NCBI GenBank assembly: GCA_964579265.1 | Contig: CAZOFO010000002.1 | Coordinates: forward strand, 22,856-86,855 | Length of the DNA: 64,000 nucleotides | Reading direction: 5' to 3' | Source of the DNA: Candidatus Micrarchaeota archaeon | GTDB lineage: Archaea; B1Sed10-29 | Shown here: one piece after another, positions 1-64,000 of the stretch | How positions within the stretch are numbered: position 1 is the stretch's first letter | Layout of the letters: each line of letters begins with the position of its first letter | Notes under the pieces: generated by a model | What the model was told of the DNA's origin: nothing | The model's database searches: none | What the model saw: the letters and a program-made list of their open reading frames with translations, nothing else | Program-made: the position numbers and the translations under genes

Positions 1-980
1 CAAAATGGGCAGTAGAAAAAGGATACGGAAATAAAAAAGACCTCAAACTTATAGAAGAAAACGGAAAAATGGAAAACTCAGACCCTTCAAAAGTATCAAA
101 AAAAGCTAAAGAAAGACAGAAAAAAGAAGTAGGGACACTAGGATCAGGAAACCACTACTTAGAAGTTCAAAAAGTTACAGAAATACACGACAAAGAAAAA
201 GCAGAAAAACTAGGAATAGAAAAAGACGATGTCACTGTAATGATACACTGCGGATCAAGAGCTCTAGGACATCAAGTTGCAACGGACTACACTGAAAAAA
301 TGAAAAAAGCATCGAAGAAACACAATATAGATCTACCTGACAAAGAACTAGCTTCAGCACCCATAAAATCAAAAGAAGGACAGGAATACTTGAAAGCAAT
401 GAATTCAGCAATAAACCTCGCAGCAGCAAACAGACAAGTAATAGCAGGACTAACAAGAAGAGCCTTTGACCAAGTAATGCCAGAAGCAAAACTAGAAACA
501 ATATATGAAATTAACCACAACACATGCAAAAAAGAAACTCACAAAATAAATGGAGAAAAAAGAGAACTATACGTTCACAGAAAAGGATCAACAAGATCAT
601 TCGGACCAGGTCACAAGATACTTCCAAATAAATACAAAGGAATAGGACAACCAGTCCTAATAGGAGGAACAATGGGAACATCATCCTACATATTAACAGG
701 AACAGAAAAAGCAATGGACAAAAGCTTTGGATCAACCTGCCACGGCGCTGGAAGAACAATGAGTAGAAACAAAGCAAAACAAAAATTCTGGGGAGAAGAC
801 GTAGTAAAAAGACTGAAAAAAGAAAAAAATATCTTAATAAAAGCTCATTCAATGGCAGGAGCAGCAGAAGAAGCACCTGGAGCATATAAAGATATAGATA
901 AAATTGCAGAATCAGTAGAAAAATCAGGACTAAGCAAAAGAGTAGCAAAAGTAGAACCAATGGCAGTTATAAAAGGATAA
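1..980 (+). CDS. rtcB: RNA-splicing ligase RtcB (3'-tRNA ligase), C-terminal part; 5' end lies outside the window
   Basis: The frame is open from base 3 (KWAVEKGYGNKKD...). Conserved RtcB segments are present: HCGSRALGHQVATDY, NHNTCKKE, GSTRSFGPGH, GGTMGTSSYILTG, STCHGAGR. The ORF track gives 69..980. Confidence 0.85.
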   Translation, partial: KWAVEKGYGNKKDLKLIEENGKMENSDPSKVSKKAKERQKKEVGTLGSGNHYLEVQKVTEIHDKEKAEKLGIEKDDVTVMIHCGSRALGHQVATDYTEKMKKASKKHNIDLPDKELASAPIKSKEGQEYLKAMNSAINLAAANRQVIAGLTRRAFDQVMPEAKLETIYEINHNTCKKETHKINGEKRELYVHRKGSTRSFGPGHKILPNKYKGIGQPVLIGGTMGTSSYILTGTEKAMDKSFGSTCHGAGRTMSRNKAKQKFWGEDVVKRLKKEKNILIKAHSMAGAAEEAPGAYKDIDKIAESVEKSGLSKRVAKVEPMAVIKG

Positions 981-1376
981 TTATTCTAATAAACTATCAA
1001 AAAAGAATAAATGACTATCACAACCACAATCAGTACATCCAAACCCATCTACCGAACCATCAGAAACCTTATCAATTTCAGAAGCAACATCACATTCATT
1101 TTTGTTTTGAGACGGAAACTCACTATAACCCCATAAATCAAAATTATCAGAAACAATAAGATAATCGACGTGCCAATGAACAGAACCTTTGCCTGAGAAG
1201 AATAGTGACGCATGTCTATTAACACGAGTTTCGATAGATTGATTCTCCCCGAACGCAGAACCGATATAAACATAAACCCCTCTCGAAAAGAACTTCTTAC
1301 CCAAAGAACCTACGATCAATTCAATATCTGAGAGATTTTCAAAGATTAAACCATAACTACCTTTAATTTTCAACAC
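981..1376 (-). CDS. GIY-YIG-like nuclease family protein (DUF123-like)
   Basis: Motifs GVYVYIGSA, RVNRHASLF and HWHVDYL match the DUF123/GIY-YIG pattern. A C-terminal Cys cluster (GCTDCGCDSH) is present. Confidence 0.5.
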   Translation of the reverse strand: MLKIKGSYGLIFENLSDIELIVGSLGKKFFSRGVYVYIGSAFGENQSIETRVNRHASLFFSGKGSVHWHVDYLIVSDNFDLWGYSEFPSQNKNECDVASEIDKVSDGSVDGFGCTDCGCDSHLFFFDSLLE

Positions 1377-1483
1377 CTCTAAAAACCCAATAAAAATTTA
1401 TTATTAGTAAAGTTTTTAAAGAAAGCACTCTTAATTAGAAAAAGAAACAAAAAAATAAAAAATCAAAAAAATAGGAGATAAAA

Positions 1484-2233
1484 ATGGGAAGAGTAAAAAC
1501 AGGCATAGAAGGTCTAGACGAAGCTTTACAAGGAGGAATACCTGAAAACAGAATGATCCTCTTATCAGGAGCAACAGGAACAGGTAAAACAATTCTCTCA
1601 ATGCAATACCTAATTCAAGGAGCTAAAAACGGAGAACCAGGAGTATTCATAACTGCAGACGAAAGACCAGACCACATAAGACAAGACATGGATAATTTCG
1701 GGTGGAATTTAGAAAAACTAGAGAAAGAAGGAAAACTAGCAATACTCGACGCATCAGCAGCAAAAATAGGATACGCATCCGACGAAAAATACTCAGTACC
1801 ACAAATAGGGCTAGACGTAGAAGAACTAATACTGAAATCAGTGGACCTGATAAACAAAATAGGAGCAAAAAGAGTAGTATTAGATTCAATACCAGCAATA
1901 GGAATGAAAATGGAAGACGAAGCAGAGATAAGGAATACAATACTAAAAATGAACTACATGTTCGGAGAAGAAGATGTAACAGCAATAATGACCAGCGAAG
2001 TACCGGAACAAAACCTAAAAGTAGATAGAATGAAATTCAGCAAATACGATGTAGAAGCATACGTAGCAGACGGAGTGATAATGCTACACTACTTAGGAGT
2101 AGGAAGCGAATCAAACAGATCAATATTCATAAGAAAAATGAGAGCAACAGAACACACAGAAGATATCCTACCAATGGAAATAACGGAAAAAGGAATAGAA
2201 GTAAAACCACCTGAAAGAGGATACGAATACTAA
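1484..2233 (+). CDS. KaiC-like RecA-superfamily ATPase, single domain
   Basis: N-terminus GIEGLDEALQGGIPENRMILLSGATGTGKT carries a Walker A motif. The KaiC/RadA fold pattern is present. An RBS-like GGAGAT sits upstream. Confidence 0.7.
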   Translation: MGRVKTGIEGLDEALQGGIPENRMILLSGATGTGKTILSMQYLIQGAKNGEPGVFITADERPDHIRQDMDNFGWNLEKLEKEGKLAILDASAAKIGYASDEKYSVPQIGLDVEELILKSVDLINKIGAKRVVLDSIPAIGMKMEDEAEIRNTILKMNYMFGEEDVTAIMTSEVPEQNLKVDRMKFSKYDVEAYVADGVIMLHYLGVGSESNRSIFIRKMRATEHTEDILPMEITEKGIEVKPPERGYEY

Positions 2234-2281
2234 AAACCAAGTAATTCTACAAAACAAAAAGACAGCAAGAAGGCAAGGAGC

Positions 2282-3214
2282 ATGGACAGAAAAGAATTAG
2301 AACCAGTTGAAGACATAGACCCAAGAAAAATAAATTCTAAAGAACTTATCAAACAATACGAAAAAAGCGGAGGATTCACAACAAACCTAATAGCAGAAGC
2401 AAGTAAAATATTAAAAGAAATAAAAGAAAAAGGAGAAAAAACACATTTCTTTTTATCCTTCCCAGCATGTATAACAGCAACAGGAACGAGAGGAGTAATA
2501 AAAGAACTAGTAAAAACAGGAGAAGTAGACAGCATAATAACAACCTGCGGTACACTAGATCATGACCTAGCAAGAACCTGGAAAGAATATTACAAAGGAT
2601 CATTTCAACTAAACGATAAAGAACTGAAAGAAAAAAAGATACAAAGACTTGGAAACATCCTAATACCAGAAGAATGCTACGGACCAGTAATAGAAAAAAA
2701 TTTAAAACCAATACTAGAAGAAATAAATGAGGAACATAGAGAAATATCTACCAATACACTCGCAAAAGAGATAGGTAAAAAGATAGAAGACAAAAACAGC
2801 ATCTTACACTGGACAGCAAAAAAAGACGTAAATGTCTACATACCAGGCATAACCGACGGAGCAGTAGGAACTCAAATATGGAGCTACCAACAAGATAAAG
2901 ATCTAAAAATAGATATCTGGAAAGACGAAGAAGAACTAGCAGACATAGTATTCGAAGAAGAAGATACCTCAGCCTTAATGATAGGAGGAGGAATAAGCAA
3001 ACACCATGTAATATGGTGGAACCAATTTAAAGAAGGATTAGACAGAGCAGTATACATAACCACAGCACCAGAATGGGACGGGTCCCTATCAGGAGCAAGA
3101 TTAAAAGAAGCAATAAGCTGGAAAAAACTTAAAAAACAAGCAAAACACACAACAATCCCAGGAGAAGCCACCGCGATTCTACCAATACTTACCTCAGAAT
3201 TCCTGGAAAAATAA
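2282..3214 (+). CDS. dys: deoxyhypusine synthase
   Basis: Conserved DHS segments: FLSFPACITATGTRG, SIITTCGTLDHDLARTW, NILIPEECY, GGGISKHH. Confidence 0.85.
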   Translation: MDRKELEPVEDIDPRKINSKELIKQYEKSGGFTTNLIAEASKILKEIKEKGEKTHFFLSFPACITATGTRGVIKELVKTGEVDSIITTCGTLDHDLARTWKEYYKGSFQLNDKELKEKKIQRLGNILIPEECYGPVIEKNLKPILEEINEEHREISTNTLAKEIGKKIEDKNSILHWTAKKDVNVYIPGITDGAVGTQIWSYQQDKDLKIDIWKDEEELADIVFEEEDTSALMIGGGISKHHVIWWNQFKEGLDRAVYITTAPEWDGSLSGARLKEAISWKKLKKQAKHTTIPGEATAILPILTSEFLEK

Positions 3215-3256
3215 AAAAGAAAGATAAAGTTTTTAAAGACAGAGTACTTTCTTTAA

Positions 3257-4042
3257 ATGAAAAACAAGAGAGTGAATAAAATGGAGAGAGAACCAACAGG
3301 AATACCAGGAATGGATAAATTAATTGACGGAGGAATCCCAAAAAAATCAGTTTCTCTAGTATCAGGATCCCCCGGAACAGGAAAAACCATATACTCCCTA
3401 CAGTTCTTGAGAGAAGGAGCAAAAAGATACGACCAAAGATGCCTATACATATCATTTGAAGAAGAACCAGAAAGCATAATCAAACAAGGAGAAGGATTCG
3501 GATGGGATCTAAAAGAACTTCAAGCATCAAAAAACTTTAAAATAATATACAACGACATAACTAGAAGAACACTAGGAGAAAACGAATCATACCTAGACGT
3601 AATAAGAGGACAAATAGAGAGATACAAACCCGATAGACTAGCAATAGATTCCTTAACAACACTATCAAACTTCCCAGTATCTTTTGAAGAACTCTCACAA
3701 TACGGATTAGCAACAGATTTCGATAGATTCTCCCCAATAGGAATACAACAAGACCTATTAATAAGACTACAAATGCACAAACTAATAAAAGTAGTCCGAA
3801 ACGCAGACTGCACATCCCTACTGATATCAGAGATACAAAAAGGAAGCGAAGAAATGTCATCGGACAAAGTAAGTGAATTCCTAAGCGATAATGTCATTCT
3901 ACTCAAATACCCAGGTGGAAATATAAAAAGAACTCTAAAAATAGAAAAAATGAGAGGAACAGACCACTACGAAGACGAAGCATCAATGGACATAACAGAA
4001 GACGGAATACAGGTCGAAAAAATAGAAGAACAATTCAAATAA
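3257..4042 (+). CDS. KaiC-like RecA-superfamily ATPase, single domain (paralog of 1484..2233)
   Basis: GIPGMDKLIDGGIPKKSVSLVSGSPGTGKT carries Walker A. A KaiC-like C-terminal segment follows. Confidence 0.7.
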   Translation: MKNKRVNKMEREPTGIPGMDKLIDGGIPKKSVSLVSGSPGTGKTIYSLQFLREGAKRYDQRCLYISFEEEPESIIKQGEGFGWDLKELQASKNFKIIYNDITRRTLGENESYLDVIRGQIERYKPDRLAIDSLTTLSNFPVSFEELSQYGLATDFDRFSPIGIQQDLLIRLQMHKLIKVVRNADCTSLLISEIQKGSEEMSSDKVSEFLSDNVILLKYPGGNIKRTLKIEKMRGTDHYEDEASMDITEDGIQVEKIEEQFK

Positions 4043-4092
4043 ACCTCAATCAAAACAATTAAACCCCAATCCTACATGTGTATACAGCAAAT

Positions 4093-4103
4093 GTAGTGCC
4101 TAA
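4093..4103 (+). promoter_or_regulatory. conserved 11-mer GTAGTGCCTAA downstream of a TATA-like box, about 90 nt upstream of the lysine-rich protein gene
   Basis: Context: tgtatacagcaaatGTAGTGCCTAAag. Confidence 0.45.
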
Positions 4104-4193
4104 AGTTTCCAAAAACAGCTTTAGTAACTGAATCAAAAACAAATCTAAAAATAATGCATAAAAAGTTTTAAACACCATCTACATAACTATAAA

Positions 4194-5099
4194 GTGGTGA
4201 ACATGGCTTCGAAGAGAGTCAAAGACAAAAAAAGAAAATTGGCGGAGAAAGCAAGAGCAAAGAAATTACCCAGCAAAAAAGAACTTGATAAAAAAATGAA
4301 AAAGAGATTAAATGAAATCAAGAAAGAACAAGAAAAGATGAAGAAAAAATTCGCCAAAGAAAAAAAAGGAGGATTCAACTCATCTAAAGCTAGAAGGATG
4401 AGCTCAAAAAAAGAAGGAGTCAAAAAACCCAAGGAAATGAAAGACGAAGTAGTAAAAAAAAGAGCAGAGAAAAGGTTAAAAAAATTAAGGGAAAAATCTA
4501 AAGATAAGATAAAGAACTTGAATAAAAAAGAAGGAGTAATAGCTGTTCTGCCATCACCCTACAAAGGTGAGGAAATAGTTCTGAGAAAGAGGGAAGTAGC
4601 GGATCATGTTGAAATAGAAGCAATGAGGAAAAAAGGAAAGGAAGAGGAAAAAATAGGATTTATAGGAGCTAGAGAATCTAAAGAGATGGGAGAAAAAATA
4701 ATTGAAATACCAAGCATGAGAGTCGCAAGAGAATACAGAAAAGCAGGGATAGGAACAGCTCTGGACTCAGCACTCCAGCTGGAAATAGAGAAGAAGAAAG
4801 GAAAAGTTGATTATTCAATCCAACCTGCAGGGAGAGAAGGTAAAAAATTCTGGGAAAAAAGAAGAAAGAGAGGAAAAGAATTTGAAATAAAAAATAAAGA
4901 TAAAAAAATAGATACTAAGAGTTCATTAAAAGAAATCAAAAAAGCAAGGGATCCAATCAAAAAAGCCAGTAAACTGGTAGAAGAAGGTAAAATACAGAAG
5001 AGGAACTATAAAGAAGTATCAGAAAAATTAAAGAAAGAAGGAAATACAATAATTGCTAAAGAAATAGAAACAATAATCGAAAAGCACCCTGCTATCTAA
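4194..5099 (+). CDS. lysine-rich highly basic protein of unknown function, possibly nucleic-acid binding
   Basis: 301-aa ORF with an extremely K/R/E-rich N-terminal half. No recognisable catalytic motif. The coding strand is purine-rich like its neighbours. Confidence 0.4.
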   Translation: MVNMASKRVKDKKRKLAEKARAKKLPSKKELDKKMKKRLNEIKKEQEKMKKKFAKEKKGGFNSSKARRMSSKKEGVKKPKEMKDEVVKKRAEKRLKKLREKSKDKIKNLNKKEGVIAVLPSPYKGEEIVLRKREVADHVEIEAMRKKGKEEEKIGFIGARESKEMGEKIIEIPSMRVAREYRKAGIGTALDSALQLEIEKKKGKVDYSIQPAGREGKKFWEKRRKRGKEFEIKNKDKKIDTKSSLKEIKKARDPIKKASKLVEEGKIQKRNYKEVSEKLKKEGNTIIAKEIETIIEKHPAI

Positions 5100-5138
5100 T
5101 TTTGTAGATTTAAGAAAATACCATTCTATAATCTCCGT

Positions 5139-5149
5139 GTAGTGTCTAA
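5139..5149 (+). promoter_or_regulatory. one-mismatch variant (GTAGTGTCTAA) of the 11-mer downstream of a TATA-like box, about 40 nt upstream of egsA
   Basis: Context: ttctataatctccgtGTAGTGTCTAAaag. Confidence 0.4.
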
Positions 5150-5189
5150 AAGCCAACTATTAATAAAGTCATGAGAGAAAAAAATCTAG

Positions 5190-6215
5190 ATGATTAAAAT
5201 GCAGAAACACATACAACTACCAAGCAACTTCTGGATAGGTAAAAACGCGTTGGAAAATCTTGAAAAATACAAGGAAAAAAACACATTAGTAGTAACCGGG
5301 CCAACAACACGGAAAGTAGCCGGAGATAAAGCCGCTGAAATACTTGAAACAGATACGCTAATAGTGGAAGAGCCCACCACCAAAGAAGCAGAGAGAGTGG
5401 AAAAAGAAATCAAAGAAAACGATAAAGACATAGCCATAGCAGTAGGAGGAGGGAAAGTAATAGACGTAACAAAGTCCGGGAGTTACAGAGCAGGTAAAAA
5501 ATTCATATCAATACCAACAACATTAGCCAACGATGGAATAGCAAGTCAAATGGCCTCATTACAAGAAAATGGAACTAGAGAATCAAAAAAAGCAGAAACT
5601 CCAGAAACAGTGATAGTGGACTCGGGAATAATAAAAAACTGCCCGTATGAACTTATAAGAGGAGGAGTCGGGGACACTTTATCAAACCTCACAGCAGTAA
5701 AAGACTGGAAACTCGGTCACATAGTAAAAAATGAATATTACGGAGACTATTCATCCTCACTAACCAAAATGGTGGGAGAATTAGTGAAACAGAGATCGAA
5801 ATCAATAAAAGAAAAAAATAAAGAAGGATTAAGCACATTAACAGAAGCACTAATATCATCAGGAGCAGCAATGGGAATAGCAGGAAGTTCAAGACCAGCT
5901 TCAGGATCAGCACATAAATTAAGCCATACTTTAGATAAAATAGCAGACAAACCAGCAATCCATGGAGAACAATGTGGAGTAGGAGCAATAGCAATGAAAT
6001 ACCTACAAGGAGGAAACTGGAGAGAAATAAAAAACGCTCTAAAAGATGCTGAAGCACCCACTAACGCAGAAGAACTAGGAATAGAAAAAGAAACGATGAT
6101 AGAAGCAATGGTGAAAGCGAAACAGATAAAACCAAAAAGATATACAATACTAGAACATATAGACATAGATAGAGAAATAGCAAAAAACACGCTTGAAGCA
6201 ACAGGAATAATATAA
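5190..6215 (+). CDS. egsA: glycerol-1-phosphate dehydrogenase [NAD(P)+]
   Basis: GGGKVIDVTK, IPTTLANDGIAS, GDTLSNLTAVKDWKLGH, GSAHKLSHTLD and HGEQCGVG are typical of archaeal G1PDH. Confidence 0.85.
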   Translation: MIKMQKHIQLPSNFWIGKNALENLEKYKEKNTLVVTGPTTRKVAGDKAAEILETDTLIVEEPTTKEAERVEKEIKENDKDIAIAVGGGKVIDVTKSGSYRAGKKFISIPTTLANDGIASQMASLQENGTRESKKAETPETVIVDSGIIKNCPYELIRGGVGDTLSNLTAVKDWKLGHIVKNEYYGDYSSSLTKMVGELVKQRSKSIKEKNKEGLSTLTEALISSGAAMGIAGSSRPASGSAHKLSHTLDKIADKPAIHGEQCGVGAIAMKYLQGGNWREIKNALKDAEAPTNAEELGIEKETMIEAMVKAKQIKPKRYTILEHIDIDREIAKNTLEATGII

Positions 6216-6227
6216 AAAGGTGATAAA

Positions 6228-6983
6228 ATGGAAAAAAATACGACAGAAAAACTCAAAAACATCATTGAAAAGGAAGGAGCATGCCACTTGACCCTGATAG
6301 ACCCTGACGAACAAAGCCCTAAAGAATCAGTTAAGATAGCAAAAGAAGCAGAAAAAGCAGGAACAGACGGAATAATGATAGGAGGATCAGGAGTAGACCA
6401 AGATGCAGTAAGAAAAACAAGTAAAAAAATAAAAGAATCTACAGACATCCCAAAAATAATATTCCCAGGAGACACATCCAGCATAAACAAACACGCTGAC
6501 GCAATATTTTTCATGTCTCTATTAAACTCAAGATCCAGATACTGGTTATCAATGGCCCAAGCATTTGGATCATTCAGCGTGAAAAAAGCAGGATTAGAGC
6601 CAATACCTCTTGGATACATAATACTTGAAACAAGCAATAAAACAAGTGTAGAATTCTACGGAGACGCAAACGTAATCCCAAGAGATAAACACAAAATAAC
6701 AGCAGCATTCGCACTAGCAGCACAGTACATGGGAATGGAATTCGCCTACCTGGAAGGAGGATCAGGAGCAGCAGAACCAGTACCTAACAAGATGATAGGA
6801 ATAACTAAAAAAACAGTTGATATCCCAATAATAGTAGGTGGAGGAATAAGAGATAAAAAAACAGCAGCAGAAAAAGTGAAAGCAGGAGCAGATGTGATAG
6901 TAACAGGAACAATAGCAGAAGAAGCTGAAAATGTAGAGAAAAAACTAAAAGAGATAGTAAAAGGAACAAAAGTAAATAAATAA
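6228..6983 (+). CDS. geranylgeranylglyceryl phosphate synthase (PcrB/GGGPS family)
   Basis: TDGIMIGGSG, IFPGDTS, AIFFMSLLNSR, AYLEGGSGA and IIVGGGIR match. The gene sits immediately downstream of egsA. Confidence 0.8.
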   Translation: MEKNTTEKLKNIIEKEGACHLTLIDPDEQSPKESVKIAKEAEKAGTDGIMIGGSGVDQDAVRKTSKKIKESTDIPKIIFPGDTSSINKHADAIFFMSLLNSRSRYWLSMAQAFGSFSVKKAGLEPIPLGYIILETSNKTSVEFYGDANVIPRDKHKITAAFALAAQYMGMEFAYLEGGSGAAEPVPNKMIGITKKTVDIPIIVGGGIRDKKTAAEKVKAGADVIVTGTIAEEAENVEKKLKEIVKGTKVNK

Positions 6984-6990
6984 GAGAAAA

Positions 6991-8010
6991 ATGATAGAGA
7001 TAGACGGATCAGAAGGAGGAGGACAAATACTAAGAACAGCATCTTCCTTAGCAGCCGTTACAGGGAAAAAAGTAAAAATAGAAAACATAAGAGGATCAAG
7101 ACCAAACCCAGGTCTAAAAGAACAACATCTCAAAGGATTAAGAGGTATAGCCGATATAAGTAATGGAGAGCTAGAAAACGATAAAAAAGGATCAAAGGAA
7201 ATAATATTTATACCTGGAGAAAAAATAAACCAAGATCAAAAAATAAAAATAGAAACAGCCGGATCAATAGGACTAATTCTACAGCAGTTTCAAATACTAG
7301 CTCTTAAAAAGAAAATAAACCTAGTAATAGAAGGAGGAGGGACAAGTGTAAAGTGGTCCCCACCTGTAGAATACATGTCAAAGATATTTCTACCTCTAAT
7401 TAAGCAATATGGTTACAAAGGAGAGATTAAAATAGAAGAACACGGGTTCTACCCAAAAGGAGGAGGAAAAGTAAAAGCTCAGTTAAACGGGAAAAAACTT
7501 AAGAGGATAAATATAGAAGATAAAGGAGAAATAGAAAAAATAGACGGAATTTCAAAAGCCAGTAGAACTTTGAAAGAACAAAGAGTAGCGGAAAGACAAA
7601 AAAAGAGAATAAAAAAATTAGTAAAGGAGAAAATGAAGAAAACACCATCTATAAAAGAGAAATATGTAAAATCTCTTTCCCCTGGTTCAGTAATCCTATT
7701 GAGAGCAAAAACTGAAAAAAGCATTATCGGATCTGACCAATTAGGAGAAAAAGGTAAAAGAAGTGAAAAAGTTGCTTTAGAAGCTTTTGAAAAACTAAAA
7801 AGAGAAATAGATTCTAATTCCTCAGTAGATATTCATATGGCAGACCAATTAATACCATATATGGGTTATCTGGAAAAAGAATCAATGATAAAAACTAGAA
7901 AGATAACTCAGCATATAAAAACCAATATAGATACAACTAAAAAGATATTGAAATCAGATTTCAGGATAGAAGGAAATAAAATCAGGTGCTTAGGAAGAAA
8001 CACACTTTAG
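6991..8010 (+). CDS. rtcA: RNA 3'-terminal phosphate cyclase
   Basis: N-terminus IEIDGSEGGGQILRTASSLAAVTGKKVKIENIRGSRPNPGL is the RtcA signature. ADQLIPYM lies near the C-terminus. Confidence 0.8.
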   Translation: MIEIDGSEGGGQILRTASSLAAVTGKKVKIENIRGSRPNPGLKEQHLKGLRGIADISNGELENDKKGSKEIIFIPGEKINQDQKIKIETAGSIGLILQQFQILALKKKINLVIEGGGTSVKWSPPVEYMSKIFLPLIKQYGYKGEIKIEEHGFYPKGGGKVKAQLNGKKLKRINIEDKGEIEKIDGISKASRTLKEQRVAERQKKRIKKLVKEKMKKTPSIKEKYVKSLSPGSVILLRAKTEKSIIGSDQLGEKGKRSEKVALEAFEKLKREIDSNSSVDIHMADQLIPYMGYLEKESMIKTRKITQHIKTNIDTTKKILKSDFRIEGNKIRCLGRNTL

Positions 8011-8015
8011 TAAAA

Positions 8016-8894
8016 CTAAATAGTAACCCTAACTAGATACAGGAAAGCATCACCTATAACCAAACTGATTAGAAGAGCTAAAAAGATATATGGGACAAAA
8101 ATAGGGAGATCTTCACAGACAGGAACTTTTTCATAATTAGATTCTTCCGCTTTTTTCTTAATATTCTTCAATTCAGGACTAGTAAATGTTTTTCTCCATA
8201 ATCCAAGTTCCTCTTGCTTTTCTTCACTAATCTGCTCAAGTGCAAGAACATCATCATCATTCAAATCCTTTATAGGTTTCTTAACACTATAGAAAAGATC
8301 TATCATGTCCTCCTTAAATGGTATTAAAGAAACAGTAATAGCCATAGGTATGAATAGAAATAGAAAAGCAATACTCATATAAATCCAAATCAGGAGCAAA
8401 GGTGTTAATAAAGCAGCAAACAGTAATCCTTTTTTAATCTTTCTAGAATACTCTTCTATTTCATTCTTCTTTTTAAATATTTTATAATGGTTTTGTATCG
8501 ATATAGCAAACATAGGTCCTATTATACCTGAAAGAATGAATACAGACCCTACAAAAGGATAAACTGGTATAGCTGGATTTATACCTATTGATTCTGCAAT
8601 TGGTTTCATTATATCAGGGTAATAAGGTACTAAAAGAGCTATTGCTGTGAATAGTTTTACATCTCCTCCTCCTATCTGTCCGAAAGAATACATTGCAAAC
8701 CCAATTCCAAAAACAATTGCAGCTACGCTATATATGAATAAAAGATTATTATGGACTATTGGAGCTAATATTATGCCTGAAGCGATCATGAAATGGCTTA
8801 ATTTATCTGGTATAATGCTTGATTTGTAGTCAGTATAAGCTGCTATGCCTGTTCCTATTACAACTATCAATAGATTGATTATTATAGGGTCCAT
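8016..8894 (-). CDS. archaeal type IV prepilin / preflagellin peptidase (A24 family)
   Basis: Polytopic membrane protein. The first catalytic Asp sits in AAYTDYKSSIIP. The second lies in the GxGD motif IGGGDVKLF. Confidence 0.7.
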   Translation of the reverse strand: MDPIIINLLIVVIGTGIAAYTDYKSSIIPDKLSHFMIASGIILAPIVHNNLLFIYSVAAIVFGIGFAMYSFGQIGGGDVKLFTAIALLVPYYPDIMKPIAESIGINPAIPVYPFVGSVFILSGIIGPMFAISIQNHYKIFKKKNEIEEYSRKIKKGLLFAALLTPLLLIWIYMSIAFLFLFIPMAITVSLIPFKEDMIDLFYSVKKPIKDLNDDDVLALEQISEEKQEELGLWRKTFTSPELKNIKKKAEESNYEKVPVCEDLPIFVPYIFLALLISLVIGDAFLYLVRVTI

Positions 8895-8915
8895 TTTATC
8901 AACTTTTCATTTTTA

Positions 8916-10151
8916 TCAATGAATCTCTAATACATTTAATTTTTCAGTTTCTAGTTTATTCCTCATAGATTCAGCGAAACTAGGTCTTGTTCTACCGTAA
9001 TCACCTGAAACAAGTTCTTTTATGTAAGTACCTGCTTCCGCTTTTATCTTAACTTTGAATCTTTTATCCTCTATCTTTTCAGCTTCTACTTCTTTTATTT
9101 CTCTTTCCCTTGCTTTATCTGCTCTTCTGTGGTTAACTCTAGTCGGTGTTCTTTGCTCTATTTCTTTATTTTTAAATTCTTCTTCCAGTTTTTTCATATC
9201 TTCTTCTGTCACTTCTTTTTCAGCTTTTACCCATATTTCATAGGTTTTGTTACTTCTCTTTGATTTCAAATCAATTACTTCTTCCTTATCAGATTCTCTT
9301 AAATCTTTTATCTCTATTTTACCTTCAGCATTTTCCTTTACCTTTTCTTTAAATTTTTCTAAGTCTATATTTCTTTTCTTTGGTCTCAGAGCCTCTATAA
9401 CAAAGGGTCTTCCCTCACCTAGCATCAGAGCATCTTTATCTTCTCTTCCTTGACCATGGAACTTTGATTCTTCTGCTCCTGTCATTTTGAATAGAGGTCC
9501 TGCTATTATTCCTTCAACAGTATATGGGAACTGTTGACCTGAATCATCACACTCTTCGCATCCTTCTCCATCGCAGTGTCTACATGGCCATTTCGTTTGG
9601 GGTATTTCTCTTTCCAATTTTCTGTATCTGCCGTAGATGTATAGAGATTTGATTTGTGTTTCTATTTTATTCTCTTTGAAGTTCAATATGAATGTTATTT
9701 CTGGATCTTCGAACTCTACTTCCTTATTTGTATTTTTCTCTATTTTTTTACCTGTTTCTCTGTTGATTTGTCTCTTTATTGGTTCTGCATCTTCTGGTAC
9801 TATTTCAGACCATATTTGTTCTTCGTTTTCAGCTATTTCTCCAGGAACCTTTGTTCCAACCAGGAAATTATTGAATTCCCATTTTTCAGCTTCTTTAAAT
9901 AATTTTGACTGCATTTTAGGGAGTTCTTTGAGTAATCCGTTACATATTTGGCAATTTTCTTTTTTCTGAGGATTTAAATTCTCTTTCTCTATTATCTTTT
10001 CTATTTGTTCCTGGTCCTGAGCTTTTCTTAATGCTGCGCCTATTGTTCCATTTGGTATTCCTTGATGTTTAAGTGTTATTTGTCTTCCTAAACAATGATC
10101 ACATATTTCTCCTCTTTTCATTAATTTTTCTTTTATTTTAATTGAATTCAT
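8916..10151 (-). CDS. pus10: tRNA pseudouridine synthase Pus10
   Basis: N-terminal Zn-binding CDHC...CQIC and CRHCDGEGCEEC segments are present. Catalytic segment GREDKDALMLGEGRPF. C-terminal EQRTPTRVNHRRADKARER. Confidence 0.65.
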   Translation of the reverse strand: MNSIKIKEKLMKRGEICDHCLGRQITLKHQGIPNGTIGAALRKAQDQEQIEKIIEKENLNPQKKENCQICNGLLKELPKMQSKLFKEAEKWEFNNFLVGTKVPGEIAENEEQIWSEIVPEDAEPIKRQINRETGKKIEKNTNKEVEFEDPEITFILNFKENKIETQIKSLYIYGRYRKLEREIPQTKWPCRHCDGEGCEECDDSGQQFPYTVEGIIAGPLFKMTGAEESKFHGQGREDKDALMLGEGRPFVIEALRPKKRNIDLEKFKEKVKENAEGKIEIKDLRESDKEEVIDLKSKRSNKTYEIWVKAEKEVTEEDMKKLEEEFKNKEIEQRTPTRVNHRRADKAREREIKEVEAEKIEDKRFKVKIKAEAGTYIKELVSGDYGRTRPSFAESMRNKLETEKLNVLEIH

Positions 10152-10665
10152 AGGTTTTTATCTCCGTTTTATCTTCTTTTATTTTTTTTATTTTGATTTT
10201 TTGGTTTATTTCAATGGTTATGAAGCTTGGTTTGGGGTTTGATCCTCCACCGCTCCAGGCTCCTGTAGCGGTTCCTGGATTTACAAATAATTTTTCTTTT
10301 ATTTTTTCAATGTCGAGTTGATGTGTGTGTCCGTGGATTAATATATCTGTATCTTCTTGTTCAGCTATGTATCTTAATCTGTCTTTGTTTCCTCTTGGGA
10401 AGATTTGGTCTCCATGTAAGGCTGTGATCTTTATTCCTTTTTTTTCTAACTGTATTTTTCTTGGAAAGTTTTCTTTATCTGTATTTCCTTTAACTGTTTT
10501 GGTTTTCGCTATTTTTTGAAGTTCTTTTAATGTTTTTTTGTTTCCTATATCTCCTGTACAGATTATTATTTCCGGTGATTCTTCTTTTAGCTTTTTCTTT
10601 ATTTTTTCAGGGATTTTACGTACTCTGGAGGGTATGTGGAAATCTCCTATGACTGCTATTTTCAT
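10138..10665 (-). CDS. metallophosphoesterase, MJ0936/YfcE-like
   Basis: Calcineurin-like motifs GDFH, GDIGN, GNTD, GHTHQ. Length 175 aa. Confidence 0.75.
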   Translation of the reverse strand: MKIAVIGDFHIPSRVRKIPEKIKKKLKEESPEIIICTGDIGNKKTLKELQKIAKTKTVKGNTDKENFPRKIQLEKKGIKITALHGDQIFPRGNKDRLRYIAEQEDTDILIHGHTHQLDIEKIKEKLFVNPGTATGAWSGGGSNPKPSFITIEINQKIKIKKIKEDKTEIKTYEFN

Positions 10666-10683
10666 TTTTTATCTTTTTTGTTT

Positions 10684-12006
10684 TTAAAATAGTCCTCCTC
10701 CGCCTCGTTCCTGCATTTTTTTCATCATTTGCTGCATATTCCTGCCTTTTCCTCCCTTTAGTTTTTTGATCATTTTTTTACCTTTGTTGAAGTGTTCTAT
10801 TAATTCTTTTACTTCCGCTTCGGTTCTCCCTGATCCTTTTGCTATTCTTTTCTTTCTACTTTGGTTCATTAGGTCTGGATTTTTCATTTCTTCGTTTGTC
10901 ATTGAGTCCAGTATGTACTGGTATTTCTGCATTTTTTCTTCAGTTGCTTCTAGTTCTTCTTTTGGCATTTTTTTCTGTATTCCTAGTGCGCTGAATATTT
11001 TCCCTAGGGAACCCATTTTGTTAACTGCTTCTAGCTGCTTGTAGAAAGTTTGGAAGTCGTATTTTCCTTTCATTAGTTCCTGTGGATCTAGTTCTGTTTC
11101 TTGTGTTGCTCTTTGAACTCTTTTTAGTAATTCTCCGAGGTCTGGTTTTCCAAGGAGGTTTGCCACGAAGTCTTCAGCTTCGAATATTTTGAATTCGTGT
11201 ATTTTTTCTCCCGTTCCTATGAATGATACTGGGATTCCTGCTTGTGAACATGCTGTTAGTGCTCCTCCTGCTTTTGCTGAGGTGTCTGTTTTTGTTACTA
11301 TTACCCCTGTTAGACCTATTTCTTTGTTGAAGTCTTCTGCTATTCTTTCAGCTGTTTTTCCTGTATCTGCTGAGAGGACTAGGAAAGATTCTTCTGGGTT
11401 TAGTTTTTTCTCTATTTCATTTATTTCTTTTAGGAGTTCTTGATTGACATTGTCTCTTCCTGCGGAGTCAATTATTCTGATATCGTAGTTTTCAGTTTTA
11501 TCCAGGTATTTTTCAAGTACTTCTGTTCCTTTTTCAGCTTCCGGTTCTCCGTAGACATCTAGGTTGGATTCTTCTCCTAGTTGTTTCAGTTGTTCGTACG
11601 CTGCGGGCCTATCGGTATCGGTGGTTATGGCGCATACTTTCATTCCTCTTTTAGAGTAGAAATTAGCTAATTTAGCTACTGTAGTTGTTTTTCCTGATCC
11701 ATATAAACCTGTTAGTAATATATCATGGCCTTTCATCCTTGGTTTGTATTCTTCTCCACCAAGAGCTTCTTTTAGTTCATTATATATGAGTTTAGTTATG
11801 AATTCTTTTTTGGAGACACCTTTTGGAAATTCTTTTTCTTTTATTTCTTCTTTTATATTATCAGTTATTTGTTTTACTAATTCTACTGATACATCTGCCT
11901 GTATTAATATTCTCTGTATATCTTTGGTTATTTCTTCAACTAGTTCCTCGTCTATGACTCTTGATTGAGTTATTTTGTTCATTACGTTCTGCAGTTTGTC
12001 TAACAT
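10684..12006 (-). CDS. srp54: signal recognition particle protein SRP54
   Basis: N domain; G domain with GLYGSGKTTT and DSAGR; C-terminal Met-rich M domain ending in a GGG tail. Confidence 0.9.
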   Translation of the reverse strand: MLDKLQNVMNKITQSRVIDEELVEEITKDIQRILIQADVSVELVKQITDNIKEEIKEKEFPKGVSKKEFITKLIYNELKEALGGEEYKPRMKGHDILLTGLYGSGKTTTVAKLANFYSKRGMKVCAITTDTDRPAAYEQLKQLGEESNLDVYGEPEAEKGTEVLEKYLDKTENYDIRIIDSAGRDNVNQELLKEINEIEKKLNPEESFLVLSADTGKTAERIAEDFNKEIGLTGVIVTKTDTSAKAGGALTACSQAGIPVSFIGTGEKIHEFKIFEAEDFVANLLGKPDLGELLKRVQRATQETELDPQELMKGKYDFQTFYKQLEAVNKMGSLGKIFSALGIQKKMPKEELEATEEKMQKYQYILDSMTNEEMKNPDLMNQSRKKRIAKGSGRTEAEVKELIEHFNKGKKMIKKLKGGKGRNMQQMMKKMQERGGGGLF

Positions 12007-12033
12007 ACTAACACGTTATTATTTCTTTGTTCT

Positions 12034-12984
12034 TTAAGGTATTATTTTATCTATAAACCATTGTTTTTTAAATTCTTTTAAATCTTTGATTTTTTGACCT
12101 GTTCCTATGTAGTGTATTGGTTTTTTTATGATACTGGAAAGGGATAATAAGCAACCTCCTTTAGCGTCTGTGTCTACTTTGGTTACTATAAATCCGTCTA
12201 TCCCTATTTTATCATTAAATTTCTTTGCTTGATCGACTGCAGCATTTCCTGCTACTGCTTCAGTGACATAAATGGTTTTGTCAGGTTCAGTTACATCTTT
12301 TATTTTTTCCAGTTGCCTCATGAGGTTTTTATCGAGTTCGCTTCTACCTGCAGTGTCTATGAGTACTACATCTTTGTTTTTTGCCTCTGCGTGTTCTTTA
12401 GCATCGTAACATACTGCAGCAGGGTCAGCTCCGTATTCGTGTTTTATTAGTTTAGCGTCGAGTTTTTCAGACCATTTCTCTATTTGTTCTATACTAGCTG
12501 CTCTGAAAGTATCTGCTGCTGCTAGTACTATTTCTTTTCCTTCTTCTTGAAGCATTTTTCCTGTTTTAGCTATAGTGGTGGTTTTACCATGCCCGTTTGG
12601 ACCTAAAAAAAGCACTAGGTAAGGTTCTGAGTCTTTTTTATCCTTTATTTCTTGGTGTAAATAGGTTTCTGGTTCCTTAAGATGTTCTTGTAGAATATTT
12701 TTTATTGTTTCTTTAATTATCTTTGTTAAATTCTCTTTAGCTTTTATTTCTCTCTCTGTTAGAGCATCTTTAATTTGTTTTTCTATATCTTCTGCAACCT
12801 CTAGGGAGACATCAGAGCTCAGTAAAGATAATCTGAGCTCTTCTAATGGTTCTTTGATATCTTTCTCTTTTATAGTTGTTTTTCTTTTTATTTTTTTCTT
12901 CAGTTTTGTCTCCAGAGATGGTTTTGCCTCAAGCTCTTCCTCTCCGAGGAAGTCTTGAAACTGTTCTCTCAGCTTCTCAAACAT
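12034..12984 (-). CDS. ftsY: signal recognition particle receptor FtsY
   Basis: GPNGHGKTTTIAK, AADTFRAASIEQ, DTAGR and GIDGFIVTKVD match the SRP GTPase family. It lies adjacent to srp54. Confidence 0.9.
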   Translation of the reverse strand: MFEKLREQFQDFLGEEELEAKPSLETKLKKKIKRKTTIKEKDIKEPLEELRLSLLSSDVSLEVAEDIEKQIKDALTEREIKAKENLTKIIKETIKNILQEHLKEPETYLHQEIKDKKDSEPYLVLFLGPNGHGKTTTIAKTGKMLQEEGKEIVLAAADTFRAASIEQIEKWSEKLDAKLIKHEYGADPAAVCYDAKEHAEAKNKDVVLIDTAGRSELDKNLMRQLEKIKDVTEPDKTIYVTEAVAGNAAVDQAKKFNDKIGIDGFIVTKVDTDAKGGCLLSLSSIIKKPIHYIGTGQKIKDLKEFKKQWFIDKIIP

Positions 12985-12995
12985 TTTTTTATCCT

Positions 12996-13406
12996 TTACT
13001 GTCCTGATTGAGGTTGTGGCCTCATCTGGCTAGCCATTTGTTTGTATTGGTTCTGTAATTTTTGCAGTTGAGCTTTTAAGTTTTTTCTAGCTTCTATTAA
13101 GCTGTCTTTTCTATCTCCTAATGTATTTATTGCTTTTTTAGGTGTTTTTTCTATTACTACTCCTGCTCCTGCTTCTACCAGTGTTTTTTCTGTATTTTTT
13201 ATCTCTGCAGGCATGTAAACTCCTTCTCCTACTGGTGAGATTATTTCTTGTTCTTTTTTTTCCGATATTTCTTCTATTCCTTCTCTAGTTGAATCTATTC
13301 TGTTTATCTGTTGGTTCACCTGTTGTAGGTCTTCCTGTATTTTTTTCATCCTTTGTTGTATTCTTCTTATCTGTAGAGCCATTTTTTGTTGTTCTTGTTG
13401 AGTCAT
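12996..13406 (-). CDS. pfdA: prefoldin alpha subunit
   Basis: Coiled coil with the central hairpin SPVGEGVYMPAEI...LVEAGAGVVIE. Lies in the conserved archaeal ftsY-pfdA neighbourhood. Confidence 0.65.
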   Translation of the reverse strand: MTQQEQQKMALQIRRIQQRMKKIQEDLQQVNQQINRIDSTREGIEEISEKKEQEIISPVGEGVYMPAEIKNTEKTLVEAGAGVVIEKTPKKAINTLGDRKDSLIEARKNLKAQLQKLQNQYKQMASQMRPQPQSGQ

Positions 13407-13427
13407 ATTCTGTTACCTCCTATATCA

Positions 13428-14060
13428 TTAATCGAGTACAAATACTTCGTCTATCCTATTTATTTCTGGTCCTGTGGTTTCTTTTCCTACTAGTATTCCT
13501 TCATTGTTTCCTATTATTCCGTTTTTTATGTATGGATCTCCAAAATTTACTGTGCCTATTTTTCCTTCTACTTCATATGTTTCTTCTAGTTTTTCGATTT
13601 CTTTTTCTTTTGTATTTCTGTGGGCTAGAAATCCTTTGTCAGTAGCAAAGACAGTTGATCCTACTAAAGTTGTTCCTGCTATTTCCAGTGTTGGTGCTTC
13701 TACCTTTTCTTTTAAGAATTTACTTGTAGCGATTCCATTGTTATTCATTGCTACTAAATTACCTATTGCTGTATATTTAGTATCAATAACTTCTATTTCT
13801 TCGAAATAATTCTCTAGAGTTTCTTTTTCGTGTTCCATTATTGTTGAAGGTAATATTATCCTTTTATCATTCATTGCAGTAAATACTCCTATTAGATTGG
13901 AGTTGCATATGGTTGTTTCAACTATTTCGGTTTTTAGAGTTTCTTTTATTTTTTTCCTGTAGTTTTCAGTGGATGTAGGTGGGACTATGGTTATCTCATT
14001 ATTTGATTTTGAGAATACTCCTATCTCAGATGATTTTTGATAACTCGTTCTACCTATCAT
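13428..14060 (-). CDS. eif6: translation initiation factor 6 (aIF6)
   Basis: Five-fold repeat pattern with SNLIGVF, AIGNLVAMNNNG and LVGSTVFATDKG. Adjacent to L31e as in other archaea. Confidence 0.8.
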   Translation of the reverse strand: MIGRTSYQKSSEIGVFSKSNNEITIVPPTSTENYRKKIKETLKTEIVETTICNSNLIGVFTAMNDKRIILPSTIMEHEKETLENYFEEIEVIDTKYTAIGNLVAMNNNGIATSKFLKEKVEAPTLEIAGTTLVGSTVFATDKGFLAHRNTKEKEIEKLEETYEVEGKIGTVNFGDPYIKNGIIGNNEGILVGKETTGPEINRIDEVFVLD

Positions 14061-14094
14061 TTTAGCACCATTTGTTCCTTTGCTTTGCTAGGGT

Positions 14095-14589
14095 CTACTG
14101 TTCCGCCGGATAAGCAGTTGCTCTTTCAGGAGTCATTTCAACTTTTATTTGGATCTTTGATGGGGGTTTATTTCCTTTTTTCCAGATTTCTTCATTTAGT
14201 TGCCCTGATATCTTTACTTCTCTTTTTAGATGTTTTTTAAGATGTTTTCTTATCACTTTTGCTGCTTTCTTTGATCTTTTCTTTCTTGGAGCTCTTTTTG
14301 CTTTTTTCAGAGGCACTGTAATGTATCTTTCTTCTGTAGGTACTTCTATCTCTTCTGGTTCTTCCTCTTCAGCTGCTTCCATTGTTTCTTCTAGGCCTGC
14401 TTCTTTTAGTTCTTCCTGTATTTCTTCCATTTCTGGTGTTTTTTCAATATCTTCTGTTTCTATTTTAGTTTCTTCTGTCTCTTCTATATCTTTTTCTTCC
14501 GGTTCTTCCTGTTCTGCTTCTTCTATTTGTTCTTCATTTTCTTCTTCTTGTTTCGATTTTTCGTTTTCTTCTTCTGGCATTTTAGGCAC
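14095..14589 (-). CDS. rpl31e: 50S ribosomal protein L31e with an acidic N-terminal extension
   Basis: C-terminal half KKAAKVIRKHLKKHLKREVKISGQLNEEIWKKGNKPPSKIQIKV matches L31e. The N-terminus is a long E-rich tail. Confidence 0.75.
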   Translation of the reverse strand: MPKMPEEENEKSKQEEENEEQIEEAEQEEPEEKDIEETEETKIETEDIEKTPEMEEIQEELKEAGLEETMEAAEEEEPEEIEVPTEERYITVPLKKAKRAPRKKRSKKAAKVIRKHLKKHLKREVKISGQLNEEIWKKGNKPPSKIQIKVEMTPERATAYPAEQ

Positions 14590-14593
14590 CTTT

Positions 14594-14800
14594 TTATTCG
14601 TTTTTCTCCATTTTGTTCTTTATTCTGTTGGAAAGTTTATTTCTTCTCCAATCTCTTAGTTCTGCTCTTTTCCTCATTGGATGCCAATTTATATCTTCAG
14701 TTTTCTGCATTACCCATATTGGTGGCGTTTGATTGGATTTATTGGCGCTTGCGAGTCGTTTCTTCATTTCTTGGTCTTTGTTGCTTGACATGTTTCTCAC
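14594..14800 (-). CDS. rpl39e: 50S ribosomal protein L39e
   Basis: KKRLASANKSNQTPPIWVMQKT...RKRAELRDWRRNKL matches the L39e consensus. Confidence 0.75.
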   Translation of the reverse strand: MRNMSSNKDQEMKKRLASANKSNQTPPIWVMQKTEDINWHPMRKRAELRDWRRNKLSNRIKNKMEKNE

Positions 14801-14844
14801 CTAATTTTATATTAACTTTATCTTGGTTTTGTTCTTCCTTTTAT

Positions 14845-15177
14845 TTATTTTCTTTTGATGTTTAATTCTTTTTTTCCCTTATTGATTTGTTTTAGGAGTT
14901 CTTTTAGTTTTTCATCGTCTATTTTACCTTTTATTTGTCCTGATCTGTGTAGTCGGATTATTAGTGATTCTATTTTTTCTGCTTTTTCCGGTTTTGCTGC
15001 TCTTATTCTGCCCAGTCTTTCTCTTGCTTTTTTTGTAAGTGCTTGTTTTAGCATTTGTTTTTTCATTGCTTCTGCTTGTTTCTGTGCTTGTTCCTGTTTC
15101 TCTTGTCTTCCTTCTCTCATTTTTTCTTTTAGTTCTTGTTTTTTCTTTTCTCTTATTTCAGAGAGGTCTTCAGGCAT
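14845..15177 (-). CDS. PDCD5-like dsDNA-binding protein (MTH1615 family)
   Basis: K/E-rich N-terminus. C-terminal RLGRIRAAKPEKAEKIESLIIRL...GQIKGKIDDEKLKELL is the dsDNA-binding motif. Sits in the conserved position next to S19e. Confidence 0.6.
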   Translation of the reverse strand: MPEDLSEIREKKKQELKEKMREGRQEKQEQAQKQAEAMKKQMLKQALTKKARERLGRIRAAKPEKAEKIESLIIRLHRSGQIKGKIDDEKLKELLKQINKGKKELNIKRK

Positions 15178-15195
15178 TTTTTATCCTTTTTTAAC

Positions 15196-15615
15196 TTATT
15201 TATTGCTTTTTATTTTATTAGTGGTTTCTATAAGCAGAGATTTTCCTTCTGGAGTGGTCTTTCTTCCTTTTTCTGCCTTTTCCAAGTATCCTGCATCTTC
15301 AAGTTGTTGTGTTGCTGTTCTTATTATTTTTCCACTTGCTTTTCTGTGTTTTTCCGGTGCTGCTCCTCTATCTTTTCTTCCGCCGTACCAGGATCTCAGG
15401 GAGTTTATTCCTATTTCTGGGTTCAGGTGTACTTTTCTAAGTATTGATGCTGATCTCTTATACCACCAGTCTTCTTCTTTTGGTCTTCTTTCTCTGTCTT
15501 GTCCTGTTTTAACGTGTTCTGCCCATTTTGGCTTTTTTATTTTTTCTTCTTCTTTCAATTTCTCTGCAACTTCTTCTATAAGTTCAGATGCTTTTACTTC
15601 CTGAATATTAACCAT
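15196..15615 (-). CDS. rps19e: 30S ribosomal protein S19e
   Basis: MVNIQEVKASELIEEVAEKLK, PKWAEHVKTG, WWYKRSASILRK and GGRKDRG match S19e. Confidence 0.85.
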   Translation of the reverse strand: MVNIQEVKASELIEEVAEKLKEEEKIKKPKWAEHVKTGQDRERRPKEEDWWYKRSASILRKVHLNPEIGINSLRSWYGGRKDRGAAPEKHRKASGKIIRTATQQLEDAGYLEKAEKGRKTTPEGKSLLIETTNKIKSNK

Positions 15616-15759
15616 TTAATCACCTTTAAAAATTTTTCTAGGTTTTCTCTGTTCTTTAGAGAATTCTGTTTTATGTTTGTGTATGGTTTTTTGTGTTCTT
15701 CTTATTTATAACTCTTAATATCAGATGATGATACAGGCATTTTTTTAGGTTTTTACTTT

Positions 15760-16068
15760 TTATTCTTCATTGTAACCGTAGGTTCTTTTTTCTTTACATT
15801 TAAAGCATTCGTATATCATTCTACTATTTTTAGAGTCTATTCGAACTTTAACTGTTTCTCCTGGAACCCAGTAGTTGTAGCAATCAGGGCAGAATCTTTT
15901 TTTGAAGCCTTTTGGAATAGTTTTGTTGTATTTTTCAGATATATTGTGGGCTAGTTCCATGTATCTTCTTGATCTTTCAGGATTATCTTCAAACTCTTTT
16001 TTAGCTTGTTCAAAGAGCCTTCTTATCCTTTTTTCAGCTAGTTTTTTTACCCATCTTGGTTTTGACAT
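15760..16068 (-). CDS. rnp4: RNase P protein component Rpp21/Rnp4
   Basis: RRYMELAHNIS followed by the zinc ribbon FCPDCYNYWVPGETVKVRI...YECFKC. Confidence 0.7.
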   Translation of the reverse strand: MSKPRWVKKLAEKRIRRLFEQAKKEFEDNPERSRRYMELAHNISEKYNKTIPKGFKKRFCPDCYNYWVPGETVKVRIDSKNSRMIYECFKCKEKRTYGYNEE

Positions 16069-16139
16069 GGTTAATACCTATGGTTTGTGGTCTCGGTTTA
16101 TTTTTGTTCTGTGTGCTTTAAAATTATTTCAGAAGAATT

Positions 16140-16150
16140 TTAGGCACTAC
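16140..16150 (-). promoter_or_regulatory. copy of the conserved 11-mer GTAGTGCCTAA in minus orientation, about 70 nt upstream of the rnp4 start
   Basis: The plus strand reads ttaggcactac, i.e. acatGTAGTGCCTAAaat on the minus strand. An A/T-rich TATA-like stretch lies upstream on the minus strand. Confidence 0.5.
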
Positions 16151-16200
16151 ATGTATTTTTTGAGTTCATAAATCAAGAAAGAGTTTGAAGTATAATAAGG

Positions 16201-16305
16201 ATGCGCCGACCGGGATTCGAACCCGGGTTGTTGGCTTGGAAGGCCAATGTTTGTTAGTCCAGCTGTTGTTCCAGGTGGACTCTTAACCCCTGGACCATCG
16301 GCGCT
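16201..16305 (-). tRNA. tRNA with a Gly-like anticodon arm (UCC); the 5' half carries about 28 nt of extra sequence, suggesting non-canonical intron(s)
   Basis: On the minus strand: acceptor GCGCCGA/TCGGCGC, T arm CCGGG-TTCGAAT-CCCGG, anticodon arm TTGGC-CTTCCAA-GCCAA. About 50 nt lie between the acceptor 5' strand and the anticodon stem instead of about 20. A D stem GTCC...GGAC can form only if a roughly 20-nt insert is removed. Confidence 0.55.
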
Positions 16306-16333
16306 TTTCTTTACTTATTATTTTTTTAATGTA

Positions 16334-16888
16334 TTACTTTAAATCCTCTAGTGTTATTTCTTCTTCAAAAGGTTTGGTTCCTTTAGGATGGTTTATGAAT
16401 GGTGTTATTAGGATTATACCTATTATCGTTATTATTACTATGCTTATTATAACTACTAGATTATCTAGTATGAAGTTTATTAAGGTTGTTCTATCGCTTT
16501 CTTCGAACGCTGGGTCAGGTTCAGCTTCTATTTTTCTAGTTTCGATATTTCCAAGTATTTCTGATACTATTGAAACTTCAAATTCTTCTTTTTGAGTTAT
16601 TCTAAAATTAAAAATATATTTTTTTGTTTCATCCCCCTCTATGGACACTTCCTGTGTTTTATAACCTGTTTCTTCCGAACCTGCCTCTATTTTGAAGTTT
16701 TGAGGTTCTCCACATTGATTTTCAACAAATACCTGTATTTCTAATTGGTTTCCTTCTACAGTTTTTCTAATATTAGTTATTTCAAGGCAGTTGCTGCTTC
16801 CGGTTTCAGCTATGATTGGAAGAACGAGAAAAATGGAGGATAATATTAAAATTTTTCTTATTGGTTTTTTAGAGAGTCTTTTTTTCAT
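16334..16888 (-). CDS. secreted/membrane-anchored hypothetical protein
   Basis: N-terminal signal-like hydrophobic segment; C-terminal TM segment VVIISIVIITIIGIILI. No recognisable domain. Confidence 0.4.
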   Translation of the reverse strand: MKKRLSKKPIRKILILSSIFLVLPIIAETGSSNCLEITNIRKTVEGNQLEIQVFVENQCGEPQNFKIEAGSEETGYKTQEVSIEGDETKKYIFNFRITQKEEFEVSIVSEILGNIETRKIEAEPDPAFEESDRTTLINFILDNLVVIISIVIITIIGIILITPFINHPKGTKPFEEEITLEDLK

Positions 16889-16925
16889 ATTATTACTTTT
16901 TATTTTTGTTTTTGAGGTAGAGGAA

Positions 16926-16997
16926 TGGGAAGACGGGGATTTGAACCCCGGACAACCGCCTCTTCAGGGCGGCGCTCTCCCGCTGAGCTATCTTCCC
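16926..16997 (-). tRNA. tRNA-Phe (GAA)
   Basis: Minus strand: GGGAAGA-TA-GCTC-AGCGGGAGA-GAGC-G-CCGCC-CTGAAGA-GGCGG-TTGTC-CGGGG-TTCAAAT-CCCCG-TCTTCCC-A. Full cloverleaf with anticodon GAA. Confidence 0.85.
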
Positions 16998-17008
16998 TGG
17001 TAAAAAAT

Positions 17009-17113
17009 GGGCCGGACGGGATTTGAACCCGCGGCTACCAGGTTTCTTCAGGGTTTATGTATTAATATAACCCTTTAAAAGCCTGGTGCTCTGCCAGACT
17101 GAGCTACCGGCCC
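17009..17113 (-). tRNA. tRNA-Lys (UUU) with an intron of about 32 nt at the canonical 37/38 position
   Basis: Minus strand: GGGCCGG-TA-GCTC-AGTCTGGCA-GAGC-A-CCAGG-CTTTTA[intron AAGGGTTATATTAATACATAAACCCTGAAGA]A-CCTGG-TAGCC-GCGGG-TTCAAAT-CCCGT-CCGGCCC-A. The exact intron ends are ambiguous within the A runs. Confidence 0.75.
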
Positions 17114-17293
17114 TTTTAATATCCGGATCATAGGATAAAGGGCAATACTATAACTATATTGCCACTTTAAAACATATGTCGAATCTTGTTATCCTCCTCA
17201 TTAAATCAGTTTTATCCTCTCTTTGTTTTTAATCATTCGTTTTATTAATTCCTTATTCCCAGAGACTCTTGAAATATAATATCTGGCTTGAAT

Positions 17294-17304
17294 GTAGTGC
17301 CTAA
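17294..17304 (+). promoter_or_regulatory. conserved 11-mer GTAGTGCCTAA downstream of a TATA-like box, upstream of aTrm56
   Basis: aaatataatatctggcttgaatGTAGTGCCTAAttttt lies 20-65 nt before the candidate start codons. Confidence 0.5.
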
Positions 17305-17322
17305 TTTTTCTATTGATTTACC

Positions 17323-17895
17323 ATGCTAATTATTTTAACAGGTATGAGAATAAATCAATTGGATAAGATGCTAAAAGTTCTCAGGCTCGGGCACAGGAGA
17401 GAAAGAGATAAGAGGATGACAACCCACACAGCCCTCACAGCTAGGGCTTTAGGAGCAGATGAATTCATATTTACAGGAGATAAGGATAAAAAACTATTAA
17501 AGAATATAAGGGACGTAGTAGATAGATTTGGAGGAGCATTCACATTAAGACACAGCAAAGACTGGAAAAAAACTGTTGATAAATTTAAAGAAAAAGGGAA
17601 GGTAGTTCATTTAACAATGTACGGGGAAAAAATACAGAATTTAGAAAGAGAAATAAAGAAAATGGAGAAATGCCTAGTAATAATAGGAGGTAAAAAAGTA
17701 CCTGGAGAAGCATATGAAACAGCTGATTATAACATTGCAGTTACAAATCAACCTCATTCAGAAGTTTCCTCCCTTGCAGTATTCCTAGACAGATATTACA
17801 ATGGAGAAGAACTAGATTTTGAGTTTCAAGGGGGAAAAATAGAAATAAAACCAAATCAATCAGGTAAAACAGTAAAAGAAAACCAAAAAGAATAA
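17323..17895 (+). CDS. trm56: tRNA (cytidine56-2'-O)-methyltransferase aTrm56 (SPOUT)
   Basis: LRLGHRRERDKRMTTHTALTARALGA is the aTrm56 N-terminal signature. The true start is probably the internal Met at 17368 (MLKVLRLGH). Confidence 0.75.
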   Translation: MLIILTGMRINQLDKMLKVLRLGHRRERDKRMTTHTALTARALGADEFIFTGDKDKKLLKNIRDVVDRFGGAFTLRHSKDWKKTVDKFKEKGKVVHLTMYGEKIQNLEREIKKMEKCLVIIGGKKVPGEAYETADYNIAVTNQPHSEVSSLAVFLDRYYNGEELDFEFQGGKIEIKPNQSGKTVKENQKE

Positions 17896-17972
17896 AAAAT
17901 GAGATAAAAAAGAAAAGAACAAGGAGAAAATAAGAATAAATAATACGAAAAACAAAAGAGGAATAGACTTCT

Positions 17973-18542
17973 ATGGATATCAATCTAGATAGCCCCTTAG
18001 TAAAAGATTTCGTTGAAAAAAAAGCAGGTCCAAAAGCCTATTCAATACTAAAAGCAATGAACAAAGATAAAAAGAATACAGAAAAATCAGAAGACATCAA
18101 CGAAGAAAACAGAAGCGATCCAGATAAAGAGGGAAGAACAGACCAAGAAATAAAAGAAGAAGTTGAAATAGAAGAAATAAACGAAATAAGATCAGTTCTA
18201 AACAGGCTTCATTACTTAGGAATAATAGAATACGATAAAGAAAAAGCAAAAAAAAGTAATTGGTATACGTATACATGGTCTATTAAAAGAGACAGGATAA
18301 AAGAATTACTAAAAGAAAGATACGAAGAAGAACTAGAAAAACTGGAAAAAGAACTAGAAATGAAACAAAACTATGTTTTCTTCGAATGCGAAAACGGATG
18401 TGACAAACACCCATTCGAAGTAGCCTACGAATACGATTTTGAATGTCCTGATTGTGGAGAAAAGATGGATAAATCCAAAGAGAATGGAAAAGAAGAAATA
18501 AAAGAAAGAATAGGAGAAATAAAAGAATTCCTAGGTAAATAA
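17973..18542 (+). CDS. tfe: transcription factor E (TFE alpha-like)
   Basis: Winged-helix region LNRLHYLGIIEYDKE...SNWYTYTWSI followed by the zinc ribbon FFECENGC...FECPDCGEKM. Confidence 0.6.
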   Translation: MDINLDSPLVKDFVEKKAGPKAYSILKAMNKDKKNTEKSEDINEENRSDPDKEGRTDQEIKEEVEIEEINEIRSVLNRLHYLGIIEYDKEKAKKSNWYTYTWSIKRDRIKELLKERYEEELEKLEKELEMKQNYVFFECENGCDKHPFEVAYEYDFECPDCGEKMDKSKENGKEEIKERIGEIKEFLGK

Positions 18543-18543
18543 A

Positions 18544-19176
18544 ATGCCTGAAACTAATGTAAAATTAGTTGAAAAACTAGTTGAAGAAGGAATAATAAAT
18601 ACTGAGAAAGTAAAAGAAGCTTTTCTAAAGATTAAAAGAGAAGATTTTGTTCCAGAAAAATTAGAAGAATACAGCTATCTAGATAAACCTCTATCAATAG
18701 GATCCGGACAAACTATTTCTGCACCTCACATGGTAGCTATGATGACAGAATACTTAAAATTAGAGAAAAATTCTAAAGTAATGGAAATAGGAACAGGTTC
18801 AGGATATCAAGCAGCTATTATATCACACATAATCGGAGAAGGAAAACTACATACTATAGAGAAAATAGAAGAACTATACAAACAATCAAAAGAAAAACTG
18901 AAACCTTACAAAAACATAAAAGTCTATAAAGGAGATGGATCTCTAGGAATACCGCAAGCAGCCCCCTTCGACAGGATAATATCAACCTGTGGAGCACCGG
19001 AAATTCCAAATTCCTGGGGAAAACAACTAAAAGAAAATGGAATAATAGTAGCTCCAGTTGGAGGAAAAAGACACCAGAAACTTAAAAGATATGAAAAAAG
19101 AAAAGGAGAACTAAAAGAAGAAGATTTGAATATCCCGTGCGCATTCGTACCTATGAAAGGAAAGAATGGGTTTTAA
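18544..19176 (+). CDS. pcm: protein-L-isoaspartate O-methyltransferase
   Basis: REDFVPE, SIGSGQTISAPHMVAMM, VMEIGTGSGYQAA, VYKGDGSLG and GIIVAPVG match PIMT. Confidence 0.85.
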   Translation: MPETNVKLVEKLVEEGIINTEKVKEAFLKIKREDFVPEKLEEYSYLDKPLSIGSGQTISAPHMVAMMTEYLKLEKNSKVMEIGTGSGYQAAIISHIIGEGKLHTIEKIEELYKQSKEKLKPYKNIKVYKGDGSLGIPQAAPFDRIISTCGAPEIPNSWGKQLKENGIIVAPVGGKRHQKLKRYEKRKGELKEEDLNIPCAFVPMKGKNGF

Positions 19177-22100
19177 GCCCTTTTTTTCTGATTAAAAACA
19201 CTATTAAAGAAGAAGTCATTAAACCTAGGAAAATGAAGTAAAAATACTTATTAGATCTTAAATCTAAGTAAGAACCTGTTAGGTTTTTTTCTTCTTTAGA
19301 AAAATCTTTAATAGGTTCTTTTCTCATAGAAATATTTTCTATTACTTTAAAATATTTTTTCCGATGAGATCTACTGCACTGAACTTCTATTGAATGTTCC
19401 CCTTCTTCCATATTACTGTATCTTTTCCTTATTATATTCTCTTTTCTTTCTGGATTTTCCCATAACCCATTATTTATTCTAACAAAACAGTTTTCATCAT
19501 TTATTATCCTTGCTTTAAATTTGAAGGATTTATTTTCCTTTTCACTTGGTGAGATTATATTTATTTCACTTTTATGTTCTTTTGTTTCAGCTAGCTCTTC
19601 ATATTCCTTTTCCCATTTTTCTTCTATCGTTTTATTTTCTTCAAAACTTTCATTTTCTTCTTCATCATCTTCTTCTGAAGGAATCTCTATAGGGCTAATT
19701 GATCCGGATCCTCCTGAAGACCCTCCAGAACCTCCTCCGGAATCAGGAGGAGAAGTTTCATCTTCTTCAATTTCGAAAATTAATGTATGTTCATTAACCA
19801 CTGAGCTATTATGTTCAGATTCTAGCCAATATTCTACTTTATAGTGGTTTCCATTTGGGAGATCAAAGTTTTCTTGATTAAGTATATTTTCTCCCTTACT
19901 TAGATTTTTCCAATTGCTCCAGAAATCTATCTTAGTATTATTGGATTTATCTACTCCTAATCGAACTTTAAATTTGTTTTTGAAGGAACTATTATGGGTT
20001 TTATTACTTGTTTCATTCTTTTCATTATTAGAAATGTTTATCTTGAAATCTTTTAATTTGGATTTCTCTTTATAATTAGTATCCCAGGTTCTTGAGAACC
20101 AAGTACCAATATTTATATCCTCCAGATGAGTTTTTTGGAAATTAGAAATATTTCCATGATTATTCATGTTACTTTTATCATGTACTGTGTTATTTTTGAT
20201 TTTTTCCATTGTCCAAAATAAAGATTCATTTCCAATCGGAAAATACCTATATTTATACAGGTCTTCTATATTTTCTTTATTTAAAGAAAATTTATAGGTT
20301 CTTACATCATCTATTCTGCCTTTAAAATAGCTTTTATTTTGGTTTGAACCTCCAAGAGTAAGTTTAGATACATTTAATAGATCTATATATGAATTATTTA
20401 TTTTTTCAGTTTTCTTCAATTCATTATCTATGTATATTTTAGTTTTATTTTCATTTATAGAGGTAACTATATGTTGCCATTCATCTTTTTTTATTCCTGA
20501 AGATTCTATTTTAATTGATTTATTTTCTAATTCTCCCTCAGTATTTAAATAAAGTTTTAATTTTCCGTTTTTTATCCTTAGATTCTTTTTAGTTTTTCCT
20601 TCTTCAGAATCAATTTGTATTATCTCTTGTTCGGATTTATTATCTTGAAAGCGAATCCAGAAACTTGTGGAAAAGGTATTGTTTATTCCAGTAATGTTTT
20701 TAATGGAAACTTTAGTTTCATTAAATACAAGAGAACTGATTTTATTTGTCGTTAAAAACCCATCCTCTATCTCTATAAAATTATTGTGATCAGACCAGTA
20801 TTCCCAATCTTTTTGTGTTTCCTTCCTCCATTCTCCTGGGTTATTTTTTGTTCTAAATGACTTTATCTTTCCTTTATCATAATTACTCGTGTTACCTTGT
20901 TTTTCTTTAATCTTTGAATAAAATTCATAATGTGTATCGGGATCTAATTCTTTGATTGTTTGATTAAATCTTTTACTTTCTTTTATTGTTCCTAAAGAAA
21001 TATTTTTCCAATTTGAATTTTCTTTTTTCCAGTAAAAATAAGCTTCTTTTTCAGTTTCTTTATCAGTATCTAAGTCTCCATATAGTTCAGCAGATTCATT
21101 GGTAATATTTTTCGGATCAAGAGTTTTAGAGTTAAAATCTAGTTTTTTGTAAACATTTCCCTTTTCATTAACTATGTATTTTCCTTCTTCACTCCATTTT
21201 ATCTTTTCTCCACCATCTTCTATAGTTTTTATTTTTGTCCAATTTTGAGTTTCGTGAATATGGATATCACCATCACTGAAAGCTAGATATTTTTGATTAG
21301 GAGACCAACTTGGTTTCCCATACTCCTCAAATTCAGCTATTTCCGCATAGTTATTTTTACTATCTAGTACATGAGAACCTATAGAAAGATATCTATTATC
21401 TGGGCTGAATTCTATTCCTTTAATATCCCAATGTCCAGGCATTTCTGGAAAACCAGATCTTTCCCCCCACTCTGATATCCTAGTATGTTCTTCAGTTTCC
21501 CATATTGATAAAAACTCTTCTGATCTCCAGAAAACAACAAGAGAATCATTAGGAGATATTTCTAATTCGTCAATTACTAAGATGCTGTCTTTATCTCCCA
21601 TTTCAGAGTAATTCCATTTATTTTTAATAGAAATTTCAGGATTTTCTGATAAAAATAAGTAGTCATCACTATCTGATATGATGGCATTACCACCAACGAA
21701 CAAATTTTTACCTGAACTTAAGAAATTAACATGCTTATTATATACATAAGAAGATTTTCTTTCTAATTCAGGTGCTTCAAATACTCTTAGATTCTTTCTA
21801 GATCTTACATCTGTTGGATGAACTGAGTACATCCCTACTATCACTTCACCATCTAATGTAGTATCTAAACTATATACTGGATAAGTTTCAAGTTTATTTT
21901 TTTCTTTGATACTCCATTCTTCCTTTTCGTAAGATATTATCCAATAATAATCGTCTTCTTCTGTATTAGGGGTAGTAAACAAAGTTTTATTAGTGAATCC
22001 GAAAGTATTTCCGTAATTACTACTACCTTTGAATTCTTCTAAGGTTTCTTCAAGTGTAAAGCTGATTGAATTTTCTCCTAATCCCCAAGAAGCTTTTACA

Positions 22101-22708
22101 GGTTTTTCCGTATCTAAAACCTCTACTTCAATTTCTAAGGTTTTATTAGTCTCTTTTAACATTTTAGAGCTTTTATTTGTTTCAGAACTTTTTTTTGATA
22201 TTCTATCAGGTATTTTTTTAACATCATAATCTTTTACTCTATTTATTCTTAAAGGAATTTCTTCAAATTTGTTTCTTAGTCTTTTATATTCTTTTAAAGA
22301 AATTTTTTCCTCTCTAAACCTATAAAATTTTTCTTTAATTAACCTAGAATCTTTATAATATTCTTCTATGTTTTTTTCTTTATCTTGAATATCGTTATAA
22401 ATCAATTGACCAAAGCTCGTCTTAGAAAAATTTATTTCTATATTATATATTCCATCATCTATCTTTTCTTTGTTCTTATTTTCAATTCTAAAAGGATATG
22501 TATCTTCCCAATCTCCTGTTTCCTCATTATATTTTTGTATTTCTTCAGTCATCTGGTATTCTAAGGAAAGATGTTCTTCGGTTAGGGCAGATTCAAACTC
22601 TAAAGAAAGACCTATATTTAAGATAAAAGATAATAGGATAAGTGAGAGAAATATTTTTAGTTTTATTCCTCTTGTATTTGAATTATAGTTACAGTGGTTC
22701 AGGTTCAT
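19151..22708 (-). CDS. large cell-surface protein with PD40/TolB-like beta-propeller repeats and a LamG/concanavalin-like domain, C-terminal TM anchor
   Basis: 1185 aa. N-terminal hydrophobic signal (ILLSFILNIGLS). Repeated FSPDNRYLS / WSPNQKYLAFSDGD propeller-like motifs. LamG-like block WQHIVTSINENKTKIYIDNE...GRIDDVRTYKFSL. GGSGGSSGGSGS linker. C-terminal FIFLGLMTSSLIVFLIRKK anchor. Confidence 0.6.
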   Translation of the reverse strand: MNLNHCNYNSNTRGIKLKIFLSLILLSFILNIGLSLEFESALTEEHLSLEYQMTEEIQKYNEETGDWEDTYPFRIENKNKEKIDDGIYNIEINFSKTSFGQLIYNDIQDKEKNIEEYYKDSRLIKEKFYRFREEKISLKEYKRLRNKFEEIPLRINRVKDYDVKKIPDRISKKSSETNKSSKMLKETNKTLEIEVEVLDTEKPVKASWGLGENSISFTLEETLEEFKGSSNYGNTFGFTNKTLFTTPNTEEDDYYWIISYEKEEWSIKEKNKLETYPVYSLDTTLDGEVIVGMYSVHPTDVRSRKNLRVFEAPELERKSSYVYNKHVNFLSSGKNLFVGGNAIISDSDDYLFLSENPEISIKNKWNYSEMGDKDSILVIDELEISPNDSLVVFWRSEEFLSIWETEEHTRISEWGERSGFPEMPGHWDIKGIEFSPDNRYLSIGSHVLDSKNNYAEIAEFEEYGKPSWSPNQKYLAFSDGDIHIHETQNWTKIKTIEDGGEKIKWSEEGKYIVNEKGNVYKKLDFNSKTLDPKNITNESAELYGDLDTDKETEKEAYFYWKKENSNWKNISLGTIKESKRFNQTIKELDPDTHYEFYSKIKEKQGNTSNYDKGKIKSFRTKNNPGEWRKETQKDWEYWSDHNNFIEIEDGFLTTNKISSLVFNETKVSIKNITGINNTFSTSFWIRFQDNKSEQEIIQIDSEEGKTKKNLRIKNGKLKLYLNTEGELENKSIKIESSGIKKDEWQHIVTSINENKTKIYIDNELKKTEKINNSYIDLLNVSKLTLGGSNQNKSYFKGRIDDVRTYKFSLNKENIEDLYKYRYFPIGNESLFWTMEKIKNNTVHDKSNMNNHGNISNFQKTHLEDINIGTWFSRTWDTNYKEKSKLKDFKINISNNEKNETSNKTHNSSFKNKFKVRLGVDKSNNTKIDFWSNWKNLSKGENILNQENFDLPNGNHYKVEYWLESEHNSSVVNEHTLIFEIEEDETSPPDSGGGSGGSSGGSGSISPIEIPSEEDDEEENESFEENKTIEEKWEKEYEELAETKEHKSEINIISPSEKENKSFKFKARIINDENCFVRINNGLWENPERKENIIRKRYSNMEEGEHSIEVQCSRSHRKKYFKVIENISMRKEPIKDFSKEEKNLTGSYLDLRSNKYFYFIFLGLMTSSLIVFLIRKKGLKTHSFLS

Positions 22709-22772
22709 GTGTTATTTCTGGAAATCAGAGAAATAAAGTAATTTTTCCAAATTTTTAAGTTAATTCTAGTTT

Positions 22773-22795
22773 GTAGTGCCTAATGTAGTGCCTAA
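22773..22795 (+). promoter_or_regulatory. two tandem copies of GTAGTGCCTAA separated by 1 nt, downstream of an A/T-rich box
   Basis: atttttaagttaattctagtttGTAGTGCCTAAtGTAGTGCCTAAatc sits in the gap between the surface-protein gene and tRNA-Met. Confidence 0.5.
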
Positions 22796-22835
22796 ATCAA
22801 AGATTTGGAAAAAATTAAGAAAAAGGAAAGTAAAA

Positions 22836-22904
22836 GTGTCAGACCGCCTATCATTCTTCATCGGTGCCGCGGGATCCTCAGAATTAAAGGAATCATCATC
22901 CACA
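22836..22904 (-). ncRNA. candidate C/D-box sRNA (2'-O-methylation guide)
   Basis: Minus-strand read: ATGTGG-ATGATGA(C box)-TTCCTTTAATT-CTGA(D')-GGATCCCGCGGCACC-GATGAAG(C'-like)-AATGATAGGCGGT-CTGA(D box)-CAC. Total about 65 nt. A TATA box (CTTATATAAAAAGG) lies about 25 nt upstream on the same strand. Confidence 0.3.
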
Positions 22905-23015
22905 TATATTTTGATTTTACCTTTTTATATAAGGGTGATACTAAAGAAATACATAGAAAGAAAAACAAAAAATTCAATTTCTCTTTGTTTTTAGATGTTT
23001 TAAATAATACTATAA

Positions 23016-23090
23016 AGCGGGATAGGGCAGCCTGGAGTGCCCGACAGGCTCATAACCTGTAGGTCGGAGGTTCAAATCCTCTTCCCGCTA
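23016..23090 (+). tRNA. tRNA-Met (CAT) with an A1:U72 terminal pair
   Basis: AGCGGGA-TA-GGGC-AGCCTGGAGT-GCCC-G-ACAGG-CTCATAA-CCTGT-AGGTC-GGAGG-TTCAAAT-CCTCT-TCCCGCT-A. The anticodon stem has only two G:C pairs at 29-31, so it is not a canonical initiator. Confidence 0.85.
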
Positions 23091-23244
23091 TTTTAAATTT
23101 ATTGATATGAGTCAATGATGATTATAATTGGAAAAAAGAATTTTATGAATGAAGATTGAGAATATTTTGAGTTATTTTAGAAAGATTTGAATCTAGATAA
23201 TTTGAATTAATTGTTAGTATTTCAAAAGAAAAAATTAAATGAAA

Positions 23245-23265
23245 TAGGGGGTCACTTCCGGTATT
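23245..23265 (-). repeat. island repeat family 2, copy A (AATACCGGAAGTGACCCCC, minus orientation) followed by A/T-rich TATA-like sequence
   Basis: The reverse complement ACAATACCGGAAGTGACCCCCTATTTCATTTAATTTTTT aligns with copies at 23328, 24783 and 25075. Confidence 0.5.
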
Positions 23266-23327
23266 GTAATTTGTTTATTTCACTAAAAGAACTGATTATA
23301 TTAGTTTTTCAAATATTTTTCATCAGA

Positions 23328-23351
23328 GAGTGGCACCCCTGTTCCAGTATT
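23328..23351 (-). repeat. island repeat family 2, copy B (AATACTGGAACAGGGGTGCCACTC, minus orientation)
   Basis: The reverse complement AATACTGGAACAGGGGTGCCACTCTCTGATGAAAAATATTTG has the same AATACTGGAA + GGGGT..CA core as the other copies. Confidence 0.5.
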
Positions 23352-23617
23352 AACTATTTTTGGTTAGAAATAGATAATTTTTAATTTTAAAAAACAGTTC
23401 AAATTGTTTTTAATTATGTTTTAGAATATTAAAATCTTTATCTAAAGTATTGGAATAATATAATGTGTTTATTTTTTTATTAAAGGAAAATTAAGTTATT
23501 TGGATGTTTTTAGTTTATTAAGATGAAGTTATAATAATATAATACATAAATATATTTGTATAATATTTGCAGGAGTATTGAGTGTGTGTAATGTAAACTT
23601 GATTCTAGTAATATTAT

Positions 23618-24268
23618 TTATTTAGAAAGAGTTTTAATAAATTTAACTGCTTCATCTATATTTGAATCAAAAGGAAAGTCTTCTAAAATTGGTTCAACTT
23701 CATCTGAATATTCTAATGCTCTTTCGAGTAGTTTCGACTCTTTTTCATTAAATCCTTTACTATGGATCTTTACTCTTATTTTACCTTTATTCTTTTCATT
23801 ATTGTAACAATAAAAAAGATTCAAAATTTTCCAGAAGAAGTTTTTTATTTCTTTTTCTTCTAAAAATCTATAGAACATAGCTGTTAGATTTAAATTAACA
23901 TCTTTTAGTACTGGTAGATTGTAAAATTGTGATTCTTCTGATAAATAAAAGAAGTTTATTTGATATAATTCTTTTAAATTGCGTGGTTTTCTTTTTCTTT
24001 CTTTTTCATACTCTTTTTTTAGTAATTCTCTTGCTGAATCCCATATTTCATCTTCTTCAGTGTATTTAACAATTAAATTTTTTTCTAATAGATCTTTTAA
24101 CACTTTTTCCCTTATTCTATTAACTACTCTGTATGGATTGGTATTTGGATAGAAATCAGGAACTTCTTCTTTTAATTTTCTAACTATAGAAACTGGTGTT
24201 CTTGGTACTGGATATCTTAAGTAGTTTAAAGTTTCTTTCTTTGCTTTATTTATATTATAATTTACCAT
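23618..24268 (-). CDS. hypothetical protein encoded in the island
   Basis: 216-aa ORF with no recognisable motif. Codon usage is richer in T-ending codons than the core genes. Confidence 0.4.
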   Translation of the reverse strand: MVNYNINKAKKETLNYLRYPVPRTPVSIVRKLKEEVPDFYPNTNPYRVVNRIREKVLKDLLEKNLIVKYTEEDEIWDSARELLKKEYEKERKRKPRNLKELYQINFFYLSEESQFYNLPVLKDVNLNLTAMFYRFLEEKEIKNFFWKILNLFYCYNNEKNKGKIRVKIHSKGFNEKESKLLERALEYSDEVEPILEDFPFDSNIDEAVKFIKTLSK

Positions 24269-24411
24269 TATTTCATTTCTTTATTTTGAAATAATTGTTA
24301 TTATCCTAGTATTTAATGTTACATAAAACATGTAAGTTAAAATACTTTATTTTCGATATTTTCAAAGTGTTCAGAAAGAAGAAACTAAAAAGGCTTTAAA
24401 CTACTTTTTAT

Positions 24412-24714
24412 TTAGATTGAAGGTTTAATTGGTGGTTCTTCCGTATTTTCTTTTTTATTATTCTTTGTTATATTACTTCCAAGTAGAACTATATCTCCTA
24501 CTGATTCTACTCTATCGTATTTTATACTATCTTCTTTCATTATTCTTCTTAGTTCTCTTTTTCCAACATTCTTTAGTTCTTCTGTTATTAATCTTACTGC
24601 TTCTCCTTCTTCTGTGTCTATTACTATATCGTTTACTGTTCCAAGGAGTTCGCCTCCTTTTGAATAGATTGGTTTACCGTATATTTCTGATATTTTATTT
24701 GTCATATTTATCAA
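24412..24714 (-). CDS. PRC-barrel domain protein
   Basis: KISEIYGKPIYSKGGELLGTVNDIVIDTEEGEAVRLI fits the PRC-barrel pattern G..LG.V.D...D. Paralogous to 50192..50452. Confidence 0.5.
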   Translation of the reverse strand: MINMTNKISEIYGKPIYSKGGELLGTVNDIVIDTEEGEAVRLITEELKNVGKRELRRIMKEDSIKYDRVESVGDIVLLGSNITKNNKKENTEEPPIKPSI

Positions 24715-24782
24715 AATCTAAAAAGTACTCTTTACTTAAATACTTTTTCCTTGGTTTACTAGAAATCACACTGGAAAAAAGT

Positions 24783-24808
24783 AATACTGGAAGTAAGGGG
24801 TCACTGAG
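24783..24808 (+). repeat. island repeat family 2, copy C (AATACTGGAAGTAAGGGGTCACTGAG), directly upstream of a TATA box and the 11-mer
   Basis: Full context: AATACTGGAAGTAAGGGGTCACTGAG-ATATTTATAC-ttGTAGTGCCTAAgaattt-ATG, i.e. repeat, TATA box, 11-mer, start codon. Confidence 0.5.
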
Positions 24809-24820
24809 ATATTTATACTT

Positions 24821-24831
24821 GTAGTGCCTAA
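24821..24831 (+). promoter_or_regulatory. conserved 11-mer GTAGTGCCTAA, 6 nt before the ATG of the 59-aa ORF
   Basis: TATA box atatttatac lies 2 nt upstream. The layout is compatible with a leaderless or near-leaderless transcript. Confidence 0.5.
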
Positions 24832-24837
24832 GAATTT

Positions 24838-25017
24838 ATGATAGAAATGGTTTATGTGAGAAAGAAAAAAATAAATGGAAACGAATATTGGTACGCTTCG
24901 AAGACTAAAAGGAAAGATGGGAAGGTTAAACAGGAAACAGTTGCTTATATAGGCCCATGTAGAAAAATAAACTATGGAGAAGCTAAAAAAATAGCTAGGG
25001 AAAAATCGGAAGACTAA
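24838..25017 (+). CDS. 59-aa ORF resembling the N-terminal fragment of an SSV-type partitioned integrase (int(N))
   Basis: MIEMVYVRKKKINGNEYWYASKTKRKDGKVKQETVAYIGPCRKINYGEAKKIAREKSED. The aromatic-x-Y ... [DN]G[KE]VK[QE]..Y[IV]GP pattern resembles SSV1 Int residues about 20-45, from memory. The ORF falls below the 60-aa cutoff of the ORF track. Confidence 0.3.
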   Translation: MIEMVYVRKKKINGNEYWYASKTKRKDGKVKQETVAYIGPCRKINYGEAKKIAREKSED

Positions 25018-25074
25018 AAGAGTTATCATTATATTTAATTTAAATACTATTTATTTCCATTTTTATAGTTTAAG

Positions 25075-25101
25075 AATACTGGAAGTGAGGGGGTGTCATA
25101 C
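25075..25101 (+). repeat. island repeat family 2, copy D (AATACTGGAAGTGAGGGGGTGTCATAC) followed by a TATA-like box
   Basis: AATACTGGAAGTGAGGGGGTGTCATAC-TATTTAAAT. No 11-mer and no long ORF follow this copy. Confidence 0.45.
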
Positions 25102-25158
25102 TATTTAAATTTTTTCCAAAGTAATAGCATAGAAAATGTTTAGATCCTTTCAAAACTT

Positions 25159-25743
25159 TCATTTACCCTCAAAATTTAATAATTCTTCTTTATCCATATT
25201 AAGTCGATAGAAGACTTTTCTACCTACTCTTTTCTTAGAAAGGTAATTAGCTTTAAATAAGGTATTTAATAGTTCTGAACATCTATTACGGCTTAGTCCG
25301 AGTTCTTCTGATAATTCTGAAGAATCTAATTCTCCTTTTTCTCCAACTATCTCAAGTATCTGTCGAAGTCTAGGCGACAGATTCGACACTTTTCGAGACT
25401 TTGTCGAGACCTGTCGCGACTCATCTCGACCTTCTAGATCTTCATTTTTACTTATTTCAACCATCCAATCTAGCATATCTTCGTATAATTCTTTTATTTC
25501 TAATAGTTCATCTATTTTTTTATTCATTTCCCAGAGTAATTCTCTTTCTTGTATGGTTTTCTCCTTCTTACTATCTTCTTTTAGTTTTTGAACTGTTAAA
25601 GCTCCTTCTTCTGATTTTTCATAGTTTTTATTAGTAGAATTAGCTTCTTTATCTTCTATTAGCTTCTTTTTTTCTTTTTTAAGATCTTTATCTTCTTTTT
25701 CGTTTTTGAATAGAGATTTGAGAAAAGGGAACAGACCCCTCAC
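25159..25743 (-). CDS. winged-helix transcriptional regulator of the island, GTG start
   Basis: C-terminal wHTH LSPRLRQILEIVGEKGELDSSELSEELGLSRNRCSELLNTLFKANYLSKKRVGRKVFYRLN. The GTG start lies inside a GTGAGGGGTC sequence that matches the family-2 core. Confidence 0.5.
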   Translation of the reverse strand: MRGLFPFLKSLFKNEKEDKDLKKEKKKLIEDKEANSTNKNYEKSEEGALTVQKLKEDSKKEKTIQERELLWEMNKKIDELLEIKELYEDMLDWMVEISKNEDLEGRDESRQVSTKSRKVSNLSPRLRQILEIVGEKGELDSSELSEELGLSRNRCSELLNTLFKANYLSKKRVGRKVFYRLNMDKEELLNFEGK

Positions 25744-25833
25744 CCCCTGCGTCGCTCTGCGGCACTATCTATGATTATTATCTCACACATACTTAAATAC
25801 TTTTGGTTGTTTTTCTCTTTCATATACTCCAAT

Positions 25834-25844
25834 GTAGTGCCTAA
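25834..25844 (+). promoter_or_regulatory. GTAGTGCCTAA copy 1 of 4 in the 650-bp non-coding stretch
   Basis: Context: ttcatatactccaatGTAGTGCCTAAaaa. Confidence 0.45.
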
Positions 25845-25893
25845 AAATTTCTTTTAATTGGATTTTCTCTATTCTAGTATAATTTACTCACGT

Positions 25894-25904
25894 GTAGTGC
25901 CTAA
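25894..25904 (+). promoter_or_regulatory. GTAGTGCCTAA copy 2 of 4 (extended unit ctcacgtGTAGTGCCTAAaa)
   Basis: Context: agtataatttactcacgtGTAGTGCCTAAaa. Confidence 0.45.
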
Positions 25905-25997
25905 AATTATTTCTTTTTAGCTCCTCACACACCCCTAACCTTCCTATTTTCATCATTTCACTGTATTTGCCTTGGATCCATCCAAAATTCCTCACGT

Positions 25998-26008
25998 GTA
26001 GTGCCTAA
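25998..26008 (+). promoter_or_regulatory. GTAGTGCCTAA copy 3 of 4 (same 20-nt extended unit as copy 2)
   Basis: Context: ccaaaattcctcacgtGTAGTGCCTAAaa. Confidence 0.45.
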
Positions 26009-26099
26009 AACCGCTGTTTTTTAGCATTTTTGAAGGTATGTAGGGGGATCTTTAGCTTTACTTCTTGTTTTTTCCTGGTTTTTGTTTTTCTTCTTACAT

Positions 26100-26110
26100 G
26101 TAGTGCCTAA
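26100..26110 (+). promoter_or_regulatory. GTAGTGCCTAA copy 4 of 4
   Basis: Context: cttcttacatGTAGTGCCTAAaat, followed by a T-rich low-complexity tract up to 26370. Confidence 0.45.
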
Positions 26111-26370
26111 AATATCTCTATTTCTGTTGATTCTCATTTTTTTGTTTTTTCTGAATTTCTTCTTTTTTCAGATTTTTTCTTTTGATTTTGAATTTTTTGT
26201 TTTGCTCTCACGTTTTTTCCATTCTCTTGTTAACTATGTTTTATATTATCTTGTTTAATTGTTTTTTGTTGTATTTTTGCAGATATCAAACTTATTTATT
26301 ATTACATATTATAAGTTTTTGAATACAAAGGTTTAAATATAATAAATGTTTTTTATATGTTAGAATCGAG

Positions 26371-26697
26371 GTGATACCTATGTTAACCCCCATTTTCTTT
26401 AAGGAAAAACCAGTGCGAGCCCTTGCCTCTTTGGCCAATGATGACAAAGCTTGGTACGCTTCCTTATTAGCAAAGGAAATAGACTGTACTCGCCCACATA
26501 TGAATAATATCTTAGATAAATTCCATAAACATAATTTAATAGAGACTGAAGAAGAAGGAAGGATAAAAAGGATATCTCTAACATCTCAAGGCGAGGATTT
26601 AGCAATAGAATTCCAAAATTTGCTTAGAAGAATGGAAAGAATTGATGAAAAATCTCAAATGGAGCCAGAGAGCGAAGGGGAATCAGATGAAGAATAA
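26371..26697 (+). CDS. winged-helix DNA-binding regulator
   Basis: WYASLLAKEIDCTRPHMNNILDKFHKHNLIETEEEGRIKRISLTSQGEDLA is a wHTH (MarR/PadR-like) signature. Acidic C-terminal tail. Confidence 0.5.
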   Translation: MIPMLTPIFFKEKPVRALASLANDDKAWYASLLAKEIDCTRPHMNNILDKFHKHNLIETEEEGRIKRISLTSQGEDLAIEFQNLLRRMERIDEKSQMEPESEGESDEE

Positions 26698-27391
26698 TGA
26701 AAATCTTAAAACCCGATACGCTACTTTGGATGATGTGCCTAAGTTACTGGACCACCCCGGAGAATTTGAATTCTCTACAAAATATTTGCATGAAGCGATT
26801 AGATCCAGTAGACAAGGTATAATTATTTTAGAGGAAAATGAAGAAATAAAAGCATTTGTACATGTTAGAAGAGGAGCAGAAGGAATTAAAATAGATAGTT
26901 ACGGGTTTAGAAATAAAGAAGAAATAATTAAGCTACTTTCAGAAGTTGAATCTCTGACTATTGATCTTCCAATATACATATATGTTGATAAAAAGGATAA
27001 AGATATTTCTTTATTCAAAAAAGCAGGGTATAAAGAAGAATTAGAAACAGAAGACGGACAAGTAAAGCTGGTTAAACCTTGGTTGAAGATCCACGAAGAC
27101 CGTAAAAAAGAACTGATATTTAAAGAAAAAGCTGAAGAAGCTAGAAAACAGCATGAGAAGATTTATCCTATATCCAAAGGCAGAATAAGTAATCTTGAAT
27201 CTAATCTAATAATTTTAGAGAAAATAATAGAAGAAATGAGAGAAGAAGAGAAGGAAGAATCTTCTGATACGTCTAAGGAATCTAAAATGGAAAAGAAAGA
27301 GGATTTAGTCTCTTGTCCTATATGTGGAGATGAATTCGAAACTGAAAGAGGTATGAAAATCCATAAGACGAAAATGCACGGTTCTTCTTGA
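26687..27391 (+). CDS. GNAT-like domain protein with a C-terminal C2H2-type zinc finger
   Basis: Start chosen at the ATG at 26687, which follows a GGGGA RBS; the ORF track gives 26642. The GNAT-like core is LEENEEIKAFVHVRRGAEGIKIDSYGF. The C-terminus CPICGDEFETERGMKIHKTKMH fits C-x2-C-x12-H-x4-H. Confidence 0.45.
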   Translation: MKNNENLKTRYATLDDVPKLLDHPGEFEFSTKYLHEAIRSSRQGIIILEENEEIKAFVHVRRGAEGIKIDSYGFRNKEEIIKLLSEVESLTIDLPIYIYVDKKDKDISLFKKAGYKEELETEDGQVKLVKPWLKIHEDRKKELIFKEKAEEARKQHEKIYPISKGRISNLESNLIILEKIIEEMREEEKEESSDTSKESKMEKKEDLVSCPICGDEFETERGMKIHKTKMHGSS

Positions 27392-27392
27392 T

Positions 27393-27827
27393 TTATTCTT
27401 TTTTCTTTTTACTTATCTTTTTTTGTCTTTTGTGTATAGTTTCCCAACAGTTTGCTATCTCTTTTAACGTTTTGCTAAATTCCAAGGTTGTATGTATCCC
27501 TTTTTCCTGGGTTTTCTTTATCAATCCTCTTCTTTTCAGCATAGGGATCACCTTGTTCTGTATTGTAGATTTAGAATGTCCTTTCTCTTCTGTTAAGTGT
27601 TTCATTAATTCTTTTCTAGGTACTCCTTGGAAATTTTCTGGTTCCAACAAGTAATTTATCAGGTCTTTAGCTACTTCAGTAGATACTGGGTTAACATGGC
27701 TTGGATATATGTGTTCTATTATGTCTTCGGTTATTACGTGGTCCTTTTGTAGTTCTGTTGATGCTGATTCTAGATATAAGGCATTTTTTCTATTTATTTT
27801 TGCTGAATATTCTGGTGGTTTTGCCAT
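27393..27827 (-). CDS. hypothetical protein, possible winged-helix DNA binding
   Basis: 144-aa ORF. HLTEEKGHSKSTIQNKVIPMLKRRGLIKK resembles a recognition helix plus wing. Basic C-terminal tail. Confidence 0.4.
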   Translation of the reverse strand: MAKPPEYSAKINRKNALYLESASTELQKDHVITEDIIEHIYPSHVNPVSTEVAKDLINYLLEPENFQGVPRKELMKHLTEEKGHSKSTIQNKVIPMLKRRGLIKKTQEKGIHTTLEFSKTLKEIANCWETIHKRQKKISKKKKE

Positions 27828-28046
27828 TTTTTCACCTCTTTATTTTAATTTATATTTATCACACTGTTCCGGTATAAATTTGTTTTGGTTGTTGGTTTTT
27901 TCGGTGTTTTCCCATGTTTTTCGATTGTTTAGGCGAGGGTTCTGGGTAGAAAAACATTCATACACACCGGGCCCGTGTGTTGTTGTGTTCTTCTGAATTT
28001 GTCTCTTCAGATTCGTTATACTGGTTCGGTGTGATATAATTTGTTA

Positions 28047-28826
28047 TTATAGATGTGTTAGTTTATTTCCATAATACCATAGTAGGTAGATTAGTAGACC
28101 TACTAAGAAGAATATGATGAATAGTGGAACTAAGAACCCCATTATAGGTACGCCTGTTGCTCTTTTCACCGGATCTGTTTCAGGGTGTTCTTCCGGATAA
28201 GGTTCTTCTAAAAGTTCTTCTTCCTCTTCTTCAGTTAGGTTTAATGCTTCTTCTTCCATTGCTTGTTCTGTTTGCATATGTTCAGGAGGAGTTATTTCTC
28301 CTCTCATTGTTGTTGCTGCTATGAAGATTGCTGTTATTAAGAATCCGAGTATTATGATGATTGAGATTGGTTTCAGTACTTTTGGTTTTTTGACTTTTCT
28401 TTCTTTTTGTAGTTCTCTTTCTCTTTCTTCTTCTATCTGGGTTTTTGAGTCTTTTGGTCTTATATCCTCTACTTCGCTTGCAGGAATTTGTACTTTAACT
28501 GATCCTTCGTATCCACAGTCTTTGCAGTAGAATTTATTTGGTGCTCCTAGGCCTATTATTGTTTTTACTGATCTAGAATCCATTGAAGCGTATTCTAACC
28601 TTGGGCTACCACAACTAGGGCAGATTTGAACTTTTTTACCTTCTTTCTTTTCTTGCTCTTTAGTCTTTTTTTCTTTTTCCTTCTTCTGCTTTTCTTCTTG
28701 TTTTTTAGCCTTTTTTTCCTTTTCTTTCTCTTCTTTTTCATCTTCTTTATCGTGTACTCTTGCTTTGTGGATCTTAACGCCTCTTTCATTCTTTAATTCT
28801 TTCCCACATATGTCACATTTGGCCAT
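28047..28826 (-). CDS. membrane-anchored protein with an N-terminal C2H2-type zinc finger and a second zinc ribbon
   Basis: N-terminus MAKCDICGKELKNERGVKIHKARVH is a C2H2 pattern. A K/E-rich linker follows, then ICPSCGSP...YCKDCGYEG. The C-terminus has two TM helices (ISIIIILGFLITAIFIAA; IMGFLVPLFIIFFLVGLLIYLLW). Confidence 0.5.
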   Translation of the reverse strand: MAKCDICGKELKNERGVKIHKARVHDKEDEKEEKEKEKKAKKQEEKQKKEKEKKTKEQEKKEGKKVQICPSCGSPRLEYASMDSRSVKTIIGLGAPNKFYCKDCGYEGSVKVQIPASEVEDIRPKDSKTQIEEERERELQKERKVKKPKVLKPISIIIILGFLITAIFIAATTMRGEITPPEHMQTEQAMEEEALNLTEEEEEELLEEPYPEEHPETDPVKRATGVPIMGFLVPLFIIFFLVGLLIYLLWYYGNKLTHL

Positions 28827-29216
28827 GCTTAACTCCTTACTTATGATAGTGGAGCGTATAATAAAAGCTTATCCCTACTTTTTCTTGTTTTACCCTTGCT
28901 TCCCGTCCATTGATAATATGTATTTTATAAAATGTATTTTAATATAAGGCCAAAAACACGATAATTATAATTTAAATTATAAAATAAAGTTTAAAGAAAA
29001 TCGATGTTATTCTCTAATATGTATAATGGATTTTATAAAAAATAGTTTCGGCGGATCAGGCCGGAGAAAATGAAATCTCTACAAAGTAATTGCAAAGAGG
29101 GTTTTCCACCTGATTTACCCTTGTTAGAATTTGCGGTTGAAATTCTAGGGTCTCACGTTTCGAAAATTAGTCATGAGTCTTCTGGAGCTGGTGTGAAAAG
29201 GGTGAAAACCGGGTTT

Positions 29217-29227
29217 TTAGGCACTAC
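29217..29227 (-). promoter_or_regulatory. GTAGTGCCTAA copy in minus orientation that supplies the last codons and the TAA stop of the GNAT-CDP-alcohol phosphatidyltransferase gene
   Basis: The minus strand reads ...gaagaaTGTAGTGCCTAA, encoding E-E-C-S-A-stop. Confidence 0.5.
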
Positions 29228-30347
29228 ATTCTTCTTTTTCTTCTCCTTCTTCCAGTTGAACCGGTTCTATAGGGAACTTGATGTGGCTTACCATTAATAG
29301 GCTTATCAAAAATGTGATTAATATCACTGGGTAGAATCCGGGAGAAAGGAAGTAAATTACTGGATAAAGTACTCCTGTAGCTGTCCCTGGGAGACCTATA
29401 AAGTGCTTTCCATTCGGTTCTCTTGTTTGGAATCTAGCTAATCTAAGCACTTCAGCTATAAGTATGGATAATGCTGAGGCGTGAAGTAAAACAGTTTGAA
29501 CCAAATTCTGAGGATTTAACCACGTCAATAGTAATATAGCAGGTGCTGCTCCGAATGAAACCAGGTCTGCTATATCTATTCTTTTCCCAAATTCTGTAGG
29601 TTTTGAGATCCTCCTCGCTACTTCTCCATCGAGCACGTCCATCGTTACTGCCAGTATCAGGAAGGATGATCCCGCTGTAAATCTTCCTTGAATGAATAGA
29701 AAGATTGAATAGATTCCGAAAACAGAGTTTAGGAGTGATATTATGTCTTTTCCCATCATGAAGTTGGTTATTTTGTTCTTTTTAGACATCCTTGGCATTC
29801 TTTCTTTCTCTATCCCTATCGATTCTAGGTATTTTTCTAGATCGTAAAATTCTTTTAGAGGGTGCGTGCTTCCTTTTTCAACCCCTAGTCTTTTCCCTAG
29901 TATCATAACAGTGTTCTCTGGTAATGGTTTTGGACTTATCTTTTCCAGGACTTTCCTCACTCTTGTTTTTTTGAATGTATTCTCTCCTAATTCTTCGATT
30001 ATAGTATGATATCCTCTTTTCTTGTGTAAATTTAATGAAATTTCATTTTCTCTGTGTATCCCTATCAGACAGATCTTTGCTCCTTTTTCTTCTAATCTCT
30101 CCTCCATTTTTTCTTCTAGATATTCTCCTGCTCCTTGTCCTCTCCAATTTTCCTTGATAAATAATGCTCCCATGCTCCCTATCTTCTTGAAGAATGTTTG
30201 GATGTACCCGCATCCGATTGTATATCCTTCGTGTTTCAGTAGAAAGTACTCTCTTTTTTCTGAATTTTTTCCTGGGCTCGTGATGTAAGGGTGATTGGAG
30301 CACATTCCTTCAATTTTCTCTACTTCTTCTGTTCTTTCGACTTTCAT
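29217..30347 (-). CDS. fusion protein: N-terminal GNAT acetyltransferase plus C-terminal CDP-alcohol phosphatidyltransferase
   Basis: The N-terminus has the GNAT motif-A region IKENWRGQGAGEYLEE. The C-terminal half is polytopic and carries the CDP-OH transferase signature DGEVARRISKPTEFGKRIDIADLV (D-G-x2-A-R...G-x3-D-x3-D). Confidence 0.65.
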   Translation of the reverse strand: MKVERTEEVEKIEGMCSNHPYITSPGKNSEKREYFLLKHEGYTIGCGYIQTFFKKIGSMGALFIKENWRGQGAGEYLEEKMEERLEEKGAKICLIGIHRENEISLNLHKKRGYHTIIEELGENTFKKTRVRKVLEKISPKPLPENTVMILGKRLGVEKGSTHPLKEFYDLEKYLESIGIEKERMPRMSKKNKITNFMMGKDIISLLNSVFGIYSIFLFIQGRFTAGSSFLILAVTMDVLDGEVARRISKPTEFGKRIDIADLVSFGAAPAILLLTWLNPQNLVQTVLLHASALSILIAEVLRLARFQTREPNGKHFIGLPGTATGVLYPVIYFLSPGFYPVILITFLISLLMVSHIKFPIEPVQLEEGEEKEECSA

Positions 30348-30399
30348 TGGTTGTTTAACCTCTTATAGATATAAAATAATTTCTATGGTGTTTATTTTA

Positions 30400-30957
30400 T
30401 TAGACTTTGAATTCTTCTAGATCCTTGTCGGAGAGTATTTTTTCCCAGTTCTTCTTATATTGACTATATTTTTCTTCGAATTTCTTATTAGAGGTTTTCT
30501 CTATCTCAAGTTCTTCCAAAGCACTTTCTAGGTTTTTCTGAATTTTTTCATGGTCTTCTTCCTCTTCACACATTTTTTCTATCTCTATAATTTTCCCGTA
30601 GCCAGGGGTTTGGTCTATGCATACTGTGAGGCCCTTCCAGTTGAATTTATGTCTTTTTCTATACCATTTTATCTCTACTTCGTACCCTAGGCTCTTCAAA
30701 AGTTTCTCTAGTTCTTTGAAGTCTTCTTTATTGAATTCTACTTCTATTTCTTCCCTGTTATCCTCGTGTATTTTCCCTTCTTTTAACCAGAGTTTTGAAA
30801 ATTTTTTATTCTTCTGTATTCTAAGGTCTTTTTCCCCTGTAAAATAATATGTTACTTGTTTGTCTTCTTTAATCTTCTCAGCTTTTTCATTCATTTTATA
30901 GAGGAGTTCCTCGTACTCTTTGTCCGATATGAAGCTCCTTGTCTCCACTTCTTTCAT
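30400..30957 (-). CDS. CYTH-domain protein (triphosphate tunnel metalloenzyme / class IV adenylyl cyclase-like)
   Basis: N-terminal EVETRSFI fits the E-x-E-x-K/R pattern. Alternating charged beta-strand pattern and length are typical of CYTH. Confidence 0.55.
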   Translation of the reverse strand: MKEVETRSFISDKEYEELLYKMNEKAEKIKEDKQVTYYFTGEKDLRIQKNKKFSKLWLKEGKIHEDNREEIEVEFNKEDFKELEKLLKSLGYEVEIKWYRKRHKFNWKGLTVCIDQTPGYGKIIEIEKMCEEEEDHEKIQKNLESALEELEIEKTSNKKFEEKYSQYKKNWEKILSDKDLEEFKV

Positions 30958-31043
30958 TTAGAATTCCTCATTTCTTTATTGTTTTTTTCATTTTTAGATT
31001 TTAGGGATATGATTAAATTTCTGGAAACACAGAAAATATATTA

Positions 31044-32405
31044 GTGATTTATATGAATGAATCTGAAGTTAAACTGATAGCTACATCTAAGGGAACTGAA
31101 AATGATGTCCTAGGTCCGGAGGAATTGACTGCTTATGGGGCATACGGATGTTTTGAACAGGGGGCTTCCTATGAGGTCTTCAAAGAACACTACAAAGGGA
31201 ATACTGAAGAAGAGTTTAAAGAGGAGGTAAAAGAGGTTCTAAAACAAAGTGCGGGAAGAGGACACGGAGCAGTAGCTGATCAGAACGCTTTTACTTTTTC
31301 TATAAAAAACTTACCAAGAGCAGCTACTCTTCAGCTTTGCCTACCTGAATATTTGATGCATCTGCAGCAATCGATGAGAAGAGCAACTGCAGAGAGAGGA
31401 TACGTCCTTCCGGACGAGATCAAGAATTCAGATATGTATGAAGAAGTAAAAGAAGTGCTAGACAATGCATTTGAAACTTACATGGAGCTAGTTGAAAACG
31501 AAATACCGAAAGAAGATGCTAGATTCCTCCTACCTCTCTATACTAGGACCAATATACAGACAACTGGAAATGCCAGAGAACTAATGCATCTGCACCACAT
31601 GACAAAGAAAGAACCCGTTCCAACACCAGTAAAAGAAATAATAGACGAGATGATAGAACAAGCAAGAGAAAAAGCACCTAACACTTTCAAGGACTGGGGT
31701 CACAACTACGAAAGACTCGCCTGGTACCCTTCAGCTCAGTTATACGCTGAAGAGAATGCGACTCTGAACAAGATAATAGAGGAATACGATTATCCTGAAG
31801 AGACCACTTATGTTGAAAAAGAATTATCTGAAGAAGCAATTGAAAAGGCTGTGGAGCAGAGAAACGAAGCTGAACTATCCAACCTGAAACACATACACAA
31901 CGGAAGCAAGGTAGAAGGATTCCTAGCACCGATGTCGATAGCCTGCTATCATCAATCCACCAGACAGAGAACATGGAACCACGCTGTAGAGTCCTTCTAC
32001 GACGCTGCAGAAAGAGGAAACATGGTGGTGCCACCTACAGTGAAGAATTCAGAGTACACAGAGAAATTCAAGGAACAACACAGAGAAATGATCCGACTCT
32101 ACAAAAAACTAATCAGCAAAGGGATATCCAAAAAAGAAGCAATAGGAGTAATACCTCATTCTGTCGAAATGTACGACTTTATACACGTCAATGGATGGAA
32201 CTCCATACACTCCATAGGAAAAAGAACCTGTACAAAAGCCCAATGGGAAATAAGAAGTATAGCAAACAACATAGCAGAAAAGATAAGAGAAAAAAACCCG
32301 GCACTAGGAAAATACACCTATCCACAAGGAGTAGTGTACGGAGAGTGTCCGGAAGCAGATCCTTGTGATCTCTGCGAAAAAATAAGAAAACAAAGAGAAG
32401 AATAG
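31044..32405 (+). CDS. ThyX-family (flavin-dependent thymidylate synthase-like) protein with two tandem ThyX-like domains
   Basis: The first half has GRGHGAVADQNAFTFSIKNLPRAATLQL and ARFLLPLYTRTNIQTTGNARELMHLHHM. The second half has GVIPHSVEMYDFIHVNGWNSIHSIGKRTCTKAQWEIRSIANNI. The canonical RHR...S motif is not intact in either half. Confidence 0.55.
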   Translation: MIYMNESEVKLIATSKGTENDVLGPEELTAYGAYGCFEQGASYEVFKEHYKGNTEEEFKEEVKEVLKQSAGRGHGAVADQNAFTFSIKNLPRAATLQLCLPEYLMHLQQSMRRATAERGYVLPDEIKNSDMYEEVKEVLDNAFETYMELVENEIPKEDARFLLPLYTRTNIQTTGNARELMHLHHMTKKEPVPTPVKEIIDEMIEQAREKAPNTFKDWGHNYERLAWYPSAQLYAEENATLNKIIEEYDYPEETTYVEKELSEEAIEKAVEQRNEAELSNLKHIHNGSKVEGFLAPMSIACYHQSTRQRTWNHAVESFYDAAERGNMVVPPTVKNSEYTEKFKEQHREMIRLYKKLISKGISKKEAIGVIPHSVEMYDFIHVNGWNSIHSIGKRTCTKAQWEIRSIANNIAEKIREKNPALGKYTYPQGVVYGECPEADPCDLCEKIRKQREE

Positions 32406-32518
32406 CACATAGATGATACATAGAGGTTACTATATGCCAGAAGCAATGAAAAAAAAAAGATCCAGAGATAAATAAAGCTGTAGAAAAAGAACTGGAAAGA
32501 CAGAGAAAACAGTTAGGT

Positions 32519-33667
32519 ATGATAGCTTCCGAAAACTTAGCTGGAAAAGCTGTTCTAGAAGCACAAGGAAGCGTATTAACTAATAAATACGCTGAAGGGC
32601 TTCCAGGAGACAGGTACTACGGAGGGTGCGAGAACGTAGACGTAGTAGAAGAAAAAGCAATAGAAAGAGCAAAAAAACTATTCAATGCAGAGCACGTCAA
32701 CGTACAACCTCATTCCGGAACCCAGGCCAACATGGCAGCTTACTTCTCAGTACTGGAACCAGGAGACACTATCCTAGGACCAAAACTCAGCCATGGAGGA
32801 CACCTAAGCCACGGTTCACCCTGGAGCTTCTCCGGAAAACTATTCGAAAAGATAGAGTACAAAGTAGACAGAGAAACTGAAAGATGGAACCACGAAAAGA
32901 TAAAAGAAATGGCTAGAGAACACGAACCCGACCTAATTCTCACAGGATACAGCGCCTACCCCAGACAAATAGATTTCAAAGCCTTCAAAGAAGCAGCAGA
33001 GATAGCGGACGCTTACCTAATGGCAGATATTGCCCACATCGCAGGCCTAGTAGCGGCAGGTGAACACCCAAAACCCTTCCCCGAAGCAGACATAGTCACA
33101 GGAACAACACATAAAACGCTAAAAGGAGCCAGAGGAGGATTCATACTGTGCAAAGAAGAACTAGGCGAAGAAATAAATCTCTCAGTGTTCCCTGAAATCC
33201 AAGGAGGACCGATGATGCACGCGATAGCAGGAAAAGCAATAACATTCAAACAAGCGATGACAAAAGAATTCAAAAAATATCAGAAACAAGTGGTAAAGAA
33301 CTCTAAAGAACTCGCCCAAACTCTAGAGAAAGAAGAAATGAAAATAATCACAGGAGGAACGGACACCCACCTAGTCTTAGCCGACGTAACTTCCTTAAAC
33401 ATAACTGGAAAAGAAGCAGAAGACAAACTACAAGACATAGGAATAGTTTTAAACAAAAACACCATCCCCTACGACAAAAGAGAACCTGAAGATCCTAGTG
33501 GAATAAGAATAGGAACACCTATACTAACAGAAAGAGGTATGAAAGAACCAGAAATGAAAAAAATTGGGAAAGCAATTATTAAAACATTAAAGGAAGAATC
33601 AAAAGAACAAAAAATCAAAGAGCAAGTTAAAAACCTTTGTAAGAATTTCCCACTTCCCTACCAGTAA
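32519..33667 (+). CDS. glyA: serine hydroxymethyltransferase; the annotated ORF starts at an internal Met because an A10 homopolymer at 32449-32458 breaks the frame from the upstream ATGs at 32434 and 32446
   Basis: LIASEN-type start MIASENLAGKAVLEAQGSVLTNKYAEGLPGDRYYGGC plus HGGHLSHG and TGTTHKTLKGARGG. The upstream in-frame translation DPEINKAVEKELERQRKQLG is the canonical SHMT N-terminus. Confidence 0.85.
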   Translation: MIASENLAGKAVLEAQGSVLTNKYAEGLPGDRYYGGCENVDVVEEKAIERAKKLFNAEHVNVQPHSGTQANMAAYFSVLEPGDTILGPKLSHGGHLSHGSPWSFSGKLFEKIEYKVDRETERWNHEKIKEMAREHEPDLILTGYSAYPRQIDFKAFKEAAEIADAYLMADIAHIAGLVAAGEHPKPFPEADIVTGTTHKTLKGARGGFILCKEELGEEINLSVFPEIQGGPMMHAIAGKAITFKQAMTKEFKKYQKQVVKNSKELAQTLEKEEMKIITGGTDTHLVLADVTSLNITGKEAEDKLQDIGIVLNKNTIPYDKREPEDPSGIRIGTPILTERGMKEPEMKKIGKAIIKTLKEESKEQKIKEQVKNLCKNFPLPYQ

Positions 33668-33710
33668 ACAAACATACAGATATTAATCCCAATTCCCAAA
33701 TTACAAACAG

Positions 33711-34304
33711 GTGATACTAATGAACGAAACAATGAAAAATCTTGTAAAAGCATTTATAGGAGAAAGTCAAGCCAGAAACAGATACAATATCTACTCAAAA
33801 AGAGCAAAGAAAGAAGGATACGAACAGATAGCGGAAATATTCAATAAAACAGCCGAACAGGAAAGACAGCACGCAAAATGGTTATTCAGACTAATAAACG
33901 AAGTAAAAGAAGATGAAGAAGGAGATTTATCCGAAATAGAAGTACAGGCATCAGCACCAACCACACTAGGAGATACAAAGGAAAATCTAAAAGCAGCTAT
34001 AGACGGAGAACACTACGAAAACACCGAGATGTATCCAAGCTTCGCGGAAAAAGCCCAAGAAGAAGGATACCCAGAAATAGCTAAAAGACTGAGAGCAATA
34101 GCAAGAGCGGAAGAACACCACGAAAACAGGTACAAAAAACTCCTAAAAGAAGTAAGAGAAGGAACAGTCCACGAAAAACAAGAAAAGAAACAATGGGTAT
34201 GCAGAAAATGCGGATACGTACACGAAGGAAGAAAACCACCGGAAGAATGCCCATCATGCAGCCACCCAACAGAATACTTCCAGCTAAAATGCGAAGAATA
34301 TTGA
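33711..34304 (+). CDS. rbr: rubrerythrin
   Basis: Ferritin-like diiron domain (ESQARNRY...EQERQHAKW; [10 protein letters not shown]...EEHHENRY) plus a C-terminal rubredoxin-like CRKCGY...CPSC. Confidence 0.85.
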
Positions 34305-34326
34305 AAAAAAAGGAGAAGGTTTTGAA

Positions 34327-34713
34327 ATGACCAACAAAGGCGAAATATACAAATGCGAAATCTGCGGAAACATAGTGGAAGTAATACACGAAGGAGTAGG
34401 AGAACTAGTATGCTGCGGAGAATCAATGGAACTGCTGGAACCACAAACAGAAGACAAAGGATACGAAAAACACGTCCCAGTAATAGAAGAAACGGATAAA
34501 GGAATCAAAGCCAAAGTAGGATCAAATCCACATCCAATGGAAGAAAAACACTACATAGAATGGATACAAGTAAAACTAAAGAACGGTAAATCATACAGAA
34601 AATACCTGGAACCGGACAAAAAACCAGAAGCAGAATTCCCAGTGAAAAAAGAGGATATAGAAAAGATCAGAGAATACTGCAATGTGCACGGCCTGTGGAA
34701 AAACGAAATTTAG
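34327..34713 (+). CDS. dfx: desulfoferrodoxin (2Fe superoxide reductase)
   Basis: The N-terminal desulforedoxin-like segment is CEICGN...CCG. The SOR domain follows: [23 protein letters not shown]. Confidence 0.85.
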
Positions 34714-34728
34714 AAAAAGTGATCTACA

Positions 34729-35013
34729 ATGTTATCTGAAATACCTATAGATCTGGATAAAATAGATCAAGAGGATATAGACAAAGAGATACTCCGCAAA
34801 AGCCTGTTAGCAGAGCTAGACGCAATAGACCTATACGAACAAATGGCAAACATGACAAATGACGAAAACATTAAGAAAGTTCTCCTGGACGTAGCAGAAG
34901 AGGAAAAAGAACACGTAGGAGAATTCCAGGAAATGCTACTAAGAAGAGATAAAGAACAAGTAGAACAAATGAAAGAAGGAAAAGAAGAAGTAAAAGAACT
35001 AACAGGTAAATAA
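34729..35013 (+). CDS. small ferritin-like (E-x-x-H) domain protein
   Basis: 94 aa. DLYEQMANMT...LLDVAEEEKEHVGEFQEML fits a short ferritin-like/rubrerythrin-type helix pair. Directly follows rbr and dfx. Confidence 0.4.
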   Translation: MLSEIPIDLDKIDQEDIDKEILRKSLLAELDAIDLYEQMANMTNDENIKKVLLDVAEEEKEHVGEFQEMLLRRDKEQVEQMKEGKEEVKELTGK

Positions 35014-35025
35014 AACCCCTTTCTT

Positions 35026-35622
35026 TTATTTTTCTTTTGTTTTATCTTCCCTTATCTTAGCAGAAACTATATTCTCGTGCAGTTCATTCAGAACTTTTCT
35101 AGCTACATCTTGCTTTCTCTTCAGATTTGGGACAACTGAGTTAGGGTAGCTGAATTTTCTGAACTTCACGTAAAGTTTCTCGAGTTCTTTTTCCATATCT
35201 TCAGCTTCATTTATCTTTCCTTCTCCAAGCTTGTCCATTGCGTGCCTCTTCAATTCTCCTATTGCATCTCCCAGCCCTGTAAGATAGTACTTTGGAGGCA
35301 CGTCTAGTTCAGGTAATTTTCTTTTCTCTAAATAGTTTTTGAGTATGCATAATTCCGCGTATTCCTGGTAGCTCTTTCCAAGAGCCTTATCCTTCAGCAC
35401 AGGGTATTTTTCTAGTTTTTCTTCACATTTCTTTATTATCCTTTCAGATTCTTTTTTCTTCTCTTCTGCTTTTTCGAACTCATTCTGATGTATGTGCTTC
35501 ACTCCTTCCTGGCATAGAGGCAATATGTCTCTTCGTTCCTTTAAAACCTTTTCTCTCTTTTCATACGCTTCCTCTAGTTCTTCTTCAATCTTATCTAGCA
35601 TTTGTTTCACCATATTTAGCAT
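35026..35622 (-). CDS. translin-family protein
   Basis: Helical protein of about 200 aa. YLTGLGDAIGELKRHAMDKL matches the translin GL.D..GEL.R motif. Confidence 0.5.
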   Translation of the reverse strand: MLNMVKQMLDKIEEELEEAYEKREKVLKERRDILPLCQEGVKHIHQNEFEKAEEKKKESERIIKKCEEKLEKYPVLKDKALGKSYQEYAELCILKNYLEKRKLPELDVPPKYYLTGLGDAIGELKRHAMDKLGEGKINEAEDMEKELEKLYVKFRKFSYPNSVVPNLKRKQDVARKVLNELHENIVSAKIREDKTKEK

Positions 35623-35657
35623 TATAATTTTGTTTTTTCGCTCTATATATTTTTTAT

Positions 35658-35972
35658 CTACTCTATTAAGATTTTAGGGTTTCTATAAATTACCTTTACT
35701 TCTTTTCCCTTTCTCTTTTTTTCCACCAGGCCAACGAACTCCAGTGTGTTCACGTCTCGAGAAACTGCTGATATCTTCCTATCTGTTTTTTCAGCGATTT
35801 CGCTCACGGACAACGAGTCCTCTGATCTCAGTAGCTCGTATATCTCGTTTTTCTTTGGGGTGAATATCTTGCCAGCTACCTTTGGCTTTATCGCTACTAC
35901 TGGCCTGTCCGATTTCTTTGCTTCCATTAATCCTTTCTCCAGGTCAGTTATTGTTCTCATTTCTTTTTCCAT
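35658..35972 (-). CDS. winged-helix transcriptional regulator
   Basis: IYELLRSEDSLSVSEIAEKTDRKISAVSRDVNTLEFVGLVEKKRKGKEV is an ArsR/TrmB-like wHTH. Confidence 0.45.
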   Translation of the reverse strand: MEKEMRTITDLEKGLMEAKKSDRPVVAIKPKVAGKIFTPKKNEIYELLRSEDSLSVSEIAEKTDRKISAVSRDVNTLEFVGLVEKKRKGKEVKVIYRNPKILIE

Positions 35973-35991
35973 TATCTCACACCTCTATCCT

Positions 35992-36327
35992 TCATATGAG
36001 TTTGTTTTCTCTATATTTTCTGAAGTATTTCTTCCCGTTTTCTTTTATATCTTTTAAGGCGTATCTGTATTGCTTTTTCCTCTCTCTAACTTGGTTCTCA
36101 AGATCTACATTCTCTTTTTGTTTTTTATAATATTTATGGACGTGGAATATGTCGTGTTCGGTATCGTACTTTATTATCTCGTGATATTCGTCTCTTTTTG
36201 GGTTTACTGCGGACTCTACTACCACAAAATGTCCTGGTCCGTGGTTCCACCTGGCTCTTTGGTATACTTTTATCAGCCATCCGTCGATTTCCCATAGTGT
36301 ATAGGTGAACTCTATCTCTCTGGCCAT
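35992..36327 (-). CDS. hypothetical small basic protein
   Basis: 111-aa ORF (WEIDGWLIKVYQRARWNHGPGHFVVVESAVNPKRDEYHEI...). No motif I can name. Confidence 0.35.
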   Translation of the reverse strand: MAREIEFTYTLWEIDGWLIKVYQRARWNHGPGHFVVVESAVNPKRDEYHEIIKYDTEHDIFHVHKYYKKQKENVDLENQVRERKKQYRYALKDIKENGKKYFRKYRENKLI

Positions 36328-36585
36328 CTATCTCTGTCCTTCTTTCATCTGCTTTAATTTTTTCCCTTTCACATTTAATGTTAAACATGTATCGTATTAA
36401 GTTTAACATGATATATAAAACCTTTTTTTTCCAAAGGTTATTGGAGTTAGGTTTACCAGAGAATTTAGAAATTTCCCAACATGTGTCGGTTAATGAGAGT
36501 TAATATTCGTCTTTGACACTCAAAGTTTGCGCGCCAGCACAATGATCCACTCGAACAAATATAATCCTCGAAACACCAAATCTAA

Positions 36586-37434
36586 TTGATCAAAATGACC
36601 TTCAAACTAGGTTTCCACGTAAGTATATCGGACGGATTACCAAACGCGCTCGACGAGCAGAAGGATTTAGGAGGGAACTGTGGTCAGATATTCGTGAAGA
36701 GCCCGAGATCCTGGAAATTCGCTGATCTGGATGAACAAGAAGTAGAGAAATTCAAATTAAGATATAATAAGAGCGATCTAAAACCATTCATGGTTCACGG
36801 AACCTATCTAATCAACCTAGCCACGCCAAAAGATGATCTCTTCGAAAAATCGATAGATTGCTTGAGAGGAGAGATAGAGAGAAGCGATAAAATAGGTTTA
36901 CCATACATCACTTTCCATCCTGGAGCTCACACCGGCTCGGGAGAAGAAAAGGGAATGCAAAGAATAATAGAAGGACTGAATAGACTTTCAGAAACTTTGG
37001 AAAAATCAGAAACCGAATTACTTCTAGAAAATACAGCTGGAAAAGGAACAACTCTAGGTTACTCCGTGGAACAACTTAAAAAAATGATAGAAGAACCTGA
37101 TACAGATGCAGAAATTGGTGTTTGCCTGGACACAGCTCACGCATACGGAGCAGGTTACGACCTAGCCACCGAAGAAGGAATAAAAGAGTTCCTCGATGAA
37201 GTGGACGACACTATTGGGAAAAAATCAATCAAAATGATCCATCTCAATGATTCAAAAGCCGAACTAGGATCTGAAAAAGACCAACACTACCATCTAACGG
37301 AAGGAGAATTTGGTAGAAAAGGAATAAAGAACTTTGTCAGCCACGAAGCATTCAGAGACATACCTATGATAAGGGAAACACATTACGAACCTGAAGACGT
37401 TGACCTAGTGAAGAAATTGAGAAAAGAAGGATAA
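36586..37434 (+). CDS. nfo: endonuclease IV (AP endonuclease family 2)
   Basis: FKLGFHVS, MVHGTYLINLA, ITFHPGAHTGSG, LLLENTAGKGTTLG, CLDTAHAYGAGYD and IHLNDSK match Nfo. Confidence 0.85.
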   Translation: MIKMTFKLGFHVSISDGLPNALDEQKDLGGNCGQIFVKSPRSWKFADLDEQEVEKFKLRYNKSDLKPFMVHGTYLINLATPKDDLFEKSIDCLRGEIERSDKIGLPYITFHPGAHTGSGEEKGMQRIIEGLNRLSETLEKSETELLLENTAGKGTTLGYSVEQLKKMIEEPDTDAEIGVCLDTAHAYGAGYDLATEEGIKEFLDEVDDTIGKKSIKMIHLNDSKAELGSEKDQHYHLTEGEFGRKGIKNFVSHEAFRDIPMIRETHYEPEDVDLVKKLRKEG

Positions 37435-37436
37435 AA

Positions 37437-38225
37437 ATGAAGGCAATAGTGGTTTCAGAGAAAGATAAAGCGGGAAAGAACATATATAAACACCTTCTAG
37501 ATAAAGGATTCGGCTCCACTCAGGGCAAATGGCAGGGAAAAACAGTTCACAAGGAAGGAAAATGGCTTTTGGTACGCACTGAATCAAGAATAATCCACGC
37601 GGACGAAGTAGATAATCTCGATGCGGATGAAATAATCTTCGCTTCAAAACATTCTTCCGAGTCAGGCAAACCAACACTAACTACCCATGCCCCTGGTAAC
37701 TTCGGACCAGCTGACTACGGAGGCGAACCAGGAAAACTATGCCAAGTTAATGCAAACAGAATGAACGAACTTCACTCTCATTTACTAGAACCTACTTTCG
37801 AGTATAACGTGTCTCTTGAAGTGACGCATCACGGTCCTCTCATCAGGCAACCTTGCTGTTTCATCGAACTAGGATCAATCGAAAAACACTGGGGAAATCA
37901 AGAAGCTGGAGAATACATAGCGGAAGCAGTAATCAAGACAATCAGAAAAAAAGAAAAAAATGAAAAATTGGAAACAGCTATAGGGATAGGCGGGAATCAC
38001 TACGCTAGAAAATTCAATGAAATACAGAGAAGAGAAAACGAAGCGATGGGTCACATAATACCAAGATACGCCCAGAAACATTTAGATAGAGACATGGTTC
38101 AGCAGATGATCAAGAAAACGCATCCAAAGCCAGATAAGATATATATAGATAAAAAAGGAACTAAGAAACAATCAAAAGTTAGAGAAATGCTCGAAGAGTT
38201 TGATGAAGAAGTTATACCTCTATAA
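37437..38225 (+). CDS. dtdA: D-aminoacyl-tRNA deacylase, archaeal type (DtdA)
   Basis: KAIVVSEKDKAGKNI, SKHSSESGKPTLTTHAPGNFG, LEVTHHGP and ELGSIEKHW fit the archaeal DTD2 family. Confidence 0.8.
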   Translation: MKAIVVSEKDKAGKNIYKHLLDKGFGSTQGKWQGKTVHKEGKWLLVRTESRIIHADEVDNLDADEIIFASKHSSESGKPTLTTHAPGNFGPADYGGEPGKLCQVNANRMNELHSHLLEPTFEYNVSLEVTHHGPLIRQPCCFIELGSIEKHWGNQEAGEYIAEAVIKTIRKKEKNEKLETAIGIGGNHYARKFNEIQRRENEAMGHIIPRYAQKHLDRDMVQQMIKKTHPKPDKIYIDKKGTKKQSKVREMLEEFDEEVIPL

Positions 38226-38227
38226 TG

Positions 38228-39631
38228 TTATTCTAACTGCTTCTTTATTCTTTGATTACTTATCTCTATGAATTTTTCTGTATTCTCTTCAGGTATTGTG
38301 GCTCCTGCGGCTACGTCGTGTCCTCCACCTTCTCCTTTTGTTTCTTCTGCGGCTTTGTGGAATGCTTCTCCAAGGTTCAGTCCTTTTTCAACTAATTCTT
38401 TTGTTCCTCTTCCGCTTATCTTTACTTCATTTTCTTCTTTTTCGGCCATCCCTATTATTGGTTTGTCTCTCTTTACTTCGTCCGTTGAGTACAGCATTCC
38501 AAGGACTATACCTATTATTGATGGTTCTATGTTTCCTTTAGAGTCGAGCAGATAAGTTGTTTCTTTTTTCTCTATTCCTTTATCCTTGGCGTACTTTATC
38601 CCTTTGCTCAGTTTTCTTCTGTGTCTTCTGAGCATCTTGACTGCTTCGTCCATCGCTTCGTCTCTGTCACCCATGTTTATTTTTACTCCTAGTTCCGGTC
38701 TTTCGTGTCTTCCACAGGCATTGAGTATTGTGCTGTATTCCTTTCCGTCTTTCAATGGTGATTTCTTCGGCTCTTTCTTTAATTCGTATACTTCTCCTAT
38801 CAGGTTCCTAAGCACTGTTTCGGGTACTCCGTTTCTCCTGCCGTAGACATGTAGTCCGGATATCAGTCTCTTTTTTTCCTCTAGATCTAATTCGCAGTAG
38901 TATCTGGATTTTCCTTCTCCATTTTTGAGATCTATATCTAGGTTTTTTAGGAATCTGACGCAGTTGTTTCTTTCTCCTGTCAGCCCGGGTAGATATGGGT
39001 AGGTTGAATAGGTTAGGAATGAAACTAGGTCCCGTGAATGTCTTCCGAATAAAGTTATGTCCATTCTTCTTTCTATCTCTTCTGCTTCTTCTCCTTCTTC
39101 CAGTATCTCTCTGTTTAATCCCACTAGTCTGTTTTCTTCATTACTATACTGCATGTCTCCAAGTGCTCCGACTATTCCTACTTTTGATAGGTCCTTGTTT
39201 TTCTCATCTATTTCTCTGGCTACGGCGTAGCTTAACCCGGATGAACTTATTTCGCTGGATCCGTCTACTCCTGAGAGATGCGGGTTCAGGTGTGGTTTTT
39301 CCGTTTCTCCTTCTATCTCGTGGTGGTCTATTATGCAGTACTCTCCGTTTGTTATCTCTTTTTTTAACATGTCGAGGTATCCTGATCCAAAGTCTATTAG
39401 TATGAATGGATTGGAGTTGTAGTGTTTCTTGAATTCTTTTAATTCTTCCTTTGAGAAATGCTGCAGAGTGTGGGCTTCGTATTCTTTACCCATTCTCTCC
39501 AGTGTTTTTCTTATTATTCCACCGGCTGATAAACCGTCTGCATCGTAGTCGTTAAGAACTATGAAGTTGTCTTTTTCTTCTATGAATTCTACTACTTCTT
39601 TTAATCCTTCTAGGTTTTCGAGTTTCTTCAT
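38228..39631 (-). CDS. RecJ-like DHH-family exonuclease (GAN / archaeal Cdc45-RecJ homolog)
   Basis: The DHH motifs are NDYDADGLSAGG and YCIIDHHE. The DHHA1 motif is GEGGGHDVAAGA. Confidence 0.75.
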   Translation of the reverse strand: MKKLENLEGLKEVVEFIEEKDNFIVLNDYDADGLSAGGIIRKTLERMGKEYEAHTLQHFSKEELKEFKKHYNSNPFILIDFGSGYLDMLKKEITNGEYCIIDHHEIEGETEKPHLNPHLSGVDGSSEISSSGLSYAVAREIDEKNKDLSKVGIVGALGDMQYSNEENRLVGLNREILEEGEEAEEIERRMDITLFGRHSRDLVSFLTYSTYPYLPGLTGERNNCVRFLKNLDIDLKNGEGKSRYYCELDLEEKKRLISGLHVYGRRNGVPETVLRNLIGEVYELKKEPKKSPLKDGKEYSTILNACGRHERPELGVKINMGDRDEAMDEAVKMLRRHRRKLSKGIKYAKDKGIEKKETTYLLDSKGNIEPSIIGIVLGMLYSTDEVKRDKPIIGMAEKEENEVKISGRGTKELVEKGLNLGEAFHKAAEETKGEGGGHDVAAGATIPEENTEKFIEISNQRIKKQLE

Positions 39632-39752
39632 CTTTATCTTTGTTTTTTCTTTTTTGAGTGTTTTGTTTGAAGGTGTTTGTTCTATTTAATTCCTTTTCTC
39701 TTTTCGCGCAAGTTTTATAAATGTCTTTTTCTTTCTATCTAATGGTGAGTAT

Positions 39753-39894
39753 ATGAAGTGCATTGAATGTGGAGAAAAGATGGATGTAATGCTCTTTGAG
39801 AGAAGAGAGGGTATTCACTATGGTGCTCATAGGTGCCCTGAATGCGATAGAAAAGAGATTGAAGGTGGAAAAATAGGTTTGAATCCTTTTTGAA
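39753..39894 (+). CDS. small zinc-ribbon protein (47 aa), absent from the ORF track because it is shorter than 60 aa
   Basis: MKCIECGEKMDVMLFERREGIHYGAHRCPECDRKEIEGGKIGLNPF has a CxxC...CxxC arrangement and a purine-rich coding strand. Confidence 0.35.
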
Positions 39895-39902
39895 CTCTTT
39901 CT

Positions 39903-41267
39903 CTATATTTCGTACTCGTAGTCTTGTTTTGGAACGTAGGATTCTATGTTTCTTTTTTCCAGTTCTCTATTCAGGTTCTTTGCTTTATTTTCTTCTCCGT
40001 GTACTATGAATGCTTTTTCCGGTGTAGGTAGATTTGATACGTATTCCAGAATTTCTTTTTTATCACTGTGGGCGCTGAAGTGAACTGATTTTACTTTTGC
40101 GTTTATTTCTATCTCTATTTTTTCTTCTCCGTTTCTATTTGGTAGTTTGATCTTGTTTGCTCCTTCTTGCAGTGCTCTTCCTGGTGTTCCTTCTACTTGG
40201 TATCCTACTAGCATTATCTTGTTCTTTGGGTCGCTTCCAAGTTCTTTCAAGTACTTTATTACTGGTCCGCCTGTCAGCATTCCTGAGGTTGTCAGGATTA
40301 TTGCTGGTTCTTCTTTATCGGTTACGTCTGATCTATCTTTTGTCCTTGGTGGTTCGAAGTGTTCCGGATCGAACGGGTTTTCCTGTGCCATAAGTATTCT
40401 CTTTGGTATTTCTTCCTTCATGTGAAGCACGTTCTGTCTATGGATGGAGTTAGCTTTCTTTATCATCCCGTCTATGTATCCTCTTGTGTTTGGGAGAAAT
40501 CCTGATTGCATGTAGTTGTCCAGAGTTATCATTAGTTCTTGTGCTCTTCCTACTCCGAAGCTAGGTATTATTACTTTTCCTCCTTTTTGAATCGTTTTCT
40601 TTGCTTCTCTTGCTAGTTTTTGAGATTTCTTTTTCAATCCTGGTAGGTTGTCCTTTTCCCCTGCATATGTTGATTCAGTTATAAATGCGTCAAAAGGCTC
40701 TATATCTGTATCTGCTTCTTCAAGTATGTTTGTTGGTCTGTATGAGAAATCTCCTGTGTATAGTATGGATTTTTCTTCTTTCTCATCTTCTAGTCTTACT
40801 GTGGCTGCTCCCAGTATGTGTCCTGCTTTGTGCATTGTCATCTTCGTGTTTTTGGATAATTTTATATCCTCATCGAATTCAGCTTGTTTCGTGTCTCTCA
40901 TCAGGTTGTTAAGATCCTGCATTGTGAATTCTGCTCTGTCGTTTTCCTTTGCTATGTTGAGGTAGTCTGCGAGGAGCAATTGCATTAAATCCCGGGTTGG
41001 TTTGGTGGTGTATACGTCTCCTCTCCATCCTCGGGCGTATAAATGAGGTAAGTAACCGCTGTGGTCTAGATGAGCGTGACTTATTATCACTGCGTCTAGT
41101 TTCTCCATTATTTCGTCGGGTATGTAGGGATATCTTTCGGATCTTTCTTCTCCTCCGAGGTTTATCCCGCAGTCCAGCATAACGTTCTTTTCACTTGTTT
41201 CTACGTATATTGCTGATCTTCCTACTTCTCTGCAGGCTCCTAAAAAATTAAGTTTCATTTCTATCAC
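39903..41267 (-). CDS. beta-CASP metallo-beta-lactamase RNase without KH domains (aCPSF2-like)
   Basis: HAHLDHSGYLP, YTGDFS and GHILGAA are beta-lactamase and beta-CASP motifs. VHGEENKAKNL lies in the C-terminus. Confidence 0.75.
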   Translation of the reverse strand: MIEMKLNFLGACREVGRSAIYVETSEKNVMLDCGINLGGEERSERYPYIPDEIMEKLDAVIISHAHLDHSGYLPHLYARGWRGDVYTTKPTRDLMQLLLADYLNIAKENDRAEFTMQDLNNLMRDTKQAEFDEDIKLSKNTKMTMHKAGHILGAATVRLEDEKEEKSILYTGDFSYRPTNILEEADTDIEPFDAFITESTYAGEKDNLPGLKKKSQKLAREAKKTIQKGGKVIIPSFGVGRAQELMITLDNYMQSGFLPNTRGYIDGMIKKANSIHRQNVLHMKEEIPKRILMAQENPFDPEHFEPPRTKDRSDVTDKEEPAIILTTSGMLTGGPVIKYLKELGSDPKNKIMLVGYQVEGTPGRALQEGANKIKLPNRNGEEKIEIEINAKVKSVHFSAHSDKKEILEYVSNLPTPEKAFIVHGEENKAKNLNRELEKRNIESYVPKQDYEYEI

Positions 41268-41453
41268 TCTCCTTACTTGTGTTGTTGTTTTCTATTGATT
41301 TAGTATTAATTTAGAATTCTTATTAACTTTTTCTAATACTTATTTTTCTTCTCTTCTTCTTTATTAATGGGCTCTGACTTAAAACCAGTGGTTTCTTACT
41401 TAAGGAACAACAATATATTTAGGTAGGGTTTAAAAGAGGAGGATTTATAGAGT

Positions 41454-42581
41454 ATGAAAGAAAGATTAAGAAGTTTCTTGAGTAGATTTGGAAAATCTAA
41501 AAAGAAGAGAGAGATAGAAGAAGAAATAAAAGATCTTAATAAAAAGAAAGCTCAATTAAAAGCAGAGGAAAAAGAACTTAAAGATATTGATAGAGATCCT
41601 AAAGAGATAAAAGAACAGATAAGGGAAATAGATCGACAAATAAAGGAAAAATACGATGAATTAGCATCAATAGAGTATAAAGAAGCAATGGAAGAACTAG
41701 GTAAAGAGACTAAAGAGAAAAAACTTACTCTAACAGGTATAAAAGCTGAATTAAAAGAACAGAGAAAGGAAAAAGAGAGAACGGAAAAAAGACTTGAAAA
41801 CGCTAGAGAAAAAATAGAAGAACTTGAAGAAGAGAAAAAAGAACTAGCAAAGAAAATAAATGAAATTCAAGAGAGTCTAAAAGATAAAGAAATGCAAATA
41901 AAACAAAAAGAAGATATAATAAAAGAATTAAAAGAAGAAAAACCAGTTAAATCAGAAGAAAAAGAAAAAAAGATTGAAAAAGAAGATATAGATGAAATGA
42001 AAGCAAAAATCCAAATGCTCGAATACATACTAGAAAAATATAGAGGCTACATAGAAGAAAATGAGAAGAAAACCATACAGGAAATGAAACAGATGATACA
42101 GCCAAATAACATAAGCTTAAGAGAATACTTATCTGGAATAGAAAAAGAAAAAACAACTGAAAAAGAAGACGAAGCAGAAAAAACCCTTAAAGCATGTGAA
42201 CAAGCCTATGAAAAAATAATGAAAGAGATAAAAGCATGTGAATCACTACCAGTAGAACACTGGATGAACATAAAAACAATGCTTGATGAAAAGATAGCTG
42301 ACTACGAGGACAGAGCAATATTACTATGTTCAGCATTCAGACACTTCGGAGCTAAAGCCTACATAGTCACCACTACACTAGAAAACAATGAAAGAATACC
42401 TCTAATAGAAATAAAAATGAATGAAAAGTATTTGTTAATAAATCCTAATGAAAAACATCCTTTCAGAAAGTACTACGGAGATTTGGATCAGCTTAAGGAA
42501 CAATTCCAGCATGAAGATAAAGATATAAAGAAATTTAATTACCTATACAACGACAGAGAATACAGAACATTTGAAGAATAA
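41454..42581 (+). CDS. coiled-coil protein with a C-terminal globular domain, unknown function
   Basis: 375 aa. About 250 aa are heptad-like K/E-rich. The C-terminus is ILLCSAFRHFGAKAYIVTT... Confidence 0.4.
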   Translation: MKERLRSFLSRFGKSKKKREIEEEIKDLNKKKAQLKAEEKELKDIDRDPKEIKEQIREIDRQIKEKYDELASIEYKEAMEELGKETKEKKLTLTGIKAELKEQRKEKERTEKRLENAREKIEELEEEKKELAKKINEIQESLKDKEMQIKQKEDIIKELKEEKPVKSEEKEKKIEKEDIDEMKAKIQMLEYILEKYRGYIEENEKKTIQEMKQMIQPNNISLREYLSGIEKEKTTEKEDEAEKTLKACEQAYEKIMKEIKACESLPVEHWMNIKTMLDEKIADYEDRAILLCSAFRHFGAKAYIVTTTLENNERIPLIEIKMNEKYLLINPNEKHPFRKYYGDLDQLKEQFQHEDKDIKKFNYLYNDREYRTFEE

Positions 42582-42619
42582 TTTATTTTATCTTTCTTTA
42601 TCGGTCACTGGTTTAGTTT

Positions 42620-45600
42620 CTATTTTCCTTTATTTATTGGAAATCCTTTTCCTCCTTTAGTTATTAGTAATAGAACTGATAAAACTACAATTGCGGCTAA
42701 TACGGCTGCTACTATGATTATTGTTAGATTTCTTGTTTTTATTGTTGGGTCTTTTTCTATGAAATGTGCTTTTATCTCTTTATTGTTGTCTATTGTTATT
42801 TTGATTTCTTTTTCTGTGCTTTCATGGTCTCCGGTCCATTTTTGAAATTTCCATCCTTCTTTTGGTTCTGGTATGATCTTAATCTCTTTTCCTTCTTCAT
42901 AGGTGTGTGTTCCTTTTTGTGGTTCTGTTTCTCCTTCTCCTTCGATGTTGATTGTTAAGTCGTATTCTTCTGGCTCCTTTATCGGTTCTTTTTCTTTGAA
43001 GTGTGCCGTGATGTTTTTGTCTTCTGTTATTGTTATTTTGATTTCTTTTTCTGTGCTGGTGTGGTCATCTGTCCATCCGTGGAATTTCCATTCGTCTTCC
43101 GGTTCCGCTGTTATTGTTATATTTTCTCCTTCCTCGTATATGTGTACTCCTTCTTGCGGTTCTGTAGTTCCGTTTCCTTCGATGTTTATCGTTAGGTTGT
43201 GGTAGTATGTTTTTTCTTTGAAATGTGCTGTGACGTTTCTGTCTTCTGTCATATTTATTGTGAATGAGGGTTCTGTCCCGGTATGATCCCCTGTCCATTC
43301 TTCGAAGTACCATCCTTCTGCTGGATAGGCTTCCACTTCTACTTCGCTTTCTTCTATGTAAGTGTAGGTTTTTATTCCTGGTGATGCTTCTCCTTTTCCT
43401 TCTGCATTTATCGTGAGATCGTAGGTGGTGGGTGTTGGCCTTACGTATCCTCCTGTTCCTGTACTTTCTACTATAATTTCTACTATGTCTGTATGGTCTT
43501 CACTTGAAGCATTTAATTCATAGGTTCCTCTGTTTGCTTCCCAAGTAAAGTTGCTTTTGTGAGTTTGGTTTGGTTGAAGAGTGATGTTATTTTCTTTATC
43601 TTCGATTTCTTCACCTATTTTTAATGTAATATTTTGAGTGCCTTCGAGATTTCCTATGTTTTCTACTCTATAATCTATTTTTACCTCGTCGCCTTCTCTG
43701 TATTCTTCTCCTTCTATCGGCGAGGTGATGTTTATTTGGAAGTATGGTGCTTCTGTGAAGTTTGCAGTAATATTGTAGTCATCTTCCATTTTTATTGTGG
43801 TTTCTGGTGATCTTGGGTCTTCTATAGTATTTACATCATCCGTCCAATTTTGTAATTTCCAGCCTATGTCTGGAGTTGAGGTTATATTGACTGTTCTGTT
43901 CTCTCTGTATTTATGTGTTCCTTCTGGAGGAGTAGTGGATCCTTCTCCATCTGTATTTATTATTAATTCCTTTGCATCTATCTGCTCCTGCCATTCTAAC
44001 CCAGGATACCCTATATTTTTTTCTTCATCTCCCACTGTTGCATGATCTCCGTCCATCCATGTATCATTGAAATCCCAATCCTCATAAGTGTCATTTGAAT
44101 ATTCCCAGGTCATATCTTCGGTTGTTCTTTCGTAAAGTCCTTCATATTCTACATCCACATATTCTCCTTTACCAATATCGTATCTAGCTTTTACCCCTTC
44201 TTCTTGACTACTTACATTAGTATTCCAGTATGTGTTTACGAATTCAGTATCTTTATCATAATGTTCTTGAGCTGCGAAACCCCCTGACCGACTACCACCC
44301 TTTACTTTCGTTGCTGTGTAAACATCTATAAAGTCCCCTCCACCTGATAAAACACCGGCAAACCCTCCTATCCGTGATTCGCCATCTCCTTCGACTTCGG
44401 CAGCAGTATATGAATCATATACATAGCCTCTAGTCATATGGCCTAAGAAAGCACCAGTATCTATGAATGCATCATCCTCAGCATTTGTATAGATATATGA
44501 GTCTTTTACAAAACTGTTTCTGACTTCGCCTTCCATTATTTGTCCAACTAATCCACCTACTAAGTCCCAAGTGTCTTCCGAGATATTTTTCTTTACTGTT
44601 GCATTTTCTATCCCTACATTCTCCACTTCCCCCTCAATTGTGCTAAATAGTCCTATTGCATCTCTTTCACCCTTGTCATCTATATGAAAATCGTTTATAT
44701 TGTAATTTTGACCGTCAAAGGTCCCTATGAAATGATTATCTCTATCTCCTATTGGTTTCCAGCCGTAACCATCATTAGCATCTGATGCAGCATGTTCTCC
44801 ATATCCGTCTGTGTTTTTGTCTAAGTCATCAACTAAAGTATATTCCAAATCTAAATGATTTTGTACGTTATTTAGGTCGTGCCAGTTACTAATTTTTATA
44901 TTTTGCCATTGTAATGTGGGGTATCCTGTGTTCCCCTTTTGGTCTTCTACTGTTGAATGGTGTCCATCCAACCACGTTTCTCCAAAATCCCATTCTTCGT
45001 AGGTTTCGTTATATTTCCAAGTCATATCTTCTGTATTTTTACCTGTGGCATTACCAGAGGTATTTGTTTGCTCTGAGGTATTAATATTCCAGTAATTACC
45101 TTTCATTTCATATTCATCGTTTATAGATACAGCTCCTGCAAATCCTTTGTCTGTTGGGTTTGTATCGTCTTCGTATTCAACGCTTCCAGTAGAAAAAGAA
45201 TCTATAATTATGCCTCGGTAGTTGTATCCTACAAATCCTCCGATAGATTCTCCTGTTGATCCTGAATTTCTAGTTGCTTTACCAGTAGAATATGAATTTT
45301 CTATATTATGTCCGGATGCTAATCTACCTGTAAACCCTCCTACTCTTTCATTTCCAGATACTTTTCCTTCTGAATATGAATATTTTATTACTCCGTCGTT
45401 TTTCCCTACAAATCCTCCTACTGTTTTATTTCCTGTTACGTCTCCTGTGGCGTATGAGTTTTTAATTAAGTCTTCGTCTTCTGCGCAACTCTGTCCTACT
45501 AATCCACCTACTTCTTCTGCGTCTTCTGCGTTAACATCTCCTGTGGCGTATGAATTGTTTATTACTCTCCAGTTCTCACCTACTAACCCGCCTATTTTTT

Positions 45601-46447
45601 TAGGATTAAGATGAGGCTGTATAGATTCTACGTCTCCCTCTGCATAGCTGTTTTCAATAGATCCATCTCCTTTCGATTCTCCTACTAATCCTCCTACTTG
45701 TTGAACTCCTTGGGTCAGTCCTGTAGCGTAGCTCTTGATTATTTCACCTCTTGATTCTCCTACTAATCCTCCTACTTTGTATCCTCCTCCTACATAGGCA
45801 TTTGAATGGCTATTTTTTATTAATCCTCCACCTGAAGATAGTCCGACTAACCCTCCTACCATCTTGTCATTTGAAACTGAGCTTCCGGAAGAAGAACAAT
45901 TATCTATTGTCCCGTGATTACTCCCTGCTAATAAGCCGACTCCATGATCAGGCAGGGTATCACCCCAACCTTCTACATCTCCTGAAACATCAACATTTTC
46001 GATAAGTCCTTCGTTTTTTCCTGTTAATCCTCCTGTATGTGAAGTATTTTCGCCTCCTGCTACATTAATGTTATCTATATTTAAGTCTTTAACAGTTCCG
46101 TTTATGCTTGAAAATAACCCTAAACCTACAATATTATCTCTATTAATATATAAATCATTTATAGTGTGATTATGACCATTAAAAGAACCTTTAAACAACT
46201 CAGTGTTGTTTCCTATTGGGTCCCAACCGTTATTAGTATCTACTAAATCATTATAGCCGGCGGTCTCATTGTCTAGACTACTATTTAGAATATAGTCTCC
46301 GTCTAGATTGTCTCTTGTTTCATTTAATCCTCTTATATCCTTGGTCTTACTGTATATTTCTGCTGTATAGTAAAGTGCTAAGATATTTAAAAACTTTTCC
46401 CTTCTATAGGTTTTTGTTGCTCGAGCAACAAAGAATATAAAACACAT
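42620..46447 (-). CDS. giant cell-surface protein with GLUG motifs and four Listeria-Bacteroides (Flg_new) repeats, C-terminal TM anchor
   Basis: 1275 aa. Many GGLVG(E/Q)S repeats (GLUG-like). Four blocks of about 75 aa with the G-W-x-F-x-x-W-T-D/G-D pattern (EGWYFEEWTGD, DEWKFHGWTDD, EGWKFQKWTGD, IGWKLQNWTDD). C-terminal IIIVAAVLAAIVVLSVLLLI anchor. Confidence 0.6.
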   Translation of the reverse strand: MCFIFFVARATKTYRREKFLNILALYYTAEIYSKTKDIRGLNETRDNLDGDYILNSSLDNETAGYNDLVDTNNGWDPIGNNTELFKGSFNGHNHTINDLYINRDNIVGLGLFSSINGTVKDLNIDNINVAGGENTSHTGGLTGKNEGLIENVDVSGDVEGWGDTLPDHGVGLLAGSNHGTIDNCSSSGSSVSNDKMVGGLVGLSSGGGLIKNSHSNAYVGGGYKVGGLVGESRGEIIKSYATGLTQGVQQVGGLVGESKGDGSIENSYAEGDVESIQPHLNPKKIGGLVGENWRVINNSYATGDVNAEDAEEVGGLVGQSCAEDEDLIKNSYATGDVTGNKTVGGFVGKNDGVIKYSYSEGKVSGNERVGGFTGRLASGHNIENSYSTGKATRNSGSTGESIGGFVGYNYRGIIIDSFSTGSVEYEDDTNPTDKGFAGAVSINDEYEMKGNYWNINTSEQTNTSGNATGKNTEDMTWKYNETYEEWDFGETWLDGHHSTVEDQKGNTGYPTLQWQNIKISNWHDLNNVQNHLDLEYTLVDDLDKNTDGYGEHAASDANDGYGWKPIGDRDNHFIGTFDGQNYNINDFHIDDKGERDAIGLFSTIEGEVENVGIENATVKKNISEDTWDLVGGLVGQIMEGEVRNSFVKDSYIYTNAEDDAFIDTGAFLGHMTRGYVYDSYTAAEVEGDGESRIGGFAGVLSGGGDFIDVYTATKVKGGSRSGGFAAQEHYDKDTEFVNTYWNTNVSSQEEGVKARYDIGKGEYVDVEYEGLYERTTEDMTWEYSNDTYEDWDFNDTWMDGDHATVGDEEKNIGYPGLEWQEQIDAKELIINTDGEGSTTPPEGTHKYRENRTVNITSTPDIGWKLQNWTDDVNTIEDPRSPETTIKMEDDYNITANFTEAPYFQINITSPIEGEEYREGDEVKIDYRVENIGNLEGTQNITLKIGEEIEDKENNITLQPNQTHKSNFTWEANRGTYELNASSEDHTDIVEIIVESTGTGGYVRPTPTTYDLTINAEGKGEASPGIKTYTYIEESEVEVEAYPAEGWYFEEWTGDHTGTEPSFTINMTEDRNVTAHFKEKTYYHNLTINIEGNGTTEPQEGVHIYEEGENITITAEPEDEWKFHGWTDDHTSTEKEIKITITEDKNITAHFKEKEPIKEPEEYDLTINIEGEGETEPQKGTHTYEEGKEIKIIPEPKEGWKFQKWTGDHESTEKEIKITIDNNKEIKAHFIEKDPTIKTRNLTIIIVAAVLAAIVVLSVLLLITKGGKGFPINKGK
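42745..43700. repeat. intragenic tandem DNA repeats of roughly 230-240 bp encoding the Flg_new-type repeats
   Basis: Near-identical antisense ORF peptides in the ORF track (42764..42958 versus 43001..43195) reveal nucleotide-level repetition. The protein repeats are clearly paralogous. Confidence 0.6.
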
Positions 46448-46506
46448 AAGGAAAAATAAATTAGACCGAACTAAAATATATCACATAAAAATATGGAAGT
46501 GAAAAA

Positions 46507-46683
46507 ATGGCACCAGAAATAAATAGAGAAAAATGCATAGGATGCGGAGGATGCGTCTCAATATGCCCAGTAGACGCCATAGAACTAAAAAACAAAACCA
46601 TCAACATAGACGAAGAAAAATGCATCGAATGTGGAAAATGCGTTGAATTCTGCCCAGCAGGAGCACTAAAACTCAAAAAATAG
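46507..46683 (+). CDS. fdx: 2x[4Fe-4S] ferredoxin (59 aa)
   Basis: Two CxxCxxCxxxCP motifs: CIGCGGCVSICP and CIECGKCVEFCP. Directly upstream of geranylgeranyl reductase. Below the ORF-track length cutoff. Confidence 0.6.
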   Translation: MAPEINREKCIGCGGCVSICPVDAIELKNKTINIDEEKCIECGKCVEFCPAGALKLKK

Positions 46684-46710
46684 ATAAAAAATACCACAAG
46701 GTGAACTAAA

Positions 46711-47973
46711 ATGACTGAAAAAACAGATAATAAAAATAAAACTCAAACAGCAATAGATTTCAAAGACGAATACGACGTCATAATAGTAGGAGCAGGACCA
46801 GGAGGATCAATAGCAGCCAGAGACTGCGCAGAAAAAGGACTAGACACGCTAGTTATAGAAAAAAGACCTGAACTAGGAACACCAGTAAGATGCGGAGAAG
46901 GACTAGGAGAAGTATGGATGGAAATGGCAGGCATAGAATACGATCCAGACTGGTGCAAAAGAAAAACAGAAGGAGCAGTAGTTTATCCACCAAACGAAAA
47001 ATCATTAAAAGTAGATCCTGAAAATAAAGGCTATATAATAGAAAGAAAGATATTCGAGAAAAAATTAGCCGAAGAAGCCGGAAGAAAAGGCGCAGATTAC
47101 CTGCTTAAAACAAAAGCAGAGCACGTGATACAAGAAGAAAATGAAGAAGGAGAAAAACAAGTCAAAGGAGTAGTAGTAAAAACCGATGAAGGAGAAACAA
47201 AAGAATACAGATCAAAAATAGTCATAGCAGCTGACGGAGTAGAATCAAAAATAGCCAAATCAGCAGGACTCAACACAACAAATCCATTAAAAGACATGGA
47301 TGCAGGATACGAATACGAAATGACAAACCTAAATTTCCCAGAAGAAGAATCAAGATACATACACATATGGTTAGGAAACGAAATAGCCCCAGGAGGATAC
47401 GTCTGGGCATTCTTCAAAGACGAAGACGTAGCAAACATAGGAATAGGAGTAAACCCAACTGAAGCAGAAAAAACAGCAAAAGAATACCTCGACGAATGGA
47501 TAAGAAACCATCCAGAATACTTCGAAGAAGCAGCAATCACTGAGAAAAAAGGAGGAGGAATACCACTAGGAGAACCTCTAGAAAAACCATACACAAACGG
47601 ATTAATGGCAATAGGAGACGCAGCACACATGGTAAACCCAATACACGGAGGAGGAATGGGACAAGCAATGGAAGCAGCAAGAATAGCAGCAGAAACAGCA
47701 GAAAAATCAATAAAAAATGAAGACTACTCAAAAGAAATGCTATCCGAATTTGCAGACAGATGGTGGGAAAAAAGAGGAAACCAACTAAAAGACATACAAA
47801 AAGTCAGAAACTTCGCAGAATCACTAACAGATAAAGACCTAAATAAACTAAGAGAAATAATAGACCAAGAAGGACTATTGAACCTAGTGGACGCAAGCAA
47901 CCTAAAGAAATTCTTAAAAGTATTCAAAGGAAGCCCAAAGATAGCTATGAAAGCAGCAAAACACCTAAAATAA
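46711..47973 (+). CDS. geranylgeranyl reductase (digeranylgeranylglycerophospholipid reductase), FAD-dependent
   Basis: YDVIIVGAGPGGSIAA is a GxGxxG FAD site. RCGEGLG, IAADG and GDAAHMVNP..GGG match the GGR family. Confidence 0.85.
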   Translation: MTEKTDNKNKTQTAIDFKDEYDVIIVGAGPGGSIAARDCAEKGLDTLVIEKRPELGTPVRCGEGLGEVWMEMAGIEYDPDWCKRKTEGAVVYPPNEKSLKVDPENKGYIIERKIFEKKLAEEAGRKGADYLLKTKAEHVIQEENEEGEKQVKGVVVKTDEGETKEYRSKIVIAADGVESKIAKSAGLNTTNPLKDMDAGYEYEMTNLNFPEEESRYIHIWLGNEIAPGGYVWAFFKDEDVANIGIGVNPTEAEKTAKEYLDEWIRNHPEYFEEAAITEKKGGGIPLGEPLEKPYTNGLMAIGDAAHMVNPIHGGGMGQAMEAARIAAETAEKSIKNEDYSKEMLSEFADRWWEKRGNQLKDIQKVRNFAESLTDKDLNKLREIIDQEGLLNLVDASNLKKFLKVFKGSPKIAMKAAKHLK

Positions 47974-48066
47974 CTCTTTAGAAATGGATAAATATCCTAA
48001 AAAACATCCAGTAATGATTTCTCAAACCCAAACTAATTATTTCTCTCCTCCCAAATAATAAAATAG

Positions 48067-49161
48067 ATGAAAATGGATACAACAAAACCTCTAAAAAACA
48101 TAAAATCAACACTGAAAAACAAAATTCCCAGAAGACTGAAAAAAATAGACGAACTTCCAACAGGAACCGTAACCGCATTATTCATAATAACTATAGTCAC
48201 CACATACCTCTACCTAGCCTATAGCTACCTCTACATACCAGGACCTCAATTAGCAGCATACGGATTTATCTTAGAAAGACCACTAACTGCCTTATCCTAC
48301 TCCTTCATACACCTCAGCCCCCAGCACATACTAGCCAATGTAGCTCTCCTCTTAGCCGTAGGTATCGTGGCAGAACAAAAACTAAAAACAAAGGACTACA
48401 TAGCGATATTCTTCGCCTCAGCAGCAACTTCAGGAGTAGTATTCCATATACTAACACCCGAACCAACCGTACTAGTAGGAGCCTCCTCAGCAGTATCAGG
48501 GATACTAGCCGCATCAATATTCATCGATATAAAGAAAGCAATTGTAGCGATATTGATATTTACGGTTTTCCTCAATTTCACAGCTCCTGTAGTAGAACAA
48601 CACACCAGAGAAAAACTAGGAGTATTGGAACAAGAAACACAACAAATAGAAGAAGAAGTAAATAAAACCGAAGAAAAGCTAAACAAAACTGAGGAAGAGA
48701 TAAATAAAACTGAAGAAGAAGCAGATGAAATTGAAAAGAAAATTAACGAAACAGAACAGGAAATAGGAGAGAAAATGACTAGGATAGAGTATTTAGAAAA
48801 AGAATGCTACGAGGAACCTATAAACGAAACAGCATGTGAAGAACTTGATGAAATAGAAGAGCAGAAAGAACAAGTAGAAGAAGAATTAGAAGAATTAGAA
48901 AAAGGATTAGAAGAAAAAGAAGAAGAAATTGAGGAAGAAAAAGAGAAAAGACAAGAAATAACTATAGGGCTAAACAAAACAATAGAAAGATTAATGGAGA
49001 AAATGCAAGAAAAAGAAGTCGTAGAAGAAGGAGTAGAAAGAGAAGAAAGAGCTAGAACCAGCTCTATAGTGCACCTAGTAGGAGCAATAACAGGACTAAT
49101 CTACCTAGGAATATTCAGGAGGGACATAATATGGGATCTGCCATCTCAAGTCTCACAATAA
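48067..49161 (+). CDS. rhomboid-family intramembrane serine protease with a coiled-coil insertion of about 130 aa
   Basis: TM helices carry the rhomboid motifs HLSPQHILANV, GASSAVSGIL (GxSG catalytic Ser) and SSIVHLVGAITGLIY (catalytic His). An E/K-rich coiled coil (NKTEEKLNKTEEEINKTEEE...) is inserted between the Ser and His helices. Confidence 0.6.
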   Translation: MKMDTTKPLKNIKSTLKNKIPRRLKKIDELPTGTVTALFIITIVTTYLYLAYSYLYIPGPQLAAYGFILERPLTALSYSFIHLSPQHILANVALLLAVGIVAEQKLKTKDYIAIFFASAATSGVVFHILTPEPTVLVGASSAVSGILAASIFIDIKKAIVAILIFTVFLNFTAPVVEQHTREKLGVLEQETQQIEEEVNKTEEKLNKTEEEINKTEEEADEIEKKINETEQEIGEKMTRIEYLEKECYEEPINETACEELDEIEEQKEQVEEELEELEKGLEEKEEEIEEEKEKRQEITIGLNKTIERLMEKMQEKEVVEEGVEREERARTSSIVHLVGAITGLIYLGIFRRDIIWDLPSQVSQ

Positions 49162-50186
49162 GAAAAATAATACAAGAAATAAAACCTAAAATAGAAGATA
49201 AATACCTAAACAAAGTACAACAACTAGAAAAAAATCTCTACAGGTTTAGATTCAGCCCAGGATCAAAAGACTTACTGATAGAGCCAGGAAAAAGACTTAA
49301 CATAACAAAATACAGGCTTCAAGCACCAAAACAAGCAACACAAGCATCCATGATCATCAGGAAACACCTGGAAAACACGAAACTAGAAAAAATAAACCAA
49401 AAAGGATTTGATAGGGTCGTGGAAATGACATTCACAAACGGAAACAAAGTAATAGCAGAAATATTCGGAGAAGGAAACCTAATACTAACAGATAAAGATA
49501 AAAAAATAATTTACGCTCACAGAAGAGGAGAATGGAAACACAGAAAAATAATAAAAAACGCTGAATATAAATATCCTCCTTCAGACACCAATAGCTTCTA
49601 CCAGACAGATTTAGAAGAATTCAAAAAACAGCTTGAAGAAAAGGAAGAGGATAAAAAGATAGTAGTTCTCCTAGCCACAGACTACGGACTAGGAGGAAAG
49701 ATAGCAGAACACATCTGCAAAGAAGCAAACATAGATAAAAACAAGAAAAATCTAGAAGAAACCGAAATAGAGAAAATCTATGAAAAAACCAAAAAAACAC
49801 TTGAAAAAGAACCAAAACCAGTTAAACAAGGAGAAAAAATCAATCCATTCCCATTAGAAGGAGAAATAGACGAAAAATACAATTCAATAAGCCAAGCAAT
49901 CGATGAAAACTATACAGAAAAACAAGAAAAAACAGAAAAAAGTAAAGAACTAAAAAAACTTGAAAAAAGACTAAAACACCAAAAAGAAGCAATAAAAGGA
50001 TTCAAAGAAAAAATAAAAGAAAACAAGAAAAAAGGAGACCTAATCTACAAAAACTACGATAAAGTGGCAAAAGCAATAGAGCTATTCAATAAAGGAAAAG
50101 AAGGAAGAGAGAAACTCCAAGAACTAGGAGTAGAATTAAAAGACGGTAAAATCATACTGGAATTGGAAGAACCAAAAAAAGAATGA
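49131..50186 (+). CDS. NFACT-N/FbpA-like protein (possible Rqc2/NEMF-related) with a coiled-coil C-terminus
   Basis: The N-terminal segment IRKIIQEIKPKIEDKYLNKVQQLEKNLYRFRF...GKRLNITKYRL resembles NFACT-N. No NFACT-R domain is seen. Confidence 0.45.
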   Translation: MGSAISSLTIRKIIQEIKPKIEDKYLNKVQQLEKNLYRFRFSPGSKDLLIEPGKRLNITKYRLQAPKQATQASMIIRKHLENTKLEKINQKGFDRVVEMTFTNGNKVIAEIFGEGNLILTDKDKKIIYAHRRGEWKHRKIIKNAEYKYPPSDTNSFYQTDLEEFKKQLEEKEEDKKIVVLLATDYGLGGKIAEHICKEANIDKNKKNLEETEIEKIYEKTKKTLEKEPKPVKQGEKINPFPLEGEIDEKYNSISQAIDENYTEKQEKTEKSKELKKLEKRLKHQKEAIKGFKEKIKENKKKGDLIYKNYDKVAKAIELFNKGKEGREKLQELGVELKDGKIILELEEPKKE

Positions 50187-50191
50187 TAAAT

Positions 50192-50452
50192 TCACACTAA
50201 CATAGTCTCATCTACAACTATCACATCTGAAACAGAGAAAACTGCTTTAAATGGAACTCTAGCCATATTATCAGACCCAGTAAGGTCTCTAGCTATTGAT
50301 GATCCACTATCAGCTTCCACTATCATTGAATCTAGTTCTCCGCTTTTTTCTTCGATAGTAACGTCACTAAGGCGACCTATTTCTTCACCTTTGTTTGTAA
50401 TAACTTTTTTTCCTCCAAGCTGTTTAGCTATCACGTATTTTTTTGATGCCAT
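50192..50452 (-). CDS. PRC-barrel domain protein
   Basis: Start taken at the internal Met (MASKKYVIAKQLGGKKVITNKGEEIGRLSDV), which is preceded by AGGAGG. The ORF track extends to 50557. Confidence 0.5.
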   Translation of the reverse strand: MASKKYVIAKQLGGKKVITNKGEEIGRLSDVTIEEKSGELDSMIVEADSGSSIARDLTGSDNMARVPFKAVFSVSDVIVVDETMLV

Positions 50453-50632
50453 TTTAAATCCTCCTGTCTTAATTTGATTTTGATTAGTCTTTATTGTCTC
50501 TGAATAATCTCGATAATAATAAATGAACATACCTTTAAAAACCTTTCCCCTTACCAATCAACACTAAACTAACTCTAATTAACCGACTTATTTGTAAAAA
50601 AGAACTTTAAAACCAGGTTCTAAAAACAAATC

Positions 50633-53600
50633 ATGTTAGGGAGACAACCAAATATAGAAAAAGAAAGAATGAGAAAACTTTTTTCCACTTGCTTCTCAAT
50701 AATATTCGTATTTTCCGCCCTAAACGCAGGTAGGATACCTCCACTCACTTACGACGAATCAGGGATACCTAGACAAGTACCAATACAAGAAGCACTAGAA
50801 AAATCAAATAAATTAGAAGCACCTACCTCAATACAAGGAAAACTAAAATATAACTCTATAAACGAAGAAACAGATATCTTTCTTCAAAGATCCTGGGAAA
50901 ACGCTAGAAAAGCACAAGAAAAAGCAGAAGGATCGCAAAACGTATACAATAACTGGCTTGACAAAGGATGGGAATACTTCAAAGAAATATCCAGCCTCGG
51001 ACTACTTAACACAAAAGTAGACGAAGTAGAAAAACTTCATCGAGAAACCAGAGAACACTACATAAAAGCACTTCAATCATCCAGATTAACCTATGAAGAA
51101 GTAATCTCTGACATGTATAGCCAAAAAATCAAACTGGAAAAAATAGGAGCAGATAACTACACCGGTCCAGCACACCAATCACACAAAAAAGTAAAAGAAA
51201 CACTCAATAGACTGGATAAAGAAAAAATAGAAGAAGAAATATTTCAAGAAAAAGGAAAAGACATAGCCACAATAATGACAAAACTATCAAAAGAAATAAA
51301 AACAGCTGAAATGATAAACCCAGAAATATTCAACCTCATAACAAACCCAAGAAACTCTCTAATAACTGAATATAGCGAACTAAAAAAAGAAATAGATAAA
51401 GATATACAGAGAATGAATAAAACTAAAAGAAAACAAAAAGAAAAACACGAAAGACTGATAAAAAAACTTGAAAAAAGATTGACTGACCTGGAAAAAGAAA
51501 AAATAGAAAAAGTCAGATCCAACCCCTCCACAGGGAGAAAAGGAGAAATAACCCATACTGAAATAAGCGGAAACCCAGCTGAACAATACAGACAGATAGA
51601 ATCAATCAAAAGTAAATCCGAAAGAAAAGCAGCTGAAGCAAGAAGGATATATAGAAACGAAGAATACAACTACCTATCTAGAAATATAAAAATATATAAA
51701 ATGACAATAAACAACCTACAAAAATCATTAGAAACAACTGAAGAACTTGAAAAAACCCTTAAAAATATAGAAAAACACTACAAAGAAAAAATAAACAAAA
51801 GAAAAAGCGAAATAGAAGAATCAATCCTTACAAGATACAGAGAAAAAATTAAAGATAAGGAAGAATATGCAAAAGAGCAAGAAACCATTGGTGAAAGAAT
51901 AAAAAAACTTGAAGAAACTCTAGAATACATAGAAACAGTAAAAGAACTTGAAAAAGAAGATCTAACCCCGATAAAAAGAAGAATAGAAAACACAATCAAT
52001 AGAGTAGAAAAATACATCGAACTAGGATATCCTCTTGAAGATAAACTGGAAAAATTAGAAAAACTGAAACAGGTAAACGACCCAGAAATGCTTCCAAAAA
52101 CCCAAAAAACCTTAAATGAACTTAAAAAAACCATTGAAATAAGAACGTCTCCTCTTGAAAACGAAATAAGAGAAAAAAGAGAAAAAACAGATAGAATAAT
52201 TGAATCAATGAACAAAATAACCAAAACAGCTTACGGAGAAATAGAAATATCTGATAAAATAGATGAAAAAAGACTAAAAGAACTAGAAAACCAATACAGA
52301 AAACTAAAATCCTTTGATCCATTAAAAAACCCGATTAGAAAATTAGAAGGATATAGAAGCATAATAAGAGAAATATCACCGGTAATAAACAGTTTCAAAG
52401 AAGAAATACTTTTAGAAAATACAGAGATAAAGCTAAATGAAGAAAAAGAAACACTAAAATGTAACCAAGAAATAATTACAGAGATACAGATAGAAATTCA
52501 GAATACCCTTCCAATAACTCTATACAACACTAAAATAGAAAAAGAAATTCCAGGAAAACTAAAATTAAGACAACAACCAGAAAAAGAAAACCTACACCTA
52601 GATATAAACGAAATAAATCCACACGAAACAGTAATAAAAACCAAAAAAGCAAAAATGACACCCTACACCTGTGAAGAAAAAAGAAAAGAAACAATATCAA
52701 TAAATGAAGAAACAAAAACAGAGCAAAAAGAAATAAAGATAATAAGAAATGTTAAAGACCCGGAATTATTCCTAGATTCAAGGGTACCAGAAAAAGGAAA
52801 AATAATAAACAAGCCACCTAATGCAAGGGTAGAAAATGGAAAAATAAAAATCAAAGCCCATGAAGAAGAACAAGAAATACAGATAACCTATAGAAAAAAC
52901 CCAGAAATAGAGATAATAGAAGAAAAGAACTGGAGAGGAAAAGAAACAATAGATCATCAGATAGAGATAATAAACCACGAAGAAAAAATCCAGAATTTCA
53001 CCATAAAGCGTAATATAGATCCATCAAAAATAATAGAATGTAACTACCCTATAAAAAATATAGAAGAATATACTGAAACAGATAAAAAAGAAATTCTAAA
53101 TCAAAAACAAGACCTAGCCTCAATTGAAAGAACCGAAATAAGAATACCTGAACTCAAAAACCATGCAGAGATAGAAATAACCTATCTCGGAGGAGAACCA
53201 AAAGAAGAAGCACAGAAAGCTATGAACGAGATTTACTTTCTCAAAGACACCAGAAAGATACCTGAAGGTATAGAAAGCCAAATAGAATCAATTGAAAGAT
53301 TATTTGAACTCGAGAAATACCAGAAAGTAACGGAAGAAGCTCCTAAAATAATAAATGAATTAAAGAAACAACCAATAAAAGGAATAGAAAGAGAAATAGA
53401 AGAAAAAGAGGAAACTGAAGCAATAAATGAAACTCATCAAGAGGAAAAAATTGAAGAAGAAAATAAATCAGAGACTTACGAGCCAAATATTGATGAAATA
53501 AGAAAACTAAAGGAAAAAACATCAGTAATATGTAGATTAATCGAATGTGGAGAAATTAAACAAAAATTAGATAATTTAGACCAATACAGCGATATAGAAA

Positions 53601-54241
53601 AAGAAAAAATAAAATCTCTGCGAGACAAAATCAGTTCTAAAGAAAGTAAAGCAGAATCAAAAATGAAAGAAAACTCCGAAGAAATAGAAAAAATATTCAA
53701 ATCTCTTGAAAAAGCTTTTGAAATAGAACCTGACCTAGAAATCGATAAAAAACATATACCGTATACAAAAGAAGATTTTAATTCTCTAAAAAATAGAAGA
53801 GAAAATCTAGAAAATGAGAAATCATCATTGGTGCTTGATTCATTCGATAAAAGAATAGAGGAAAATAACCCTGAAGAACTAAAAAATGAAATAAAAAAAC
53901 GAGAAGAACTAATAAAAGATTCCAAAGATCTTTTATCCCAAATGGAAAAATCATCAGTAGAAAGATTAAAAGAAGCAAAGAATAAATATCAAGAAAAAGG
54001 GGAAAAAGCACCTGGAAGCCTTGAAAAAGCAAAAGAATCTCATGAGAAAGGAAAATATCTCGAATCAATTGCATATTCTGAGAGATCAATAGAGAAAGTT
54101 CCTTCTAAAGATTCTGGATTTCCCTATAAATATCTAGTGGGTCTGATAATGATTATAGGAACTTCCCTATATGTGATTAAGAAACCAGGAAAGGATAAGG
54201 AGGATGAAGAAGACCCTGTTATGCTAAAAAGAGGAAAATAA
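50633..54241 (+). CDS. giant coiled-coil membrane protein (N-terminal signal/anchor, C-terminal TM)
   Basis: 1202 aa, almost entirely K/E-rich heptad-like sequence. The N-terminal hydrophobic segment is FSTCFSIIFVFSALNAG. The C-terminal TM is YKYLVGLIMIIGTSLYVI. Confidence 0.5.
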   Translation: MLGRQPNIEKERMRKLFSTCFSIIFVFSALNAGRIPPLTYDESGIPRQVPIQEALEKSNKLEAPTSIQGKLKYNSINEETDIFLQRSWENARKAQEKAEGSQNVYNNWLDKGWEYFKEISSLGLLNTKVDEVEKLHRETREHYIKALQSSRLTYEEVISDMYSQKIKLEKIGADNYTGPAHQSHKKVKETLNRLDKEKIEEEIFQEKGKDIATIMTKLSKEIKTAEMINPEIFNLITNPRNSLITEYSELKKEIDKDIQRMNKTKRKQKEKHERLIKKLEKRLTDLEKEKIEKVRSNPSTGRKGEITHTEISGNPAEQYRQIESIKSKSERKAAEARRIYRNEEYNYLSRNIKIYKMTINNLQKSLETTEELEKTLKNIEKHYKEKINKRKSEIEESILTRYREKIKDKEEYAKEQETIGERIKKLEETLEYIETVKELEKEDLTPIKRRIENTINRVEKYIELGYPLEDKLEKLEKLKQVNDPEMLPKTQKTLNELKKTIEIRTSPLENEIREKREKTDRIIESMNKITKTAYGEIEISDKIDEKRLKELENQYRKLKSFDPLKNPIRKLEGYRSIIREISPVINSFKEEILLENTEIKLNEEKETLKCNQEIITEIQIEIQNTLPITLYNTKIEKEIPGKLKLRQQPEKENLHLDINEINPHETVIKTKKAKMTPYTCEEKRKETISINEETKTEQKEIKIIRNVKDPELFLDSRVPEKGKIINKPPNARVENGKIKIKAHEEEQEIQITYRKNPEIEIIEEKNWRGKETIDHQIEIINHEEKIQNFTIKRNIDPSKIIECNYPIKNIEEYTETDKKEILNQKQDLASIERTEIRIPELKNHAEIEITYLGGEPKEEAQKAMNEIYFLKDTRKIPEGIESQIESIERLFELEKYQKVTEEAPKIINELKKQPIKGIEREIEEKEETEAINETHQEEKIEEENKSETYEPNIDEIRKLKEKTSVICRLIECGEIKQKLDNLDQYSDIEKEKIKSLRDKISSKESKAESKMKENSEEIEKIFKSLEKAFEIEPDLEIDKKHIPYTKEDFNSLKNRRENLENEKSSLVLDSFDKRIEENNPEELKNEIKKREELIKDSKDLLSQMEKSSVERLKEAKNKYQEKGEKAPGSLEKAKESHEKGKYLESIAYSERSIEKVPSKDSGFPYKYLVGLIMIIGTSLYVIKKPGKDKEDEEDPVMLKRGK

Positions 54242-54252
54242 TCTTAAGAACC

Positions 54253-54768
54253 TTAAGCATCTTTAAAACTAGTTTCTTCAAATATGATGTCTAAACACTC
54301 AGACTTAGTCTCTTCAACTTTTTTACCAGTGGTATCAACTTCAAAAACCTTTTCATAATTCGAACGAGCTTCTTCACCACAGTAATCCATTATTTCAGCT
54401 TCAACATTCTCCATAATCTTATCTTTACTGTACTCTCTATTTTTAAGTCTCTTTCTTAGTTCTCCTGTTTCACAACGAAGCACTATCACAATCGAATCCT
54501 TCAAACCAAATTCACATAACAAGTGACTATCCAAAACACCTTTCTTATCTTTTAAAATTTCTTTAAGTTTCTCTAAATCAACTTCAATCGATTTCCTTTC
54601 TTTATCCTCCTCCAAATCTAAATCATTATTCTTTATAAACTCTCTATCAATATGAGTGACTTCTAAATCTAATGAATCACCTAGTTCTTCAGCTATTGAT
54701 GTTTTCCCTGTTCCCGGACAACCTGTTAATATTATTCTCTTTACCCTGTTGTTCCTTCCTGATTTCAA
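54253..54768 (-). CDS. putative archaeal adenylate kinase / Fap7 (AK6) family NTPase
   Basis: RIILTGCPGTGKTSIAEEL is a P-loop at the extreme N-terminus, as in Fap7. Start proposed at TTG 54768, 8 nt after AGGAG. The ATG at 54873 used by the ORF track adds 35 aa and would swallow a TATA-like box. Confidence 0.55.
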   Translation of the reverse strand: MKSGRNNRVKRIILTGCPGTGKTSIAEELGDSLDLEVTHIDREFIKNNDLDLEEDKERKSIEVDLEKLKEILKDKKGVLDSHLLCEFGLKDSIVIVLRCETGELRKRLKNREYSKDKIMENVEAEIMDYCGEEARSNYEKVFEVDTTGKKVEETKSECLDIIFEETSFKDA

Positions 54769-54834
54769 TTGAAACACTCCTATCTGTCTTACATAATTAT
54801 ATATTATGCCTTCACCTAATAAATACAGGTTACC

Positions 54835-55353
54835 ATGTTTGGCAAGGCGCTTTCCAGGGAAGAAAGAAATCAATTCATGAATATATCAATGGCTGGGAAA
54901 GAGAAGATAGAAGAAGGAGATAAGGGAAGAATACTCTATACCATCAGAGAAGGGAAAGTAACTGAAAAAGATTTGAAGAACATTTTTCCAGAAGAATATA
55001 ATTATCTAAAAAAACTTAAGAAGAAAGAAAAAGGCATATTAGGGCTATTTGACGATACAAACTACGTCCATAAATACTTCTTTACTATCCACAACAAAAA
55101 ATACGACTGTAGAGTAAGACCAGGAAAGATAATTGGTTTCAAAGCAGAAAAAAGAGGAGAAAAAGATAAGATGAAAGCTAACGTAAAATATCATAATGGA
55201 GAAGTAGAAGAAAGCAGTTTAGAGATATTCCCAGGAGTCGAGCTTACGGACATAAATTTAAACAGCTATGTTTTAATCCATAAGAGCACAGTATGTCAGG
55301 AAATAACTGAAGAAGAGTACCAAAAAATAGTTAATGAATACTATGAATCTTGA
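54835..55353 (+). CDS. hypothetical protein
   Basis: 172-aa ORF. The start is likely an internal Met (MNISMAGKE at 54880). No recognisable motif. Confidence 0.35.
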   Translation: MFGKALSREERNQFMNISMAGKEKIEEGDKGRILYTIREGKVTEKDLKNIFPEEYNYLKKLKKKEKGILGLFDDTNYVHKYFFTIHNKKYDCRVRPGKIIGFKAEKRGEKDKMKANVKYHNGEVEESSLEIFPGVELTDINLNSYVLIHKSTVCQEITEEEYQKIVNEYYES

Positions 55354-55666
55354 TAATCTAAAAATTATTCCATTGATGGAGAAGGGTATATAGAGTACGG
55401 TACTGAAGATAGTATCGATGAAGTAGAAGATTGGTACGTAGAAGAATTCGGAGAACCTCAATACATTCCTTCCGATGAGAACCAGGAAATATTTGCTTAT
55501 ACGGAAGATGAAGGGTTTGAAGAAGTCTTTATAATCGAATTATCTGAAGATGAGTATACCCATATCGTAGTAGTAAAAGGAGGACAACTTTAAGAACTCA
55601 AAAACCCGGCTCTCGATCGAGAGCCGTTATCTTTTTATATTTAATTTTCTTATAAGCGGACACTAT

Positions 55667-56968
55667 TTAAGGGTAAACTCTGTTTATCATTCTTGGGAAT
55701 CCTATAGTTTCTCTAATATGGTCTCTTTTGAATAACCAGGATATTATCCTTTCCAGTCCTACTCCGAATCCAGAGTGTGGTACTGAACCGTATTTTCTTA
55801 GGTCTATGTACCATTCGTAAGCTTCTTTATCAGCACCTTTCTCATCAAGTCTTCTTAAGAGTTCATCTAAATCCCATATTCTCTCTGATGCTCCTATTAT
55901 CTCTCCGTATCCTTCTGGAGCTAGCATGTCGTTACATAGTACTGTTTCTTTTCCTTCTTCTTCATCAGCTATTGGCATGTAGAATGGTTTTATCTTTTTC
56001 GGGAAGTTGTAGATGATCAAAGGTTTCTCTCTTTCTTCCATGAGTGCTTTTTCATGTCCTGTTCCAAGGTCTTCTCCCCACTCTATTTTCATTCCTCTGT
56101 TTTGAAGTTCTTCTATAGCTTCCGTGTAGCTAATCTTTGGGAAAGGTTTTTCTATTTTCTTCAATTCTTCTGGTTTTCTACCTAGTTTATCTAGAGTATC
56201 TTCTTTTTCTTCCGCTATTTTCTGTGCTACGTATGATATCATTTCTTCTTGGAATTCCATGTTGTCTTCATTGTCGTACCAGGCCATTTCTGCTTCTAAG
56301 TGCCAGTATTCTGTTAGGTGTCTACTTGTTCTTGATTTTTCTGCTCTGAAGCTCGGTGCTATACAGAAAACTTTTTCCAGCGATGTTATGAAAGCTTCTA
56401 GATATAATTGGGATGATTGTGTTAGGTAGGCTTTGTCATCGAAGTATTCTAAGTCGAATAGTGTTGATCCTCCTTCTACTCCTGCTTGAGTTAATAATGG
56501 TGGGTGGGCTTCGTGAAAATCTTTTTCATTGAAGAATTCTCTGAAATATTTTATTGTTGCTTCTCTGGCTTTCAACATCCTGTTCATTTTTGTGCTTCTT
56601 AACCAGAGATGCCTCACATCCATTAAGAAAGAAGTTGAAGGGTCTTCAGTTATTGGGAACTTCTGTGCTTTGTGGTAATGTTCGAATTCTTTCCCTTTTA
56701 TTTCGTATCCTCCTGGCGCTCTTTTATCTTCTTTGATTTCCCCGGTTATTTTTACGCTGGATTCTACTTTGGTGTCTTTTGCTTGTTCAAATCCTGGAGA
56801 ATCTTCTTTGAATACACATTGGATTATTCCTGTGGAGTCTCTTAGGGTTATGAATGCTATTTTCCCGGTGCATCTTTCTCTGTGCACCCATCCACGGAGC
56901 TTTATTTCTTCTCCTTCTTTTCCTTCTTGTTTAATTTCTTCTATTTTGCTCCATTCTTTTTCTTCCAT
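55667..56968 (-). CDS. aspS: aspartyl-tRNA synthetase, archaeal type (class IIb; could also be AsnRS)
   Basis: N-terminal OB fold (IKLRGWVHRERCTGKIAFITLRD). Motif 1 PPLLTQ. LTQSSQLYLE. Motif 2 FRAEKSRTSRHLTEYWHLEAE. Motif 3 GFGVGLERI. Confidence 0.8.
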   Translation of the reverse strand: MEEKEWSKIEEIKQEGKEGEEIKLRGWVHRERCTGKIAFITLRDSTGIIQCVFKEDSPGFEQAKDTKVESSVKITGEIKEDKRAPGGYEIKGKEFEHYHKAQKFPITEDPSTSFLMDVRHLWLRSTKMNRMLKAREATIKYFREFFNEKDFHEAHPPLLTQAGVEGGSTLFDLEYFDDKAYLTQSSQLYLEAFITSLEKVFCIAPSFRAEKSRTSRHLTEYWHLEAEMAWYDNEDNMEFQEEMISYVAQKIAEEKEDTLDKLGRKPEELKKIEKPFPKISYTEAIEELQNRGMKIEWGEDLGTGHEKALMEEREKPLIIYNFPKKIKPFYMPIADEEEGKETVLCNDMLAPEGYGEIIGASERIWDLDELLRRLDEKGADKEAYEWYIDLRKYGSVPHSGFGVGLERIISWLFKRDHIRETIGFPRMINRVYP

Positions 56969-57039
56969 GTTATCATCCTTTTTCCTTACTCTTATTCACA
57001 TGTCTAAAATATTTATCTTACAAACTCATTAATTAACCT

Positions 57040-58203
57040 ATGTTATTTATTGGTCAGCTTTATCCGAATTCAGAGAAAGAAATGACTAAGTTCTTCAGAA
57101 ATGAAGTAAAGGACTTGGAAAGTAAATTGATAGATAGATTAATAGAAAAGGAGTTTCGGGAGGTTCTGAATCCTAAGGTTTTATCGGAAAGAGACATTGA
57201 TTTACAAGGTATAGGTGAAGATCAATATATAGAGACTGAAAACGGTTTTATTCCTTTTAAAGAATCTGTAAAGTGGCTTCCTTCGCTTGAGTTAGTTTCA
57301 ACTGAGTTTAATACTCCTATAAAGTTATTTTCATCTTCTCAGTCTCTTTTTAATTCTTTTAATATGTCTTTAGTTTTAATGGAAAGTACAGTTGGTCTTG
57401 ATGATATGAAAAAGATTTCTAAAGATCTGTTTGATGATGGTTCTTCAGTTGCTTTTGAAAAAACAAATGCTTCTAAACCTCTTTCAAAGGAATTTAAGGT
57501 TCTTTTTGATGAAAAAGAAGTAGGTATTTGCGGTATTTATTCCTTTTCTACTCTTTCTAATTTTAATATAGATACTGCTGTTGGTTATTTGAATCTAGAT
57601 TTAGCTTCTATAATCGCTGGTAAAAACTCTATTTCTTCACAGGAGTCTCTTTATCCTCAATTAACAGGTAGGATGAAGATGAATGATGAAGAGATAGCTG
57701 AATCCGTTCAGATTGATAAGGAGCCTCTTACTCCTTTTGGAAAATCTTTAAGAGATAAATTAAAGGAAGAAATGGTTAGAGAAAGGATAAAGGGGACTGG
57801 GAAAAGATCGAAATTATTAGAGATTAGTTTTAAAGATAAAAAGATCCAGGTCTGGATCCTCAATAGGGATAGTACTACTAGAAAAGGGCTTTTTAATGAG
57901 TTATATGTGTGGAGAAGTGGTCTTTACGCGGTTCCAAGAACGAATATTGGTGGTGCGATGAGGAAAATCAAGAAAGAAGGGACTGAAACAGGTATTAATA
58001 TGCTGGATTCTATTTCTTCTTGGTTGGCTTGGGAAGCGGAGCATATGGGTTGTGAAAAGAAAATAGTAAAGCTTAGCAGTATTGATTCTATTGAATCAAG
58101 TAATATTAAACTTCCTGAGAACTTAAAAGATCAGGTGGAGTCTATTGATCTTAAAGGGGATCTTGAACTTGAGCTTGAGTTGAAGCTACTTGAGTCTGAT
58201 TGA
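57040..58203 (+). CDS. hypothetical protein with atypical codon usage
   Basis: 387-aa ORF. Unlike neighbouring plus-strand genes its coding strand is T/G-rich (GGT, GAT, CTT, TTT codons). No motif I can name. Confidence 0.4.
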   Translation: MLFIGQLYPNSEKEMTKFFRNEVKDLESKLIDRLIEKEFREVLNPKVLSERDIDLQGIGEDQYIETENGFIPFKESVKWLPSLELVSTEFNTPIKLFSSSQSLFNSFNMSLVLMESTVGLDDMKKISKDLFDDGSSVAFEKTNASKPLSKEFKVLFDEKEVGICGIYSFSTLSNFNIDTAVGYLNLDLASIIAGKNSISSQESLYPQLTGRMKMNDEEIAESVQIDKEPLTPFGKSLRDKLKEEMVRERIKGTGKRSKLLEISFKDKKIQVWILNRDSTTRKGLFNELYVWRSGLYAVPRTNIGGAMRKIKKEGTETGINMLDSISSWLAWEAEHMGCEKKIVKLSSIDSIESSNIKLPENLKDQVESIDLKGDLELELELKLLESD

Positions 58204-60081
58204 CTCTAGGTTTTTTGGAGACTTTGTTTTTACATTGAACTTGTAGTTCAGGCTTTTTGCGAAGTTCTTGGTCTTGTTTTCTTCTCCGTGTACTACTAGT
58301 ACTCTTTCTGGTTTTGGTTTTAGTTTTTTGTAGTATCCTAATAATTCGTTTATGTCGGCGTGTCCGCTGAATCCGCTTATTGATTCAATATTTGCTTTTA
58401 CCTCGTATTCTGTTAGTTCTCCGTTTTTGTCTTCTAGTACTACTTCTTTGTTTCCTTTTTCTATTTTCCTTCCTAGTGTTCCTTGGGCTTGGTATCCTAC
58501 GAATATTATTGAGTTTTTAGAATCGTCACAGAGTTGTTTGAAGTAGTCTATTACTGGTCCTCCGGACATCATTCCGCTTGGGGATATTATTACTGATTTT
58601 CCTCTGTCTGCTATTTCTTCTCTTTCACTTGGGTCCACGTTTTGGAATATTTCTGATTCGAAGGGGGATTTATTATGTAATATTTTTTTCTTAACGTTCT
58701 TTTTGAGGTGTTCTGGGTATGCTGTGTATATTGCTGATGCTTCTTTTATCATTCCGTCTATATAGACTGGGATGTTGAAATTGTTTTTTCTATGGTGTTC
58801 TTCTAGTATTAGCATTATTGCTTGGGATCTTCCTACTCCGAAGCTAGGTATTAGTGCTGTTCCGTTTTTGTCTGTTGTTTCTTTTATTATTCTCATTAGT
58901 TCTTTTTTACTTTTTCTTGTGTCTTTTTGCCTGTCTTCTTGTCCTCCGTAGGTTGATTCTATCATTAGTGTTTCTATTCTTGGGAATTTTGTGTGTGCTG
59001 GGTTGAGCATTTCTGTGTATCCGAATTTTAAGTCTCCTGTGTATACTAGGTTGTGTGCTCCTTCTCCTATGTGTAGGTGGGTTATGCTTGATCCTAGTAT
59101 GTGTCCTGCGTTTTGCAGTGTTAGTCTCATGTCTGGTGTTATGTCTGTGACTTCTCCGTAGTCTTTTGCTATTGAGTGGAGTATTTGTTTTCTTATTTCT
59201 TTCTGGCTGTAGGGTGGTGTTTCTCCTTCTTTTTTAGCTATTTTTATGAAGTCTTTTTGTAGGAGAGTCATCAGTGTTCTTGTTGGTGTTGTGGAGTATA
59301 CTGGGCCTTCGTATCCGTAGTTGTATAGGTAAGGTACGAATCCTGAGTGGTCGAGGTGTGCGTGGCTCACTATTACTGCGTCCAGTTCGTCTAGTGAGAA
59401 GTTTATTGATGAGAGTAGTGGGTATTTTTCTTGGGTTTCTCTTCCATCTACTTTTATCCCTGCATCCAGCATTACTTTGCTTTCAGGTGTTTCTAGTAGG
59501 AAACAGCTTCTTCCTACTTCTCTGTTTGCTCCTAGGGAAGTTGTTCTTACCCATTCTACTTCTTCTGGTGGTTCTTGGAATATTTTTTTCCCGAATCTTT
59601 CTAGTGTCTTTTTTCTTTCTTCTTCCTCTTCTACTAGGATGTTTCTTATTGCTTTTAGGGTTTGTGGGTTTTCTTTTGGTACTCTTTCTAGTTTTGGTTT
59701 CCATCCTGTTTTTGTTGTTATTTCTCGGATTGTTTTTCCTTTTTTTCCTATTATTAGTCCTAGTTTTCTGGCTCTTATTGTTACTCTGCTGAAGCTTGGG
59801 CTGAATTTGATTGATTCTATCCCGGGGTCTCTTGGCACTATGTCTTTTATTATTTCTCTTGTTCTTTCAGGTGTTTCCAGCATTGATTTGTCTGTTCTCG
59901 GGATGAATCTTTTTTTGAATTTCTTTGCTAGGTTTTTTATTATTGATTCATCATTGATTAGCTTTGAGATGTTTTTTGAGTATATTACTAGGTCTGATCC
60001 TTCTGCTTCGATTTTGCTTACTCTTGCTTCTTCGGGTATTTCTTCTTTTATTTCTTCTTTAAGTTCATCTAAGTATGTCAT
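58186..60081 (-). CDS. aCPSF1 / FttA: KH-domain beta-CASP ribonuclease (transcription termination factor)
   Basis: N-terminal KH domains (IIGKKGKTIREI), HAHLDHSGFVPY, beta-CASP motifs and C-terminal VVHGEENKTKN. Length 631 aa is typical of aCPSF1. Confidence 0.85.
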   Translation of the reverse strand: MTYLDELKEEIKEEIPEEARVSKIEAEGSDLVIYSKNISKLINDESIIKNLAKKFKKRFIPRTDKSMLETPERTREIIKDIVPRDPGIESIKFSPSFSRVTIRARKLGLIIGKKGKTIREITTKTGWKPKLERVPKENPQTLKAIRNILVEEEEERKKTLERFGKKIFQEPPEEVEWVRTTSLGANREVGRSCFLLETPESKVMLDAGIKVDGRETQEKYPLLSSINFSLDELDAVIVSHAHLDHSGFVPYLYNYGYEGPVYSTTPTRTLMTLLQKDFIKIAKKEGETPPYSQKEIRKQILHSIAKDYGEVTDITPDMRLTLQNAGHILGSSITHLHIGEGAHNLVYTGDLKFGYTEMLNPAHTKFPRIETLMIESTYGGQEDRQKDTRKSKKELMRIIKETTDKNGTALIPSFGVGRSQAIMLILEEHHRKNNFNIPVYIDGMIKEASAIYTAYPEHLKKNVKKKILHNKSPFESEIFQNVDPSEREEIADRGKSVIISPSGMMSGGPVIDYFKQLCDDSKNSIIFVGYQAQGTLGRKIEKGNKEVVLEDKNGELTEYEVKANIESISGFSGHADINELLGYYKKLKPKPERVLVVHGEENKTKNFAKSLNYKFNVKTKSPKNLESIRLK

Positions 60082-60284
60082 ATTTTAAACCTTTTTCTGT
60101 GTCTATTTCTATTTCTATAAGTTTCTAAGCTATTTCTTTGGGTTTGGTTATTCCTAGTTCTGTTTTTTCTGGTTTTTTAATCCTTTTAGGTATTTTATTA
60201 CTTTTTTGCTTCTTTATCTAGCTTTGTAGGTTTAGGTTTTAGTGCTTCGGGTGGATGAGCCTTATTTTTTAAATTATTAATTTT

Positions 60285-60950
60285 TTATATTTTATTGAGC
60301 TCTATATCTTCTTTCATTTCTTCTATTTCTTCTTGGGTGTATTTTTTTGATCCTTCTTCAGTTATTTTCATCAGGTGAATTTCTCTTCCTCCTGACATGG
60401 AGTCTCTTTCTTTTGCTGCGTGTATTGCTTTTAGTGCTATTTCTAGATTTTCTTCTACATTGTTATCTTCTTCGTAGTAGTTTTCTAGAACTCCGTATGC
60501 TACTTGTGATCCTGATCCTGATGCTGTTGCTTTTTTCTCTAGTTTGCCTCCTAGTGCGTCTATGGAGTATAGTTTTGGTTCTTGATCGTATCCTCCCATT
60601 GTTAGAGCTACGTAGTATGGTATTATTCTGTTTCTTTGCAGTACATTTGCTAGAAGTGTTGCTGCAGAGTCTACGTTCATTTTCTTTTTTCTTTCTAGTT
60701 GGTATAGATTTGTTTGTGCTTTCATTATTCTTCCTAGTGTTTGTGCGTCTCCTACTCCTCCTGCTATTGTTATTGATATGTGGTCCTGTAGGGGGATTAT
60801 TTTTTCCGCGTATTTATCGGAGACTAGGTGTCCTAATGATGCTTGGCTTTCGGTCGCTAGGACTACTCCTTCTTCTGATTTTAGACCTAGCGTTGTTGTT
60901 CCTGTTTCTTCTTGTTTTTCTATTTGTCTGTCGTTTTTTTGTGGTGTCAT
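60285..60950 (-). CDS. psmB: proteasome subunit beta
   Basis: Propeptide followed by the Thr1 site GTTTLGLKSEEGVVLATE. Conserved GSGS also present. Confidence 0.85.
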   Translation of the reverse strand: MTPQKNDRQIEKQEETGTTTLGLKSEEGVVLATESQASLGHLVSDKYAEKIIPLQDHISITIAGGVGDAQTLGRIMKAQTNLYQLERKKKMNVDSAATLLANVLQRNRIIPYYVALTMGGYDQEPKLYSIDALGGKLEKKATASGSGSQVAYGVLENYYEEDNNVEENLEIALKAIHAAKERDSMSGGREIHLMKITEEGSKKYTQEEIEEMKEDIELNKI

Positions 60951-61055
60951 TGTAGAACTTCCTCTTGTCTATTAATTATATGTAGAATTCAGAGTTTGAC
61001 TTTACTCTGGGTGAGTTAAATTGTTCGTGTCACTGCAAGTATTTAAAACTATTGT

Positions 61056-61766
61056 TTATTCCTTCGCCTCATCCTTTTCTGATCCTTCGTCTCCATTATT
61101 TTCTTCTTCTTCTGTGTCTTCTTCTTTTATTTCTACTTCTTCGTAGCCTGTTTTTTCTTTTATTTTCTCCTTCACGTCTTCTTCTTCCGATTCTTTTTCA
61201 TCTGGAAATGTTCCTATTGGCACTTTTACTTTTAGTTTATCCTCTTCTTCTTTTGTCTTTATTTCTTCTTTTGATACAGGTAAATCTTTTTCTATCAACA
61301 TTTTAGCTTTTTCTTCATCTTCTTCTATTTTTTCCATTATTTCTAGGTTGTATTTCAATTCTTTTCCTGCTAATGGGTTGTTGAAATCTACTCTTACTCT
61401 TCCTCCGGACACTGTTTGTATTTTTGCTGGTTTTCCATCCAGTATAACTTGTAGACCTGGCATTGGGGTTACGTCTGTATCTTCGAAGTCTTTTTTTGGA
61501 ACCATTTCTACTTTGCTAGAGTCTCTCTTTCCGTAAGCTTTTTCGGGTGGAATTGTAAATTCTTTTTCTTCTCCTTCTTCCATTTCTTCAAGTTTTTCCA
61601 TTACTCCTTCTATGAGTTCGTCTTCATCAGTGACTTTCTTGGGTTCGTAGTCCAGTTTCTCGTTGTATATGTCGTTTTCTTTTGCTATTTCTTCTTCTGT
61701 GGTATCAAATACGTCTCCTGTTCTCTTGATTCTTCCAGTGTATTTTATCTTGTAGAATTTATCCAT
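61056..61766 (-). CDS. FKBP-type peptidyl-prolyl cis-trans isomerase with an acidic C-terminal tail
   Basis: KIKYTGRIKRTGDVFDTT...MPGLQVILDGK...GGRVRVDFNNPLAGKEL is an archaeal FKBP/SlyD-like core. Confidence 0.75.
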   Translation of the reverse strand: MDKFYKIKYTGRIKRTGDVFDTTEEEIAKENDIYNEKLDYEPKKVTDEDELIEGVMEKLEEMEEGEEKEFTIPPEKAYGKRDSSKVEMVPKKDFEDTDVTPMPGLQVILDGKPAKIQTVSGGRVRVDFNNPLAGKELKYNLEIMEKIEEDEEKAKMLIEKDLPVSKEEIKTKEEEDKLKVKVPIGTFPDEKESEEEDVKEKIKEKTGYEEVEIKEEDTEEEENNGDEGSEKDEAKE

Positions 61767-61912
61767 TTTCTGATCACTTCGTTGTATTGACTTTTAGAAC
61801 TCGTTTTCTTCTCGGTATTAATTTTTACTCTGATGGTATATAAATATGATGCGGTTTTGCTAAAATATATAAGTGTAGGTGTGAGTAATTAAACATAGAT
61901 AAATGTTTTTAG

Positions 61913-63076
61913 GTGGTAGAAATGGAAAAGAAAGGTATAATACTCGTAATTATAATATTATTTGGACTTTCGATTGGTCCTGTAACACAGTTTCTAGGCG
62001 GTGAAGAAGAGCTTGAGGAACCAGAGGAATTTGAAGATCCTGGAATGGATCAGGAATTAAGAAGTGTTTATGCAGATTTCTTAGGGTCGGTTGAAGAGGT
62101 AGATCCTTACCTGTATGTTGAAGTAGTGGATTATGAAGGTGACAGATCCTTTTTAGATCAATTAATTGAATCAGAGGCTGGTGAAGACTCTAACTACAGT
62201 ATAAGCTCTCCTGTAGTTTCTGATGGTTACAATGAACACGAGGCGGAGATATACGTTGATAATTATTCCGAGGCTAGGAGAATAGGATTCAGATTACAGT
62301 TCAACCTTGAAGATCATTACGATGAGATTTTAATCTATAGAGATTCTGTTGTCTCATTACCTTCAAATATCACTGGAAGAGATCAAAATGAAGAACCAGT
62401 AGATATTTATGCTGATAATGAATCTGTCTCTTCAAAAATCCTTTATTCTGGTTCTGAAGGTGAAGAGAGAGTAGTATGTCCTCAAATGGTAGTGGATAGA
62501 GATGGTTCTTTCGTACGTTCTGAAACTGAATGTATTCAAAGTGATTTTAACCAGCACGAATACGGGGTAACCCCGGATCACTTCATGGAGGATGGAAGTA
62601 CTTTCACTGAAAACAGGTCTTTGGAGATTCTCGAAGTCAATGATTATTACTCCAGGTACTCCTACGGGGAAATGGATATCTCTGAACAGGAAATCAAGGA
62701 GAGTTTAGGGAATTTAACGGATGATATAGAAGTAGATAATGAAACTAAAACAGTTAAGATAACTTCAGAAGATGAAGAGGTATTTGATGAATATTTAAAT
62801 GCTATTGAAGAGCTTGGATTAAGTTTTAATGAGTCTTCAAAGTACGTGGAAGCCGAACTTGTCAGTAAAGAGATTGATTTAGATGAAGAAGAACCTTATA
62901 TAATTCATAAACCTGAGATTTACTCTACTAGCTTAGAAGTGCCTTTGGATGCTGAGGGTGAAGTAGAAGCAGAAGTTTCTTTTGATATTATACATGGAGA
63001 AATAATAGATATAGATGCTGATGCTGGCCTGGATACTGATTTTGATCCTGCGCCACCTATAACGATAGAGCCTTAA
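61913..63076 (+). CDS. acidic secreted/membrane-anchored hypothetical protein with atypical codon usage
   Basis: N-terminal TM (GIILVIIILFGLSIGPV), then a D/E-rich sequence. The coding strand is T/G-rich, unlike the flanking genes. Confidence 0.4.
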   Translation: MVEMEKKGIILVIIILFGLSIGPVTQFLGGEEELEEPEEFEDPGMDQELRSVYADFLGSVEEVDPYLYVEVVDYEGDRSFLDQLIESEAGEDSNYSISSPVVSDGYNEHEAEIYVDNYSEARRIGFRLQFNLEDHYDEILIYRDSVVSLPSNITGRDQNEEPVDIYADNESVSSKILYSGSEGEERVVCPQMVVDRDGSFVRSETECIQSDFNQHEYGVTPDHFMEDGSTFTENRSLEILEVNDYYSRYSYGEMDISEQEIKESLGNLTDDIEVDNETKTVKITSEDEEVFDEYLNAIEELGLSFNESSKYVEAELVSKEIDLDEEEPYIIHKPEIYSTSLEVPLDAEGEVEAEVSFDIIHGEIIDIDADAGLDTDFDPAPPITIEP

Positions 63077-63145
63077 ATCTAGTAAGTAATCTGGATAGAA
63101 TGAAAAATTAAAGAAAAGGTTTTTTGTGTTTTTTCAGGTTTTTAT

Positions 63146-63481
63146 TTACTGTAGCTCCATTATTGCTTCTGCTATGTCTCCATCTGTTTTTTCTAATGCT
63201 TTTTTTGCTTTTTCTTCTGATGTTTCTGCTTTTTCCACTACAGTTTCTACATCTTCTTCGCTGTAGCTTTTTTTCTTTCCTTTTTGCACGTCTCCCATTA
63301 TCTGGAATGTTTGTTTTCCCTGCATCTCTATCAGAGTCACGTCTGGATTCTTTACTACGTAGTTCTCTTTTCCTTTTATCAATACTTCTTCTGCATCTAT
63401 CTTTTTGGGTTCTAAACCCATTTGCTTCATCATCTTCTGCATTTTCTTTGGATCTAGTGATCCTGGCATCATGTTTATCAT
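63146..63481 (-). CDS. nac: nascent polypeptide-associated complex protein (NAC alpha homolog)
   Basis: MMPGSLDPKKMQKMMKQMGL plus the NAC domain (EVLIKGKENYVVKNPDVTLIEMQGKQTFQI) and a C-terminal UBA-like DIAEAIMEL. Confidence 0.75.
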   Translation of the reverse strand: MINMMPGSLDPKKMQKMMKQMGLEPKKIDAEEVLIKGKENYVVKNPDVTLIEMQGKQTFQIMGDVQKGKKKSYSEEDVETVVEKAETSEEKAKKALEKTDGDIAEAIMELQ

Positions 63482-63567
63482 CCTCGTTTTATCTTAATTC
63501 GATTAATTTTCCAAGTTAAACTATTTCTTTTTTAAGTACCGATTCCTTTATATCTAATGGATTCGAT

Positions 63568-64000
63568 ATGTCAACTATACTAGGAAGATTTTCAGAGTAC
63601 CTTGACTTGAACTTCGGAGGTGATTCGAAGAAGATAGAGGATGCTATAGAAACTTATTTGGATCATGGAGGAGTTCTGAAACTTGAGAGAAATGGTGAAG
63701 GTACTCCAGATCTTATATATCCAGGTAAGAAAAGAATAAAGAAACAGTTGAAAGAAGTGAAGAGAAAGGAGAAATACTTGAAAGAAGAATTACTTAAACT
63801 ACGTAGGAAGAAGAGAGAGAAAGATAGAGATAATCTAGATCCTTTGAAAAAATCCTTGAGCCCTATCTACTGGAAGCACCTCTATAAGAAAAGGACTGAT
63901 GATGATTACAAGGAGGCTTATGAAGAGATAGACCCGCCTATGAGTAAAGTCAATGATTCGGAATGGAAAAGTATGCTTAAAATGTTTGTTAATGAATCCG
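63568..64000 (+). CDS. hypothetical protein, 3' end outside the window
   Basis: Open frame from ATG 63568 (MSTILGRFSEYLDLNFGGDSKKIEDAIETYLDHGG...) to the window edge. Purine-rich like other plus-strand genes. Confidence 0.35.
   Translation, partial: MSTILGRFSEYLDLNFGGDSKKIEDAIETYLDHGGVLKLERNGEGTPDLIYPGKKRIKKQLKEVKRKEKYLKEELLKLRRKKREKDRDNLDPLKKSLSPIYWKHLYKKRTDDDYKEAYEEIDPPMSKVNDSEWKSMLKMFVNES

Follow-up and report, generated by a model that had tools for sequence, protein, structure and literature searches.

The 11-mer GTAGTGCCTAA, preferably written tGTAGTGCCTAAm, most probably serves as an operator in double-stranded DNA, and the factor that reads it is most probably the previously undescribed 56-aa protein encoded at 24847-25017. 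We put the probability of this reading at about 0.6, and we infer the binding itself from the motif statistics, the conservation of the sites, the architecture of the promoters, the association with one gene family and a predicted fold.

Copies of the 11-mer in the window

The window, the whole 64-kb stretch of DNA analyzed here, contains 11 exact copies and one C-to-T variant, 12 copies against 0.60 expected and at most 3 in shuffled sequences, and their coordinates, strands and exactness at 11 of 12 sites are those that the earlier note had given. When two mismatches were allowed, only three further sites appeared (15 in total against 11 by chance), and since degenerate copies are at the chance level, the motif is all-or-none, with no graded consensus. 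Eleven of the 12 copies are non-coding, while non-coding DNA makes up only ~11% of the window. Across the related loci, 29 of 172 motif copies (17%) are inside ORFs, in sequence that is 83% coding. Over-representation and confinement to non-coding promoter DNA are what is expected of an archaeal transcription-factor operator.

On the left side of the window, an exact copy at 4093-4103 (+) lies between a KaiC-like gene (3257-4042) and a lysine-rich GNAT-like gene (4203-5099), about 64 nt upstream of the best TATA match of the latter, and 40 nt separate the one-mismatch copy GTAGTGTCTAA at 5139-5149 (+) from a downstream egsA-like gene (5190-6215, Fe-ADH_2), with pcrB next in order. The copy at 16140-16150 (-) is found between an intron-containing tRNA gene (16202-16303) and Rpr2, the first in a long row of ribosomal and translation genes, and has orthologous exact copies in two relatives (L002 and L005). 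Twelve nucleotides downstream of it is a TATA-like box, ATAATTTTAAAG (16116-16127, -), also conserved in L002; by sequence comparison this box is probably the Rpr2 promoter, so that the motif would be upstream of the TATA box and of the presumed start site. Similarly, the copy at 17294-17304 (+), upstream of the aTrm56-TFE-PCMT gene row and with orthologous exact copies in L002-L004, L006, L008-L010 and L155, is followed after 24 nt by a probable TATA-like element, ATTATTTTAA (17329-17338, +), which is 29 nt ahead of the conserved aTrm56 start (MLKVLRL, 17368). At both promoters, the TATA-like box common to at least one relative is the one downstream of the motif.

Seven of the 12 copies are within a low-GC stretch beside tRNA-Met. 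A tandem pair at 22773-22783 and 22785-22795 (both +), 12 bp apart from centre to centre, lies beside a C/D-box sRNA candidate and 65-87 nt upstream of a divergent gene for a 1185-aa LamG-domain protein (19151-22708, -). The copy at 24821-24831 (+) is placed between a TATA-like element read from the sequence, TATTTATACT (24810-24819, +), which ends one base before it, and the start of the small-protein gene, and is the putative auto-operator of that gene. Four more copies are in a 636-nt spacer, bounded on one side by a gene for a 194-aa coiled-coil and winged-helix protein (25159-25743, -) and on the other by a small winged-helix gene of MarR-like type (26380-26697, +): 25834-25844 (+), inverted with respect to the gene of the 194-aa protein and ~30 nt upstream of its TATA box; 25894-25904 and 25998-26008 (both +), each preceded by TCACGT; and 26100-26110 (+), preceded by TTACAT. 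The equivalent cluster has four copies in L155 and at least three in L006. The extension (c)tc(a/c)nnt that had been proposed as a general feature turned out to belong to these cluster copies only (as TCACRT, also in L155 and L006), and over 263 non-redundant instances the flanks carry information only in a T at -1 (74%) and a C/A at +12.

The last copy, at 29217-29227 (-), overlaps the stop codon of the ORF at 29217-30347 (-) and supplies its last codons and stop, as the earlier note had observed. It was taken there as an exception to promoter placement, which it is not, because in L155 the same motif with the same conserved non-coding block sits outside any gene. This block (29055-29159, -) lies downstream of the copy, includes 36 identical bases (TTTGCAATTACTTTGTAGAGATTTCATTTTCTCCGG) and may be a small RNA driven from the 29217 site; it had no Rfam match.

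Site conservation and the promoter of the small-protein gene

The 11-mer is exact at orthologous promoters of relatives with 61-81% protein identity while the flanking DNA has diverged, again as expected of an operator. Tandem motif pairs were found in more than 120 metagenome contigs with a GC content of 26-62%. Same-strand spacings peak at 22-24, 30-33 and 44-45 bp, and their periodicity at 10.5 bp (R=0.44) was reached by none of 5,000 uniform simulations. The arrays, in which the asymmetric motif is repeated head to tail, are phased with the DNA helix, and such phasing together with defined placement around BRE/TATA is characteristic of operators with multiple sites.

By far the largest group of genes downstream of the motif, and its most frequent neighbor, encodes basic proteins of 50-65 aa, and this gene is the only one constant in all motif-bearing lineages sampled. 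In the window it encodes the 56-aa basic protein (MVYVRKKKINGNEYWY..., 24847-25017, +), the candidate cognate DNA-binding factor, and with the alternative start at 24838 the product has 59 aa and is identical to P0126. Site and protein form a pair whose letter-for-letter conservation spans archaea with small genomes (DPANN-type) very broadly.

Of 31 distinct family promoters, 29 have a motif (≤1 mismatch) whose end is no more than 40 nt from the ATG, and a strict TATA box ending 18-24 nt before the ATG is present in 18, most of them with the motif on both sides. The recurrent layout is motif-6/7 nt-TATA-4/7 nt-motif-3/8 nt-ATG, so the motif typically flanks a canonical TATA box in what appears, from the presumed start sites, to be a leaderless geometry. 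In 9 of the 31 promoters the motif runs opposite to the gene, which points to recognition at the DNA level. Most sampled family promoters came from a motif-based search, and only four to five are therefore independent. Four homologues were picked by protein similarity alone, ignoring the motif: L131 and L135 have TATA, 4 nt, the exact motif, 8 nt and ATG, with no other copy in 20 kb, and L138 and L139 have close variants at the same position. At the family gene of L045, the motif is absent from the 100 nt next to the start, and no clear co-variation between protein and motif was found.

The TATA-like octamer reported 3-12 nt upstream of the copies does not stand out from the AT-rich intergenic background: when the 25 nt preceding each window copy were compared with TTTAWATA, the best match had a mean of 5.64 against 5.45 at random intergenic positions (P=0.30), and TATA enrichment beside the motif is restricted to the family promoter. 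Pointing toward the downstream gene is seen in the window, where all 12 copies are on the same strand as some gene downstream of them and only about four are informative, but it does not extend to the related loci, where a crude test saw no strand bias, nor to the inverted family promoters. A repressor site over the transcription start fits the small-protein gene (24821 copy) only, while at Rpr2 and aTrm56 the motif is upstream of the probable TATA. The proposal that a dedicated factor binds the motif as a sequence-specific DNA site is well supported by the conservation at orthologous promoters, the helical phasing and, at one recurrent gene, the placement on both sides of a canonical TATA box.

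The 56-aa protein and competing explanations

The predicted fold of the 56-aa protein is a three-stranded antiparallel beta-sheet packed on one C-terminal helix, similar to integrase arm-type and AP2 DNA-binding domains. Sequence searches gave no match in Pfam, NCBIfam or PDB; among the Arm-DNA-bind and AP2 profiles of Pfam, the best was Arm-DNA-bind_4 at E=0.7 with one member of the family, the other members gave nothing, and hhalign against an integrase N-terminus gave a probability of 0.04%. The family comprises about 2,800 sequence clusters. Two members, P0121 and P0241, have two tandem copies of the domain, matching the tandem sites. In many lineages the domain is fused to, or encoded directly upstream of, a GlyRS-type synthetase, and in many Pacearchaeota-like contigs it forms the N-terminus of the enzyme, with putative operators in the promoter of that gene; the gene in the window has no link to glyS. 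This fusion or adjacency counts against the operator reading, as the domain could equally be a tRNA-binding appendage.

Compared with the arm-type domains of HPI, P4, lambda and Tn916 integrases and with AP2/ERF, the small protein has no detectable sequence relationship and is free-standing (50-65 aa) or the N-terminus of a synthetase instead of part of a recombinase, and its sites are at cellular promoters rather than in att arms. Archaeal regulators such as MDR1, LrpA, Phr, TrmB/TrmBL1, SurR and Ptr2 have effects that depend on position relative to BRE/TATA, and the arrangement here is alike, with the operator between TATA and start at the own gene and upstream of TATA at others, and with autoregulation expected in both. 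However, factors of the MDR1/LrpA type are larger HTH, winged-helix or Lrp proteins with degenerate, usually palindromic sites, many with ligand-binding domains, whereas the present protein has 56 aa and no sensor domain, and its asymmetric 11-bp site is invariant within and between genomes. aCcr1 of the Sulfolobales, a small archaeal regulator with a short conserved promoter motif, is similar in pairing a very small DNA-binding protein (here predicted) with a motif recurring at many promoters, but differs in its ribbon-helix-helix fold, palindromic motif and phylum. E. coli AlaRS is an aminoacyl-tRNA synthetase with transcriptional autoregulation, resembling the GlyRS-type enzyme that has the domain at its N-terminus and putative operators in its own promoter, although here the predicted DNA-binding module is separable and also occurs as a stand-alone gene.

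An unlikely alternative is that the 11-mer is the operator of another regulator, either an unlinked factor or the 194-aa winged-helix protein (25159-25743), itself a candidate binder. The small protein would then be no more than the target found most constantly, and might be a module that binds tRNA, in line with the GlyRS fusions. The winged-helix gene adjoins the small gene in syntenic order in the window, L005, L006 and L155, and three to four motif copies lie beside it in three of these four loci; furthermore, domains appended to aminoacyl-tRNA synthetases usually bind RNA, and the targets of this lineage are tRNA-centered (Rpr2, aTrm56, nearby tRNA genes). However, L005 has the winged-helix gene and no adjacent motif cluster, while L131 and L135 have a motif array at the small gene only, with the nearest DUF7343-type gene 8 kb off or not annotated at all. 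A winged-helix dimer typically recognizes a palindrome, whereas the 11-mer is an asymmetric word arrayed head to tail, and it is the small protein alone that is constant across the sampled motif-bearing lineages. We consider it improbable that the 11-mer is a chromosome-organizing or centromere-like site at which the small protein loads segregation or condensation machinery instead of regulating transcription, by analogy with parS or parC. In the ParB/parS system, parS is conserved letter-perfect over great phylogenetic depth, and in ParR/parC direct-repeat arrays flank the promoter of a small autoregulated binder, much as seen here with a putative one; all window copies are inside 25 kb, with none found in the next 35 kb (30-64 kb), and in other lineages motif pairs adjoin scpA or an Orc1/Cdc6-like gene (the latter only in L020/L127). 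On the other hand, ParA, SMC and Orc1 were not found among the window genes scanned and no partition ATPase is linked, the sites are at specific orthologous, including housekeeping, promoters, and in two genomes the 20 kb covered hold no copies apart from those at the promoter of the small gene itself. Replication-origin ORB repeats, which flank an AT-rich unwinding region next to orc1/cdc6, were rejected as well, Orc1/Cdc6 not being found among the window genes scanned.

The remaining explanations have still less in their favor. A core promoter element (initiator, promoter-proximal element or a recognition element of a TFB or TBP paralogue, of which the earlier note suggested the TFB kind) would agree with intergenic copies near gene starts and with the position between TATA and start site at the small gene, but is very improbable: the motif is missing from most window promoters, its distance varies (2-7 nt to a TATA box on its upstream side, 2-33 nt to one on its downstream side, 3-99 nt to the ATG) where BRE, TATA, Inr and PPE keep a fixed distance from the start, and copies occur upstream of TATA, in tandem arrays and inverted. 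It is hardly probable that the 11-mer acts in RNA, whether as the conserved 5′ leader once proposed or as a sequence that a small RNA or an RNA-binding protein targets, although exact conservation is typical of base-pairing targets and each of the 12 copies in the window is on the strand of a downstream gene; at the best-defined promoters, including the 18 family promoters with a TATA box at 18-24 nt, the motif would lie upstream of the probable start site, both strands are used with respect to the regulated gene, and no Rfam match was found. Least credible of all is an origin of the copies from a decayed mobile element, as MITE or IS ends, or from local duplication. The low-GC stretch, the up to ~40 nt of weak similarity shared by the 25.8-26.1 kb cluster copies, and a tyrosine integrase adjoining the family gene in L130 are compatible with such an origin, but conservation is limited to 11-13 bp over the 263 instances, with no further flank information and only this weak extension in the cluster, where a MITE or IS remnant should extend beyond the core and have terminal inverted repeats; four relatives keep the gene order that surrounds the low-GC stretch, and copies are at orthologous housekeeping promoters.

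Proposed mechanism and meaning for DPANN archaea

If the 56-aa protein is the factor, each asymmetric 11-bp site would be read by a single monomer, and where sites are spaced by whole helical turns, neighboring monomers would line up along the same face of the DNA. In the leaderless promoter of the protein's gene, copies directly upstream of BRE/TATA and between TATA and the start site suggest that the protein should repress itself, shutting off transcription by blocking TBP/TFB or polymerase recruitment. This lineage would have recruited extra copies to other promoters, enlarging the target set to the Rpr2/ribosomal row, aTrm56-TFE, egsA-pcrB, the winged-helix regulator pair, the large surface-protein gene and the probable small RNA. 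Two of these promoters, those of Rpr2 and aTrm56, were compared across species, and in both the motif would precede the probable TATA, a placement from which activation by archaeal factors is common.

To our knowledge, gene regulation in DPANN archaea is almost uncharted, and most of these archaea cannot be grown alone. It is possible, though we hold it only tentatively, that this integrase-arm/AP2-like protein is a lineage-wide regulator in Woesearchaeota, Pacearchaeota, Nanoarchaeota-like archaea and their relatives, with an 11-bp word frozen over 26-62% GC. If so, the domain fused to glycyl-tRNA synthetase would let the enzyme control its own promoter, raising the possibility of a synthetase that carries its own transcriptional repressor domain, and the window lineage would have recruited the regulator to tRNA-processing, ribosomal-protein and lipid-synthesis promoters. 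This would be an unusual case of a putative binding site without any drift over very deep divergence, and the first specific regulator-operator pair defined for such uncultivated archaea. The candidate pair is precise, an 11-bp word and a 56-aa protein family that lacks entries in Pfam, NCBIfam and PDB; it can be tested with synthetic DNA and a peptide-sized synthetic protein, and with it sets of target genes might be predicted straight from metagenomes.

The repeated word in the window and its relatives

The word GTAGTGCCTAA occurs in the 64-kb window as 11 exact copies and one C-to-T copy, against a chance expectation of 0.60 copies on average and 3 at most in dinucleotide-preserving shuffles, and the earlier note had placed all 12 of them precisely, in coordinate and in strand. 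With two mismatches permitted, the count rose by just 3 sites to 15, where chance predicts 11, indicating that the word is either perfect or absent. All copies fall between 4 and 29 kb, and 11 of the 12 lie in non-coding DNA, which makes up about 11% of the window. The copy at 29217(-) forms the final codons and the stop of an ORF at 29217-30347 and had for that reason been set apart as an exception to a promoter role; because its counterpart in L155, a contig found via a small-protein homologue at 81% identity, sits outside any gene, we regard the overlap with the stop codon as incidental.

The window is archaeal, has a GC content of about 34% and encodes RtcB, deoxyhypusine synthase, the EgsA-like and PcrB lipid enzymes, Pus10, SRP54/FtsY, the RNase P subunit Rpr2, aTrm56 and TFE. 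Syntenic contigs (L002-L010, some of them from soda-lake sediment) were found via aTrm56 homologues at 61-75% identity, and the single contig retrieved when the genome collection was scanned with aTrm56 is distant and lacks the motif. In the relatives, the 11-mer is letter-perfect at equivalent places within divergent surrounding DNA: ahead of Rpr2, of aTrm56 and of an ORF of 57-62 aa, in the cluster adjoining a winged-helix gene, and before the conserved non-coding block that comes after the 29217 copy. L155 carries 8 copies in 20 kb.

A small-protein family and its promoters

When ORFs starting within 120 nt downstream of any copy were clustered, one family dominated, accounting for 39 of 97 instances. 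Its members are 50-65 aa long and share the signature (M)xFxxKKxIxGxxYYYLxxSxRxxGKVxxKxxxYLGK; in the window the family is represented by a 56-aa basic protein encoded at 24847-25017 (+), and the 59-aa version read from a start at 24838 is identical to the database entry P0126. No significant match to the small protein was found in Pfam, NCBIfam or PDB sequences, nor by Foldseek against the PDB. An exhaustive profile search recovered 2,847 clusters at 50% identity (E<=0.001), in which the domain is almost always N-terminal, and some proteins carry it twice in tandem. In Pacearchaeota-like contigs, the domain either forms the N-terminal part of a class II synthetase whose features are of GlyRS type or is encoded by a separate gene directly upstream of a GlyRS-type synthetase. 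A link to tRNA-Gly was rejected, because the fused glyS genes have a tRNA-Cys upstream.

When the family profile was run against all loci translated in six frames, 31 distinct family promoters emerged; in 29 of these, the ATG is no more than 40 nt beyond the end of a motif copy with one mismatch or none. In 18 of the 31, the distance from the end of a strict TATA box to the ATG is 18-24 nt, which is the standard geometry of leaderless archaeal mRNAs, and most of these 18 boxes are flanked by the motif on both sides. In 9 family promoters the copies run opposite to the gene, an argument that what is recognised is duplex DNA and not RNA. Most family promoters came from a motif-based search, and four extra homologues were therefore picked by protein similarity alone. 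Two of them (L131 and L135, of Woesearchaeota type) have a TATA box, 4 nt, an exact motif, 8 nt and the ATG, with two or three more copies within 180 nt and none elsewhere in 20 kb, and the equivalent position is occupied by GTAGTTCCTAA in L138 and by GTAGTTACTAA in L139. As homologues chosen by similarity also carry the site or a variant of it, the link between gene and site does not stem from the way in which loci were collected. The putative factor has its own promoter as sole local target in some lineages, and the window lineage has many more copies.

A family member in L130 (3937-5285; contig of 54% GC) has three inverted motif copies upstream and lies directly before a tyrosine integrase, and similar promoters are present in L078 and L120; the gene and its site may also travel on integrative elements. 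An hhalign comparison of the family with the N-terminus of that integrase revealed no relationship, and no link to arm-type integrase or AP2 domains was demonstrable at the sequence level, so that the resemblance is one of predicted fold only. Monomers of domains with the arm-type/AP2-like fold recognise asymmetric sites, about 10-11 bp long and often in direct repeats, and the 11-mer matches this type of site.

Motif arrays, variants and neighbouring elements

A scan for two copies within 30 nt found tandem pairs in at least 120 metagenome contigs from groundwater, lake, marine and soda-lake sources, with GC contents from 26% to 62%; a few matches were coding tandem repeats and were excluded. 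Many of the other contigs share one layout, in which the motif is followed by 6-7 nt, a canonical BRE/TATA (e.g. caaaaGATTTAAATA), 7 nt, a second motif, 3 nt and the ATG. Neighbours on the same strand are spaced mainly 22-24, 30-33 or 44-45 bp from centre to centre, and the 10.5-bp periodicity is strong (R=0.44, reached by 0 of 5000 uniform simulations), if somewhat inflated by related loci that are not fully independent. Whole-turn intervals are expected of proteins that bind next to one another along the same face of the DNA. Thirteen IMG/VR contigs classed as viral (L142-L154) also have motif pairs, with no family gene in the stretches fetched; one of them, L145, is the same contig as the metagenome locus L058.

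Promoter-proximal variants of the site (GTAGTTACTAA in L139, GTAGTTCCTAA in L138, GTAGTGGGTAA in L034 and L156) do not obviously track residues of the protein. The CC-to-GG form GTAGTGGGTAA recurs near exact copies in L034, L037, L064, L082 and L156, sometimes as the promoter-proximal operator of the family gene and elsewhere as an inverted pair, TTACCCACTAC...GTAGTGGGTAA; GTAGTGTCTAA is a further variant.

Other features attributed to the motif were not borne out, or only locally. A TATA-like box just upstream of the copies was no better than at random intergenic positions (P=0.30): within 25 nt upstream of window copies, the best score against the archaeal consensus averaged 5.64 of 8, compared with 5.45. 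A fixed TATA offset was rejected as well, as a strict TATA at -15 or +18 occurs in just 4-5% or so of 254 non-redundant instances from all loci, which correspond to the family promoters. The upstream extension that had been proposed is real in the four clustered copies at 25.8-26.1 kb, where it reads TCACRT, and is not a general feature: across 263 instances, information outside the core is limited to T at -1 (74%) and C/A at +12. No bias of orientation toward flanking genes was seen across loci (21 co-oriented, 26 opposed), in a test weakened by an ORF map that lacks genes below 70 aa. The cluster copies at 25881-26025 have a longer common unit, TCACRT-GTAGTGCCTAAA, in some cases followed by a T-run and TTTTTAGC, and L155 and L006 have the TCACRT extension in their corresponding clusters too, which suggests a composite site there.

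Searches of Rfam (gathering and E-value thresholds) and with ARAGORN placed no RNA family at any motif copy. At 16202-16303 (-) there is a tRNA gene, with no match by ARAGORN or at the Rfam gathering threshold, that has one or more apparent non-canonical introns in or after the D-arm; by eye its anticodon loop is CTTCCAA, which would make it Gly(UCC), and homologues with different insert sequences occupy the equivalent place in L002, L005 and L006. Adjoining the motif pair at 22773/22785 is a C/D-box sRNA candidate at 22838-22902 (-), with a weak match to Rfam sR5 (E=0.053) and clear boxes C (TGATGA), D' (CTGA), C' (ATGAAGA) and D (CTGA) on the minus strand. A further dispersed element, AATACTGGAAGTRAGGGG(TCACT), lies on both sides of the small-protein gene (24783-24805, 25075-25092 and, inverted, 23329-23359); in L005, L006 and L155 it is conserved before the small gene, some 20-25 nt ahead of the 11-mer, and it may be the site of another factor. 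An identical 15-mer, TACTTAAATACTTTT, at 24733-24747 and 25790-25804 reads on the minus strand as the BRE/TATA-like box AAAAGTATTTAAGTA upstream of both a PRC-barrel gene and the gene of the 194-aa winged-helix protein (25159-25743, minus strand), so the promoters of these two genes are identical.

Downstream of the 29217 copy, the non-coding block at 29055-29159 (-) is strongly conserved with L155 (about 14135-14250, minus strand), including 36 identical bases, and is predicted to form a hairpin; the two sequences show no compensatory changes, the block has no Rfam match, and it may be a small RNA. A different conserved block is common to 12 low-GC contigs (L024, L047, L048, L068, L073, L080, L085, L089, L103, L106, L115 and L122), 100-250 nt after the motif pair and between scpA and variable genes. 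It consists of GTCATTTTTTAAGRGTAACA, a BRE/TATA (GAAAGGTTTATATA) and TATCACCTCTTTTTCCCCAGGAGAGGCTTCAGG...CTTGAAGA.CCTCCYAGGG, the last part being a hairpin whose 5' end resembles an anti-Shine-Dalgarno sequence; it belongs to no Rfam family and is absent from the window.

Candidate reader of the site and its targets

The most likely reading is that the 11-mer is an operator, with the 56-aa protein as its most probable reader. In the main rival reading, the site is recognised by another regulator, such as the syntenic 194-aa winged-helix protein, and the small protein is a tRNA-binding module, a role consistent with its synthetase fusions. However, the small protein is the only gene constant in all sampled lineages, and an asymmetric site in head-to-tail arrays would be an unusual target for winged-helix dimers. 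The frozen sequence, the clustering of copies within 25 kb and the presence of scpA or an Orc1-like gene as neighbours elsewhere suggest a centromere-like or chromosome-organising role, but no partition or origin genes were present among the window genes scanned. Readings of the word as a core promoter, an RNA leader or a mobile element each failed a specific test.

If the small protein is the reader, then at its own promoter it would sit on either side of the TATA box, immediately before the BRE/TATA region and again ahead of the start site, thereby repressing its own synthesis; protein binding, the transcription start sites and whether a target is repressed or activated are all inferred here. 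Other candidate targets in the window are the row of Rpr2 and ribosomal genes, with a TATA-like ATAATTTTAAAG, shared with L002, 12 nt downstream of the motif, and aTrm56-TFE, with a TATA-like ATTATTTTAA 24 nt downstream; the aTrm56 promoters of L002 and L006 have comparable boxes 2-33 nt after the motif. A motif upstream of the TATA-like box at Rpr2 and aTrm56 is compatible with activation. Further candidates are egsA-pcrB, with the variant copy ahead, two winged-helix regulator genes with the four-copy array (25834, 25894, 25998 and 26100) between them, a large gene for a LamG-domain surface protein that the motif adjoins, and the conserved non-coding block, a possible small RNA with the motif ahead.

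In the searchable full-text literature, the 11-mer, its reverse complement and the protein returned no description, just unrelated primers and papers. An autoregulated factor with its own operator is of a familiar general kind, and what is new is the protein family, its minimal size, the asymmetric and invariant 11-bp word, its breadth in small-genome archaea and the fusion to a synthetase.

Follow-up and report, generated by a model that had tools for sequence, protein, structure and literature searches.

The fusion gene

The window, by which we mean the whole stretch of 64,000 nucleotides analysed, carries on its minus strand an uninterrupted open reading frame of 376 aa in which a GNAT domain is joined through a linker to a CDP-alcohol phosphatidyltransferase (Table 1). 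The fusion is a real gene. The exact protein (record P0396, whose 90% cluster in the protein collection is represented by a 35-aa fragment) is present on 6 public contigs from several sources, and a fused ortholog, P0001, 55% identical over 362 aa, is encoded at an independently assembled locus (L001) that is syntenic with the window (ThyX, SHMT and a Zn-ribbon gene), so that the fusion is not an assembly artefact. Between the two proteins the domains are about equally conserved, at 55% and 60%, against 40% for the linker.

Table 1. Position of the fusion gene, its parts, the downstream gap and the copies of the 12-mer in the window
Feature	Position	Strand	Basis or remark
12-mer copy	4092..4103	plus	90 nt upstream of ORF 4194-5099
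12-mer copy with one mismatch	5138-5149		40 nt upstream of G1P dehydrogenase gene
12-mer copy	16140..16151	minus	71 nt upstream of Rpr2 (RNase P subunit) gene 15760-16068(-)
12-mer copy	17293..17304	plus	~67 nt upstream of conserved aTrm56 start; position kept in L098
Two tandem 12-mer copies	22772..22795	plus	220 nt upstream of tRNA-Met (23016-23090)
12-mer copy	24820..24831	plus	6 nt upstream of small ORF 24838-25017 (59 aa)
Four direct 12-mer copies (25833, 25893, 25997, 26099)	25833..26110	plus	
Non-coding gap, 390 nt, between fusion gene and downstream zinc-ribbon/TM gene (28047-28826)	28827..29216	minus	alignment
12-mer TGTAGTGCCTAA	29217..29228	minus	last three sense codons and stop of the fusion gene
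Fusion gene, GNAT-linker-CDP-alcohol phosphatidyltransferase	29217..30347	minus	376 aa and stop; ORF list, Pfam and NCBIfam scans
C-terminal tail IEPVQLEEGEEKEECSA, aa 360-376	29220..29270	minus	comparison with relatives; pLDDT <50
Minimal six-helix CDP-alcohol phosphatidyltransferase, archaetidylserine-synthase type, aa 196-360	29268..29762	minus	Pfam, NCBIfam, structure
Variant signature D237-x2-D240-G-x2-A-R-x8-G254-x3-D258-x2-D261, DVLDGEVARRISKPTEFGKRIDIAD	29565..29639	minus	regular expression on translation
Linker, aa 156-195	29763..29882	minus	junction compared with split genes
GNAT domain, aa 1-155	29883..30347	minus	Pfam PF00583, model, Foldseek

Proteins of this architecture are very rare. 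Among 1.84 billion cluster representatives, searched exhaustively with HMMER, there was a single other fused protein, P0001, which bears out the earlier note in regarding the pairing of a GNAT with a CDP-alcohol transferase as unusual, and among GTDB species genomes, scanned twice, only the L001 contig was found. When the GNAT half was searched on its own, no homolog came up and even P0001 was missed, owing to a word-index limitation of the search. Matches of about 350-375 aa with a C-terminal transferase, considered as further GNAT fusions, were resolved by Pfam as tandem double CDP-OH transferases, and P0265 as an unrelated protein with LPG_synthase_TM and CDP-OH domains. The NCBI label on the ortholog is 'GNAT family N-acetyltransferase' only, and the lipid enzyme is hidden by it.

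The fusion consists of two adjacent genes that have been joined and that related DPANN-type archaea keep separate. The start that the downstream gene had before the fusion survives in the linker as M184-P-R...ITNF (codon 29796-29798); at the split junction of locus L005 the GNAT ends in ...KKDL and a stop codon, followed by a 9-nt spacer and then by MPEVSEEARITNF. The AlphaFold2 model has low pLDDT in the linker (<50 at aa 180-188), and its inter-domain geometry is unreliable (pTM 0.61). At the other end of the protein, the last ~11 residues of the tail have no counterpart: P0001 ends in ...KFPVKSKN and P0121 in ...KFPIKPKRLK, and the relatives all terminate just past helix 6.

The acetyltransferase domain

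The N-terminal region, which in the earlier note might yet have failed GNAT profiles, matches Pfam PF00583 (Acetyltransf_1) with 39.2 bits (cutoff 20.7, E 9.5e-10), and the motif A named there, RGQGAGEYLEE, is found at aa 69-79 (nt 30111-30143, RGQGAG at aa 69-74). The pattern R-x-x-G-x-[GA] is conserved in 8/8 members of the GNAT family. The fold is modelled with pLDDT mostly >90 over aa 1-120 and is matched by Foldseek with probability 1.0 to the small GNATs PA4794, HP0935, RimI and Ard1, the nearest solved structures being mostly protein or small-molecule acetyltransferases without a lipid link. The best NCBIfam GNAT match, RimI (TIGR01575), is weak, with 27.1 bits (cutoff 86.4). The family has conserved motifs of its own, HPYITSP (aa 19-25) and ISPKPLP (aa 137-143) in the window protein, which correspond to the consensus H-x-x-[IV]-[NT]-x-P and [IL]SPxPxP outside the CoA site, and the position of the usual general-acid tyrosine varies among its members (H/N/W/Y/A). 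The domain is predicted to carry out acetyl-CoA-dependent acyl transfer to an amine.

The transferase domain and its catalytic signature

The C-terminal half matches Pfam PF01066 (CDP-OH_P_transf) at aa 201-343 with 56.1 bits (cutoff 22, E 7.4e-15), and in the model it forms six long helices (199-219, 223-247, 259-276, 282-308, 321-334 and 338-353; pLDDT mostly >90), in agreement with its first description as a polytopic CDP-OH transferase. The best NCBIfam matches are archaetidylserine synthase and pssA, although the curated cutoffs are not reached with NF038087 (116.6 bits against 240, the profile being matched at positions 2-170 of 216 only), TIGR04217 (94.9 against 200) or TIGR00473 (105.1 against 107). 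The closest solved relative is the M. jannaschii enzyme MjPSS (7b1k/7pow), with 33-34% identity and an rmsd of 2.1 Å.

In MjPSS the signature reads D-x2-D-G-x2-A-R-x8-G-x3-D-x3-D, the substrate serine is bound by Asp62, Ser63, Asp66 and Phe105, and Ser65 is a Mg2+ ligand (PMC8633023). The earlier note had assigned the same final D-x3-D to the window protein. All eight signature residues are indeed present (D237-VL-D240-G-EV-A-R-x8-G254-KRI-D258-IA-D261), but the standard spacing is broken at the last step, which is D-x2-D. The HMMER alignment places here a one-residue deletion relative to MjPSS, GAELDSISD having become GKRID-IAD. Consequently, while the equivalents of Asp62, Asp66 and the phenylalanine (in LRLARF) are retained, that of Ser63 is deleted and that of Ser65 is replaced by alanine. 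With the loss of both serines through which MjPSS contacts its substrate serine and Mg2+, the acceptor pocket of this clade is predicted to be altered. The D-x2-D spacing was found in 12 of the 260 motif instances of the retrieved proteins, and all 12 belong to the closest relatives.

A conserved gene pair

Joining of the two domains is not accidental, because in four further archaeal lineages the genes for this GNAT and for this short transferase lie side by side and are read in the same direction. The GNAT gene precedes that of the transferase by 9 nt in L004-L008 and by 52 nt in L009, whereas in L010/L011 and L097 the order is inverted, with 4 nt between the genes and CarS adjoining. Matches of an HMM specific for this GNAT family were confined to fused or paired loci, with 0 among 80 canonical PssA loci. 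By an argument of the Rosetta-stone type, conservation of this pairing in other archaea makes it likely that the acetyltransferase and the head-group transferase are functionally linked, and such a link fits the modified amino head group supposed in the earlier note.

Members with the D-x2-D spacing adjoin CarS in L010, L097, L094 and L095; in L094 the transferase also adjoins a PS decarboxylase. Neither L094 nor L095 has an adjacent GNAT gene, and the transferase would therefore work without it. In 6 of the 8 informative lineages the GNAT, and not the decarboxylase, is the neighbour or fusion partner, which suggests an alternative fate of the amino group. The window itself also codes for G1P dehydrogenase, GGGP synthase and geranylgeranyl reductase, with neither CarS nor Psd genes found in its 64 kb.

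The 12-mer at the end of the gene

As had been pointed out, the final five codons and the stop of the fusion gene are exactly GAAGAATGTAGTGCCTAA. The dispersal of the element described there as an 11-mer is real, TGTAGTGCCTAA occurring 11 times without mismatch in the window, where 0.15 copies would be expected (0/100 shuffles reach 11), but its length was underestimated and it is better given as a 12-13-mer, (T/C)GTAGTGCCTAA(A). Ten of the 11 copies lie entirely within non-coding DNA, which makes up 10.5% of the window, and the copy at the end of the fusion gene is the only one that overlaps coding sequence. The array of four copies is placed between divergent genes for winged-helix regulators, 25159-25743(-) and 26371-26697(+).

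The suggestion that the element was recently inserted and truncated the gene does not hold, since the ortholog locus L001 has the same element, cGTAGTGCCTAAA, in the same place, at 10887-10898, 10 nt past the stop of P0001. Far from being shortened, the window protein exceeds its ortholog by about 11 residues, because the reading frame runs through to a TAA inside a pre-existing intergenic element. Judged from its distribution and its conservation, the 12-mer is a conserved, oriented, non-coding intergenic cis-element of regulatory type and not part of the enzyme.

Several known kinds of element were considered for the 12-mer. A terminator is rejected, since several copies (22772, 17293) lack the co-directional upstream gene that it would require, and all copies have a co-directional gene downstream. 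A fixed core-promoter element is unlikely, the distance to the downstream start ranging from 6 to 390 nt. Against ORB repeats of a replication origin, the four clustered copies share one orientation and there is neither an adjacent Orc1/Cdc6 nor a clear skew switch; against an insertion scar or the end of a MITE, the copies have no extended flanking similarity and no inverted partners.

A model for the fusion protein

Biosynthesis of archaeal lipid head groups is known in outline only, and what DPANN-type archaea can do in lipid metabolism is a matter of debate. The genetic coupling of a dedicated acetyltransferase, as a fusion or as an operon partner, to a separate clade of putative CDP-archaeol transferases of the serine type, with their changed catalytic signature, offers a testable lead. 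We propose, tentatively, as the best reading and a quite possible one, that the protein is a bifunctional head-group enzyme combining serine-type transfer with N-acetylation of an amine, the 12-mer being a separate cis-element. In the model, the transferase half would act at the cytoplasmic face of the membrane, most likely moving archaetidyl-phosphate from CDP-archaeol to L-serine or a closely similar amino alcohol. The GNAT half, with its intact acetyl-CoA-binding motif, would be cytoplasmic and held beside the transferase active site by the ~40-residue linker, where it would most likely N-acetylate the head-group amine, before or after transfer, yielding an N-acetylated aminophospholipid. 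The 12-mer would belong to whatever unit is transcribed downstream, the reading frame having presumably lost its old stop and run on for ~11 codons to the TAA.

CDP-archaeol and serine are the probable substrates because archaetidylserine synthase and MjPSS rank first in the profile and structure searches, because CarS and Psd are neighbours of the clade and because the window codes for the three further enzymes named above; the CarS and Psd neighbours lead to the prediction of CDP-archaeol + L-serine giving archaetidylserine + CMP. Given the missing equivalents of Ser63 and Ser65, the scores below the curated cutoffs and the six helices, serine may, however, not be the acceptor. N-acetylation of the head group would follow from the company that the GNAT keeps, and in the literature we found no experiment and no known lipid in support of it.

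A bolder extension, which we regard as doubtful, is that the GNAT and the D-x2-D transferase form a module for an undescribed class of archaeal lipids and that, separately, the 12-mer defines a new regulon, or a new set of operators, under the control of a winged-helix factor in this lineage. The lipid would be archaetidylserine, or an archaetidyl amino alcohol related to it, that carries an N-acetyl (or another N-acyl) group; it would be specific to a DPANN-type group, and the module would offer the head-group amine a path other than decarboxylation.

Two other readings assign the acetyl group elsewhere. The GNAT could first make a soluble N-acetylated amino alcohol, for instance N-acetylserine, to be accepted in place of free serine by an enlarged D-x2-D pocket, and the enzyme would then not be strictly an archaetidylserine synthase. 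Loss of the Ser63/Ser65 equivalents from the acceptor and Mg2+ site by the one-residue deletion, confinement of the D-x2-D variant to one clade, the failure to reach the archaetidylserine-synthase cutoffs and the N-terminal position of a soluble, substrate-preparing domain, as in the IPCT/DIPPS layout, would all agree with such an acceptor. PS decarboxylase, as a pyruvoyl decarboxylase, nevertheless requires a free amine, and it is beside this enzyme that the D-x2-D member of L094 is found; this, together with the absence of an adjacent GNAT in L094 and L095, makes the soluble acceptor fairly unlikely. The GNAT could instead be a membrane-tethered protein acetyltransferase of the RimI/Ard1/PA4794/HP0935 kind, modifying the transferase or membrane-proximal proteins while the lipid would be ordinary archaetidylserine. 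HP0935, PA4794, RimI and Ard1 are indeed among the closest structural neighbours and RimI is the best, if weak, NCBIfam match. Yet its 27 bits are far from the cutoff of 86, neighbours in the GNAT fold are generally poor predictors of substrate, and a family that occurs nowhere but next to this one transferase clade or fused with it, whichever gene comes first, better fits a shared pathway, so that acetylation of proteins appears distinctly unlikely.

A role without catalysis, in which the GNAT would sense acetyl-CoA, the precursor of the isoprenoid chains, and tune head-group synthesis to it, would account for a conserved CoA-binding motif accompanied by a variable general-acid tyrosine position. 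Many active GNATs lack that tyrosine, however, the motifs that the family conserves away from the CoA site point to an acceptor site that is conserved too, and no precedent was found for such a sensor, which we consider improbable. That the fusion results from a frameshift or an assembly artefact, or is a decaying pseudogene truncated at its 3′ end by insertion of a repeat, is contradicted by the data and extremely improbable: the stop codon does lie inside a repeated element and the linker is poorly conserved and modelled with low confidence, but the identical protein stands on 6 contigs from several sources, the independently assembled 55%-identical ortholog is fused alike with equally conserved domains, and, with the motif of the ortholog 10 nt beyond the stop and relatives ending after helix 6, the protein is extended rather than truncated.

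Comparison with known systems

MjPSS and the PssA of the B. subtilis type (subclass II) are the best matches in sequence and structure for aa 196-360, the pssA profile being covered end to end. The window transferase shares with MjPSS the first two aspartates, the glycine, the A-R pair, the second glycine, the third aspartate and the LRLARF helix, but it has six helices instead of eight, ending after helix 6 as do many canonical short relatives (~165-180 aa), its last aspartate is one residue closer, the Ser63/Ser65 equivalents are gone and a GNAT is fused or paired. In the PssA-Psd (Ass-Asd) route to archaetidylethanolamine the first step would be the same, and one clade member (L094) adjoins Psd; the route differs in that the usual partner of the transferases studied here is the GNAT and not a decarboxylase.

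MprF proteins use an aminoacyl-tRNA donor and have a C-terminal double GNAT with a flippase-type membrane domain (LPG_synthase_TM), whereas in the fusion protein only one GNAT is present, at the N-terminus and with a canonical acetyl-CoA motif, and the membrane part is a CDP-alcohol transferase; neither LPG_synthase_TM nor the DUF2156 double GNAT was found in it by the Pfam scan. MprF and other aminoacyl-phosphatidylglycerol synthases are nonetheless a conceptual analogue, in that a GNAT fold and a membrane domain are combined in order to modify a phospholipid head group (mentioned in PMC12419801). The layout is that of IPCT/DIPPS (Archaeoglobus AF0263 type), in which a soluble cytoplasmic enzyme is fused N-terminally to a six-helix CDP-alcohol transferase (PMC8633023) and two steps of one head-group pathway are placed on one polypeptide. 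Here, however, the soluble domain would be an acyl-CoA N-acyltransferase of the GNAT type, with no nucleotidyl(cytidylyl)transferase domain found in the fusion protein by the Pfam and NCBIfam scans, and the transferase is of the serine and not of the inositol-phosphate type. Stand-alone GNATs (PA4794, HP0935, RimI, Ard1 and phosphinothricin acetyltransferases) share the fold and motif A (target-normalised TM 0.65-0.77), but identity to them is only 9-18%, no curated family cutoff is reached, the window GNAT has conserved motifs of its own and its family occurs only with the D-x2-D transferase.

Should N-acetylation be true, a new class of lipids and an aminolipid biomarker shifted by +42 Da would be available for uncultured archaea, and the 'invariant' D-x3-D of CDP-alcohol transferases would prove to be alterable in a working enzyme. 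Should the acetylation idea be wrong, the locus would hold a rare but ordinary gene fusion. For annotation, the lesson is that a GNAT-only label on a fused ortholog conceals a lipid enzyme.

The gap downstream of the fusion gene

The gap that separates the fusion gene from the next gene had no match in Rfam, and no conserved small reading frame was found in it. Its RNA folds with z = -2.4, the consensus from two sequences being weak. Mean column identity with the corresponding gap of L001 is 78%; conserved blocks occur in the first ~190 nt, and the remaining ~200 nt are rich in A and T and resemble a promoter.

Domain composition and rarity of the fusion

The fusion gene is an uninterrupted ORF of 376 amino acids in which the Pfam scan places an Acetyltransf_1 (GNAT) domain at amino acids 30-113 (39.2 bits, cutoff 20.7) and a CDP-OH_P_transf domain at amino acids 201-343 (56.1 bits, cutoff 22). 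GNAT motif A, RGQGAGEYLEE, which an earlier note had read in the N-terminal part, is present at amino acids 69-79 within this above-cutoff domain, and the note's observation as a whole holds except for one detail of the catalytic signature. In NCBIfam the C-terminal half matches best archaetidylserine synthase NF038087 (116.6 bits, under the cutoff of 240) and next pssA TIGR00473 (105.1 bits, under the cutoff of 107); the best match of the GNAT half, RimI, is weak. The GNAT family of the window protein conserves R-x-x-G-x-[GA] and has two further specific motifs, H-x-x-[IV]-[NT]-x-P and [IL]SPxPxP.

An AlphaFold2 model built from an alignment of 32 sequences has a mean pLDDT of 85; the value exceeds 90 across most of amino acids 1-120 and of 200-360, drops in the linker, and is under 50 at amino acids 180-188 and in the C-terminal tail. 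The pTM is 0.61, and the relative domain orientation in the model is therefore unreliable. In Foldseek searches of the PDB, the best fit to the membrane domain was the archaetidylserine/phosphatidylserine synthase of M. jannaschii (MjPSS, 7b1k/7pow; rmsd 2.1 Å, 33-34% identity). The N-terminal domain matched numerous small GNATs, with identities of 9-18% (PA4794, HP0935, RimI, Ard1, phosphinothricin acetyltransferases), and no single solved chain spanning both domains was found.

When 5.8 billion clusters were searched by word index, a single other two-domain protein turned up, P0001 (365 aa, 55% identical to the window protein over 362 aa, named at NCBI only as 'GNAT family N-acetyltransferase'), which was also the only other full-length match in an exhaustive HMMER search of 1.84 billion 50%-identity representatives; the architecture is very rare. 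This count of one is a lower bound, because P0396, the public entry of the window protein itself (6 contigs, the longest of 88.7 kb), sits in a 90% cluster represented by the 35-aa fragment P0397 and was thus missed by the homolog search. The fusion is real and independently assembled. Matches of ~350-375 aa with a C-terminal transferase were rejected as further fusions, being tandem double CDP-OH transferases, as was one further two-domain match, an LPG_synthase_TM fusion. Many proteins of ~350-390 aa carry two CDP-alcohol phosphatidyltransferase domains fused in tandem, a short PssA-like domain being the C-terminal half; outside the window these are P0132, P0140, P0141, P0150, P0152, P0153, P0167, P0176, P0178, P0245 and P0254. 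In P0265, also outside the window, an LPG_synthase_TM domain of the MprF type is fused with a CDP-OH transferase.

A variant catalytic signature

The enzyme class of MjPSS is defined by the motif DxxDGxxAR(x8)GxxxDxxxD (PMC8633023). The window transferase carries D237-x2-D240-G-x2-A-R-x8-G254-x3-D258-x2-D261, so that the signature residues reported earlier are all there, whereas the last spacing is x2 rather than x3; the HMMER alignment with MjPSS places a one-residue gap at this point (GKRID-IAD versus GAELDSISD). In MjPSS, Asp62, Ser63, Asp66 and Phe105 hold the substrate serine, Asp41, Asp62, Ser65 and Asp66 are the Mg2+ ligands, and mutation of any of the four aspartates lowers or abolishes activity (PMC8633023). 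The window protein keeps all four aspartates and the Phe (in LRLARF), whereas the equivalent of Ser63 is deleted, Ser65 is replaced by Ala, and the domain has six membrane helices instead of eight. Among all retrieved proteins the D-x2-D spacing occurs in 12 of 260 signature instances, and these 12 coincide precisely with the nearest relatives of the C-terminal half of the window protein.

The gene pair in relatives and the origin of the fusion

The exhaustive search also recovered a stand-alone transferase, P0121 (183 aa, 57% identical to amino acids 184-365 of the window protein), and a stand-alone GNAT, P0122 (195 aa, 48% identical to amino acids 1-180), encoded by neighbouring genes. The GNAT gene precedes the transferase gene by 9 nt at loci L004-L008 and by 52 nt at L009; the transferase gene comes first at L010/L011 (on a 610-kb contig) and at L097, with 4 nt between the genes and a divergent, adjoining gene for CDP-archaeol synthase (CarS). 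The start of the old downstream gene is retained inside the window protein (M184-PRMSKKNKITNF versus MPEVSEEARITNF), and the fusion therefore arose when the GNAT tail was lost together with its stop and the spacer. Between the window protein and P0001 both domains are equally conserved (55% and 60% identical), with 40% identity in the linker.

An HMM from eight members of the GNAT family, run on every ORF of the 97 fetched loci, matched D-x2-D loci only, with none of 80 metagenome loci of canonical D-x3-D PssA having a GNAT of this family nearby. In six of the eight informative D-x2-D lineages the GNAT is either joined to the transferase or encoded next to it, L096 being left out as too short to tell. 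The link is not absolute: at L094 the D-x2-D enzyme lies beside PS decarboxylase (Psd), CarS and a second CDP-OH transferase, and at L095 directly after CarS and near a geranylgeranyl reductase, both without GNAT. Since what is fused is a conserved gene pair, itself linked to a variant clade of serine-type CDP-archaeol transferases, the architecture has biological meaning.

Lipid pathway context and proposed function

By gene content (Pus10, SRP54, aCPSF1/FttA, aTrm56, TFE, Rpr2) the window is archaeal. The SRP54 encoded there matches a public entry at 100% identity and a few MAGs, including that of P0001, at 79-84%; against entries from Micrarchaeota and Diapherotrites the identity is ~54%. 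These values indicate a DPANN-type lineage. Many DPANN genomes are said to lack core archaeol lipid synthesis. The window encodes G1P dehydrogenase, GGGP synthase and geranylgeranyl reductase, so that the host apparently makes the archaeol core itself; neither a CarS nor a Psd gene was found within the 64 kb.

The CarS and Psd neighbours in relatives suggest that the D-x2-D clade really uses CDP-archaeol, and the Psd neighbour at L094 would argue, at least there, for a free-amine product, archaetidylserine. We propose that, at the cytoplasmic face, the membrane domain would use CDP-archaeol to transfer archaetidyl-phosphate to serine or a closely similar amino alcohol, and that the tethered GNAT would most likely acetylate the amine of the head group, whether after transfer, on the lipid, or beforehand, on the free alcohol. 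GNAT and Psd could be read as alternative partners for the same amine. An N-acetylated head group is a plausible prediction. The same architecture would also accommodate a transferase preferring an acceptor that is already N-acetylated; in two other readings the GNAT domain would be a membrane-tethered protein acetyltransferase or an acetyl-CoA sensor. The literature yielded no description of the GNAT/CDP-alcohol-transferase pairing in archaea or of N-acetylated archaetidylserine.

A CYTH/CyaB-like gene on the same strand precedes the fusion gene by 52 nt and is absent from that position in L001, the syntenic locus encoding P0001; a CYTH gene also occurs ~6 kb away from the unfused gene pair at L005-L007. 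The double-length ThyX (453 aa, two Thy1 stretches; 450 aa in L001, 8317-9669) suggests a fused-dimer flavin-dependent thymidylate synthase.

The dispersed 12-mer and the 3' end of the gene

The 12-mer TGTAGTGCCTAA has 11 exact copies in the window against 0.15 expected, nine of them plus-strand and two minus-strand; all fall within 4-29 kb and none in 30-64 kb. Ten are wholly non-coding (non-coding DNA being 10.5% of the window), the sole exception being the end of the fusion gene, whose last five codons and stop are exactly GAAGAATGTAGTGCCTAA, as first noted. At every locus a co-directional gene or tRNA follows 6 to 390 nt downstream: ORF 4194, Rpr2, aTrm56, tRNA-Met, a 59-aa ORF, a winged-helix gene and the zinc-ribbon gene; G1P dehydrogenase is preceded by a one-mismatch copy. 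The motif keeps its position in relatives: its distance to the aTrm56 start is ~63 nt in the syntenic relative L098 and ~67 nt in the window, and both share a TTATTTTAA box ~26 nt downstream. The motif is best read as a site bound by a sequence-specific factor (operator or upstream site) and as part of the downstream unit. The four-copy direct array between divergent winged-helix regulator genes looks like an operator array, the flanking proteins being candidate motif-binding factors; the motif may also have a role at the RNA level.

Features of the window (positions in the 64,000-nt stretch)
Feature	Position	Strand	Remarks
Motif copy	4092		exact
ORF, 301 aa	4194-5099		weak GNAT-like match
Motif copy	5138		one mismatch
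G1P dehydrogenase	5190-6215
GGGP synthase	6228-6983
Third tRNA	17008-17113	-	Rfam 61 bits, 106 nt
Winged-helix regulator	25159-25743	-
Four-copy array of TGTAGTGCCTAA	25833-26110	+	spacings 60, 104, 102 nt
Winged-helix regulator	26371-26697	+
ORF	26642-27391
Zinc-ribbon gene	28047-28826
Gap stretch, 42 nt	29053-29094	+
Fusion gene	29217-30347	-	376 aa
CYTH/CyaB-like gene	30400-30957	-	TIGR00318 49.9 bits, cutoff 57.95
ThyX	31044-32405	+	453 aa
Geranylgeranyl reductase	46711-47973

The idea that an insertion had truncated the gene finds no support. The window protein is extended, being ~11 residues longer than P0001 (tail ...LEEGEEKEECSA, pLDDT <50), and in L001 the motif cGTAGTGCCTAAA lies 10 nt beyond the P0001 gene stop, at the start of a gap of equal length (~400 nt) that contains conserved blocks. 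The motif has stops in two of three frames; an ORF losing its stop therefore usually ends in it. The gap after the fusion gene gave no Rfam match, no conserved ORF and a weak signal of RNA structure. Its 42-nt stretch is 81% identical to 26749-26790 (+), part of ORF 26642-27391, with a stop interrupting the reading frame of the gap copy; the block TCATTTTCTCCGGC is conserved in the L001 gap too. The same ORF shares C2H2 finger DNA paralogy with the zinc-ribbon gene (C-terminal 27320-27380 + versus N-terminal 28751-28811 -, 61 nt, 70% complementary).

The third tRNA, beside tRNA-Phe, has no ARAGORN call and is probably an intron-containing archaeal tRNA. ORF 4194-5099 is flanked by the two motif copies listed; in L098, between KaiC and G1P dehydrogenase (16781-16963), its counterpart is absent and there is no motif, and the region is possibly an inserted or deleted cassette.

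Follow-up and report, generated by a model that had tools for sequence, protein, structure and literature searches.

A poly(A) tract of differing length among near-identical assemblies splits the start of glyA in a DPANN-type archaeon

We found that the glyA gene for serine hydroxymethyltransferase (SHMT), encoded in a 64,000-nt stretch of DNA from a Candidatus Micrarchaeota archaeon (the window), is interrupted a few codons after its start by a run of ten adenines (A10; 32449-32458, plus strand), and that near-identical assemblies are polymorphic for this tract at the assembly level, with nine adenines (A9) in frame and ten or eleven (A10 and A11) out of frame. The tract lies in the 5′ coding region, where a change in length toggles the reading frame. 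We consider it probable that the site is a hypermutable 5′ homopolymer altered by polymerase slippage, of which the window carries an out-of-frame allele, and quite likely that the differences in length reflect a real polymorphism at the DNA level. The initial annotation had rightly posed a frameshift, a slippage site or an error as the options here, but a hypervariable tract was not among them.

The letters around the start read ...GAGGTTACTAT ATG CCA GAA GCA ATG AAA AAA AAA AGA TCC AGA GAT AAA TAA..., and the positions first assigned to the run, to the two ATGs (32434 and 32446) and to the stop at 32473 are exact. In frame 0, the ATG at 32434 opens a frame of 13 codons in the A10 allele (MPEAMKKKRSRDK, then stop; 32434-32475, plus strand), which includes the second ATG (32446-32448) and ends at TAA 32473-32475. 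The tract makes up codons 6-8 of glyA (Lys-Lys-Lys, AAA AAA AAA). The body of the gene lies in the +1 frame (32450-33667, plus strand; Pfam SHMT), which is closed by TGA 32447-32449, opens from 32450 as KKKDPEINKAVEKELERQRKQLGMIASEN and stays intact to its stop codon, through 33667. No ATG, GTG or TTG occurs in this frame between TGA 32447 and 32519, where the first possible start codon, an ATG, begins an ORF of 382 aa (32519-33667). Removal of one A in silico gives an uninterrupted protein of 410 aa, MPEAMKKKDPEINK..., as had been predicted for nine adenines, and this protein is identical to P0121, the 410-aa product of an A9 allele in an ENA assembly, which falls in the same 90% cluster as the truncated database protein P0001. 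Start codon and N-terminal arm share a single continuous frame in the A9 allele that encodes P0121, but not in the A10 allele of the window. In the A11 allele, as worked out from the sequence, the upstream glyA frame would open no earlier than 10 nt before the ATG and would likewise contain no start codon.

The gene product belongs to the SHMT family (PF00464), with a Pfam match of E 6e-151 and 503 bits (gathering cut-off 27) that takes in profile positions 3-399 of 399. The match starts at residue 2 of the KKKDPEINK translation, which corresponds to profile position 3. Homology thus reaches the A run, and glyA is split by a one-base shift, with exactly one A too many compared with the ancestral spacing, which bears out the earlier reading that one extra A splits the SHMT N-terminus. 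The best relative in the PDB is 3pgy (E 3e-149), alignments with solved SHMT structures begin at residue 6 once the protein is repaired, and a putative PLP-binding lysine motif (T-T-H-K-T-L) is present as GTTHKTLKGARGG. The glyA body matches the 382-aa P0001, and likewise residues 29-410 of P0121, at 100% identity; glyA is not decayed, as the protein sequence of its body is the same in the A9 and A10 alleles.

The closest orthologues, at 69-76% identity and 408-411 aa, belong to uncultured archaea of DPANN type under the labels Micrarchaeota, Diapherotrites or "archaeon", and the nine closest relatives, all of 408-411 aa, align from Met1. Seven orthologues begin MPK(E/N)(I/L)..(I/T)DP, and the eighth, from a Diapherotrites locus (L002, protein P0010), begins MKLKEIDP. 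Eight codons precede the DP dipeptide in the relatives. In all seven orthologous loci compared, the spacing from the ATG to GAT-CC is exactly 24 nt, against 25 nt in the window, and every relative has a Shine-Dalgarno-like purine motif (AGGAG, AGAGGA or AAGGA) about 6-10 nt upstream of the start. In the window, a putative Shine-Dalgarno-like GAGGT (32423-32427, plus strand) lies 6 nt before ATG 32434, and both motif and spacing agree with many other genes of the window. The spacing from ATG to GAT-CC in orthologues, this motif and the position of thyX directly upstream in all of these loci together indicate that ATG 32434 is the true glyA start. A further in-frame ATG at 32413 precedes the short ORF and sits 5′ of the GAGGT motif.

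None of the seven orthologous loci has a long A run at this site. The longest is A6, and all are in frame. The long run is therefore lineage-specific, as no relative exceeds A6 there.

The gene upstream is thyX (tandem Thy1, about 450 aa; 31044-32405, plus strand), which matches Pfam Thy1 (E 1.5e-52) in two stretches and is the upstream partner in a conserved thyX-glyA pair whose spacer measures 20-29 nt in relatives. The window is archaeal, with an intron-containing tRNA at 17008-17113, and it also encodes Pus10 with an archaeal THUMP, aTrm56, eIF-6, L31e, Rpr2, TFIIE-alpha and aFttA, as well as GGGP synthase and G1P dehydrogenase. Its coding share is about 90%. The host is a DPANN-type archaeon.

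For the length of the tract elsewhere, we compared all contigs that encode an identical ThyX, SHMT or rubrerythrin, which are at least 99.9% identical to the window. Nine assemblies, including the window, were compared in this way, and the lengths are consensus calls at the level of the assembly and not of reads. The calls are not unanimous. A10 is found in the window and in Logan assemblies SRR9330141, SRR16248214, SRR16248215 and SRR16248216; A9 occurs three times, in Logan SRR13089369 and in the ENA (MEGAHIT) assemblies ERZ27266004 and ERZ27266011; and A11 occurs once, in Logan SRR16248206. As A10 recurs in four other runs, the suggestion of an error confined to a single assembly does not hold. 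A scan of JGI metagenomes for the site with a variable gap gave no matches, indicating that the organism is absent from that collection.

The tract changes on backgrounds that otherwise hardly differ. Over 21,234 bp, ERZ27266011 differs from the window only by one A of the tract and by a synonymous SNP at 33178 (AAT/AAC, Asn; plus strand), which marks a haplotype together with further SNPs at 31014, 32819 and 34636. The remaining contigs have 0-2 SNPs relative to the window and no indel outside the tract. The 33178C background carries A10 twice and A9 once, the 31014A background carries both A10 and A9, and the window-type SNP background carries A10 twice and A11 once. Differing lengths within shared SNP backgrounds imply recurrent change of the tract, as would be expected of a tract whose length turns over far more quickly than point mutations build up.

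The glyA tract is also an exception within its genome. It is the longest homopolymer of the 64-kb window and its only A/T run above 8, in a distribution of 258 A/T runs of 6, 97 of 7, 10 of 8, none of 9 and one of 10. Markov models of order 1, 3 and 5, with 100 simulations each, predicted 21-39 runs of 8, 8-17 of 9 and 5-13 of at least 10, and at no order did any of the 100 simulations show so few runs of 8 or lack runs of 9. With none and one observed where 8-17 runs of 9 and 5-13 of at least 10 were expected, we conclude that the genome purges such runs and that the glyA tract is the exception. Baranov et al. 2005 (PMC1088944) read a cut-off of this kind in run length as a sign that runs prone to slip during transcription or replication are selected against.

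A different account of the same calls is technical: the genome would be A9 throughout with an intact glyA, and A10 and A11 would come from homopolymer sequencing error, PCR slippage or the assembler. Homopolymers of about 10 bases are the most error-prone context for Illumina sequencing. A9 is both the in-frame, ancestral length and the length reported by three assemblies, and both MEGAHIT (ENA) assemblies have A9 where most Logan assemblies have A10, making an assembler effect conceivable. ERZ27266011 and SRR9330141 share 33178C and were possibly built from the same reads, which would mean mixed reads or a difference between assemblers. There is also no control tract of at least 9 bases by which technical error could be calibrated, either in the window or in the loci of co-occurring relatives, where runs of at least 8 were sought and none is present. 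However, the A10 call of the NCBI-derived window recurs in four Logan assemblies, each of a different run, with at least two accession series represented, and the Logan pipeline returns 9, 10 and 11, arguing against a fixed bias. Any single true length would require at least four of the nine consensus calls to be wrong, although these assemblies are free of indels elsewhere. Where contig L092 covers the A8 and T8 runs (34304 and 36423), it also shows no change in their length. Taken together, we regard a purely technical origin as unlikely, although some of the differences may be technical, for instance through the choice an assembler makes at a bubble.

Pfam scans of about 50 window ORFs and the gene table of contig L092 revealed no other frame-split gene, so the assembly is not generally frameshift-prone. 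With glyA as the sole broken frame encountered, general sloppiness of the assembly was rejected as an explanation.

Under the explanation we prefer, a slippage-prone tract in the DNA, the poly(A) at codons 6-8 would change length by replication slippage much faster than the genome otherwise mutates, and populations of the same strain would carry A9, encoding the 410-aa SHMT, or A10 or A11, both out of frame. On an A10 message, ribosomes starting at the Shine-Dalgarno-equipped ATG 32434 would stop after 13 codons. From the sequence, only two routes bring the frame back: a ribosomal shift of +1 or -2, or a change in the mRNA or DNA itself through the loss of one A or the gain of two. The A11 allele would need +1 or -2 nt. 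Full-length SHMT in A10 cells would thus come only from transcripts in which RNA polymerase had slipped on the T10 template, with one A fewer (A9) or two more (A12, MKKKK, MPEAMKKKKDPEINK...), and rare +1 sliding of ribosomes on the A run could be an additional minor source. The earlier proposal of -1 slippage on the run stands in so far as an mRNA with one A fewer restores the frame, but not for the ribosome: a -1 ribosomal frameshift was rejected, as it enters the third frame and stops after MPEAMKKKKIQR at TAA 32469-32471. The tryptic peptides DPEINK, AVEKELER and QLGMIASENLAGK would arise only when the frame is restored upstream of Met29.

By this route, SHMT expression would be lowered and not abolished, as in endosymbionts with reduced genomes. 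Alternatively, A10 cells may have no SHMT, and the frameshift would be a tolerated, reversible loss-of-function allele. We weakly favor leaky rescue over simple loss of SHMT, as SHMT is the expected supplier of methylene-tetrahydrofolate to ThyX, which is encoded next to it, and as losing glyA would probably be costly to a ThyX organism. Loss of glyA in such an organism has been found to be viable but costly (PMC6294363). Runs of at least 9 A/T are transcribed into mRNAs of mixed length (PMC5009743, PMC1088944), and for Buchnera and Blochmannia housekeeping genes frameshifted in poly(A), about 30% full-length transcripts are given in PMC3017870, which cites Tamas et al. 2008 for this. As for mutation, 5′ poly(A) tracts change about 1000 times faster than point mutations arise, and the genes flip on and off (PMC2831843). 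We found no example of slippage by an archaeal RNA polymerase in the literature searched.

The same length changes could be adaptive, with the tract as a contingency locus by which sub-populations turn SHMT, and hence the ThyX/SHMT thymidylate cycle, on and off. The tract occupies the 5′ end of the gene, the cheapest place for switching (PMC2831843), its length variants toggle the frame on shared SNP backgrounds, out-of-frame alleles are called in six of the nine assemblies, and it is the sole long run retained by a genome that purges runs. Nevertheless, the tract is missing from all seven relatives, suggesting that it is young, with no sign of maintenance, and SHMT is a housekeeping enzyme, an atypical class for such a switch compared with surface or restriction genes. 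A hot spot that is neutral or only slightly harmful, combined with leaky rescue, fits the same data, and we therefore hold adaptive phase variation to be quite improbable.

It had also been proposed that translation restarts at the internal Met of the gene, and reinitiation after the 13-codon ORF could in principle yield a working SHMT from Met29 (32519-32521, plus strand), which lies in the MIASEN motif and is the earliest start codon of the glyA frame. This is mechanically possible, since the ORF from 32519 is intact, encodes 382 aa and is annotated by gene callers, the short ORF stops 43 nt before Met29, and all catalytic motifs lie downstream of it. However, only an AGGT directly abutting ATG 32519 is present, unlike the usual Shine-Dalgarno spacing in the window, and the product would lack 28 residues that correspond by homology to the conserved N-terminal arm (Pfam positions 3 to about 30), which every relative examined keeps. 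SHMT is an obligate dimer in which this arm embraces the other subunit (PMC7916883). We hold a functional enzyme from Met29 to be highly improbable.

The weakest reading is that normal glyA expression depends on an evolved site of ribosomal frameshifting or transcriptional slippage here, which is barely credible even though A10 is an efficient slippage motif (PMC1088944, PMC5009743) and the commonest length among the nine assemblies, because orthologues share neither the run nor the frameshift and in-frame A9 alleles exist in the same strain. On these grounds, the site does not appear to be a conserved, programmed recoding signal, and the programmed slippage considered in the initial annotation finds no counterpart in the 5′ regions of orthologues, all of which have the in-frame 24-nt spacing. 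Folds of the flanks have z-scores of -0.8 to -1.9 and are not distinctive, with the limitation that long runs need no stimulator, and the 0-frame codon after the run, AGA, recurs in the surrounding glyA sequence and is unlikely to be a slow "hungry" codon, as judged within the glyA region only.

The locus resembles the poly(A) frameshifts of endosymbionts and the 5′ homopolymer switch of the inlA type, and it lacks the conservation that marks programmed recoding. As described for Buchnera and Blochmannia (Tamas et al. 2008 as cited in PMC3017870; PMC5009743), glyA has a single-base indel in a poly(A) of at least 10 in an otherwise intact housekeeping gene. The likeness extends to an AT-rich, small-genome and probably host-dependent organism, and rescue would again be through mRNAs of mixed length. 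Unlike in the endosymbionts, the host here is an archaeon with a Pol II-like RNA polymerase, slippage by which is putative, and the glyA frameshift is not fixed, as in-frame A9 alleles coexist with it. Only one such gene is seen here, compared with 8-11 per genome in Blochmannia.

Like inlA of Listeria monocytogenes (Orsi et al. 2010, PMC2831843) and similar slipped-strand genes, glyA has its poly(A) in the first few codons, and the frameshift leaves a peptide of about 8-13 aa. In both, the change is recurrent, with independent origins on different backgrounds, and it is reversible. InlA is a surface virulence factor under host-driven selection, whereas glyA encodes a central one-carbon enzyme without an evident selective rationale. 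The A9 of Thermus thermophilus dnaX and the T9/A10 of Shigella mxiE/spa13 (PMC1088944, PMC5009743) are likewise runs of 9-10 A/T in coding sequence, and the same mechanism could restore the glyA frame. However, those sites are conserved and have two useful products or a regulated ratio, and the glyA tract is lineage-specific and length-polymorphic, with an out-of-frame product, a 13-aa peptide, that has no evident role. The mechanism itself is not new; what is new here is the DPANN-type host, the gene, glyA beside thyX, and the fact that public datasets contain three lengths of the tract side by side.

A second irregularity lies further into glyA, at 32893-32894 (plus strand), where contigs from two other samples break or diverge. 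Contig L096 ends exactly at this point, and contig L095 runs on past 32893 with a foreign tail of 131 nt, for which a protein search of its open frame found no homologue and blastn gave no match in the sequences compared. L095 also carries a Pro-to-Ser change in the GSPWSFSG motif, whose proline is conserved in all 13 homologues fetched, and the same sample has a companion contig that starts again cleanly at 33054. In part of the population, glyA may be disrupted by a structural variant at this break; equally, the break may be an artefact of the assembly graph. A structural variant would favor a dispensable glyA.

For the annotation of this lineage, our results mean that the database protein P0001 is an N-terminally truncated SHMT of 382 aa, whose gene really starts at 32434. 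We suggest that glyA be annotated as frameshifted or length-variable, and that it be entered in DPANN metabolic reconstructions neither as a short enzyme nor as absent. The tract also makes homopolymer instability concrete and checkable in an archaeon whose genome otherwise purges runs of at least 8.

More speculatively, the tract could act as an on/off or dimmer switch of the ThyX-SHMT thymidylate and one-carbon cycle, in which switching of DNA length and slippage of RNA polymerase together set the SHMT dosage of each cell. We think such a switch improbable; if true, Archaea would gain their first documented phase-variable locus of metabolism, or a first natural example of a frame rescued by slippage of an archaeal RNA polymerase. 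SHMT is the partner of the only visible thymidylate synthase, ThyX, and if A10 and A11 are real and form the majority in some samples, either this symbiont tolerates the loss of SHMT or its RNA polymerase slips enough for rescue. Either outcome would inform on the host dependence of DPANN archaea and on the fidelity of archaeal transcription.

A/T homopolymers in the window show a sharp length cut-off, with 97 runs of seven, 10 runs of eight and none of nine, where Markov models predicted 21-39 runs of eight and 8-17 runs of nine. Read along the sense strand, every genic run of eight in the window is poly(A); sense-strand poly(T) does not occur among them.

Contigs from the ENA assembly ERZ27266004 and from the Logan assembly of run SRR16248216 stop matching the window at exactly the same position, 32893, which lies inside glyA, the serine hydroxymethyltransferase (SHMT) gene. 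Among the near-identical contigs from other assemblies, L096 ends at this breakpoint, and L095 continues beyond it with 131 nt of AT-rich, unrelated sequence (L095 positions 4341-4471), a tail that cuts its glyA ORF to 165 aa. L095 also carries a C>T change at 32819 that replaces Pro with Ser within the invariant GSPWSFSG motif. The match to the window picks up again at 33054, where the companion contig L099 starts. The break between 32893 and 33054 could mean that some strains carry a structural variant disrupting glyA, or it could be a chimera of the assembly graph. In three runs (SRR16248206, SRR16248215 and SRR16248216) the Logan contigs share a start at 29067, and two of the three end at 34001; as graph break points recur at these two positions across runs, strain-level variation or repeats are suggested there.

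Upstream of glyA, thyX (31044-32405) encodes a product of ~450 aa that contains two Thy1 stretches and is roughly double the Thy1 profile (191 positions) in length. All close relatives keep thyX at ~450 aa and directly upstream of glyA, and the conservation of both length and position suggests a ThyX-SHMT operon. Downstream of glyA, an oxidative-stress cluster (33711-35013) encodes rubrerythrin, desulfoferrodoxin and a 94-aa protein that is encapsulated-ferritin-like or rubrerythrin-like. The cluster is kept in relatives, some of which have an inserted PQ-loop gene, and it points to an anaerobic lifestyle.

Elsewhere in the window, a 106-nt tRNA match on the minus strand (17008-17113), detected by Rfam and missed by ARAGORN, adjoins tRNA-Phe (16926-16997) and is probably an intron-containing archaeal tRNA. 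An NFACT_N-family ORF of 351 aa (49131-50186) matches its profile over no more than positions 2-345 of 456, and the gene that follows lies on the opposite strand; the ORF is either truncated or a DPANN version of reduced length. Three very large ORFs, one of 1185 aa with a Laminin_G/ConA-like domain (19151-22708), one of 1275 aa with GLUG and InlB B-repeat domains (42620-46447) and one of 1202 aa without a Pfam match (50633-54241), may encode an episymbiont's surface or adhesion proteins.
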